Part shown: one piece after another, positions 1-45,128 of the stretch
How the letters are laid out: every line of letters begins with the position of its first letter
Numbering within the stretch: position 1 is the first letter of the stretch
Source: Octopus sinensis
Taxonomy: Eukaryota
DNA length: 45,128 bases
Direction: 5' to 3'
NCBI RefSeq assembly: GCF_006345805.1
Contig: NW_021834833.1
Coordinates: 1-45,128, forward strand
The notes under the pieces: generated by a model
Database searches by the model: none
Told to the model about the DNA's origin: nothing
What the model saw: only the letters and a program-made list of their open reading frames with translations
Program-made: the position numbers and the translations under genes

Positions 1-610
1 GTGCCAGGCGAGGCTGGCAACGCCACGGTCGGATTGGTGTATTTTATGTGCCACGGCCACGGAAGCCAGACGAGGCGGTGCTGGCATCGGCTACGAGTCG
101 GATGGTGCTTTTTACGTACCACCAGACCAGGGATCCTGGCTGGTTCGATTCGATTTTGATTTCGCTTGCCCCAACATGTCTTCGCAAGCAAGGGGGTTGG
201 CATGGGTGCCTGTTGTACGGTCAGATTGGTGTATTTTACGTGCCACCGGCACAGAAGCCAGTGGAGGCGGCAGTGGCATCGCCACGAGTCGGATAGTGCT
301 TTTTACGTACCACCAGACCAGGGAACCTGGCTGGTTCGATTCGATTTCGCTTGCCCCAACATGTCTTCGCAAGCAAGGGGGTTGGCATGGGGGCCTGTCG
401 TACGGTCAGATTGGTGTATTTTACGTGCCACCGGCACAGAAGCCAGTGGACGGCGGCGCTGGCATCGGCCACGAGTCAGATAGTGCTTTTTAGTTACGTA
501 CCACCAGACCAGGGATCCTGGCTGGTTCAATTCGATTTTGACTTCGATTTTGATTTCGCTTGCCCCAACATGTCTTCGCAAGCAAAGGGGGGTTGCATGG
601 GTGCCTGTGT
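1..610 (-). repeat. Tandem ~185-192 bp repeat (about 3 units) in the 3' UTR of an RTE LINE copy
   Basis: cggtc(a/g)gattggtg recurs at 26, 218 and 403. The array directly follows, on the minus strand, the RTE ORF end at ~694. Confidence 0.8.
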
Positions 611-639
611 CGGATGAGGTTCTATATCGACTTCGCTTG

Positions 640-1143
640 CCTCAACAGGTCTTTGTGTCCAAGGGAGGAAAGGCATTCATAAGTGGGCTGGGCTCACTTG
701 TCCTGCCTGGTCTTCTCACGTACAGAATATTTCCAAAGGTCTCGGTCGCTGGTCATTTCCTCAGTGAGGCCTAAAGTTCGAAGGTCGTGCTTCACCACCT
801 CGTCCCAGGTTTTCCTGGGTCTACCTCTTCCACGGGTTCCCTCAACTGCTAAGGATTGGCGCTTTCTCACACACCTATCTTCATCCATTCTCGCCACATG
901 ACCATACCAGCGCAATCGTCTCTCTTGACACACCCACAACTGATGCCTCTTAGTACAACATTCTCTCAAGGTGCTAACGCTCTGTCGAGTATGTACACTG
1001 ACATTACACATCCATCGGAGCATACTGGCTTCATTCCCACGAGCTTACGCATATCCTCGGCAGTCACGGCCCTGTTCACTGCCATGTAGCATGGCTGTTC
1101 GTACACACGCATCATACAGTCTGCCTTTTACTCTGAGCGAGAG
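640..1143 (-). mobile_element. RTE-clade LINE, 3' ORF fragment (5'-truncated)
   Basis: ORF 694-1023(-) reads RRLRWYGHVARMDEDRCV...GTRGRGRPRKTWDEVVKHDLRTLGL, the typical RTE C-terminus. Nearly colinear with the copy at 16680-17150. Confidence 0.9.
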
Positions 1144-1144
1144 G

Positions 1145-1175
<31 letters not shown>

Positions 1176-2382
1176 GTTGGTTAGCAAGCTACTTACCACA
1201 CAGTTAAATTTATATATATATAAGTACAAAGTGTTTATCGTTGGTCCTTTTACAATATTAGTACCTTACCCTTTTGAAATTCAAGTTGTTGCTAAAGATG
1301 TTTCAAATTTTTTTTTATATAAAAGAAAAATTTTAACAATAAAAAGAAAATGGAGAATGCATACACAGAACAATCCATACGTTTATTATAATAGTGAATT
1401 CATGCTGCCTTTGCATATTTCAGTTTATTGCTCAAACCCATATTTATGTAATTAAATTGCATTATGAATTTGAAAAAGTCAAAGCCTTCATTAAATCCTA
1501 TTTTGTAATTTATTTGTTCCAGAAAAATTGCAGAAAAATGTTGCTGAAGTTTAAAGTCTAATCCATTTTACCTAATCAGAAAACAGGATTTGGAAGCTGG
1601 TATTTTCTGCATGATAGCTGTCTATCATGAAATGAAAGCAAAGTATTTTGACGACCAAAGTTGTAAGAACTTCTGAAGTTTTAATGAACGAAGTTATCCT
1701 ACAAAATTATTGTAAAAATAAACAATCCCCCCCACTGAAATTTTAAAGCCATAAAATAAATATGTGTGTGTGTGTGTGTGGATGGATGGATGGATACATA
1801 CATGCATACATGACTAATTCATATCAATGCGAATATATAAGCATAGCACTTGATAGAAATGTGACTGCTAAAGGGTAAAAATATATGTCAGCTTTGTAGA
1901 ATACCTGATTCTAGAGATTATCTCCCTTGTTCAGTAGAGCTAAGCTTACTGGTGACGTCACATATTTTGCAAAGTCACTCTGCAAACTGTTCAATTAGAA
2001 GGAAATACAATTTTTTTGGCATTTTTACCATATGTCAAAATTAAACTAGGTATATTTGGCCCAACCTGATTTATTTTCAAACTTGTCAGATCAGGCTCCT
2101 TATTACCTACCCTACAATGCCATTCTAAAAGTAAGCAATCACTCAAAGCTATGAGATAATGCATGATTAATTCAAAACAACATGAATTAATAAGCATTGC
2201 ATTTGATAAAGTAATGTTAAAGCCAAAAGATTAGACTTTAATATTTTAGCTCTCATGTTATTTAAATATTTTTGAAACCCTGTCAAAGGTTAAAAAAATG
2301 AAATATTTTCTCAAATTATGAAAATGTATCACTGGTTGTGAATATGGTGGTTATGTGAAGTTTGCGATGAATCACTGGTGGT

Positions 2383-2620
2383 ACCGGCGAGCTGGTAGAG
2401 TCGTTAGCACGCCAGGCGAAATGCTTAGTGGTATTTCGTCTGTCGTTACGTTGTGAGTTCAAATTCCGCCGAGGTTGACTTTGCCTTTCATCCTTTCGGG
2501 GTCGATAAATTAAGTACCAGTTACGCACTAGGGTCGATGTAATCGACTTAATACCTATGTCTATCCTTGTTTGTCCCTTCTATGTTTAGCCCCTTGTGGG
2601 TAATAAAGAAATAGGTACAT
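2383..2620 (+). mobile_element. tRNA-derived SINE, family B (Deu/Nin-domain-like)
   Basis: Head ggcgagctggtagagtcgttagc, B-box-like gagttcaaattcc, and core tttgcctttcatcctttcggggtcgataaattaagtacc. More than 20 copies occur in the window. Confidence 0.8.
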
Positions 2621-2989
2621 GTGGCAGTTAATGTGTTAATTGTTTTTTTTTATGATTAAGATACATTCTCCCGAAACAAATAATTTTAATAAATCAAAAC
2701 TTCATGTTGTATGGAATTTGGTATGCCTGTATATATACCATTATCAATGTCCTCATCATTTGATGTCTGTTTACCATACTGATATAGGCTGGACAGTTTC
2801 AGAGTACCCAGTGAGTTGCAAGGCAGCAACAAGCTTCAGTGTCAGCGTTGACATGGTTTCTATGGTTAGATACCCTTCCTAATGCCAACCACTTTCACAT
2901 AGTTTACAGGGTGTTGCTTTTGTGCCACCAGCACTCAACACTGAATTAGCCATTAAGCCATTAAGTAGAATTAACATCCAAAGTAATTC

Positions 2990-3208
2990 TTTACTCTTTT
3001 ACTTGTTTCAGTCATTTGACTGCGGCCATGCTGGAGCACCGCCTTTAGTCGATCAAATCGACCCCGGGACTTATTCTTTTGTAAGCCCAGTACTTATTCT
3101 ATCAGTCTCTTTTGCCGAACCGTTAAGTAACGGGGACATAAACACACCAGCATCGGTTGTCAAGCAATGCTAGGGGACAAACACAGACATATAAACACAC
3201 ACACGCAC

Positions 3209-3239
<31 letters not shown>

Positions 3240-3403
3240 CATACGACAGGCTTCTTTCAGTTTCTGTCTACCAAATCCACTCACAAGGTTTTGGTCGGCC
3301 CGAGGCTATAGTAGAAGACACTTGCCCAAGGTGCCACACAGTGGGACTGATCCCGGAACCATGTGGTTGGTAGACAAGCTACTTACCACACAGCCACTCC
3401 TGC
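2990..3403 (-). mobile_element. tRNA-derived SINE, family A (internal TA/TG microsatellite, gtaaaaga tail)
   Basis: Reverse complement of gcaggagtggctgtgtggtaag...ggttccgggttcagtccc...ccttgggcaagt...gactgaaacaagtaaaagag. Many copies in the window. Confidence 0.85.
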
Positions 3404-3739
3404 GCCTGAGTATGATAAGTAAATCCAAATTTTGCTTAGAAGAATTTCAAGAAATCTGGAGTATAAGACAGAAACAAGAATGGCTAAGACCACATCTATT
3501 ATTGATGATTGCATCATATAATACAGATGATTGTTTCTATGGTGCCAGTGTATTTAGATACAGAAAAGGATATAAAATGCCAATCAAATTAATGTATCCA
3601 AAAGTATATGTGAGCACAACGTTATCAAGGTAATGTAAAATGGGCTAAATTCACTTTTAATTAATTTATGCAGCTGAATTTTTATCCCTCCACCCATCCT
3701 TAGATGGCAGTGTCAGCCCTCCACATAAGGCTTCAAAAC

Positions 3740-4335
3740 AGAAATGGAAATACACAAAGAGAGATGACTGCGCTGGTATGGTCATGTGTTACGTATGGAT
3801 GAGGATAGCTGTGTGAGGAAGTGCCACTCCCTAACTGTGGAAGAGGTAGATCCAAGAAGACATGGGATGAGGTGGTGAAGCATGACCTTCGAACATTGGC
3901 CTCACAGAGGCAATGACAGGAGACCAAGACCTTTAGAGATATGTTGTGATTGAGAAGACCCAGCAAACCAAAGTGAGATTGCAGTCACGCATGTCTGGCC
4001 CAGTTAAGAGTACCCCTGACGCGTCAGGCAATATGATATGCTTAAGAAGACCTGTTGAGTCAAGTAAAACCAATAAAGTAGCTATGGCCAGTACTCCCTG
4101 ACTGGCACATAAAAAGCACCATCTGAACATGATCGATGCTAGGCCCACCTGATTGGCTCCTGTGCATGTAAAAAGCACCCACTACACTCTCAGTGTGGTT
4201 GGCAATAGGAAGGGCATCCAGCTGTAGAAACATTGCCAGATCAGATTGGAGCCTGGTGCAGCTGCTGGCTCTCCAGACCTCAGTCCAACCCATGCCAGCA
4301 TGGAAAATGGATGTTAAAAGATGATGATGATGATG
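3740..4335 (+). mobile_element. RTE LINE 3' end with 3' UTR and (GAT)n tail
   Basis: Homologous to the RTE C-terminus (…agacatgggatgaggtggtgaagcatgaccttcgaacattgggcctc…-like) and ends in atgatgatgatgatg. Confidence 0.8.
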
Positions 4336-5137
4336 ATTAATTGCCAGCAATTTTAGGGCGAAGAGGTAAGTTAATTACATTGACCCAAGTGCTCAACTGG
4401 CGTTTATTTTATCAACTCTGAAAGAATGACAGGCTAAGTCAACCTCAGAGGAATTTGAACATGGAATCGAAAGATGGATGAAATGCCACTAAGCATTTTG
4501 CCTGGTATGCTAACAATCCTACCACCTTAACATGTACTATTATTGATTTGATATAAATCTATTAAACACCCAAAACTATATATATATGTATGTGTGTGTG
4601 TGTATCCTCATCATCATCATAATTTAGCATCTGCTTTCTATGTTGGCAAGGGTTAGACAGTTTGATTGGAACTAGTAAGCTGGAGAACTGCACCAAGTTC
4701 CAGTCAGATTTGACATCGTTTCAATGGCTGAATGCCCTTCCTAATGCCAACCACTCCGAGAGTGTAATGAGCGCTTTTTACATGCCATCAGTATGAGCGT
4801 TTTTATGTGCCACCAGCACGAGTGCAACTTACGTGAGACTAGCATCAACCGCAACAATGATTTCATTTGGATTGATGAGTCTTCTCAAGTACAGCATATT
4901 GTTAAAGCATATTGTTAAAGGTCTCAGTTACTTGTCATTGCCTCTGTGAGGCTCAATGTTGGAAGATCACACTTCACAACCTCATCTCATGTTTTCCTGA
5001 GTTTACCACTTCCACAGTTAGAGATTAGCACTTCTTTATACAGCTACCCCTGTCCATATGCAAACAATTGTGCTATATTTGTGGTGGCTGGGGACCCTGT
5101 CGTCTATCTACATCTGAAGGCGGCGAGCTGGCATAAA

Positions 5138-5615
5138 CATTAGCACGTCAGGCGAAATGCTTAGCGGTATTTCGTCTGCCGTTACGTTGTGAGTTCAATT
5201 TCCGCGGAGGTCGACTTTGCCTTTCATCCTTTCGGGATCGATAAATTAAGTACCAGTTACACACTGGGGTTGATATAATCGATTTAATCCCTTTGTCTGT
5301 CCTTGTTTGTCCTCTCTATGTTTAGCCCCTTGTGGATAATAAAGAAATATATCTACATCTGTCTCAGTTGCTTTCCTGGGTTGTCTGGCTTATATATTTC
5401 TTTATTGCCACAAGGGGCTAAATATAGAGGGGACAAACAAAAGACAGACAAAGGGATTAAGTCGATTACATCGACCCCAGTGCGTAACTGGTACTTTATT
5501 TATTGACCCCAAAAGGATGAAAGGCAAAGTCAACCTGGGCGGAATTTGAACTCAGAACATAACAGCAGACAAGCATTTTGCCCGGCGTGCTAACGTTTCT
5601 GCCAGCTCGCTGCCT
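5138..5615. mobile_element. Tail-to-tail inverted pair of family B SINEs
   Basis: + copy at ~5138-5345 and - copy at ~5395-5615. Confidence 0.8.
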
Positions 5616-6299
5616 TTTGTCTGGCTTATAAAAATGTGCACCAAACGGCTTTTATAGGAGACCAGGAGTGAAATCCGAGAATGTTCAAGAAAACTTGTCC
5701 ACACCATTGCTTTGAACTGATTGGTTGGTTAATTAACCAATCATGTGAAACTCTGGTGGTTTTCTTGAGATGTCTGATTGCATATTCAGGGATTTGGTTT
5801 TGAATTCCTGCTACAAACCCATAAGCACCGGCACAGTTAGAAGAGGGTAGAGGAGGAGGAGGCATCACTTTTGGGTCTGCAGTAGGCAATATGTATTTTT
5901 TGTTGGAGGCAGGAGGCAGCAAACTGAAGGGCCCCCTTAGGCAGCACACATGCTAGTACCCACAAGAATCTAATGGGATCCTCTCCCTAGTAGATGGAAA
6001 AAAAAAAAAAAAATTTAGAGAACTCCCCTTCTTCATGTCTAGAGGCTTCTTTCACATTGCACATCTTTTCTCGGTGAACTCTGATTTCAGCTCGACTGAT
6101 ATCTTGTCAGCAGAGATTTGTTAGCACAATGGGAAAATGCCCAGTAACATTTCATCCAGTTTCATGTTCAGAGTTCAAATTCCGTCGAAGTTGACCTCCT
6201 TTCGTCCTTACAGGACCGATAAAGTAAATACTAATTGAGTAATGGGGTTGATATAATCGACTTGCCCACTGCTCTGAAATCACTGACTTTCTACCAAAA

Positions 6300-6406
6300 T
6301 TTAAAACCAATATATATATACTTACATGCAAGCGTGTGTATATATACATGTACAAATAGATGCATGTGTGAATGTACATCTGTATTTATGTATATATGTA
6401 TGCATG

Positions 6407-6442
<36 letters not shown>

Positions 6443-6655
6443 TGCCCGCATGCATCTGTGTATGTATCTCTATATGTATGGGCACATGTATACATGTATG
6501 CATGCATGTATATATATAAATGTATGTATGAACTTACACTTGTGTATATGTATATATCCCTGTGTATGCATGCATGTATGTACGTACGCTCGCATGTATG
6601 TATGTATGCATGCATGTATGTATGTATGTAAGTATGTACGTACGAACGAACGTAT
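6300..6655. repeat. Compound (TA)n/(TATG)n/(ATGC)n microsatellite
   Basis: Directly visible. It generates the spurious YI/VC-rich ORFs. Confidence 0.95.
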
Positions 6656-8549
6656 GTGCCTGGTTCCTTACCTGTGTAAGACATTGCATCGAGTTGCTTC
6701 CCTCAATGTCAGAAGGAAACGAAGCCTTACGAGGCAGAGATCGGGGGGAAAAAAAAGAACCAGCCTGAAATCGATGAAGATAGAAATAATCGACCAAAGA
6801 ATCCTCAAAGAAGTTAGTGCTCCAGCTCGGTCGCCGTGGTCTAGTGTTTGAAACCAGTAAATGGTTATACAAAACTGATTATTCTCTCCGACAAGGTGCT
6901 TCGTTAAAATTAATAATTGGTGTATTTCACTGTTACACTGGACAGAAAAAATAATAATAAAATGAAATTATGGATGTGTGGTAAGAATTTTACGCCCCGA
7001 CCAGTTTCAGACACATTGCGTGGCACCTTGGGCAAGTATTTTCTACTATAAGCCTCAGAGGGCCCAAATGCTTTGTGCGTACATTTGGTAGACAGAAACT
7101 GAAAGGTTTCTCTGTGTATGTTTTGGTGTTTATCTTCCACCGTTTGAAACCGGTGTTAGTTTGTTTACGTCCCCATAAACTGACTGTGTGGCGAAGCTTA
7201 AAAAATAAGTACTCGGGGTCGTCGATTCGTTCGACTAAAACCCTTCAAAGTGGTGCCCTAGTGTGACCGAAGTCCAATGACTGAAACAAATAAAAGATAG
7301 AAGATGAATGATTTAAAGGAACGTAAAAACTGAAGAAAGAAAAACAACCGCATCAACAGTTTCAATCCCATCTATTACGGCTTTATAATTTATTTTTGTG
7401 CTTATCGCACCAGAAAATGCTAATTTTATGATTTTCTGTACAGTTAATTAGTATCTTTTAAAAATATTAGTTGAAAAAGAAAAAAAAAAACTTTATGTAA
7501 AAGAACCTAATTATTAATTAGTATTTATATTAAATTACATAGTTCTTTAATTTTTCTTTCTTTTATTACTTGGACAATTCTTGATCGTTATTTACAATTT
7601 ATAACGAAAAAGTTAAGAAATCAAGAAAAGTATCGATCAGCGAAATCTAATATGTCATTCGATCATTTGATGATTATATATATTTATCGATCGATTTGAT
7701 TTGACAACGAAATGTTTGTCGTAACAACTGCAATCAACTGTTAATTCTAGTTTTTTTTTTTTAAATAAAAGACAATAAAGTTGTATATTTTCACAACTTT
7801 AAAAAATGCTTTCTGTATATATCAAAAATATCTTTTTTAAAGTTGTGGAAATACACAACTTTTAAATGAAATTATACTTCGATTACAATATATATATAAT
7901 TACGTTTCTTTTTCAAGTTATGAAAAAACGGAATAAAAACGTTATGTAAACATATTTCATGTTATTGAAGGAAGAATATTCGCAGGTATATATTATATAT
8001 ATATAAATTGTACACATTTATTTCAAATAATAATAAATTTCGTTTATTGAAAAAGTGCTCCAGCACGGCCGCAGTTCAATGACTAACACGAAAAAGTAAT
8101 ATCAATATCTAATATATATATATATATACATATTAAATTGTATACTTTATTTTCAAAAATAGAATAGCTAAGTAATTTTGATCAAATCAACTACTTTTAT
8201 TTCGAGTTATGAAAAGGTTTGAAATGTTCTGTCAAAAAAAAAAGAAATAAACAAAACCTCTTAAATAATTAGATAAAACCTTCTGGAAAGAAAAAAAAAT
8301 GTTGACAAGAAATTATTTGTTGGAATCATCGTTGTTCTAATTAAGGTCAGCTATAGTAGTAATAATAGAAATAATAGGAATGATATTAATAGTGGTGGTG
8401 GTGGTACAAATAGTAACAAGGGTTACTATGTATTATTATTGGGCTGGGTAGCTTATTCTTACACTGTGTATATACACACACACATATATATATATGTATA
8501 TATATATATACATATAATACGTACACAGATGATGTGTTAATGTGTACGA

Positions 8550-8585
<36 letters not shown>

Positions 8586-8831
8586 GTGTGTTAGTTTGAA
8601 TGCGTGTGTGTATGTGTGTGTAACTGTGTATATATTTACAGGCATACAGAAATTGTGTATGTTTATGTGTATATATGTATGTGCGTATGTATATGTGTGT
8701 GTATATATATATATATCATTCATTGGCGAAGAACAGTTATCCTGGATAAACGACTCCCATCATGCAACACTCTGTTGTTAGTGAGCTGGGAGTCACATGC
8801 ATATTACATGTTGACTACTATCTCCCAAAGA

Positions 8832-9058
8832 ATGACCGAACGTGGCCAAAATTGGACCGACAACGAGACATTTGAACTCATTAATGTTTGGGGCGAAGAG
8901 GAAATCCAAGAGGGACTCGAAAGCTGTAGGAATAGACATATTTATGAACTTATACGCCAGAAGTTATTGGAAAGGGGTATTCAAAGGACAGTCCCTCAGG
9001 TTAAGGAACGGATGAGAACTTTGAAGAAGACTTATAAAAAATATATCGATATCGAGAG
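8832..9058 (+). CDS. Myb/SANT-like trihelix DNA-binding-domain exon 1a (alternative first coding exon, or orphan paralog)
   Basis: MTERGQNWTDNETFELINVWGEEEIQEGLESCRNRHIYELIRQKLLERGIQRTVPQVKERMRTLKKTYKKYIDIE followed by AG|GTATGA donor (phase 2). W..W..Y/R spacing matches Myb_DNA-bind_4. 49/76 identical to exon 27188-27417. Confidence 0.85.
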
Positions 9059-10612
9059 GTATGAGGCATGTTTTATAAAACCATTATTGTTGCTGTTTTG
9101 AAACTATCTATGCTCGATTATCTTATTTGTCCACATAAAAAAAGCCCTTGCTGTTGGAAATTAAAAACATTCCAAAGTAACGAAATACTTATATATTTTC
9201 TCTCTTTCCCGTTCAGCATATCTATCAGATTTTGTTTTTAGGTTAACATTATATGCAATCGTAATGTTTAGTGAAAGATCGGAAGTAATATTGCTTAAGG
9301 AAACAACGTTTATATTTGCTTTAGGAACTGAGAAGAACCTCAGGCACCTCCCCCTTTATAAGCTTGTGGTTACTCTTACATCAGAAGCCTGCAAATGTTA
9401 TTAAAACTCTTGAAATAAAATAATGGTTTTTTATGGCTTGTCAAGAACCGACCAGGACAAATCGATTTATTACTATCAATGATAAATATTAGATGTGTGT
9501 ATATATATATTTGAGAAAATTTTACACTCTATCATGTAAATACGTGGTGAGCTTAACCGGTGCTTGGTCACTGTTGTTTCCTCTTAAATATTTACTGTTA
9601 TAGCATTTCATTATTTACTTTTCTAATCATCTAAATATATATATATATATAGTTTGTATACTAATTGATTGATTCTAATTTTAACAGTTATATAATTGTA
9701 CTGTGTTTGGTGGTAAATTTAAAAACAATTATTTTTTTTTTCAAAAACAAATTGAGAAATATCCGGTTTTTAAATGAGAGTTATTTCCCCCTGTTTTGGA
9801 GTGGTTGGAGACACACATACGCATTCACACATTTACGCACATACACAAAAAATTTTTCATTTCTACTCGCCAACTAATTATTAATAGCGTTGTTATTAAT
9901 TTACTAATTGTTTTTTCATTATCAAAAACTCTCGACCAACCATTGCTTGCCGTTTTAACGTAGGTTATAGTTAAAATACTACGACATTTAAATATTTGTT
10001 TGATTGGCAGAATCGTTGAAACGTCGGACAAAATGCCTTGCAGTATTTCTTCCGGCCTTTTGTGATCTCACTTCAAATCCCGACGTGGTCAGCTTTGTCT
10101 TTCATTCGTCTGGAATCGATAAAATACAGGACCAGTCAAGTACTTGGGTCGACGTACTCTTCAAATTTCTACTGCAGTGCTTATGTTGAAGATTAAGGGT
10201 AATGGCTTGATAAATCTTTAAAGCGTTTGGCAAAATATCTTGCGGTATTTATTCAATTTCTTTATAGTTCAAGTCCCGTCGAGGTCAGTTTTGCCTTTCT
10301 TCCTTGTTCGGTAAAAATAGTCAAATATTAGTTTTAAATTTTGGCACAAGGCCAGCAATTTCGGGGGAGGGGGTAAGTCAGTTACATCGACCACAGTGCT
10401 CAACTGGTGCTTATTTTATAGACCTCGAACTGATGAAAGGCAAACTCGACCTCGGCGGAACTTAAACGTAAAAACGGACGAAATGCCGCTGAGCACTTTG
10501 TCCGGAGTGCTGATGATTCTACCATTAAGCGGCTTTGAAAAACAGCCAAGTATTATGAACAGTATAACTGTTCCTTCCCCTGTATGATTTGCCTTTTATT
10601 TAGGTAATTGAC

Positions 10613-10752
10613 GCAGGCGTGGCTGTGTGGTAAGAAGCTTGCTTCCCAACCATACGGTTCCGTGTTCAGTCCCACTGCGTGTCACCTTGAGCAAGTGTCT
10701 TCTACTATAGCCTCAGGCGGAGCAAAGCCTTGTGAGTGGATCTGGTAGACTA
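10613..10752 (+). mobile_element. Family A SINE, 5' half
   Basis: gcaggcgtggctgtgtggtaagaagcttgcttcccaacc…ccttgtgagtggatctggtagac. Confidence 0.75.
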
Positions 10753-10954
10753 AACACCTTCCCCTCAAAATTGCTGGACTCGTGCCTAAACTTGAAATTA
10801 TTAAAAAAGATGGCTTAGCAGAATTATTAGAATGTAGGAGAAAATGCCTTGTAGTCTTTGTGGTTTTCTATATTCTAAGTTCAATTCAACCACATTTTCA
10901 ACAAAGAACTGCGTGCATGTATGCATTATCCTGCAGCCTCCCACCTCATAGTTC

Positions 10955-11180
10955 ATCCATTGCATGCGCTTGTACGGACATATCCTCTGTCTCCTCGCTA
11001 GATCATCCTACCAGGGCTTTACTCTCATTCAATGCAGCAGCTGCGGGCTGGGAGAGGCCTCATGGCAGGCCCCACACCAGATGGCTGCATGTGACCAGGG
11101 AAGATCTGCAGAGGCTTGACATCACCTTGGAGGATGCAGAGGAGCTGGCATGGGACAACCAGCAATGGTGGACCTGGTCA
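10955..11180 (+). mobile_element. RTE-type LINE C-terminal fragment
   Basis: Translation GWERPHGRPHTRWLHVTREDLQRLDITLEDAEELAWDNQQW matches the RTE GRP..RW C-terminal motif. Confidence 0.7.
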
Positions 11181-11714
11181 TCTCTATGCATGTTGATGTC
11201 TCTGGGACCACTAACATGGGATGACCCCAGCCTCATCAAGCAAGAGCATGAAGCAGCAGCATCCTTTCACGGTAAAGTAGCAGTCATATACTGGGGATCA
11301 GTGGTATGGACTAAGCACCTACCTTCAAAATTGCTGGGCTTATGTCTAAATTAGAAGCAATTATATTGCCAGCCATGTGTCTCCTCTACATCAAAACACC
11401 TATCTCTATCCATCTATTATGTTTTAACCGCTTGTCAACCTGCATAAAGCCACCTCACTTAATACTACTTACCTATCTGGTTGAGGGGGGTGTCTTTCTC
11501 TTGCTGCTTATTTGGTAACCCTTGCTGGTGTTGGTACCACATAAAAAGCACCCAGTACACGCTGTAAAGTGGTTAGTATTAGGAAGGGCATCTAGATGTA
11601 GAAATTATGCCTAAGTAGACAGAGCTTGGTACAGTCCTCTCTTTGTCAGCATGGAAAACGGATGTTGAATGATGACAATCAATGATACAATTTTTTTTTG
11701 TTGGTTTTTAAGCT

Positions 11715-12015
11715 GAGCACTTATTCTATCAGTCTCCTTTGCCGATCCACTAAGTTATTGAGATGTAAACACACTAACACTGGTTGTCAAGTGGTGGTGA
11801 GGGTCAAACACAAACACGCACAGATATATGTATACACACACACACACACACAAATAATAGGCTTCTTTCGGTTTCCATCTATCAAATCCACTCACAAGGC
11901 TTTGGTTGGCCTGAGGCTATAGTAGAAGACCCTTGTCTACGGTGCCACACACTGGGACTGAACCCAGAACCATGTAGTTGGGAAGCAAGCTTCTTACTGC
12001 ACAGCTATGCTTGCG
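11715..12015 (-). mobile_element. Family A SINE
   Basis: Reverse complement of the family A consensus with an internal (CA)n tract. Confidence 0.8.
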
Positions 12016-12145
12016 CCTAATTAGTAAATCAGCATTGTTTTTATGTCCACTTTTCCATGATTGCAAGGTGGGTGGAGAGTGGGGTGATGAATGGAATTTG
12101 TTGAGGCAGATTTTCTAAAGCTGGATACCCTTCTTTTGTCTGAGC

Positions 12146-12990
12146 AAGGCGGCGATCTGGCAGAAACGTTAGCACGCCGGGGGAAATGCTTAGCAGTATT
12201 TCATCTGCCGCTACGTTCTGAGTTCAAATTCCACCGAGGTTGACTTTGCCTTTCATCCTTTCGGGGTCGATTAAATGAGTAGCAGTTACATACTGGAGTC
12301 GATATAAACGACTTGATCCGTTTGTCTGTCCTTGTTTGTCCTCTCTGTGTGTAGCCCTTGTGGGTAGTAAAGCAATAGGTAATACTTCCTCATGTTGAAA
12401 GCAGGGAGCTGGCAGAATTGTTATCACACCTGGGCAAAATGCTTAATGGCATTTCATCTGTGTTAACATTCTGAATTCAGTTTCCATTGAGGTCAACTTT
12501 GCCTTTCATCCTTTCGTGATCGATAAATTAAGTACCAGTGAAACACTGGGGTTGATGTAATCAACTTAGCCACTCTCTCCAAAATATGAGACCTTTATTA
12601 TTATTATTATTATAAACAGTGGCAAGTTGGCAGATTTGTTAGCATGCCAGGCAAAATGCTTAGTGGTATTTCGTCTGCCGCTACGTTCTGAGTTCAAATT
12701 CCGCCGAGGTCAACTTTGCCTTTCATCCTTTTGGGGTTGATTAAATAAGTACCAGTTACGCACTGGGGTCGATATAATCGACTTAATCCATTTGTCTGTT
12801 CTTGTTTGTCCTCTCTGTGTTTAGCCCCTTGTGGGCAGTAAAGAAATTGGTATTTTATCCAGTCTTACATTCTGAGTTCAAATTCCACTAAGGTCGACTT
12901 TGCCTTTCATCCTTTTGGGGTCAGTAAAATAAGTACCAGTTGAACATTGGGGGTCAAAGTAATCACTTGTTCCCTCAACTTACTGGTACA
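12146..12990 (+). mobile_element. Head-to-tail cluster of about 4 family B SINEs
   Basis: Repeated ggcag(a)…gagttcaaattcc…tttgcctttcatccttt units, partly separated by (ATT)n. Confidence 0.8.
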
Positions 12991-13530
12991 GTTTGATGAT
13001 GTGATTGTTTCTTTATAGAATAACATTGCAGAATAGGTGTGAAAGGCCAGATCAGACCATTTTAAACATAAAACAGGAAAAATATTTGGGCTGAATATGG
13101 CTGGTTTAGAGGCTAGTGGGTCAAACAACAATAAAAATGGATCTTGGTTATGATTTCATGTTGTGACTTTTCAGTTTACTCAACTGGAACTTCCTGCTCA
13201 TTAAATTTCCATATTTGATTGCATATAGACACACTTTTTCTTTTCTTTTTTTTTATATCTCAAAAAATGTCACCCTACACTCTATATGTGAAGGTGGATC
13301 TCTATTGGATTGCCTATGTTTAGTCCACTGTAGGACAAAGGCCTCAGCATGTTTTCTCCACCCAACTAGAGTCTGATGTGGGGGCTGTGAGTTTGAGCTG
13401 GAGATCAAACTGGTTTGATGAGCCTACTCTGCCATACTGGCTCAACATGGCTTGGCAGAGAGATGCAGTTTTTTTGGGGGGTTGCTCATGTTCAGTCCAC
13501 TACTGTACAAGGCTCTCCGCATGTTCTCTC

Positions 13531-13680
13531 CACCCAACCATGGTTTTCGGGTGTGTTTCGAATGAGGGCAACATCATGCCGTCCCACATCTTTGAAAAGG
13601 GCCTCAAGATAAATTCAGATAGCTATGTGAAGCCACTGGAGACTGTGGTTAAACCTTGGCTGGAGAGGATTGCTGCTGGG
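13531..13680 (+). mobile_element. Tc1/mariner-superfamily (maT/DD37D-like) transposase fragment
   Basis: HPTMVFGCVSNEGNIMPSHIFEKGLKINSDSYVKPLETVVKPWLERIAAG. Confidence 0.75.
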
Positions 13681-14599
13681 TGTGGGGGCCATGGATTTGA
13701 GATCATACTGGTGTGATGAGCCTACTCTGTCACACTGGTTCAACATGGTCTTGCATAGGGGTGCAGTTTTTTTTATACTCATGCCCAGGAGTAATTAAAT
13801 CAATTACATTGACTCCAGTGTTCAACTGCTACTTATTTTACCATCCCTGAAAGGATGAAAGACAAAGTCTATATTATATGCACTAAAACTGGGGTACAGC
13901 TAATATGTCCGTTCATTTTTTATGTCCCCAAACATGTTTGTGTATTTGTGGCTGAGTACTCCACACACATTTGTCCCTCAGCTTACATGTACAGCTCACC
14001 TGATGAGCTTCCACACAATTTCCTTCTACCCTATTTTGTTTACAAGGCTTGGGTCAACCTGAGTCTATGAAAAAATACTCTTGTGCCAAGATGCCACACT
14101 GTGAGATTGAACCTGTTGCCTTTTGATTGCAAAGTAAACTTCTTAATCATTTGGCCATACTACATCTACACACAGGCAACAACAATAAAAAAAAATCCAT
14201 TGACCACCATATCCTCTTCCCCCTTGAAATGTCTTTCTCCGTTAAAAATCAATATTCCTTTTTGTTTCTTTTTACTGATCTCACTCCTGGACTGTGGCCA
14301 TGCTGGGGCATGCTACTTCCAAGTGTGTTCTAGTCAATCACGTTGATTGACCCCCCCCCCCACTATTTTTCATTCTTGCACTTTGCTTATGTCTTAGTCT
14401 GTTTGTTGAATTGTTCATTTATGCATTTGCTGTAAAGGGATGTAACTCAACAAACTGGTTTACACTGGTCTACACACACACACACACACACACACACAAC
14501 AAGTGACTGAGAGCTCATGATCATGACTGGAAGACCTCAATAGATACATTGAGAAATACCTTGCTTGATACTCCAGCCTACATAGAGGCTGTGGACATG

Positions 14600-14913
14600 A
14601 TACAGAATCTGAAGAGGGCTCAACACTTTTGGTGTTCCGTGATGAAATGGTCCAGCCATTTTCAGAACTAACTGGGGCTGCTGGAGTCACAGAAATTCTC
14701 CGACAACCACTTCTGACTCTTTCTGGAGATATAGCAAGATGCCAAATCCCTACTGCCTCATATATAGCCTTCCAGCAGCAATCCTCTCCAGCCAAGGGTT
14801 AACCACAGTCTCCAGCAGCTTCACATAGCTGTCTGAATTGATCCTGAGGCCCTTTTCAAAGATGTGGGATGGCATGCTGTTGCCCTCACTGGAAACACAC
14901 CCAAAAACCATCA
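14600..14913 (-). mobile_element. maT/DD37D-like transposase fragment, second copy, inverted
   Basis: Reverse complement matches 13538-13680 and continues …AAGRLYMRQ*…SRKSQKWLSENF…. Confidence 0.75.
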
Positions 14914-15057
14914 CTTAGTCTACATGATGTCCGTGTCACGTCTTACAGCTTTTACAGTCTTCACAAAGCATTAAGCAGCAGTCATTATCATGTCTACATT
15001 TTGCTTCCCATCATGAATCATCATGATATAAGTAAATCATTTCCAATATTCACATAG

Positions 15058-15457
15058 CACGAGTGGCTGTGTGGTAAGTCACTTGTTTACTGACCACATG
15101 GTTCCGGTTTCAGTCCCACTGCGTGGCACCTTGGGCAAGTGTCTTCTACTATAGCCTCGGGTCGACCAAAGCCTTGTGAGTGGATTTGATAGATGGAAAC
15201 TGAAAGCAGTCCATCGTATATATGTATATATATTTCTATGCATGTGTGTGTCTGTTTGTCCCCACCCACCATCGCTTGACAACCGATGCTGGTGTGTTTA
15301 CGTCCCCATAACTTAGCAGTTCAGCGAAAGAGACCGATAGAATAAGTTCTAGGCTTACAAAGAATAAGTCCTGGGGTTGATTTGCTCGGCTAAAGGCGGT
15401 GCTCCAGCATGGCCACAGTCAAATGACTGAAACAAGTAAAAGAGTAAGAGTAAAGAG
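15058..15457 (+). mobile_element. Family A SINE, near full length
   Basis: gagtggctgtgtggtaag … gactgaaacaagtaaaagagtaagagtaaagag. Confidence 0.85.
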
Positions 15458-15534
15458 TGTAGCTTCCACTCCTCCATGTTGGCCAACTTTTTCTTAACTA
15501 CAGCTATAATCTTTATGCTCCTCCACAATACCTA

Positions 15535-15735
15535 TTTCTTTATTACCCACAAGGGGCTAAACATGGAGGGGACAAACAAGAACAGACATAGGTATTAAGT
15601 CGATTATATCGACCCCAGTGCGTAACTGGTACTTAATTTATCGACCTCCGCGGAATTTGAACTCAGAACGTAGCGGCAGACGAATACGGCTACGCATTTC
15701 GCCCGGCGCGCTAACGTTTCTGCCAGCTTGCCGCC
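15535..15735 (-). mobile_element. Family B SINE with internal deletion
   Basis: Reverse complement of family B. The tttgcctttcatcc core is missing. Confidence 0.75.
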
Positions 15736-15999
15736 TTGAAATACCATCGCTCCTCCACAATACCATTGATTGTTCACCAATACATTTTGCTTTTTCTGAA
15801 AAAATAAAAAGACATTAACAATTGTAAAATTTAACCTGAACACCCTGTATATATCGGGGGGAGATGAAAAAATATCTCAGAAGTGGCTAGCAAGAACATG
15901 AAATGCATTTTGGCCCTCTTGGGCCTTGATGATGAAGTGTACTCACAGCCAGCTACATACCTAGATATGATTTGCTGTCTCTGAAATATAAGGACCAGC

Positions 16000-17594
16000 C
16001 TCGCGTGGCACATAAAAAGCACCCACTACACTCTCGGAGTGGTTGGCGTTAGGAAGGGCATCCAGCTGTAGAAACACTGCCAGATCAGGCTGGATCCTGG
16101 TGCAGCCTTCTGGCTTCCCAGACCCCGGTCGAATCATCCAACCCATACTAGCATGGAAAACGGACGTTCAATGAAGATGATGATGATGATGAATACACTC
16201 ATTAGTATTGTGAATAGCTCCCAGGCTGAATAAATAATCTAGTACAGTGCTTCCCAACTATTTTTTTCCCTAAGGACCCCTTTGATTCCTATTTTACCTG
16301 GGTGGACCTCACTAGCTATTTGATGTTAAATTTATAATTAAATATTATTAGGAATTGTGGTGTGGCAAAAGAGATTGACAGGATAAGTATTAGTCTTAAA
16401 AAAAAGTCCTGGGGTTTTTACACATGCCAATGGCACAGGTGCCATTAAGGCGATGCTGGTAACGATCCCGCTCGAATGGTGCCTTTTATGTGCCACTGGC
16501 ACAGAAGCCGGTTAGCCGCTCTGTCAACGATCACGCTCGTATGGTGCCCGTCATCGAATTACATTTTGATTTCAATTTCACTTGCCTCAACAGGTCTTCG
16601 CAAACTGAGTTTAGTGTCCAATAAAGGAAAAGGTACGCACAAGTGGGCTGGTTATGCCCCTGGCATAGGCCACGAGGTTATGGTCTCATTTGGCTTGCCG
16701 GTTTTTCTCAAGCACAGCATATTTCCAAAGGTCTTGGTCACTAGTCATTTCGTTGGTGAGGCCTAAAGTTTGAAGGTCATGCTTCACCACTTCATCCCAG
16801 GTCTTCTTGGGTCTGCCTCTTCCACAGATTCCCTCAGCCGCTAGGGTGTGGCACTTTTTCACACAGCTATCCTCATCCATTCTTGCTACATGACCATACC
16901 AGCGCAGTCATCTCTCTTGCACACCACATCTGATGCTTCTTAGGTCCAACTTTTCTCTCAAGGTACTAACACTCTGTCGAGTATGCACACTGACATTACA
17001 CATCCATCGGAGCATACTGGCTTCATTCCTTGTGAGCTTACGCATGCCCTCAGCAGTCACAGCCCATGTTTCACTGCCATGTAGTATGGCTGTTTGTACA
17101 CATGCGTCATACAGTCTACCTTTTACTCTGAGCGAGAGGCCTTTTGTCACCAGCAGGGGTAAGAGCTCTCTGAACTTTGCCCAAGCTATTCTTATTCTAG
17201 CTGCTACACTTTCAGAGCACCCTCCCCCTCTACTGACTTGGTGACCTAGGTAACGGAAGCTATCAACTACTTCTAGTTTCCCTTCCTGGAATGTGGCTGA
17301 AGTTGTTTTCTATGCATTTTCAGTGTTTATTGCACCTGAGCATCTGCCACATACAAAAGTTATCTTCCCAGTTAGCCTTCCTTTGATATTACTGCACCTC
17401 TTATGTGTCCATAGCTTACACTGGGTACATCTTACAGAGTTTCTACCTACACCTCTACTACAGATCGAGCAGGGCCATCAACCTGAAGGGATTTGTGGTT
17501 TGCCTGCCTTACTACTTATTAGGACTTTGGTTTTAGCTACGTTGACTCTAAGGCCCTTCGATTCTAATCCTTGTTTCCACACTTGAAACTTCTC
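16000..17594 (-). mobile_element. RTE LINE 3' portion (end of RT, PHD-like finger, C-terminus, 3' UTR)
   Basis: Minus-strand translation: GLESKGLRVNVAKTKVL…WPCSICSRGVGRNSVRCTQCKLWTHKRC…FVCGRC…LEVVDSFRYLG…KGRLYDACVQTAILHGSETW…GRGRPKKTWDEVVKHDL, with in-frame stops. Confidence 0.9.
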
Positions 17595-17880
17595 ATATAT
17601 ATATATATATGTCTTGCAAACAACTTGCACATGCAAGTGCTACCAGTCAAAAGCTCCGTATACCGGAAGCCAGCAAGTGTATGGGGTCATCAGGAGAGAA
17701 TGCGCTCCGTTTCGGGGCCTACTTCTCGACGGCGTCACTGCGCACCGGACCCCCCCCTCACTGATATGAGGCCCCGCTTGCTAGATCAGCTGGTTATGAA
17801 GTTAAGCTCAATATCCTTCTAGCCATCACTCATCGTCTCTTTTTAACCAAATCCAGTGGCTAGCCTTCTCCACTGTATAT

Positions 17881-17912
<32 letters not shown>

Positions 17913-19319
17913 GTGTGTGTGTATGTATACACATGTGTGTGTGTGTGTATGTATACACATATATGTGTCTATATAGCTTTATCATAACCACTATCATGTT
18001 ATTAATGTCTACTTTTCCATATTTCCATGGATCAGATGAGCCTTCATTGAGGCAGTTTCTTCCTCGGTTGGGTGCCCTTCCTGTCATTGACCTTCACCTG
18101 TTTCCAAAGAAGGTAACAATTCTGCCAGTCTAAACAAGCTGGATATGCCTCTGTGGAGAACTGTAAACAAACTCCACTGTTTGTGTGAATAGTGACACTT
18201 TGTTTATAATCAGCACATTCATGTCAAGACATATCAAGTGACTCAGATAATACGCTTTTGCAAAGGACTGCCTGTGAATGACACAGCATGAATGGCAAAG
18301 CTTTGGTGATTACACTCTCCATGAGAGAGACACACACACAAACATATAAATATCCTCTTATAAACATATATGATGGACCTCTTCCAGATTTTGCTCACAA
18401 GTTATTTGTCAGCTTCTGGCTATAGTAAAGGACACCAGCTGATTGGTATCCATGGGGTGGGAGCAAATCCCAATCTGTGTAATTCCAAAGCAAATTTCTT
18501 AAACACACAGCCATATCTGGGCCTGCACACACTCACACACACACGTATATAGGATAAGGGGTAAAGACCCCTTTCGGTCATGAATAGCCATGGAATTGCA
18601 CCTAGAAAGTTCCATTCTGAGGAGCCCAGGCAAGATATCCAAAGGAAAGGCAAAGGTCAATACAGCTTGGCACCAGTGACATCGCAACTCATTACTACAG
18701 CTGAGTGAAGTGGAACAACACGAAACAGAGTGTCTTGCTCAAGAACACAACACAGCCTGGTCTGTGACAAATAAAAGAATGTTTATATGTGAAGGCACAT
18801 GGCTCAGTGGTTAGGGCATTGGATTCACAATTATGAGGTAGTGAGTTCAATTCCTGGACCGGGCTGTGTGCTGTGTTCTTGTGCAAGACACTTTATTTCA
18901 CATTGCTCCAGTTCACTCAGCTGTAGAAATGAGCTGTGATGTCAGTAGTGCCAAGCTGTATCGGCCCCTTTGCCATTCCCTTGGACAACATCGGTGGCGT
19001 GGAGTGAGGAGACTGGTGTACATGAGTGACTGCTGGTCTTGCACTCATGACTGTGAGATTGTCGCTTCAAACATTGTCTCGGTGGTGCATTGTGTTCCTG
19101 CGCAAAACGCTTCATCTGATACTGCTCTGCGATCACTTTGACATTTGGCATGTGGTTCACTGTGCACTCAGTAAGGCAACATTGATTTGATGGAGGGAGT
19201 GAGCTGATGTGCAGCACATACATTTGATCACTGTAAACAAATCATTTGTGCAGATTGTTCAGCCAGAAATTACAGAGCTATCATCTTTATTCGACTAAAA
19301 GAAACTACCATCGTCTCAT

Positions 19320-19727
19320 AGCAGAGTGGCTGTGTGGTAAGTAGCTTGCTAACCAACCACATGGTTCCGGGTTCAGTCCCACTGCGTGGCATCTTGGGCA
19401 AGTGTCTTCTGCTATAGCCTCGGGCCGACCAAAGCCTTGTGAGTGGATTTGGTAGACGGAAACTGAAAGAAGCCTGTCGTATATATATTTATATATATGT
19501 ATGTGTGTGTATATGTTTGTGTGTCTGTGTTTGTCCCTCTAGCATCGCTTGACAACCGATGCTGGTGTGTTTACGTCCCCGTCACTTAGCGGTTCGGCAA
19601 AAGAGACCAATAGAATAAGTACTGGGCTTACAAAGAATAAGTCCTAGGGTCGATTTGCTCGACTAAAGGCGGTGCTCCAGCATGGCCACAGTCAAATGAC
19701 TGAAACAAGTAAAAGAGTAAAAGAGTA
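19320..19727 (+). mobile_element. Family A SINE, full length
   Basis: gcagagtggctgtgtggtaagtagc … aaacaagtaaaagagtaaaagag. Confidence 0.9.
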
Positions 19728-19743
19728 TACATGCATATGTATA

Positions 19744-20724
19744 TATTGGGTCATCCCATAAATACTACATTTTTTACAATTGCATGAACTAAAATTGCAT
19801 AAACTACCTGCATCAACTTGCTATAAAAGCAGGTAGTAATTTTATCTTGTCCTTATTCTTAGTGCAAGTTTTGAAGAGTGCAGTTCGATTTTAACAGTTA
19901 TATTTTCAAAGTTATAATGGAAGTGACAAAGAGCATATTCAGAATATTTTGCTTTATGCATTCAATAAAGGTAACAACGCAATGGAAAGTGTGAGGAATA
20001 TTCATGCAGTATATGAGGATCAGGCAATGGTGGTTCCAGAAATTCTGAGTGGGAAACTACAGCCTAGAAGACAAGCCTCATCCTGGAAGATCTGTAGAGC
20101 TCAATGAGGATGTCCTGCAAACCCTGGTGGAACAAAATCCCATTGTAACTGTTGAGGAGCTAGCAGAGAAGCTTGGATTTGGTCATTCAACCTTTCATTG
20201 ACACCTGCATGCCATCAGAAAAGTCTGCAAATTTTCTGAGTTTAATCGCATGCAAAGAGTGAATGTGTGCTCTTCTTTGCTGTCATGTCTCACGAATGAA
20301 CCATTTTTGGACTGAATAGTCATTGGTGATGAGAAATGGGTTCTCTATAAAAATGTCAAGCGCTGAAACAGTGGGTAGGAAAACACTGGTACCCCAGGCT
20401 AAAGAAGGTCTTCACCCCCGTAAGATGTTGTTATTTTTTTGGTGGGATATGAAAGGTTTAGTCCACTTTGAACATTTAAACCCAAACCCAACGATAACAA
20501 AGGAGATCTGTGAGTGGCTTGAGCGGCTTAAGTCAGCACTAGAAGAAAAACGACCATCTTTGGTTTTGAGACAAAATGGTGTTCTTCCATCAGGATAATG
20601 CTCGGTCACATACAGTGAGGATGACATTCCAAAGGCTGGAACAGTTTGAATGGGAAAAAAGGCCTCACCCACCATATTTGCCAGACATTGTCCTATCTGA
20701 TTATCATTTATTCCGCAGTCTTCA
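19744..20724 (+). mobile_element. Degenerate mariner (DD34D) element
   Basis: Probable 5' TIR tattgggtcatcccataaata. Frameshifted transposase with IVIGDEKWVLY, KEGLHPRKMLLFFWWDMKGLVHFE, FHQDNARSHT, HPPYLPDIVLSDYHLFRSLQN. Truncated at the 3' end. Confidence 0.9.
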
Positions 20725-21023
20725 AAATTTTCAACAGAAAATATACCAGGGTTTTCCGAAAATCTGCCTATCCGTTAGATCACCCATGGGCATTTTATTT
20801 GGATGGGTGGTTAAAAGTTGAGACAGAGTTAGTGTTCTTGTTTGCATTCTGTTTAGACGTTCATTTGCTCTGTTTGGCACTAGCTGTATTTCGTTGTTGG
20901 AGTAATGTAACACCCTTTGATGGATTATCGCTATCTGATAGTTCGTCGGCTGCATCACACCACTTGTCTGATCCGATTATATTTGTCGTCATTGCTACGT
21001 GATCTGATTTTTATTCCCAATAA

Positions 21024-22255
21024 ATGGAGTCGAAAGAAAATATATCAAAACATGTTCAATGATCATATACCATTAGTGAAAAATTGGGTGCTATTAAATG
21101 AGTGAAAGAACATTCTGGCAATTTATCTGCTGCGTCAAAAGACTTAGGTATTGATAGAAAACGATTGAGAGAATGGTGCACAAAAAGAAACTGAGTTAAT
21201 CAATATGTCAGACAAGAGGAGACGCAGATCAATTGGTGGAGGGTAGAGGACCAGCACATAGAGATCTAGAGACTGAACTCTTACAGTGGATTGTTGTTCA
21301 GCGTGCAAACAATATAATTGTAAATTATTGCCGTTTACAGGAATATGCTTTTGAATTGGTAAAAAAACAGTTTGAAATTGGAATGAACAGCTTTAGATGT
21401 TCTGATAAATGGATTTTCGATTTCATGAAACGGATTAAACTGGGTGTGAGAAAGATTACACATGTTGGTGAAGCAGACAATAAAACACTTGGAGAAAAGG
21501 CACAAATCACCAGTGACTATCTATATAGCATTCCAGTATTAACAGGCAGATAAGGATGCTGACCAGATTTGAGGAAGCACTCCGTCGGCTACAATGACGA
21601 GGGTTCTGGTTGATCCGAATCAGAGAGTGACAAGGCCGGCCCTTTGAAATACAGGTACAACAGAAACAGGAAGTAAGAGTGAGAGAAAGTTGTGGTGAAA
21701 GAGTACAGCAGGGATCACCACCATCCCCTGCCGGAGCCTCGTGGAGCTTTAGGTGTTTTCGCTCAATAAACACTCACAACGCCCGGTCTGGGAATCGAAA
21801 CCGCGATCCTATGACCGCGAGTCCGCTGCCCTAACCACTGGGCCATTGCGCCTCCATTGACCAGATTTATAATATGGATGAAACACCTGTATATGTTGAC
21901 ATGTTGAGTTTAACAACCATAGACTTTGCTGGCAATAAAAATGTAGATGCTATCCACTGTGGTGCTACCAAAGCTCGTTTTACTGCTGTGTTGTGTGTTA
22001 ATGCTGCAGGAAAGGTGTTAAAAACAATGATTATCCTTACAGGATTGAAAAACGTGTCTAAAATCAAGGTCCCAAAGAATATTTACTTATCAGGGGATCA
22101 ATAACATATGAAAATCTCCAAAAGGGGATCAATCCCACATATGAACTCACGCAGCTGTGGGCTGACAAAAGTGTTTGGGCAAAGAACAGCACAACTATTC
22201 CATGCCCAAAATTCATTGCTGTTCATGGATGAATGCCAACCACTTTACAGAATGT
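21024..22255 (+). pseudogene. pogo-family transposase pseudogene (Brinker-like HTH, CENP-B HTH, DDE_1), interrupted by a SINE
   Basis: SYTISEKLGAIK*VKEHSGNLSAASKDLGIDRKRLREW; GRGPAHRDLETELLQWIV…FRCSDKWIFDFMKR; after removing the SINE, DKDADQIYNMDETPVYVDM…RFTAVLCVNAAGKVLKTMII; later SLLFMDE. Contains stops and frameshifts. Confidence 0.85.
21571..21857 (-). mobile_element. tRNA-derived SINE, family C, with 11-bp TSD
   Basis: TGACCAGATTT at 21560-21570 and 21858-21868. Minus strand has A-box tggcccagtgg and B-box ggtttcgattcc. Confidence 0.9.
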
Positions 22256-22257
22256 GC

Positions 22258-22853
22258 CGGGTGCATTCATGTAGCACCGGCATGACTGCATTCATGTGGC
22301 ACTGGCATGGGTGCATTCATGTGCACTGGCATGGCTGCATACATGTGGCACTGGCATGACTGCATTCATGTGGCACTGGCATGGGTGCATTCATGTGCAC
22401 TGGCATGGCTGCATACATGTGGCACTGGCATGACTGCATTCATGTGGCACTGGCATGGGTGCATTCATGTGCACTGGCATGGCTGCATTCATGTGGCACT
22501 GGCATGGGTGCATTCATGTGGAATTGGCATGTTTGCATTCATGTGGCACCGGCATGACTGCATTCATGTGGCACTGGCATGGGTGCATTCATGTGCACTG
22601 GCATGGCTGCATACATGTGGCACTGGCATGACTGCATTCATGTGGCACTGGCATGAGTGCATTCATGTGGAATTGGCATGTTTGCATTCATGTGGCACCG
22701 GCATGGCTGCATACATGTGGCACTGGCATGACTGCATTCATGTGGCACTGGCATGAGTGCATTCATGTGGAATTGGCATGTTTGCATTCATGTGGCACCG
22801 GAATGAGTGCATTCATGTGGCACTGGCATGAGCGCATTCATGTGGCAGTGGCA
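22258..22853. repeat. 24/25-bp minisatellite with ~74-75 bp higher-order unit
   Basis: Monomers gcattcatgtggcactggcatgggt / gcattcatgtgcactggcatggct / gcatacatgtggcactggcatgact repeat in order. Confidence 0.9.
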
Positions 22854-22854
22854 C

Positions 22855-23115
22855 CTGTAAAGGACATGCCTGATTGTATGGACGACTGTGATTTTACTTA
22901 GCTTGATGCATCTTCCCAACTACGGCAAATCGCCACAACTCCTGGACCCTTGTTATTTTCTCAGTGAGGCCCACTGTCTGAAGATCCATTCTCACCATTT
23001 CGTCCCACATCTTTGAGAGTCTACCCCTTCCACAGTTTCCTGCCACATTAGAGCTCAGCACTTCTTTATGCTGCTGTCCTCATCCACATGCATCACATGA
23101 CCAAACCAGTGCAAA
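22855..23115 (-). mobile_element. Diverged RTE LINE 3' fragment
   Basis: Minus strand reads LHWFGHVMHVDEDSSIKKC and has a GRP-KMWDE-like segment. Confidence 0.65.
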
Positions 23116-23126
23116 GTGTACGTATA

Positions 23127-23492
23127 TATGGTTCCGGGTTCAGTCCCACTGCGTGACACCTTGGTCAAGTTTCTTCTACTATAGCCTCGGGCCGACCAAA
23201 GCCTTGTGAGTGGATTTGGTAGACGGAAACTGAAAAGAAGCCTGTCGTATATATGTATATATATATATATATATATATGCATGTGTGTGTTTGTGTGTCT
23301 GTTTGTCCCCCTAGCATTGCTTGACAACCGATGCTGGTGTGTTTATGTCCCCGTTACTTAGCGGTTCGGCAAAAGAGACCGATAGAATAAGTACTGGGCT
23401 TACAAAAGAATAAGTTCCGGGGTCGAGTTGCTCGATTAAAGGCGGTGCTCCAGCATGGCTGCAGTCAAATGACTGAAACAAGTAAAAGAGTG
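23127..23492 (+). mobile_element. Family A SINE, 5'-truncated
   Basis: atggttccgggttcagtccc … gactgaaacaagtaaaagag. Confidence 0.85.
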
Positions 23493-23834
23493 ATATGAAA
23501 ACAGTGAAGGTGTGTGGCTTAGTGGTTAGGGTATTTGGCCCATGATTGTGAGGTTGTGAGTTCAATTCCTGGCGATGCATTGTGTCTTTGAGCAAGGCAC
23601 TTTATTCCACATTGCTCCAGTCCACTCAGCTAGCAAAAATGTGTACTACCTGTATTTCAAAGGGCTGACTTTGTCACATTCTGTGCCATGCTGAATCTCT
23701 CTTAAAACTACATTAAGGGTACACATGTCTGTGGAGTGCTCAGCCACTTGCATGTTAATTTGACGAGCATGCTGTTCCATCGATCGGATCAACTGGAACC
23801 CTTATCATCTGTATATACACACTCAGTCATATAT

Positions 23835-24102
23835 AGTGGTTAGGGCAGCGGACTAGCGGTCGCATGATCGCGGTTTCGATTCCCAGACCGGGCGTTGTGT
23901 GTATTTATTGAGCGAAAACACCTAAAAGCTCCACGAGGCTCCGGCAGGGGGTGGTGATCCCTGCTGTACTCTTTCACCACTCTTTCTTCTGTTGGCCTGC
24001 TCGCTTAGCCAGCGGGGTGGCGTCATTCGAAGGCTAAAACAATGCGAACGCATTGTGACCAGCGATGTGTAACAACATCTGATGGTCTGGTCGGTCACGT
24101 GA
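23835..24102 (+). mobile_element. Family C-headed SINE
   Basis: agtggttagggcagcggactagcggtcgcatgatcgcggtttcgattcccagaccgggcg, homologous to 21571-21857. Confidence 0.8.
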
Positions 24103-24293
24103 TATATATATATAATAATAAATATTAGGGAATAAATCCAAATTTACAGGGAAAAAAATCAGATTTAGGATTAAATCCAATTTTATAGTAAAATATTATA
24201 AAATATTATTAGAGACAAAACCACTATTTTGCAAAACAAACAAGGAAAGACTTAATCAATACATAAAATTTTAATAAATAGTCAAAAAAACCG

Positions 24294-24336
24294 CCACTAC
24301 AATCGTTTCTTGTCTTGATCGACAATCTTCAGGTGG
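24294..24336 (-). ncRNA. Minimal type I hammerhead ribozyme motif (mirror copy)
   Basis: Exact reverse complement of 24397-24439 within the palindrome. Confidence 0.8.
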
Positions 24337-24396
24337 ACTTCCAATAAGTCAGTTTCAAATTATGACTTCATAATTTGAAACTGACTTATTGGAAGT

Positions 24397-24439
24397 CCAC
24401 CTGAAGATTGTCGATCAAGACAAGAAACGATTGTAGTGG
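24397..24439 (+). ncRNA. Minimal type I hammerhead ribozyme motif
   Basis: CCAC-CTGAAGA-TTGTC-gatcaa-GACAA-GAAAC-gatt-GTA-GTGG. Stem I CCAC/GTGG, core CUGANGA, stem II TTGTC/GACAA, GAAA, minimal stem III AC/GT, GUA triplet with predicted cleavage after 24435. Confidence 0.8.
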
Positions 24440-25327
24440 CGGTTTTTTTGACTATTTATTAAAATTTTATGTATTGATTAAGTCTTTCCTTGTTTGTTTT
24501 GCAAAATAGTGGTTTTGTCTCTAATAATATTTTATATATATATGTATACACACACTCTGACATATATATACACACACTCAGACACCTTTATATATATATA
24601 TATATATATCAATAGGCAAAGTAGCTGAGTTCCTTTTGAGCGTTGGGCCTCAGGGAGTCCCAATGATATGAAAACAATTGAACATGAAAGTCATGTATCA
24701 CTCCTTAATGTACAGTACCATGTTAAGTTTTACAAGGAAAACTTTGATAGTGACTTCAAAGTCTCTGTTCATTATATGTTGACAGCTAATTACCTGAAAT
24801 TTTGAAGTCTCTGTGAAGATTTTCCTCAGAAAATTTGTATGTATGTATATATGTATTAATATGTATCTATAAATGTATTTGTGCATGTATGTGTACATCT
24901 GTGTATATGTGAATGTGGATATGTAAATCATCATCATCATTTAGCGTCTGTTGTCCAAGCTGGCATGCTAGAAGGCTGTACCAGACTCCAGTCTGATTTG
25001 GCATGGTTTTCTACGGCTGGATGCCCTTCCTAATGCCAACCACTGAGTGTGTAATGGTTGCTCTTCCATGTCACCAGCATGGGTGCCATTTGCGTGACAC
25101 TGGGGTGTGTTTATGTGCCACCAGCACAGGTGCCGTTTTGTGTGACACTGGTATCTGTCATGACTGCGATTTTGCTTGGCTTGATGGGTCTTCTTCTCAA
25201 GCATGACAAAATGCCAAAGGTCTTGGTCATTGCCTCCGTGAGGCCCAACACTCAAAAGGAGCTCAGCTACTTTGCTTCCTTGAGTCCCAGTGCTCAAAAG
25301 GAACTCAGCCACTTTGCCTCTCTCTCT

Positions 25328-25329
<2 letters not shown>

Positions 25330-25389
<60 letters not shown>

Positions 25390-25775
25390 GTGTCAGTGTG
25401 TGTATATATATATATATATGTTTGAGTGTGTATAGATCTATGTATATGCATGTGTGTGTATATAGATCTATGTATATGCATATGTGTGTGTATATAGATC
25501 TATGTGTATGCATGTGTGTATATGTGTATGTATGCATGTGTGTGTATATATGTATGTGTATGCATGTGTGTGTATATATATATATACACATGATTATTTT
25601 TGTAACGTGTGTGTGTGTGTGTAGATCTATGTGTATGCATGTGTGTGTATATATGTATGTGTATGCATGTATGTGTATATATATATATATATACACATGA
25701 TTATTTTTGTAACGTGTGCGTGTGTATGTATGTATGTATACAAAAATTCATGTGTGTGTGTATGCATGCATGCAT
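25330..25775. repeat. (TA)n plus compound TG/TA microsatellite
   Basis: Directly visible. Confidence 0.95.
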
Positions 25776-26399
25776 ACTTAATTAATTAATCAAGTTGTTT
25801 TTTCACACCGGTGCGAATTGCAATTAAGTAAAAAGTGTTAAGTTATGTCATTTATTCAAATCAGAGCCTGCAAGCGAGTTGCTTGTCGTTTCCTTCCTTC
25901 TCTGGTCATGCGTAGAACCACCCTTGGGATGTCGAAAGCATCAATTCTCACCGTCGTGGCAATTCCTGAATCCACATATTTTCATATTTAAAAAGGTTGC
26001 TAGGGAAAGAAAGACGGAAATGAAGAAAGGGACACGTCCTTCGTAAGATCCACTTTTAAAATCACCTTACCACCATCTTCAATAAAATGGGCCATTACTT
26101 GGTCGTTTGCACTATTAGAAATAGTACCTAAATCTTCCGTACCTCCTTATTTCAGGTAAAGACATTTTACAGAATGTAGTCTCCTTCGTACCACGGGTGG
26201 AGTTGGGGAGAAAATGCTGGTCACGCTGTGAATATCTCTGATGATGATGGTGGTGATAGTGATGGTGATATGGCTGCTCGAAAAGACTTGACCTGTGGCT
26301 AAACAACAAGAAATGAAGTATTACCACTGAAGCGACCAGGATCCGATTAAATCGATCGGAACCTGTCACCAGAATTTTCCGCCTTGCCTTTGCAATCAC

Positions 26400-26700
26400 C
26401 CTCTACTCGGGGAATATCACATCCTGCGTATCTACTCTATTTAGCTGTTGCGTGTGATAGTGGCACTTACTGTTTGTTACATAGTAGCAGGGCTACTATA
26501 TACTTGTCTACTATAATAGCCTTTCTTCCTTCTACTGTAGTAGCAGGGCTACCCCCCCTCGTGTTGAGGTGGCAACTCCCAGCATGCTGCTGTTCTTTCT
26601 CTCTGTTTTTGTTATTTTGTTCGTTTCACAAGCTGGTCAGTCGTGCACATGCGCGTACCAGGGAGCTTTTTCGCGGATGCCTCTCTCTATCTCTTTCTCT
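26400..26700 (+). promoter_or_regulatory. Candidate promoter and non-coding first exon for isoform 1b
   Basis: Unique, relatively CpG-containing sequence with two GTAGC-AGG-GCTAC palindromes, gtgcacatgcgcg, a candidate donor CTG|GTCAGT (~26634), and a candidate acceptor ttatttag|aaatttcgaccATG before 27188. Confidence 0.45.
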
Positions 26701-27187
26701 CTCCCTCCTTTTGCCTTTAATTAATATTATTATATATACATGCACACACACGCTCACACCTCTATATATATCTATATATATAGCGTCAATTAATTTGTCT
26801 TGGAGCAGATAGTTGATTAGAGAAATATTCTTGCAAACTGAGGTGTCATTTGGCCGTTTACTGGTGTTGTTTTTCCCCCCACCCCCAAACAGAATTAATT
26901 GCCTTTTATGAACACAAAAAAAAAAAAATAAATAAAATAGCGAAATTGATTAAGAAAGCAATAAGAAAACAAAAAACAAAAATGTATTAAGTAATCAATA
27001 GCATCAAATAAATCGATTAGGAACGAAAAAAATAGTGCATTTATATATAGTTATATATATATATATTTAAAGATATTTAAAAAAATATTTTTATGTTTAT
27101 ATATATATATAACGATATCTATCTGTCTGTGTGTGTATATATATATATATATTTATTTAAAAAGGAAGTTATTTAGAAATTTCGACC

Positions 27188-27417
27188 ATGACTCAACGCG
27201 GAGTGAATTGGTCGGATAACGAAACGTTGAATCTTATAGACATATGGGGTAACGAAGAGATCCAGACGGATTTGGAGAATAGCATTAGGAATTGGCATGT
27301 ATACGAATACATCCGACTGAAGCTGTCCGAGAGAGGCATCCAGAGATCCGTGGTCCAAGTGAAAGAGCGCATGAAGACACTCAAGAAGATTTACAAAAGA
27401 GGTTACGATTATAACAG
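27188..27417 (+). CDS. Trihelix Myb/SANT-like transcription factor, coding exon 1b (DNA-binding domain)
   Basis: MTQRGVNWSDNETLNLIDIWGNEEIQTDLENSIRNWHVYEYIRLKLSERGIQRSVVQVKERMKTLKKIYKRGYDYN, then AG|GTATGC donor (phase 2). Confidence 0.9.
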
Positions 27418-28439
27418 GTATGCATGTAGCTATTTCAGATCCAATACAACCACGAACACCTCCACTCCACTCTTGCTGCTATTACGATTTTAATTACTCG
27501 CTAATTAGACTGTGGTAGCGGTGATGATTGCTGATGTTTATTATATAATCGAATATGTTTTCCTTTTTTAACCAGTTTAAAAATTATCTTTTTTTTTCTA
27601 AATATTTAAACCTAATATTTTTTTTGTGATGTTCTAAATATTGGGTCGGAACAATTTTTCATTACACACCGCCTTTTATTAACAACACCGTATTTTAAGA
27701 ACGAAGGTACTTAATTATGTTTAATTATAATTTTCAAAGAAGGTCGACTTTGCCTTTGTTTCTTTCGGGGTGGATAAGATAATACCTGTTCAGCATTGGG
27801 GTCGATGTAATCGATTAATCACCTTCGCCCCAAATTGCAGGTCTTGTGTGCCAACATTTGAAACCACAAACACACACACACACACACACAATGCCAATAT
27901 TTCTTTATAAATCTCGTAACTGTCAAAATTTGGCAATCTTTCGTCTCTAGTAGACCTTTCCGTCGATTTCCGTAAAAAAATTTTTTTTTTTACATATGGG
28001 CTTGCGGAAATCGACGGAAAGGTCTACTAGAGACGAAAGATCGCCCAAAATTTTGCCATCTGATTTACTGGATGTTCTCGGCAGTTTACTGATAAATTTA
28101 TTTATTCACTTTGTTTTTCATGTGCTGGTGATTGCCAAACACACACGCATTTGTTTTGGCTCAGTGGCCTCCATCCCGGGTCGAGTGGAGCGATGATCAA
28201 AGGCGTTCCAACCGTGAATATTCCACCCCTTTATAGAGATATATGCATAAACTATGCCACTGTGTTGTCCAATGTGTCCTTTATCTTTTGGTCAAGCAGT
28301 CCAAGCAGAATCTTGGCCTATGTTATCCCCGATCAATTTGTGATAAATGTAATATGGTTCATAATTAGCACACCGTGTTATTCTGAATCAGTGATAAATG
28401 AATCAGTGCCAAACGAGTTTATTAGAAGCAATTATTATT

Positions 28440-29060
28440 ATTAAGGATGACAGGCAAAGTTGAATTCCACCAGGGTCGACTTTGCTTTTAACCCTTTCTG
28501 GTGAACAAAATAAGTACTAGTTGCATACAGGGGTCAATCTAATGGACTAGCCCCAACCCCTAAAATTTCAGGCTTTGTACCTAGAGTAGAAAGGATTATT
28601 ATTATTATTTTGAGGACAGTGGAGGCTGTGATTTGGCAGAATCGTTCGCATGCCAGACAAAATGCTTGGTAGCATTTCACCTGTCTTTACATTCTGAGTT
28701 CAAATTCTGCTGAGGTCGACTTTGCCTTTCATCCTTTCAGGCATTGGTAAAATAAAGTACCTGTCAAGTATTGGGAATGATGTAATTGACTTTCCCCTCC
28801 CCTCAAAAACTACTGGCCCTGTGCCAAAATTTTAAACCATTATTATAAAGGTAGTGACCTGCAGAATTGTTAAAATATTGGAGAAGAAGAAGTCTCCTAC
28901 AGCATTTGTTACTGGTCATCACATTCTGAATTCAAATCTTGTCAAGGTTAACTTTGCCTTTCCTCTTTTGGGGTTTGATAAAATAAAGTACATGGGGAGT
29001 GTTGGGTTGATGTAATTAACTCTCCCCTCTTCCCTAAATCTGAAGCCCTGCAAATTTATT
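28440..29060 (+). mobile_element. Cluster of diverged family B SINEs
   Basis: About three tttgc(c)ttt…aaaataa(a)gtac units in the same orientation. Confidence 0.7.
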
Positions 29061-29136
29061 GCCTTGTGTCTATGGAAAAAAACCCCTTTTACTTTTAGGT
29101 TGGTGAAAGAACAAATGGTTCTTTGGTCTTGATATA

Positions 29137-29258
29137 CAGAGACGGGCAAAAATAGGTATACAGTTGCTCAAGAATCATGGAATTCTTATCCTAAAAAAGG
29201 GAAATGAAAAGAATATTCCACTCATAAGCAACTGTATGCCTACTTTTGCCCATCCTTG
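29137..29258. mobile_element. Small Tc1/mariner-type MITE
   Basis: Imperfect TIRs (ta)cagagacgggcaaaaataggtatacagttgct and agcaactgtatgcctacttttgcccatccttg. Confidence 0.7.
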
Positions 29259-29669
29259 AATTTAATCAAGATATAGGTCGTCATCAACTTACAACCACAT
29301 TTGGTTCCGACTGACTGGTCATAAGTCGGCCTATAGCTTTGTTTTATATTTTTACATTCTTAAGGTACATTCTCAGGTAAAAGCCACACACAATAGTCTG
29401 TATTATAACTACAACAGTGTTATTTGTTCATAGAAAAGTGCCAAAGAATACAAATACAAGAAATACACAATGTAGTGTAAGAAACAGTTGCAAAACTTGC
29501 ATAAAAATTTATTGTAGATTGGAGCTTGGTTGATGTTGCTTGTTAGCTGACGTCATCCATAGATGGGTTAATTTCTAAGAAATTAAACCCATTAGATTTC
29601 ACATGGAGCATTTATTATTGGTGTCGGGAGCTGGCACGCCAATTGTTATTAAGTCGGAAAGTTTGTAAG

Positions 29670-30015
29670 TTGACGACGACCTGTGTTTTCCCTCATTATT
29701 GATAACATAATCCCATCTTTTTGACAAATTGTTGACCCCTCAGGTGTAAAATTTTTCAGGTTTTGAAACTTCTTCACAGTTGATAAACAGCTTTCCCTTT
29801 AAATAATGTTGCAATGATCTGAAAAGATAACAGTCAGATGGAGCAAGGTTAGGAGAGTAAGGGAGATGAGGCAAAACTTCCATATTTAGTACTCTGATCT
29901 TCTCCTGAGTGACTTGAGCAATTTGTGGTCTTGCATTATCATGTAAGAACATCACCCTTTTATGATTGACCAATGACAAGTGCTTTTTCTCTGAATTTTG
30001 GCAAAATACTTCCAA
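29670..30015 (-). mobile_element. mariner transposase C-terminal fragment
   Basis: FLHDNARPQIAQVTQEKI…LPHLPYSPNLAPSDCYLFRSLQHYL, then a NNLSKRWDYVINNE-like end. Confidence 0.85.
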
Positions 30016-30605
30016 CTGAAAGCATACGGCTCAGTGGTTAGAGTGCTGGGCTCACAATCATGAGGTAGTGAGTTTGATTCCTGGACCAGGCTGTGTGTTG
30101 TGATCTTGAGCAAGACACTTTATTTCACATTGCTCCAGTTCACTCATCTGTAGAAATTAGTTATGACATCACTCGTGTCAAACTGTATTGGTCTTTGCCT
30201 GTCCCTTGGATAATATTGGTGGCATGGAGAGGGGAGACTGGTATGCATGGGTGACTGCTGGTCTTCCATAAACAAACTTGTGCCTCGGTGGGGAAATTTC
30301 TAGGTGCAATCCCATGGCCATTTGGGACTGAAGGGGATCTTTACCCATTACTCTGTGTACATATAATGGCGTGGAGAGAGGAGGCTGGTAAGCATGGGTG
30401 ACGGCTGGTCTTCCATAAACAACCTTACCCAGACATGTGCCTCAGAAGGGAACTTTCTAGGTGCAATCCCATGGTCATGGAACTGAACCCAGAGCCATGT
30501 GGTTGGGAAGCAAGCTTCTTAACACAGCCACACTTGCATCTATGTTAATTAATTTTTTAAAACTATTTTAAAGCTTAAAATTTTCTTTTCCGTTTTATTT
30601 TTCAG

Positions 30606-30769
30606 TAAAAGTGGTCGGAAAACGTGTCGCTTCTTTGATAAGCTGGATGAAGTTTTGGGCAATCGTCCCCCGTCTATACCTATGATGTTACTAGATAACC
30701 CCATGTCTACTGAGGTTAAAATTGAGCAGTATTCAGCAGACGAACATCTCCTTAATGACAATGACAATG
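30606..30769 (+). CDS. Trihelix TF exon 2 (end of DNA-binding domain)
   Basis: ttttcag|T AAA AGT…: (S)KSGRKTCRFFDKLDEVLGNRPPSIPMMLLDNPMSTEVKIEQYSADEHLLNDNDN G|GTAAAT. 164 nt, phase 2 to phase 1. CRFFDKLDEVLG is the usual post-helix-3 motif of this family. Confidence 0.9.
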
Positions 30770-31689
30770 GTAAATTTACTTCTTTTGTTTGTCTTTTATT
30801 TTTTTTTATTGCTTCTTGTTGTAGTCTAGTCCAGCTGTGATCTGAACATGACCTCTACTCCTAAACAACGAATGACGACTATGATTATGGCATCCACATT
30901 ATCTGATGTGCCTACTTTCCCATTGGAGCATTTGTCAAATTTACATCCTGCCTTCTTGGGCCACAGGCAGAAGGATTACTTTGCCTGCTGGAGTTTTAAG
31001 ACTGTCTATTGGATATGGTCAGCATCTGTAAGGGATGTAGTGAATTTGTTGGGTAGAACTGGCTCAATCCACCCCTGTTGAATGCCACCACAAGTACAAA
31101 TAAGTACAAAAGCAAGATCCTGTAAACTTGAGATCAAAAACAATTCCAGCTGTTTTTCAAGATGGGGAGTTTTTATTTAGTGAAGTTACATGGCATAGTG
31201 GTCAGGGTGTTGTACTCAACTCATGATTGCAAGGTGGTGGTTTCAGTTCCCAGAATGGGTTACACGCTGTGTTCTGATTTCAGGTAAGTACACTGCCATC
31301 AATTCACAGCAGGGAAAGTTCATCGTGAGGAAACATTAATGAGAAAATATATCCATAGAATCTCATTATAAATAGTTAAAAATTATTTTATTGGAAAAAA
31401 ATAAAATGGTGAATTGATGACATTGAACTTACCCTTTGGTTGATTGATGATGGTGAACTTCCACTGTGGTGAACTTGCCAGATATGTGTTCTTGAGCAAA
31501 ACCTCATTTCACATTGCTCCAGTCCACTCAGCTGTAAATGAGAACAACCCTGTAATAGACTGGCTTCCCATTTAGGGGCAGTGTTGGGATTTTGGTCACT
31601 TATGTGCCATGGAAACTGGGTAACAGGCCATATCAATCCCAGAGTTCAAGAAAGCTTTAAGAAAATTCTGATTCAGCAGCCTTTTCTCT

Positions 31690-32030
31690 CTCTTGATCAT
31701 AGGTTTGCTCAGTCAAGGCTGACCTGGGGCTAAACAACAGCATCAGGTCAAGGGAGAATACTTTCAGTAATATAGGCCTAGATACACTATGTCTGAAAAA
31801 ATAAAGTGATCGGATGGTTGCAGCTGAAACACTTTTGATCATAGGTCTGCTAGATCAAAACTGACCTGGAGCTAAACAACATCAGATCAAGAGAGAACAC
31901 ATTAAGTAATATAGTCCTAGATAAACTGTCTGAAAAAATGTAGAGATGGGGTGATATTAGCTGGAACACCTTTGATCATAAGTCTGCTTGGTGAAGGCTG
32001 ACCTGTGGCTAAACAACAGCTCAACAACAG
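31690..32030. repeat. Three tandem ~140-bp diverged units in intron 2
   Basis: ttgatcata(g/a)gt…ctgacctg(g/t)(g/a)gctaaacaac at 31693, 31835 and 31972. The same tail also appears at ~26290. Confidence 0.8.
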
Positions 32031-32147
32031 CCACCTTATTTTGTAAGTAGTTCCTTTTGTTTAATGTCATTAAATTGTGTCGTTATTAATTAATGAATTC
32101 ATTTGTTAACGAATGAATGAATTAATTATTAATTAATAAATTTTTAG

Positions 32148-32294
32148 TGCCAGAAGTGAAGTGTATTTCTGATGCAGATGCTGAGGATTTGGCCATGAGT
32201 TGCATTGCTATTGAGGAAACCTCCCCCAGTAGTCGATCCCCTACACCGTTACATACCAACCAGTTGCAGACATCACCTATCGGACAGTTGTCAG
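32148..32294 (+). CDS. Trihelix TF exon 3 (acidic, Ser/Thr/Pro linker)
   Basis: tttttag|TG CCA…: VPEVKCISDADAEDLAMSCIAIEETSPSSRSPTPLHTNQLQTSPIGQLS G|GTAAAT. 147 nt, phase 1-1, open in the required frame. Confidence 0.85.
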
Positions 32295-32459
32295 GTAAAT
32301 TCATCAAATGATTCTTACTTCTATAGATATATGCTTACAGTTTACAACCATCATCATCATCATCATCATTATTTAACATCTGCTCTCCATGCTGGCATGG
32401 GTTAGATGGTTTGACGTGGTGCTGGCTAGCAGGGCGCTGTCCAAACTCCAGCTGTCACC

Positions 32460-32700
32460 TGATCCCTAACATCTGGTGAGCTAACTCCCCAGACTCCAAC
32501 CCCCTTGATTATCACGGGTGAGGTACAGTTGCACGAGAAACCAACAAAGCTCCCTTGTAGCTGCAAAGATGAACTGAAAGCAAGGATTTTGGCTGCACTC
32601 ACCAACTTAGGAGACCATTCAGAAGAGCTGCAGAAGATTCCAAAGTCATCTGGAGGCCGTGGTTGAAACCAATGGCAATTTTATTGAGTAAATTTACTCT
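32460..32700 (+). mobile_element. maT/Tc1-like transposase C-terminal fragment
   Basis: NSPDSNPLDY…ARETNKAPCSCKDELKARILAALT…HLEAVVETNGNFIE* (frameshifted). Confidence 0.7.
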
Positions 32701-32747
32701 TTAGTATTTCAAGATATTTTTATGTAATTTTGATAAATATAGGCGCA

Positions 32748-32877
32748 ACCAACCACATGGTTCCGGGTTCAGTCCCACTGCGTGGCATCTTGGGCAAGTT
32801 TCTTCTGCTATAGCCCCAGGCCGACCAATGCCTTGTGAGTGGATTTGGTAGACGGAAACTGAAAGAAGCCTGTCGTA

Positions 32878-32928
<51 letters not shown>

Positions 32929-33145
32929 GTGTGTATATGTTTGTGTGTCTGTGTTTGTCCCCCTAGCATTGCTTGACAACCGATGCTGGTGTGTTTACGT
33001 CCCCGTGACTTAGCGGTTCGGCAAAAAGAGACCGATAGAATAAGTACTAGGCTTACAAAGAATAAGTCCCGGGGTCGATTTGCTCGACTAGAGGCAGTGC
33101 TCCAGCATGTCCGCAGTCAAATGACTGAAACAAGTAAAAGAGTAA
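32748..33145 (+). mobile_element. Family A SINE
   Basis: ccaaccacatggttccgggttcagtccc … aaacaagtaaaagagta. Confidence 0.85.
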
Positions 33146-33299
33146 TATCTGTCAAAATGAGACGTCAGTGTTATTTTCATTTTTGCGTAATTTAGACGAG
33201 AGTTTATTCATTGTTCCCTCTATATATATGCATATATATGTATATAAGAAATGCAACCAGTTTCAGCTGACATCCTCCTAACCTAACATTGGAATATCC

Positions 33300-33845
33300 A
33301 TATTTTGCTACACTGCTTGAATCTACATAAGTCGACGACCATAATGCTTATGCTTACAATGCTGTTAACACCGGCTCCTACCTCCAGTAAGGGCAACGAT
33401 CTTAACATGCCTGAATGCTTGAATGTTGTCAGGTCGGGAGAGAGAACAGATGAAGCATGCCTAACAAACGGACACCACCACAACAACCCTCTTCTTTTCA
33501 GGCACTGAATAACATCCCTCCTCCCCAAACCTCACCAAACATTCCCTTCCCAGTTTTCAGAGTTGGCACTGTCAATGTTGGCACAATGAAAGGTAGGTCT
33601 AGTGAGATTGTAGGGATGCTTGAAAGGAGATGGGTTGATGTATGCTGCATACAAGAGGTAAGATGGAGAGGAGCTTCAGAATAGCACAGCTACTATTATC
33701 TCCGCCTATGTCACATATGTGGGGCTACCAAATGATCAGAAGGACCACTTTTATGATACCCTTCTACAGGCTACCTCAAAGAAGAGTGGCAATGACCTCA
33801 TCTTTGTGGCTGGAGGCTTTAATGGGTTTGTCGGGCTGGAATCGT
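33300..33845 (+). mobile_element. RTE LINE 5' fragment (APE endonuclease N-terminus, internally deleted)
   Basis: FRVGTVNVGTMKGRSSEIVGMLERRWVDVCCIQEVRWRG, then AYV…DQKDHFYDTLLQ…LIFVAGGFNG. Confidence 0.85.
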
Positions 33846-34498
33846 CCGCCTTCCATGCTGGCAGGGGGTGGATGGTTTGACTGACTGGCAAGCCAAGAGA
33901 CTGCACCAGGCTCCAATCTGATCTGGCAAGGTAGCAGTAACATCACCAAGTACTGCTTGGCACGGATACTGATAAATTTCTCCTGACCTGGCAGTCTAGT
34001 AGCACAACACAGTCAATGTTGTTGACTGTGTTTTAGTTAAAGTTACATCTTTAAATCTGTCCAGAGTTATCTCTCTTCAGTAGTTCTTATTGATAACATC
34101 TAGAGAGCTTAGAAATGCTGTATCTGGAAATCCAACAGGTGGAAAGACTGAGCATATATGGTGTATTTTACACCTTTTACCTCAACAAATTTTTCTCTAT
34201 GGTAATTGCGGTGAATTTGCCTTAAGAAGTTGAAATATCTCACAAATACATTTTAACTAATCTAAATTCGCTTTTATATGTGTGTGCGCGCGCGTGTGTT
34301 ATGGGCTTCCTTTAGTTTTCGCATACCAAATCCTCTTAAAAGGCTTCAGGTGGTCTGGGGCTATAGTAGAAGAGACTTGTGCTGTGGAACTGAACCAAAG
34401 ACCATGTGGTTGGGAAGCAAACCTCTTAACTACCCTCCGACACCTATAAATTTCTAAGTTTTTTTTCTTCTTTTTTTTTTTCCTTTTTTACTCCACAG

Positions 34499-34833
34499 GT
34501 AAACAGAAAAGGAAGCCTACTGCCATGGAGCAGACTCTGTCGCAGATGATCGAGACGTTCATGGACAAACAGCTGGAACTGCAGAACGCTTTCTTCGAGC
34601 AGGAGGAGAAACGCATAAAGCTGGAATCCGAGCTCGAGGACAAACGTCGCCAGGAGGAGCGACAGCACGAAATCCTGATGCTACAGATGATCCTGGGAAA
34701 ATGCACAGACCCACAAATGGCTGAAATAATCACGCCTCCGGCATCAACGTCGACGGCAACATCATCTACATCATCAACATCATCATCATCATCATCTACC
34801 TCTAAAATTCAGACTCCGTGTTCATTTTCATGA
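34499..34833 (+). CDS. Trihelix TF terminal exon 4 (basic patch, coiled coil, Ser/Thr tail)
   Basis: Long polypyrimidine tract then ctccacag|GT AAA…: GKQKRKPTAMEQTLSQMIETFMDKQLELQNAFFEQEEKRIKLESELEDKRRQEERQHEILMLQMILGK…PCSFS*. The spliced CDS totals 876 nt with no internal stop. Confidence 0.9.
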
Positions 34834-35117
34834 CCATAGCTTTATATTTTTACAGCACAAAGAGGGAAAAAAATATTCTTTTGTTCCTCTTTGTTTTTAA
34901 GGAAAATACGTCAAATTATGAACTTGTAGTGTTTATTTTATGTTTTTTTTTTTTTTAAATATTTTTCTTTCCTTTTTCTTTGTCTTTCTCTTTCTTTCTC
35001 TTTTTCGTCTTTTCTCTCTGAAAAACAGTATTTTTTTTTTTTTTTTATAAATGTAATTTCTTTTCTTTCAGAAAGTTTTAATATTTTTTCTTCCTTTTTA
35101 CAAACCTTTATATCATG

Positions 35118-35123
35118 AATAAA
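35118..35123 (+). terminator. Candidate polyadenylation signal for the trihelix gene
   Basis: AATAAA about 285 nt after the stop codon, following a U-rich 3' UTR. Confidence 0.55.
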
Positions 35124-35377
35124 CGTGTATATTCGTTACAACACACACACACACACACGCACATGCATACACACACACACACACAAACATATAGACATGC
35201 TTATATTGTATGTCTGTCTGTATGTATGTATGTATATATATGCACAGCCACACATACATACCTTCATATATATGCATAAATGTATATACATACATTTATA
35301 TATATATACACAAATATATTTACATACATCTACTTCAATATATATATATATGTGTGTGTGTGTATATATATATATAT

Positions 35378-35418
<41 letters not shown>

Positions 35419-35719
35419 GTGTTTCACTTCTCAACAATGAAGTCCAGTGTTCAATCTCACCACATGACATAGTTAGCCTTTAGTCTTGTGAGTGAAAATG
35501 GCTGGACAGAAACCATGCGGAAATCCTGCTGGATGGATTGTAGCTATAATTCGAACATCCATCCTTGTTACATATTGCTTCATGCTGACTTAGCTTGAGG
35601 ATTACGCATGTCTGTGGAATACTCAGCCACTTAACCCTGCAATTCTATCAGTTGATCAACTGCGATACGGGTTAGGTTTCTTCAAGAGAAGATTGAGTTT
35701 TATTCCTTCCATTGTTCTC

Positions 35720-36355
35720 AGCTTGGACCCTTTAGCATTCCAATTACTTTATCAAATGCAATGCTTATTTATTCACATTGTTTTGAATTAATCCTGCATT
35801 ATCTCATAGCTTTGAGATTTCAATGCTGTCCTTGTTTATTTTTAGATTAACATTGTAGGGCAGGTGTGAGAGGAGACGGGTTGATGTATGCTGCATACAA
35901 GAGGTAAGATGGAGAGGAGCTTCAGAATAGCACAGCTACTATTATCTCCGCCTATGCCACAGTTTGAACATAAAACAGGTAGAATATCTGGGCTGGATAT
36001 GTCTGGTTTACCTCTTTGGCATTCAAATCTAATGCTTATTTATTCGCATTATTTTAAATTAACCACGCATTATCTTGTAGCAGCTTCAAGATTTCGATGA
36101 TGTGATTGTTTATTTTTAGAATGACTTTGTAAATTAGGTATGAGAGGCCAGTTTGGACACAAGACAGGTAAAATATTTGGGCAGGATATGGCTGGTTTAA
36201 CCCTTTAGCATTCAGAATACCCTGCCAAATGTGATGCTTATTTATCCACATGGTTTTGAATTTATCCCGTGTTATATCACAGCTTCGAGATTTCAATGAT
36301 GTGATTGTTTATTTTTAGAATGACATTGAAGATCAGGTGTGAGAGGCTGGATATG
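35720..36355 (+). mobile_element. Tandem partial copies of a piggyBac-like MITE family
   Basis: (ttaa)ccctttagcatt starts at ~35728 and 36197, with a shared internal gcattatctc…gagatttc…tttttagaatgac. Related fragments at ~2050-2200(-) and ~12990-13120. Confidence 0.6.
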
Positions 36356-37030
36356 TATATCTGGTGTGATTATATAAAGGGTAGACTGTTGTAAATGGTT
36401 AAATCAGCTGCTACACAAATCTCTTCTCCCTCCTCCTAATAAAAAGTCAAGGTCAGTCCAAATTACTCTTTAAGGAGCAAAGGGCTACTTTCCTGAAAAG
36501 GGTCATTGCCCCATTGCAAGATTACTCACGATTACCAGTTGAGTGGATTGAGCAATGTGAAATGAAGTGGTTTGCTCATGAACACATCGCATTGCCTGGT
36601 CCAGGATTCGAAACCACAACCTTTCAATCCACTAAGCCCCACACCTCCCTATATTAATCGTAGTTATTATCACTGTTTGTTATTATTTTTGGCAAAAAAC
36701 TTATTCATTTTTGTTAAATTAATTGATCTCCTTTAAAAACTTTATACGTATATATACATATGTATGTGTTTACACACACACTGATTAGAATAAGATGAAA
36801 ACAAAACAATTTCTAATCTTCAGAAAAATAAAAAAAATCTGCTTGCTCTCTCTCTCTCTTCCTCTTTGTACGCATGCACACGCAGAAACACACATATGTA
36901 AACTATCTATACATATACATGCATTCTTATATTTGAATATTATGGGCTTGGGAATTACACACATCTATCTATTTGTATGTATAACTATATGTGTATATAT
37001 CTGTGTGTGTGTATGTACACAAACATGTAT

Positions 37031-37086
<56 letters not shown>

Positions 37087-37744
37087 AAATTGGCAAAAAG
37101 AGCACGTCTTAGACTGCCCTTCTTCAGGGAAAAGTTGAAAGGAGAGAAAATACATACATACATATAAAGTATATATGTATATATGTGTGTGTGTGTGTGT
37201 GTATGTATATATATATATATATCGACATATATAAATACTTACACATACTGTGTAATATGTATATATTCACATGCACAAGTATTACATACACACTTATACA
37301 CACACACACACACTTATATAATATCTATTTACATATTTAAATATTTAAATTATAAACAAAGCCAAAAATATAATAAATTAAAATATCTAGTTGTGAGGAG
37401 TGGTTTACATAAATATATAAATTAATATACCAAATTAAAATTAATTAAAATTATACTTGATGAATGTGGCTAATTAATGTAATTTGTGAGATGCTAATTT
37501 TTTTTTTGCCGTTATTATCATCAGGAAGGAAAATTAAATGAAATATTTTATCAAATACCCTCTTAATTATATATATATTTTTGTTTTTTAATTGATGCCA
37601 CTTAATTTTGAGTGGCTTTGCCAAGGCAAAATTTCTAATTTAAATATATTATTTTTGTTTTGTAAAATAGTTTAAATGAAATATTATTCGGTTAGAATGA
37701 CAAATGACAGTGTAAAAAAAAAACAAGAATAACTTATTATTTTC

Positions 37745-39290
37745 AAGGTGGCCAGCTGGCAGAATTGTTAGCACACCAGGCAAAATGCTTAGTGGCATTT
37801 CGTCTGTCCTTACGTTCTGAGTTCAAATACCACCAAGGTCAACTTTGCCGTTCATCCTTTCTGGGTTGGTAAAATAAAGACCAGTAAGACACTGGGGTTG
37901 ATTTAATAGACTAGTCTCCTCCCCCAACATTTCAGGCCTTGTGCCTTTAGTAGAAAGGATTATTGTTATTAAGGTAGTGAGCTGGCAGAATCATTAGCAC
38001 GCCTGGCCAAATGCTTAGCAGCATTTCAGCCATCTTTAGATTCTGAGTTCAAATTCCACTGAGGTCATCTTTGCCTATTCATCCTTTCGGAGTCAAAAAA
38101 TAAGTACCAACTGAACACTGGGGTTTGGTGTAATTGACTTAGCCCCTCTCACGAACTTACTGGCCATATTGCCAAAATTTGAAAGCCTCATTGTTATTGC
38201 TATTATTATTATTATTATTACTATTACTAAGGTGGTGAGCTGGCAGAATTGTTAGTGTGCTGGACTAAATGCTTCGCAGTATTTTGCCTGTTGGTACGTT
38301 CTGAGTTCAAATTCCGCCAAGGTCGACTTTACCTTTCATCCTTTTGGGGTCGATAAATTAAGTACCAATTAAACACTGCGGCTCACCCCCTCCCCCAAAA
38401 TTGCTGCCCTTGTGGCAAAATTTGAAATCATTATTATTATTATTATTATTATTGCCCTGGTGGCAAAGAAAAAGAAATCGTTATTCTTATCATTTCTCTT
38501 TAGTATTGTTACATAGGACGACCTACCTCTTCTCTAGTGCTAATGGCATGATAAAATGTACCTAGTCCACCTCGGCTGCTTTTTTTCTGTTCCTGTGTGT
38601 GCTAGATGATTCGGATCACATCGAGTGATGAAACTCTGGGAGACTCATTGAATCCCTGCCAGCATGGAAAAAAAAAAAGGAAAAAAAAAGAAAATTATTT
38701 AAATGATGATGAGGATTACTATGATGAAGGAACAATCATGGCTGAATCATTAGAGCATTATACTTAGTACCTTTTGCTATGTAGTTGCTTCTCTTTACAT
38801 TCTGAGTTCAAACCCTGCCTAGGCCAACTTTGCCTTTCATTCTTTAAGGCCAGTAAAATAAAGTACCAATGAAATACTGGGGTTGATGTAATCAACTGTT
38901 GCCCTCTTTCCAAATTTCTGGCTTTGTGCTTGGTTTTGAAACAATTATTATTAATAATATTATTATTACCCCTTTTGGGGTCATTAAAACAGGCACTGGA
39001 GTCAAGGTAATCGACTAGCTCCCCCACCCCTAAAAATTTCAGGCCTTGTGCCTAAAGTAGAAAGGATTATTATTATTATTATCATTAGGGTGAATGCTTA
39101 GGGTTATTTTGCCCATCTTGACATTCTAAGTTTAAATTCCACCGATGTCAACTTTGCCTTTTATCCTTTAAGGGGTCAGTGAAATAAGTACCAGTTGGGC
39201 ACTAGGGTCGATGTAATTGACTTTCCCCCTTCCCTGAAATTTCTGGCCTTGTGCCAAAATTTGAAACCATTATGATTATTATCATTATTA
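37745..39290 (+). mobile_element. Head-to-tail array of about 6 family B SINEs separated by (ATT)n
   Basis: Units start near 37745, 37970, 38228, 38740, 38970 and 39090, all on the + strand. Confidence 0.8.
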
Positions 39291-40054
39291 AAGGGTGGTG
39301 GGTTTTCAGGGTCTGTACAACATTGTATTAAATGGTTTACTTTATTTAAATACTTCTTTTACTGTCAGAATTGAAACTACAACTCTCGCCAACCCCTGGC
39401 AAGGGATTAGAGAGAGCCAGATAAGCTAAATAAAGATTAGCTGTTGGAATAATAATTGTCTATAATCTCTTCTTGCCCGCTCCTTCCCTCATCCTTTGTT
39501 TTTAAAAATCATTGTTATTATTTATGTTTTTTTTTTAAATTTAAATTTAATATTATTTGTTTTTTTGTTTTTTTTTTACATTTTAATAATAGGTTTGGGT
39601 TGGGCAGAGAATAAAGTTTATGGTTATGATGATGGTGGTGATGATGATGATGATGATAAACATGGAAAATGTGATCAATATTATTTAAGAAAAAAAATCC
39701 AAAAAACTAAAAAAAAAATAAAAACAAGAAAATCTCCCCTCCCCCTGGCCCTTTCTCCACCCCACCCTGCCAAAAGTAAATTGTTCTTTTTTTTTCTCCT
39801 TTTCATTGGATGTAATTTAATTGCAACTCCCCCACCCACTCCTTCGTCATTAACTTTTTAAAGATGAATAAAATTTTAAAAATTAAAAAACAAAAAAAAC
39901 AATGCAACTATTCCAAATAGTGTTTGGTTATTTCTTTGGTTAATTCTCATTTCACTTGTGTCTCTACAATTAGCAGCAGGTTTAATTGAGCTGTGGATCA
40001 AATACACTTCAGATATTTAATTAATTGATTCCCATTTCAGTTGTGTCTCTACAG

Positions 40055-40620
40055 CAGTGCTTTTCAAACTTTTTGCTGGAACGGAACCCCAAGGAAACAT
40101 TCAAGTGGCTCGAGGAACCCCTGTGCAATAATTTAATTGTCTTACTCTTTACTCTTTTTTACTCTTTTACTTGTTTCAGCCATTTGACTGCGGCCATGCT
40201 GTAGCACCGCCTTTAATCGAGCAACTCGACCCCGGGACTTATTCTTTTGGTAAGCCCAGTACTTATTCTATTGGTCTCTTTTGCCGAACCGCTAAGTAAC
40301 GGGAACATAAACACACCAGCATCGGTTGTCAAGCAATGCTAGGGGGACAAACACAGACACACATACGACAGGCTTCTTTTAGTTTCCGTCTACCAAATCC
40401 ACTCACAAGGCATTGGTTGGCCCGAGGCTATAGTAGAAGACACTTGCCCAAGGTGCCACGCAGTGGGACTGAACCTGGAACCATGTGGTTGGTAAGCAAG
40501 CTACTTACCACACAGCCACTCCTGCGTCTTATGCACACATATCTGCACAGGAGAATTAAAAATTACTGCCGATTTTAGCAGTTTTGTAACTTCTTGCGGA
40601 ACCCTGGTTGAAAACCACTG
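40055..40620. mobile_element. hAT (Charlie-like) MITE with 8-bp TSD, containing a nested family A SINE (~40142-40525, -)
   Basis: TIRs CAGTGCTTTTCAA and TTGAAAACCACTG. TSD CTCTACAG at 40047-40054 and 40621-40628. Confidence 0.9.
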
Positions 40621-40879
40621 CTCTACAGTTTAAAGCAGATTTGGTTGAGCTGTGGATCAAATTCAAGAGAATTAAGAGCAGCAGTTAGGTCCACCTTAAG
40701 CCTTACAAATGTGTGACCCGTCTCAACACTACTGAAGCCTTGGCCCCCCCCATGCAATCAAAAAGTATTGGGTTGGCAACTAAGTTCTGTCCGTTATTTT
40801 AAATTTTGGAATTTATTGCGTTTTTAAATTTCGGAATCTATTTTTTCCGAGAATTCTATTTTTGAATCAATTTGGGCTG

Positions 40880-41092
40880 TTCGTTCATCCAGCATTGTGG
40901 AGAGGAGGATTTTAATTCCTTTTCGAAGACTTCTACTTTGACCTTATGCAAATTTCTTAATTTTTGTGGCAGAGCTTTGAAAAGCTGTGGGCCTTTGAAC
41001 CCTAGACTATTGCAATACCTAGTCCTGAATTTAGATGGAGTGGACGGTACTTTTGGTACAATGCAATGGCGGCCAGTTCTGGTATTTGTATA
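40880..41092 (-). mobile_element. CR1/Jockey-group LINE C-terminal fragment
   Basis: Minus strand reads GRHCIVPKVPSTPSKFRTRYCNSLGFKGPQLFKALPQKLRNL…VEVFEKEL. Confidence 0.6.
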
Positions 41093-41461
41093 ACAGGCGC
41101 AGGAGTTGCTGTGTGGTAAGTAGCTTGCTTACCAACCACACGGTTCCAGGTTCAGTCCCACTGCGTGGCATCTTGGGCAAGTGTCTTCTGCTATAGCCTC
41201 GGGCCGACCAATGCCTTGTGAGTGGATTTGGTAGACGGAAACTGAAAGAAGCCTGTCGTATATATATATATGTATGTGTGTGTCTGTGTTTGTCCTCCCA
41301 CCATCGCTTGACAACCGATGCTGGTGTGTTTACATCCCTGTCACCTAGCGGTTCGGCTATCAGTACTTATTCTATCAGTCTATTTTGCCGAACCGCTTAG
41401 TGACGGGGACGTAAACACACCAGCATTGGTTGTCAAGCAATGCTAAGGGGACAAACATATC

Positions 41462-41790
41462 TTCTTCTTCTTTCCCCCGTCTGTCTTGATAGACAATGGG
41501 TCGCGCCAAGGGTGGGGCCTACTTTGATGATGAGCAGCGTCTGCTGTGACTGAACAGTCCAATTCTAGAGTGGCAGTCCCTGGTACAGTTGCTGCACACG
41601 AACATCGATGGGTACGTGTGGGGTGTTGCTGCAGTTGTCCTCCTCCTGTCCTGCCTGTCCGACCACAGCTGTGCTCTACTTTCCTCAGCCATGGAAACGC
41701 CTTTCCTCACTGTCCGATGCCAGGCAGAGCGGTCAGCAGCTGTTACCTCCCACGTGTCCACACAGATGTTGGCACTCCTCAAACATATAC
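41462..41790 (-). mobile_element. RTE-type LINE 3' end with C-terminal zinc finger, inserted in a family A SINE
   Basis: DTWEVTAADRSAWHRTVRKG…FVCSNCTRDCHSRIGLFSHSRRC and a (GAA)n-type tail. The two SINE halves flank it. Confidence 0.85.
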
Positions 41791-42004
41791 ACACATGCAT
41801 ATATATATACATATATACGACAGGCTTCTTTCAGTTTCCGTCTACCAAATCCACTCACAAGGCATTGGTTGGCCTGGGACTATAGCAGAAGACACTTGCC
41901 CAAGATGCTACGCAGTGGGACTGAACCCGGAACCATGTGGCTGGTAAGCAAGCTACTTACCACACAGCCACTCCTGCGCCTATATATGTATATAGTAAAT
42001 AAAA

Positions 42005-42300
42005 TAATAATGAAATTATCGTATACAGTGCTCAGGTGCACCACAACTTGTCAGACAGTGCATATAAAGCATATGCAGTAATGTACAAATGTCTGGAAAG
42101 CGAACAATGTACGAGTCAGATACATGCTTGTGTGTGTATGGAGGAGAGGAAATCAGGTGTAGTATTGGCGAATCTCAGAAAGCATGGAAGTTTTGAAGGA
42201 TGCAGTGCTCCGACAACTAACAACTAATGCTGGCAGTTTGTTCCATGCTTCAGCAACTCTCAGCGTGAAAAAATGTTTCTTAAAGTTATGGGAGCTGTGC
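42005..42300 (-). mobile_element. CR1-like LINE 3' end
   Basis: Minus strand reads FKKHFFTLRVAEAWNKLPALVVSCRSTASFKTSML (CR1-type FFxxRVxxxWNxLP motif). Confidence 0.75.
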
Positions 42301-42637
42301 TGTTTATATATTTGTTTATACATTTATATAATTGTTTATATATGTAGAGTTTTCTTTCCTCAGTTGAGCTCCAGAAATTATCTTTGCAATTTCGGCTGGT
42401 TATACTCGAAATTGCTCCAATCTGGCCGGCCCCAAGGAAAAACTAAGCTAAGAGCATTAGATTCCTTGGAAGAAAGCAGCGAATGTATACGAAAACGAGG
42501 ACGGAACAAATGAAGAAATGGTATAGAAATGCAAATAACAGGACATAGTGTCTTTCGACTAAGGATGAATTAAATTAAGCTGGCGTGTGTGGAAGTGAAG
42601 CTTTACAGTAGAGACATATATAGATATATAAATGTAT

Positions 42638-43410
42638 GTTAGATTCAACCTGAGGTTAGCTCATCATTTTCAGTTATTATACTATGAGTCTTCCATAGTA
42701 GCTTTCTGTCCGTCACTCGCAAAGCCTTTCGGGTTTGTTTATAAAAATATTTATATATGTAATTATGTATGCATATGAATTTATATATATCTATTTATGT
42801 ATGTATATGTATTTATATATATATATATATGTATTTATGCTTGGAATACACACGAAACCACTTGGTTAGAAAGCGCGTTTTTTAACTACAAAGTCATTCC
42901 TGCTCGTGTGGACTTCTCTCTTTCAATGTAATATTTTCTTCCTCAACATAATCATCGATTCCTTCGAAAACGTACCTGTATAATATTTTATTTAAAGACT
43001 ACCTATTATAAAAAAAAATTGAGAAAGTTGGTACGGAGCATTAAACAGTAGTTATACACTCCCTTTACATTCTCCCACCCCTCTGTCTTTCGACAAATTT
43101 ATAGTGCAGGGGAGAGAAATCTGTCTGGACTCACATACACCACACATGTTGACGTTATACAAATTAAAAAATTTCGGGAGAACATAAAATAATTTTCGGT
43201 GGGAACAAGGAATTTCGAAGCAGATAGAGTTATAAACAACAGCGCGTACATATTGGGTTTAAAAAAAACCCTTTTCGTTATAAACAGTCGAAAAGGCGTC
43301 TGTGGGACCCCAACCCGAAAGGCTTTGCGAGTTACGGACAGAAAGCTAATATGGAAGACTCATAGTATAATAACTGAAAATGATGAGCTAACCTCAGGCT
43401 GAATCCAACA
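42638..43410. mobile_element. Non-autonomous element with ~95-bp TIRs, copy 1
   Basis: Left gattcaacctgaggttagctcatcattttcag…ctttcgggttt is inverted at the right end …acccgaaaggctttgcgag…ctcaggctgaatc. Flanked by TA-rich DNA. Confidence 0.8.
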
Positions 43411-43521
43411 TATATATATATATATATATATAATATAGACATACCATGTATATTATAGACATATATGTATATATATGCATATATATAGATATCTATAAAT
43501 ACTATGTATGTATGTATATAG

Positions 43522-43556
<35 letters not shown>

Positions 43557-44105
43557 GTTACTATGTATGTATATATATATATGTATGTATATATATATAT
43601 ATATTGTATGTATTGTATATGTATGTATGTATATATATAATATATATATATATAATTGATATGTATTATTTATGTATGTATGTATATATATATATATTGA
43701 TATGTATTTATGTATGTATGTAGATATATATGCATATATATATATATGTATGCACACACACGCACACACATATATATGTATATATATAAAAAAAAGAAAA
43801 CGGAGAAATACATCCAAATCGAATATCAATTTCCAGATAATACCCAATCACATACTTTATTAATCCACCACATAAGAAACTTTAAGGTCAAACATAATAA
43901 TATATGACAAAAGAGTGTACATAAAGGAGTAATGTGATACAATAAGTACAATATGTATAAGAGAATATAAATATAAATAAATATAAATATAAACTACATC
44001 TTACAGTATATTGGATATATGTTATCCCATGGAGGGTTGCATTTACAACCCCTATCTCAATTTGTATATATATATATATATATACATACAAATTATGTAT
44101 TATAT

Positions 44106-45000
44106 ATGTTCGATTCAGCCTGCGGTTAGCTCCTCATTTTCAGTTATTATACGATGAGTCTTCCATAGTAACATTCTGTCCGTAACACGCAAGGCCTTTC
44201 GGGTTTATTTATAAAGATATTATTTATATATGTAATTATGTATATATATATATAGTTATATATATCTATTTATGTATGTATATGTATTTATATATATATA
44301 TGTATTTATACTTGGACTACACACGAAACCACCTGGTTAGAAAGCGCATTTTTTAACTACAAAGTCATTCCTGCTCGTGTGGACTTTTTTCTTTCAGTGT
44401 AATATTTTCTTCCTCAACATAATCATCGATACCTTCGGAAACGTACCTGTATGAGATTTTATTTAAAGAATTGAGAAAGTTGGTACGGGGCATTAAACAG
44501 TAGTTATACACTACCTTTACGTTCCCCCACCCCTCTGTCTTTCGACAAGTTTATAGTGCAAGGGAGAGAAATCTGTCTGGACTCACACACACACACACAC
44601 ACACGCAAAGGTTGTTGACGTTATACAAATTAAAAGATTTCGGGAGAACGTGAAATAATTTTCGGTGGGAACATAAATATATATACACATACATACAAAT
44701 ACACAAACATAAATATATATACATCCATAAATACATATATATATACACACACATATATATATATTTATATATATGAATACATATACATACATAAATAGAT
44801 ATATAATATATATATATATGAATACATATACATACATAAATACATATATATAAATATATATGCATACATAATTACATATGTAAATAATATTTTTATAAAC
44901 AAACCCGAAAAGCTTTGCGAGTTACGGACAGAAGGTTACTATGGAAGACTCATAGTATAATAACTGAAATTATGAGCTAACCTCAGGCTGAATCGAACAT
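44106..45000. mobile_element. Non-autonomous long-TIR element, copy 2
   Basis: Termini atgttcgattcagcc and ggctgaatcgaacat. Internal sequence is colinear with copy 1 up to ~44675. Confidence 0.8.
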
Positions 45001-45001
45001 C

Positions 45002-45034
<33 letters not shown>

Positions 45035-45128
45035 CATACATATATATATATGCATATATATATACATACATAAATACATATATATATATTATATATATGA
45101 ATACATATACATACATAAATACATATAT

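What the first reader, a model, noticed from the sequence alone, without database searches (positions are those of the whole stretch)
8832..34833. Candidate variable-exon trihelix locus: two alternative DNA-binding-domain exons sharing one coiled-coil module
Seen: exons 8832-9058 and 27188-27417 encode paralogous Myb/SANT-like domains (49/76 identical). Both start at the homologous Met and end at the homologous codon with a phase-2 AG|GTATG donor. I found only one set of downstream exons (30606, 32148, 34499), and both first exons join exon 2 in frame (…KYIDIE-S-KSGRKTCRFF… and …RGYDYN-S-KSGRKTCRFF…, giving 290 and 291 aa). Nearby acceptors after 9058 give immediate stops, and the remaining 18 kb looks like repeats. 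Exon 1a is intact despite about 36% protein divergence, which suggests selection. Known: trihelix GT-factor-like proteins dimerise through C-terminal coiled coils, and variable/constant exon designs exist in clustered protocadherins, lola and mod(mdg4). Inference: alternative promoters give two DNA-binding specificities on one dimerisation domain, so three dimer types are possible. Differences fall in the helix 2-3 region (CRNRHIY vs IRNWHVY; TVPQ…KKY vs SVVQ…KRG).
Basis: partly seen in the sequence, partly recalled or inferred. Interest (0 to 1): 0.8.

Follow-up and report, generated by a model that had tools for sequence, protein, structure and literature searches.

The report
Octopus trihelix gene with alternative first exons
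One octopus gene for a Myb/SANT-like (trihelix) DNA-binding protein has two old, conserved alternative first exons, each encoding its own version of the DNA-binding domain, joined to one shared tail; public gene models already show this, so it is real but only mildly new.

Summary
The window is the whole Octopus sinensis contig VCDQ01005211.1. Exons 8808/8832-9058 (1a) and 27188-27417 (1b) encode paralogous Myb_DNA-bind_4 domains, 50/76 residues identical. Both end in a phase-2 AG|GTATG donor, and both read in frame into the only downstream exon set (30606, 32148, 34499).

The proposed splicing is already in public gene models. In LOC115231013 (O. sinensis) and LOC106871749 (O. bimaculoides), isoforms X1 and X3 are 1a plus the constant exons, and X2 is 1b plus the constant exons. 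O. vulgaris has matching isoforms, and that annotation added alternative forms from Iso-Seq and RNA-seq.

Both first exons are under strong purifying selection. There are no amino-acid changes between O. sinensis and O. bimaculoides. For exon 1a against a more distant octopod, dN/dS is about 0.03. A family profile finds no hidden exon 2 and no further variable exon.

Different DNA specificities and coiled-coil dimerisation remain untested. The 1a/1b differences are spread over the whole domain, not focused on helices 2-3. The closest known design is Drosophila BEAF-32A/32B. Verdict: real, a new member of a known kind, moderate-low interest.

The parts
8747..8807 (+). Conserved block directly upstream of the exon 1a start codon; putative core promoter and short 5' UTR of the 1a transcripts (inferred)
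   Evidence: 61/61 nt identical between O. sinensis and O. bimaculoides, against 75% identity further upstream. TA/TG microsatellites lie just upstream, at 8484-8716.
8808..9058 (+). Alternative first exon 1a (coding part). Encodes helices 1-3 of a Myb_DNA-bind_4/trihelix domain. The second Met is at 8832. Phase-2 donor AG|GTATGAGG.
   Evidence: Osi vs Obi: 3/251 substitutions, all synonymous. Against the octopod contig L004: dN 0.01, dS 0.34, with the donor GT kept.
26020..26042 (+). Coding part of a third alternative first exon (1c): MKKGTRP, phase-2 donor TC|GTAAGA. It joins exon 2 to give isoform X4 (222 aa), which lacks helices 1-3.
   Evidence: P0005 = XP_036355806.1, which begins MKKGTRPSKSGRK. 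Located. It lies inside a 60-nt block (26003-26062) that is 100% identical in O. bimaculoides.
26477..26656 (+). Conserved non-coding element upstream of exon 1b; candidate promoter or enhancer of the 1b transcript (inferred)
   Evidence: The longest exact match between O. sinensis and O. bimaculoides in the locus, 180 nt. Stops in all frames. No Rfam hit and no folding signal.
27188..27417 (+). Alternative first exon 1b (coding part). Paralogous version of helices 1-3. Phase-2 donor AG|GTATGCAT.
   Evidence: Osi vs Obi: 4/230 substitutions, all synonymous. It is the N-terminus of isoform X2 (P0001).
30606..30769 (+). Constant exon 2. Completes the domain (fourth helix FFDKLDEVLG and the RPPSIP motif) and starts the linker.
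   Evidence: The Pfam domain spans residues 6-92/93, so it runs into exon 2. Family profile positions 79-111 hit only here. AF2 helix 87-94.
32148..32294 (+). Constant exon 3 (disordered acidic/Ser-rich linker). An alternative acceptor at 32178 removes VPEVKCISDA (isoform X3 and all O. vulgaris models).
   Evidence: pLDDT below 50 over residues 103-172.
34499..34833 (+). Constant exon 4: KQKRK basic patch, a conserved 61-residue helix (candidate interaction/coiled-coil module), a Ser/Thr-rich tail and stop codon TGA.
   Evidence: The family C-terminal-helix profile scores E 4e-23 here and nowhere else in the window. AF2 helix 189-249 with pLDDT 96-98. The module is conserved in sea-urchin homologues and in further unnamed homologues.

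Best explanation
This is one protein-coding gene of Octopus sinensis (LOC115231013), a single-domain animal Myb/SANT-like (PF13837, trihelix-type) factor with several 5' ends. Three alternative first coding exons (1a at 8808-9058, 1c at 26020-26042, 1b at 27188-27417) all end in phase 2. Each is spliced directly to the same acceptor at 30606. Exons 1a and 1b arose by an old tandem duplication of the exon that encodes helices 1-3 of the DNA-binding domain. Exon 2 supplies the shared fourth helix. Exons 3-4 supply a disordered linker, a basic patch and a conserved long C-terminal helix. Choice of start site therefore decides which of two 66%-identical DNA-binding domains, or none, sits on the common tail. 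Shown here: the anatomy, the frames, the match to public isoform models, and purifying selection on both versions. Inferred: separate promoters; a non-redundant function for the two domain versions (differences in DNA site, affinity or partner); self-association through the C-terminal helix; and a modulating or dominant-negative role for the form without helices 1-3.
For: Frames and junctions. Only one set of constant exons and only two domain exons exist in about 45-49 kb in each of three species, by tblastn and by a family profile. Public isoforms X1/X3 (1a), X2 (1b) and X4 (1c) are identical to my conceptual splices. The O. vulgaris isoforms come from an annotation in which alternative forms were added by PASA from Iso-Seq and RNA-seq. 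The 220-aa 1b model starts at an internal Met of exon 1b, as a 5'-truncated transcript would. Selection: all 22 coding differences between O. sinensis and O. bimaculoides are synonymous. Exon against flank substitution rates give p = 3e-4 (1a) and 2e-4 (1b). Exon 1a against the more distant octopod L004 gives dN 0.01 and dS 0.34, with p = 9e-9 for the excess of synonymous changes. The donor GT is kept in all four genomes, while the read-through tail is not conserved: L004 has a stop right after the donor. The Pfam domain needs exon 2 residues. 1a and 1b are each other's closest relatives: 97 bits, against at most 74 bits to the best of the top hits among 1.84 billion representatives. DNA similarity stops at the exon edges and synonymous sites are saturated, so the duplication is old. 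Fold: a confident trihelix-like domain plus a long C-terminal helix. The best PDB match is the Arabidopsis GT-1 domain.
Against: No reads, CAGE or cDNA were inspected. Isoform models are indirect evidence, and RefSeq models of one species can be guided by proteins of another. No Logan transcript contig spanning a junction was found. Whether 1b has its own promoter or lies downstream of the 1c exon is open: a possible AG acceptor lies 12 nt upstream of its ATG. The recognition helix core is almost identical in 1a and 1b, so different DNA specificity is not indicated by sequence. The C-terminal helix has only about 47% hydrophobic a/d occupancy and a very charged centre, so it could be a single stable helix or a partner-binding helix rather than a dimerising coiled coil. 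No orthologue outside Octopus was recovered, so the age and generality of the arrangement are unknown.
Confidence: 0.7

Rival explanations
1. The gene structure is the same, but the two domain versions are biochemically equivalent. The duplication serves only regulation: two promoters drive the same activity in different tissues or stages (subfunctionalisation of expression), and no new DNA specificity or dimer code exists.
For: The recognition helix core and the loop before it are nearly identical (ERGIQR(T/S)V.QVKERM(R/K)TLKK(T/I)YK). Many of the 26 differences are conservative. Separate conserved non-coding blocks sit upstream of each first exon.
Against: Each version has kept its own 26 private residues with zero amino-acid change between O. 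sinensis and O. bimaculoides, and with dN/dS about 0.03 for 1a. Non-conservative changes occur in helix 2 (R36W, L41Y, Q44L, L47S) and at the C-terminal end of helix 3. Neither point proves a difference in specificity.
Confidence: 0.3
2. There are only two promoters. One lies upstream of 1a and one upstream of the small exon 1c. Exon 1b is an internal cassette exon of the second transcript class. X2 includes it (translation then starts at 27188, and the 1c ATG is a short upstream ORF). X4 skips it.
For: Exon 1c lies 1.1 kb upstream of 1b, and its donor sits in a perfectly conserved 60-nt block. An AG preceded by an AT-rich tract lies 12 nt upstream of the 1b ATG in O. sinensis, and AGs are present there in O. 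bimaculoides.
Against: The candidate acceptor has a poor polypyrimidine tract and its position is not strictly conserved. The 180-nt fully conserved element between 1c and 1b could itself be the 1b promoter. I could not see any UTR annotation.
Confidence: 0.25
3. Exon 1a is not part of this gene. It is a relic of a duplicated gene, or a small separate gene making a domain-only peptide, and the 1a-plus-constant-exon models are annotation artefacts.
For: The intron would be 21.5 kb. The ORF can read through the donor for 14 more codons, to a stop codon at 9099-9101. Gene callers called an 84-aa ORF on the Logan contig.
Against: Strong purifying selection on 1a, with no indels, while the flanks are 6-18% diverged with many indels. 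The donor is conserved in four genomes but the read-through tail is not. The Pfam domain is incomplete without exon 2. No other 4th-helix or C-terminal exon was found in three species. Three annotations model the junction, one of which added its alternative forms from long reads.
Confidence: 0.05

Closest known systems
Drosophila BEAF-32A / BEAF-32B
   Same: One gene gives two proteins that differ only in an N-terminal stretch of about 80 residues carrying the DNA-binding domain. They share the rest, including a C-terminal region that mediates protein-protein interaction between isoforms (PMC5021357). This is the same design as 1a/1b plus constant exons, at a similar size (about 76 variable and about 215 shared residues).
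   Different: The BEAF domain is a BED zinc finger and its interaction module is a leucine zipper plus BESS. Here the domain is Myb/SANT-like (trihelix-type) and the shared module is an unrelated long helix whose self-association is untested. There is no sequence relationship. The octopus locus also has a form lacking helices 1-3.
Variable-first-exon loci (clustered protocadherins, UGT1A) - from my own knowledge
   Same: Tandem paralogous first exons, each spliced directly to a common set of constant exons.
   Different: Those loci have a dozen or more variable exons, each with a proven promoter, and encode membrane proteins or enzymes. Here there are two paralogous exons plus one tiny unrelated first exon. 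A profile search found no more within 10 kb on either side.
Drosophila lola and mod(mdg4) - from my own knowledge
   Same: One gene gives many transcription-factor isoforms that combine a constant oligomerisation domain with alternative DNA-binding exons.
   Different: There the constant part is the N-terminal BTB domain and the variable zinc-finger/FLYWCH exons are at the 3' end, chosen by alternative or trans-splicing rather than by start site. They have tens of variants.
Myb_DNA-bind_4 (PF13837) proteins: plant trihelix GT factors; animal ZSCAN29-like/MSANTD-type proteins
   Same: The domain family. Pfam scores are 71 and 66 bits against a cut-off of 27. The fold matches Arabidopsis GT-1. 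The whole architecture recurs in sea-urchin proteins and in further unnamed homologues of 250-330 aa: domain, RPxxxP motif, acidic linker, basic patch and a conserved helix ending EEREFQ..M.
   Different: Identity to any non-Octopus relative is 50% or less in the domain. I found no report or model of alternative domain-encoding first exons for this family, and the literature searches gave nothing on it in animals. Some fish relatives instead carry 4-9 such domains in one polypeptide.

Membership tests
Myb_DNA-bind_4 / trihelix-type Myb/SANT-like domain (PF13837) | Sequence match to the family profile above the curated threshold | tested here: met
   71.2 bits (1a form) and 66.0 bits (1b form) against a gathering score of 27. 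The match covers profile positions 2-89 of 89.
Myb_DNA-bind_4 / trihelix-type Myb/SANT-like domain (PF13837) | Helical fold like solved trihelix domains, with conserved aromatic residues in the helices | tested here: met
   AF2 gives helices 10-20, 23-31, 36-48, 55-79 and 87-94 at pLDDT above 90. The best PDB match is the GT-1 domain 2JMW, probability 1.00, TM 0.68 on the target. W8, W20 and Y69 are invariant in the family alignment.
Myb_DNA-bind_4 / trihelix-type Myb/SANT-like domain (PF13837) | Sequence-specific DNA binding | not testable with these tools
   No binding data. Inferred from family membership only.
Variable-first-exon / constant-exon locus (protocadherin or UGT1A type) | Two or more paralogous first exons in tandem upstream of one constant exon set | tested here: met
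   1a and 1b are 67.6% identical (E 2e-28). There is a single copy of exons 2-4 in three species.
Variable-first-exon / constant-exon locus (protocadherin or UGT1A type) | Each variable exon is spliced directly to the first constant exon | tested here: met
   Met at the level of public isoform models (X1, X2, X3, X4; O. vulgaris CAI9741149-51), which equal the conceptual splices. No reads were inspected.
Variable-first-exon / constant-exon locus (protocadherin or UGT1A type) | Each variable exon has its own promoter and start site, and lacks an acceptor | tested here: inconclusive
   Conserved blocks lie upstream of 1a (8747-8807) and 1b (26477-26656), but a possible acceptor lies 12 nt before the 1b ATG. 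No start-site data.
BEAF-32-like design (alternative N-terminal DNA-binding domains on a shared oligomerisation module) | Isoforms differ only in the N-terminal DNA-binding domain | tested here: met
   X1 and X2 differ only in the first 83 or 76 residues.
BEAF-32-like design (alternative N-terminal DNA-binding domains on a shared oligomerisation module) | The shared C-terminal region mediates homo- and hetero-oligomerisation | not testable with these tools
   Only a confident 61-residue helix is predicted. The heptad pattern is moderate. No multimer prediction or interaction data.

The most novel reading that the evidence does not exclude
In octopus, start-site choice at this locus acts as a small combinatorial switch. 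Two domain versions with different DNA half-site or affinity preferences, plus a form lacking helices 1-3, assemble through the shared C-terminal helix into homo- and heterodimers with distinct targets, used in a cell-type-specific way. This would be the first variable-DNA-binding-exon design described for the Myb/SANT-like (trihelix-type) family and for a mollusc.
Probability: 0.15. Interest if true: 0.5.

Novelty: new member of a known kind. Interest (0 to 1): 0.3.

Why it matters
If the two versions bind different sites, or are used in different cells, the locus shows how a lineage-specific exon duplication can widen a transcription factor's repertoire without adding a gene. It would be a compact counterpart of Drosophila BEAF-32A/B in a cephalopod, a group where transcript-level diversification is of wide interest. 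As it stands, it is an already annotated gene with ordinary alternative 5' exons. The added value is the evidence that both versions, and the small third first exon, are conserved and selected.

Tried and rejected
(1) A hidden private exon 2 for 1a, or further variable exons. tblastn at E up to 10, and profile HMMs of the domain and of the C-terminal helix against six-frame translations of the window and of the O. bimaculoides and O. vulgaris loci, found nothing beyond the known exons.
(2) A transposon origin, or another gene inside the 18-kb intron. Ten of the 13 ORFs of at least 120 aa in the window were scanned against Pfam and none had a hit. The three not scanned are the 8604-9101 ORF, which contains exon 1a, and two ORFs lying in tandem or microsatellite repeats (22307-22756, 25290-25700). 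The repeats found are SINE-like and tandem.
(3) Structured RNA in the conserved non-coding blocks. No Rfam family reached threshold, and folding z-scores were -0.46 and -1.63.
(4) Direct transcript evidence from Logan assemblies. Two further protein searches returned only the genome-derived models and one genomic contig, L004. No junction-spanning fragment was found.
(5) Literature on the gene. No paper holds the LOC or XP identifiers. The supplements of two octopus transcriptome papers do not list it. The species of run SRR11869384 could not be found.
(6) Orthologues outside Octopus. The exhaustive HMMER search gave 1843 relatives, but none above 50% identity. The sources that carry names are fish, a lizard, sea urchins and a sponge.
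(7) dN/dS between 1a and 1b, as a test for positive selection. Synonymous sites are saturated, so the test is not informative.

Full report
**What is in the sequence**

The window is the complete 45,128-bp contig VCDQ01005211.1 of the Octopus sinensis assembly GCA_006345805.1.
- 8832-9058 translates to MTERGQNW...KKYIDIE and ends AG|GTATGAGG.
- 27188-27417 translates to MTQRGVNW...RGYDYN and ends AG|GTATGCAT.
- The downstream exons at 30606-30769, 32148-32294 and 34499-34833 have good acceptors and donors.
- Either first exon reads in frame through them, giving 290 and 291 residues.

The two first-exon peptides are 50/76 identical, with one single-residue indel. In a tblastn search of the window they find each other at E about 2e-28, and nothing else scores better than E 0.2. 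The constant part occurs once.

**What the protein is**

Pfam places both conceptual proteins in Myb_DNA-bind_4 (PF13837), at 71 and 66 bits against a threshold of 27. The match covers residues 6-92/93, so it runs from exon 1 into the first 16 or so residues of exon 2.

An AlphaFold2 model of the 1b form, built on an alignment of 26 family members, shows the following:
- a confident helical domain (helices 10-20, 23-31, 36-48, 55-79, 87-94; pLDDT above 90);
- a disordered linker (103-172);
- a single 61-residue helix (189-249; pLDDT 96-98).

The best solved-structure match, by sequence and by fold, is the trihelix domain of Arabidopsis GT-1. The sequence match is marginal (E 0.015). The fold match has probability 1.00 and TM 0.68 on the target.

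Exon 1 therefore encodes helices 1-3, including the long recognition-type helix. Exon 2 adds the shared fourth helix (FFDKLDEVLG). Exon 4 encodes the long helix.

An exhaustive HMMER search of 1.84 billion representative proteins gave 1843 relatives. Many are 250-330-residue proteins with the same plan: domain, RPxxxP motif, acidic linker, basic patch, and a conserved helix ending EEREFQ..M. Those that carry names are sea-urchin proteins. The constant region is thus an ordinary feature of an animal subfamily, not something peculiar to this locus.

**The splicing is already in public gene models**

The first protein search returned LOC106871749 (O. bimaculoides) and LOC115231013 (O. sinensis). 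The cluster members are isoforms that equal my conceptual splices:

| Isoform | Length | Composition |
|---|---|---|
| X1 | 298 aa | exon 1a from an upstream ATG at 8808, plus the constant exons |
| X2 | 291 aa | exon 1b plus the constant exons |
| X3 | 288 aa | exon 1a plus the constant exons, using an alternative acceptor in exon 3 (32178) that removes VPEVKCISDA |
| X4 | 222 aa | MKKGTRP plus the constant exons |

I located the X4 first exon at 26020-26042 (ATG AAG AAA GGG ACA CGT CCT TC|GTAAGA). It is again in phase 2, so TC+T gives the same junction serine.

Octopus vulgaris has three models of the same gene:
- CAI9741149, 288 aa, with 1a;
- CAI9741150, 280 aa, with 1a from the second Met;
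- CAI9741151, 220 aa, starting at an internal Met of exon 1b.

The paper describing that annotation says that alternative forms and UTRs were added by two rounds of PASA updates, from Iso-Seq and RNA-seq alignments (PMC10700109). The 220-aa model looks like a 5'-truncated transcript. From my own knowledge, NCBI's Gnomon also reports extra isoforms only with transcript support.

This is good indirect evidence for both junctions. I did not see reads, and no junction-spanning transcript fragment turned up in the Logan-derived proteins.

**Conservation**

I fetched three further loci: O. bimaculoides (L001), O. vulgaris (L003, about 98% identical to the window and so uninformative), and a 1.3-kb genomic contig of an unidentified, more distant octopod that carries exon 1a (L004, run SRR11869384).

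The exon order and all five coding exons are conserved in O. bimaculoides, with 100% protein identity. All 22 nucleotide differences in 1127 coding bases are synonymous.

| Comparison | Exon | Flank | p |
|---|---|---|---|
| 1a, O. sinensis vs O. bimaculoides | 3/251 substitutions | 106/1686 in the adjoining intron | 3e-4 |
| 1b, O. sinensis vs O. bimaculoides | 4/230 | 54/634 in its flanks | 2e-4 |
| 1a, O. sinensis vs L004 | 94.0% identical, no indels | 81.5% downstream, many indels | 1e-6 |

Against L004, 13 of the 15 changes in exon 1a are synonymous. That gives dN 0.01 and dS 0.34, with p = 9e-9 for the excess of synonymous changes.

The donor GT is kept in all four genomes. The read-through peptide is not conserved: there are 14 extra codons in three species, and a stop directly after the donor in L004. 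Exon 1a is therefore a selected coding exon that ends at its donor. Because the domain is incomplete without exon 2, it must be spliced to it.

**Is anything hidden?**

Profile HMMs of the domain and of the C-terminal helix, built from the family alignment, were run against all six frames of the window and of the O. bimaculoides and O. vulgaris loci, which extend 10 kb beyond the gene on both sides. Each species has exactly two domain exons, one fourth-helix exon and one C-terminal-helix exon.
- None of the ten window ORFs of at least 120 aa that were scanned has a Pfam hit.
- About 36% of the 18-kb interval between 1a and 1b is made of repeats that recur within the window: several SINE-like families of about 230 and about 400 bp, and a 25-nt tandem array at 22262-22853.

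**Origin of the two exons**

1a and 1b are each other's closest relatives. They score 97 bits and 67.6% identity, against at most 74 bits and at most 50% identity to any of the best hits fetched. Nucleotide similarity stops at the exon edges, and synonymous sites between them are saturated (dN 0.25). This fits an old tandem duplication of the first coding exon within the lineage leading to Octopus. I could not date it, because no orthologue from another cephalopod was recovered.

**How it most likely works**

Shown here:
- three alternative phase-2 first exons feed one acceptor;
- two of them encode selected, distinct versions of helices 1-3;
- the third gives a protein that keeps only the fourth helix, the linker and the C-terminal helix.

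Inferred: each first exon has its own start site. In support, a 61-nt block directly upstream of the 1a ATG, the 60-nt block around exon 1c and a 180-nt block 530-710 nt upstream of the 1b ATG are all 100% identical between O. sinensis and O. bimaculoides. This stands against a background of about 75-94% identity.

An alternative is that 1b is a cassette exon behind the 1c promoter. An AG lies 12 nt upstream of its ATG, and only transcript ends can settle this.

The 26 differences between 1a and 1b are spread over every element:
- N-terminal arm: 3;
- helix 1: 4;
- turn 21-22: 1;
- helix 1b: 3;
- loop 32-35: 1;
- helix 2: 5;
- loop 49-54: 1;
- helix 3: 8, of which five fall in residues 71-76, at its C-terminal end.

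The core of the recognition helix is QVKERM(R/K)TLKK(T/I)YK in both versions. That each version is frozen between species argues that the differences matter. It does not say that they change DNA specificity; affinity, partner choice or stability are equally open.

The C-terminal helix is conserved and confidently helical. Its best heptad registers reach only about 47% hydrophobic a/d positions, and its centre is very charged. Dimerisation is therefore plausible but unproven.

**Comparison with what is known**

- **Closest design: Drosophila BEAF-32A/32B.** One gene gives two proteins that differ in an N-terminal 80 residues carrying the DNA-binding BED finger. They share a 200-residue remainder whose C-terminal leucine zipper and BESS domain mediate BEAF-BEAF interactions (PMC5021357).
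- **Clustered protocadherins and UGT1A** share the variable-first-exon logic, but on a much larger scale (my own knowledge).
- **lola and mod(mdg4)** vary the DNA-binding end at the 3' side (my own knowledge).

The octopus locus is a member of the PF13837 family by sequence and fold. It works like BEAF-32 at the level of gene design, without being related to it. I found no paper on this gene. A search on the PF13837/trihelix family in animals returned almost only plant and algal papers.

**Verdict**

However, the isoforms are already present in RefSeq and ENA annotations of three species, and the design has a well-studied precedent. The functional claims remain hypotheses. I rate it a new member of a known kind, with moderate-low interest.

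Noticed in passing
window 26003-26062 (coding 26020-26042): Third alternative first exon (MKKGTRP, donor TC|GTAAGA), used by RefSeq isoform X4. It gives a protein without helices 1-3 of the DNA-binding domain. The 60-nt block around it is 100% identical in O. bimaculoides.
   Followed up: yes
window 26477-26656: A 180-nt non-coding block, 100% identical between O. sinensis and O. bimaculoides, and the longest exact match in the locus. It contains the 15-mer TAGTAGCAGGGCTAC twice, about 55 nt apart. No ORF, no Rfam hit, no folding signal. Candidate promoter or enhancer of exon 1b.
   Followed up: partly
window 10209-10372 (also 9502-9594, 9672-9783): Perfectly conserved non-coding blocks in the first intron, 0.4-1.3 kb downstream of exon 1a. 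There are stops in all frames. The 3' end of the 164-nt block runs into a repeat family that recurs in the window.
   Followed up: partly
window 32148 / 32178: Alternative 3' splice sites of exon 3, 30 nt apart (TTTTTAG|TGCC... and GATGCAG|ATGC...). They add or remove VPEVKCISDA. All three O. vulgaris models and RefSeq X3 use the downstream site.
   Followed up: yes
window 22262-22853: Tandem array of about 24 copies of a 25-nt unit (TGCATTCATGTGGCACTGGCATGAC), with a 74-nt higher-order period, inside the first intron.
   Followed up: no
window 2990-3407, 15057-15447, 19324-19721, 23128-23491, 32748-33145, 40155-40529, 41095-41357: A SINE-like repeat family of about 400 bp in both orientations, 80-93% identical between copies. 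A second family of about 230 bp lies at 2385-2617, 5117-5349, 12146-12381, 12621-12852, 15529-15737 and 37745-38450.
   Followed up: no
proteins P0008-P0027: The best-scoring non-Octopus relatives are long proteins with 3 to 9 Myb_DNA-bind_4 domains in one polypeptide; the three whose sources I looked up are fish (Megalops, Denticeps, Centroberyx). They are either true multi-domain factors or gene models that run tandem domain exons together.
   Followed up: no
window 34757-34796: The C-terminal Ser/Thr-rich tail (STSTATSSTSSTSSSSSSTS) is encoded by an imperfect CAT/CAACATCAT repeat. This low-complexity tract swamped the word index in the first protein search.
   Followed up: no
window 8484-8716 and 27042-27156: Both domain-encoding first exons are preceded, within about 30-120 nt of their start codons, by TA/TG dinucleotide repeats. 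This may be coincidence in an AT-rich genome, or TATA-like promoter context.
   Followed up: no
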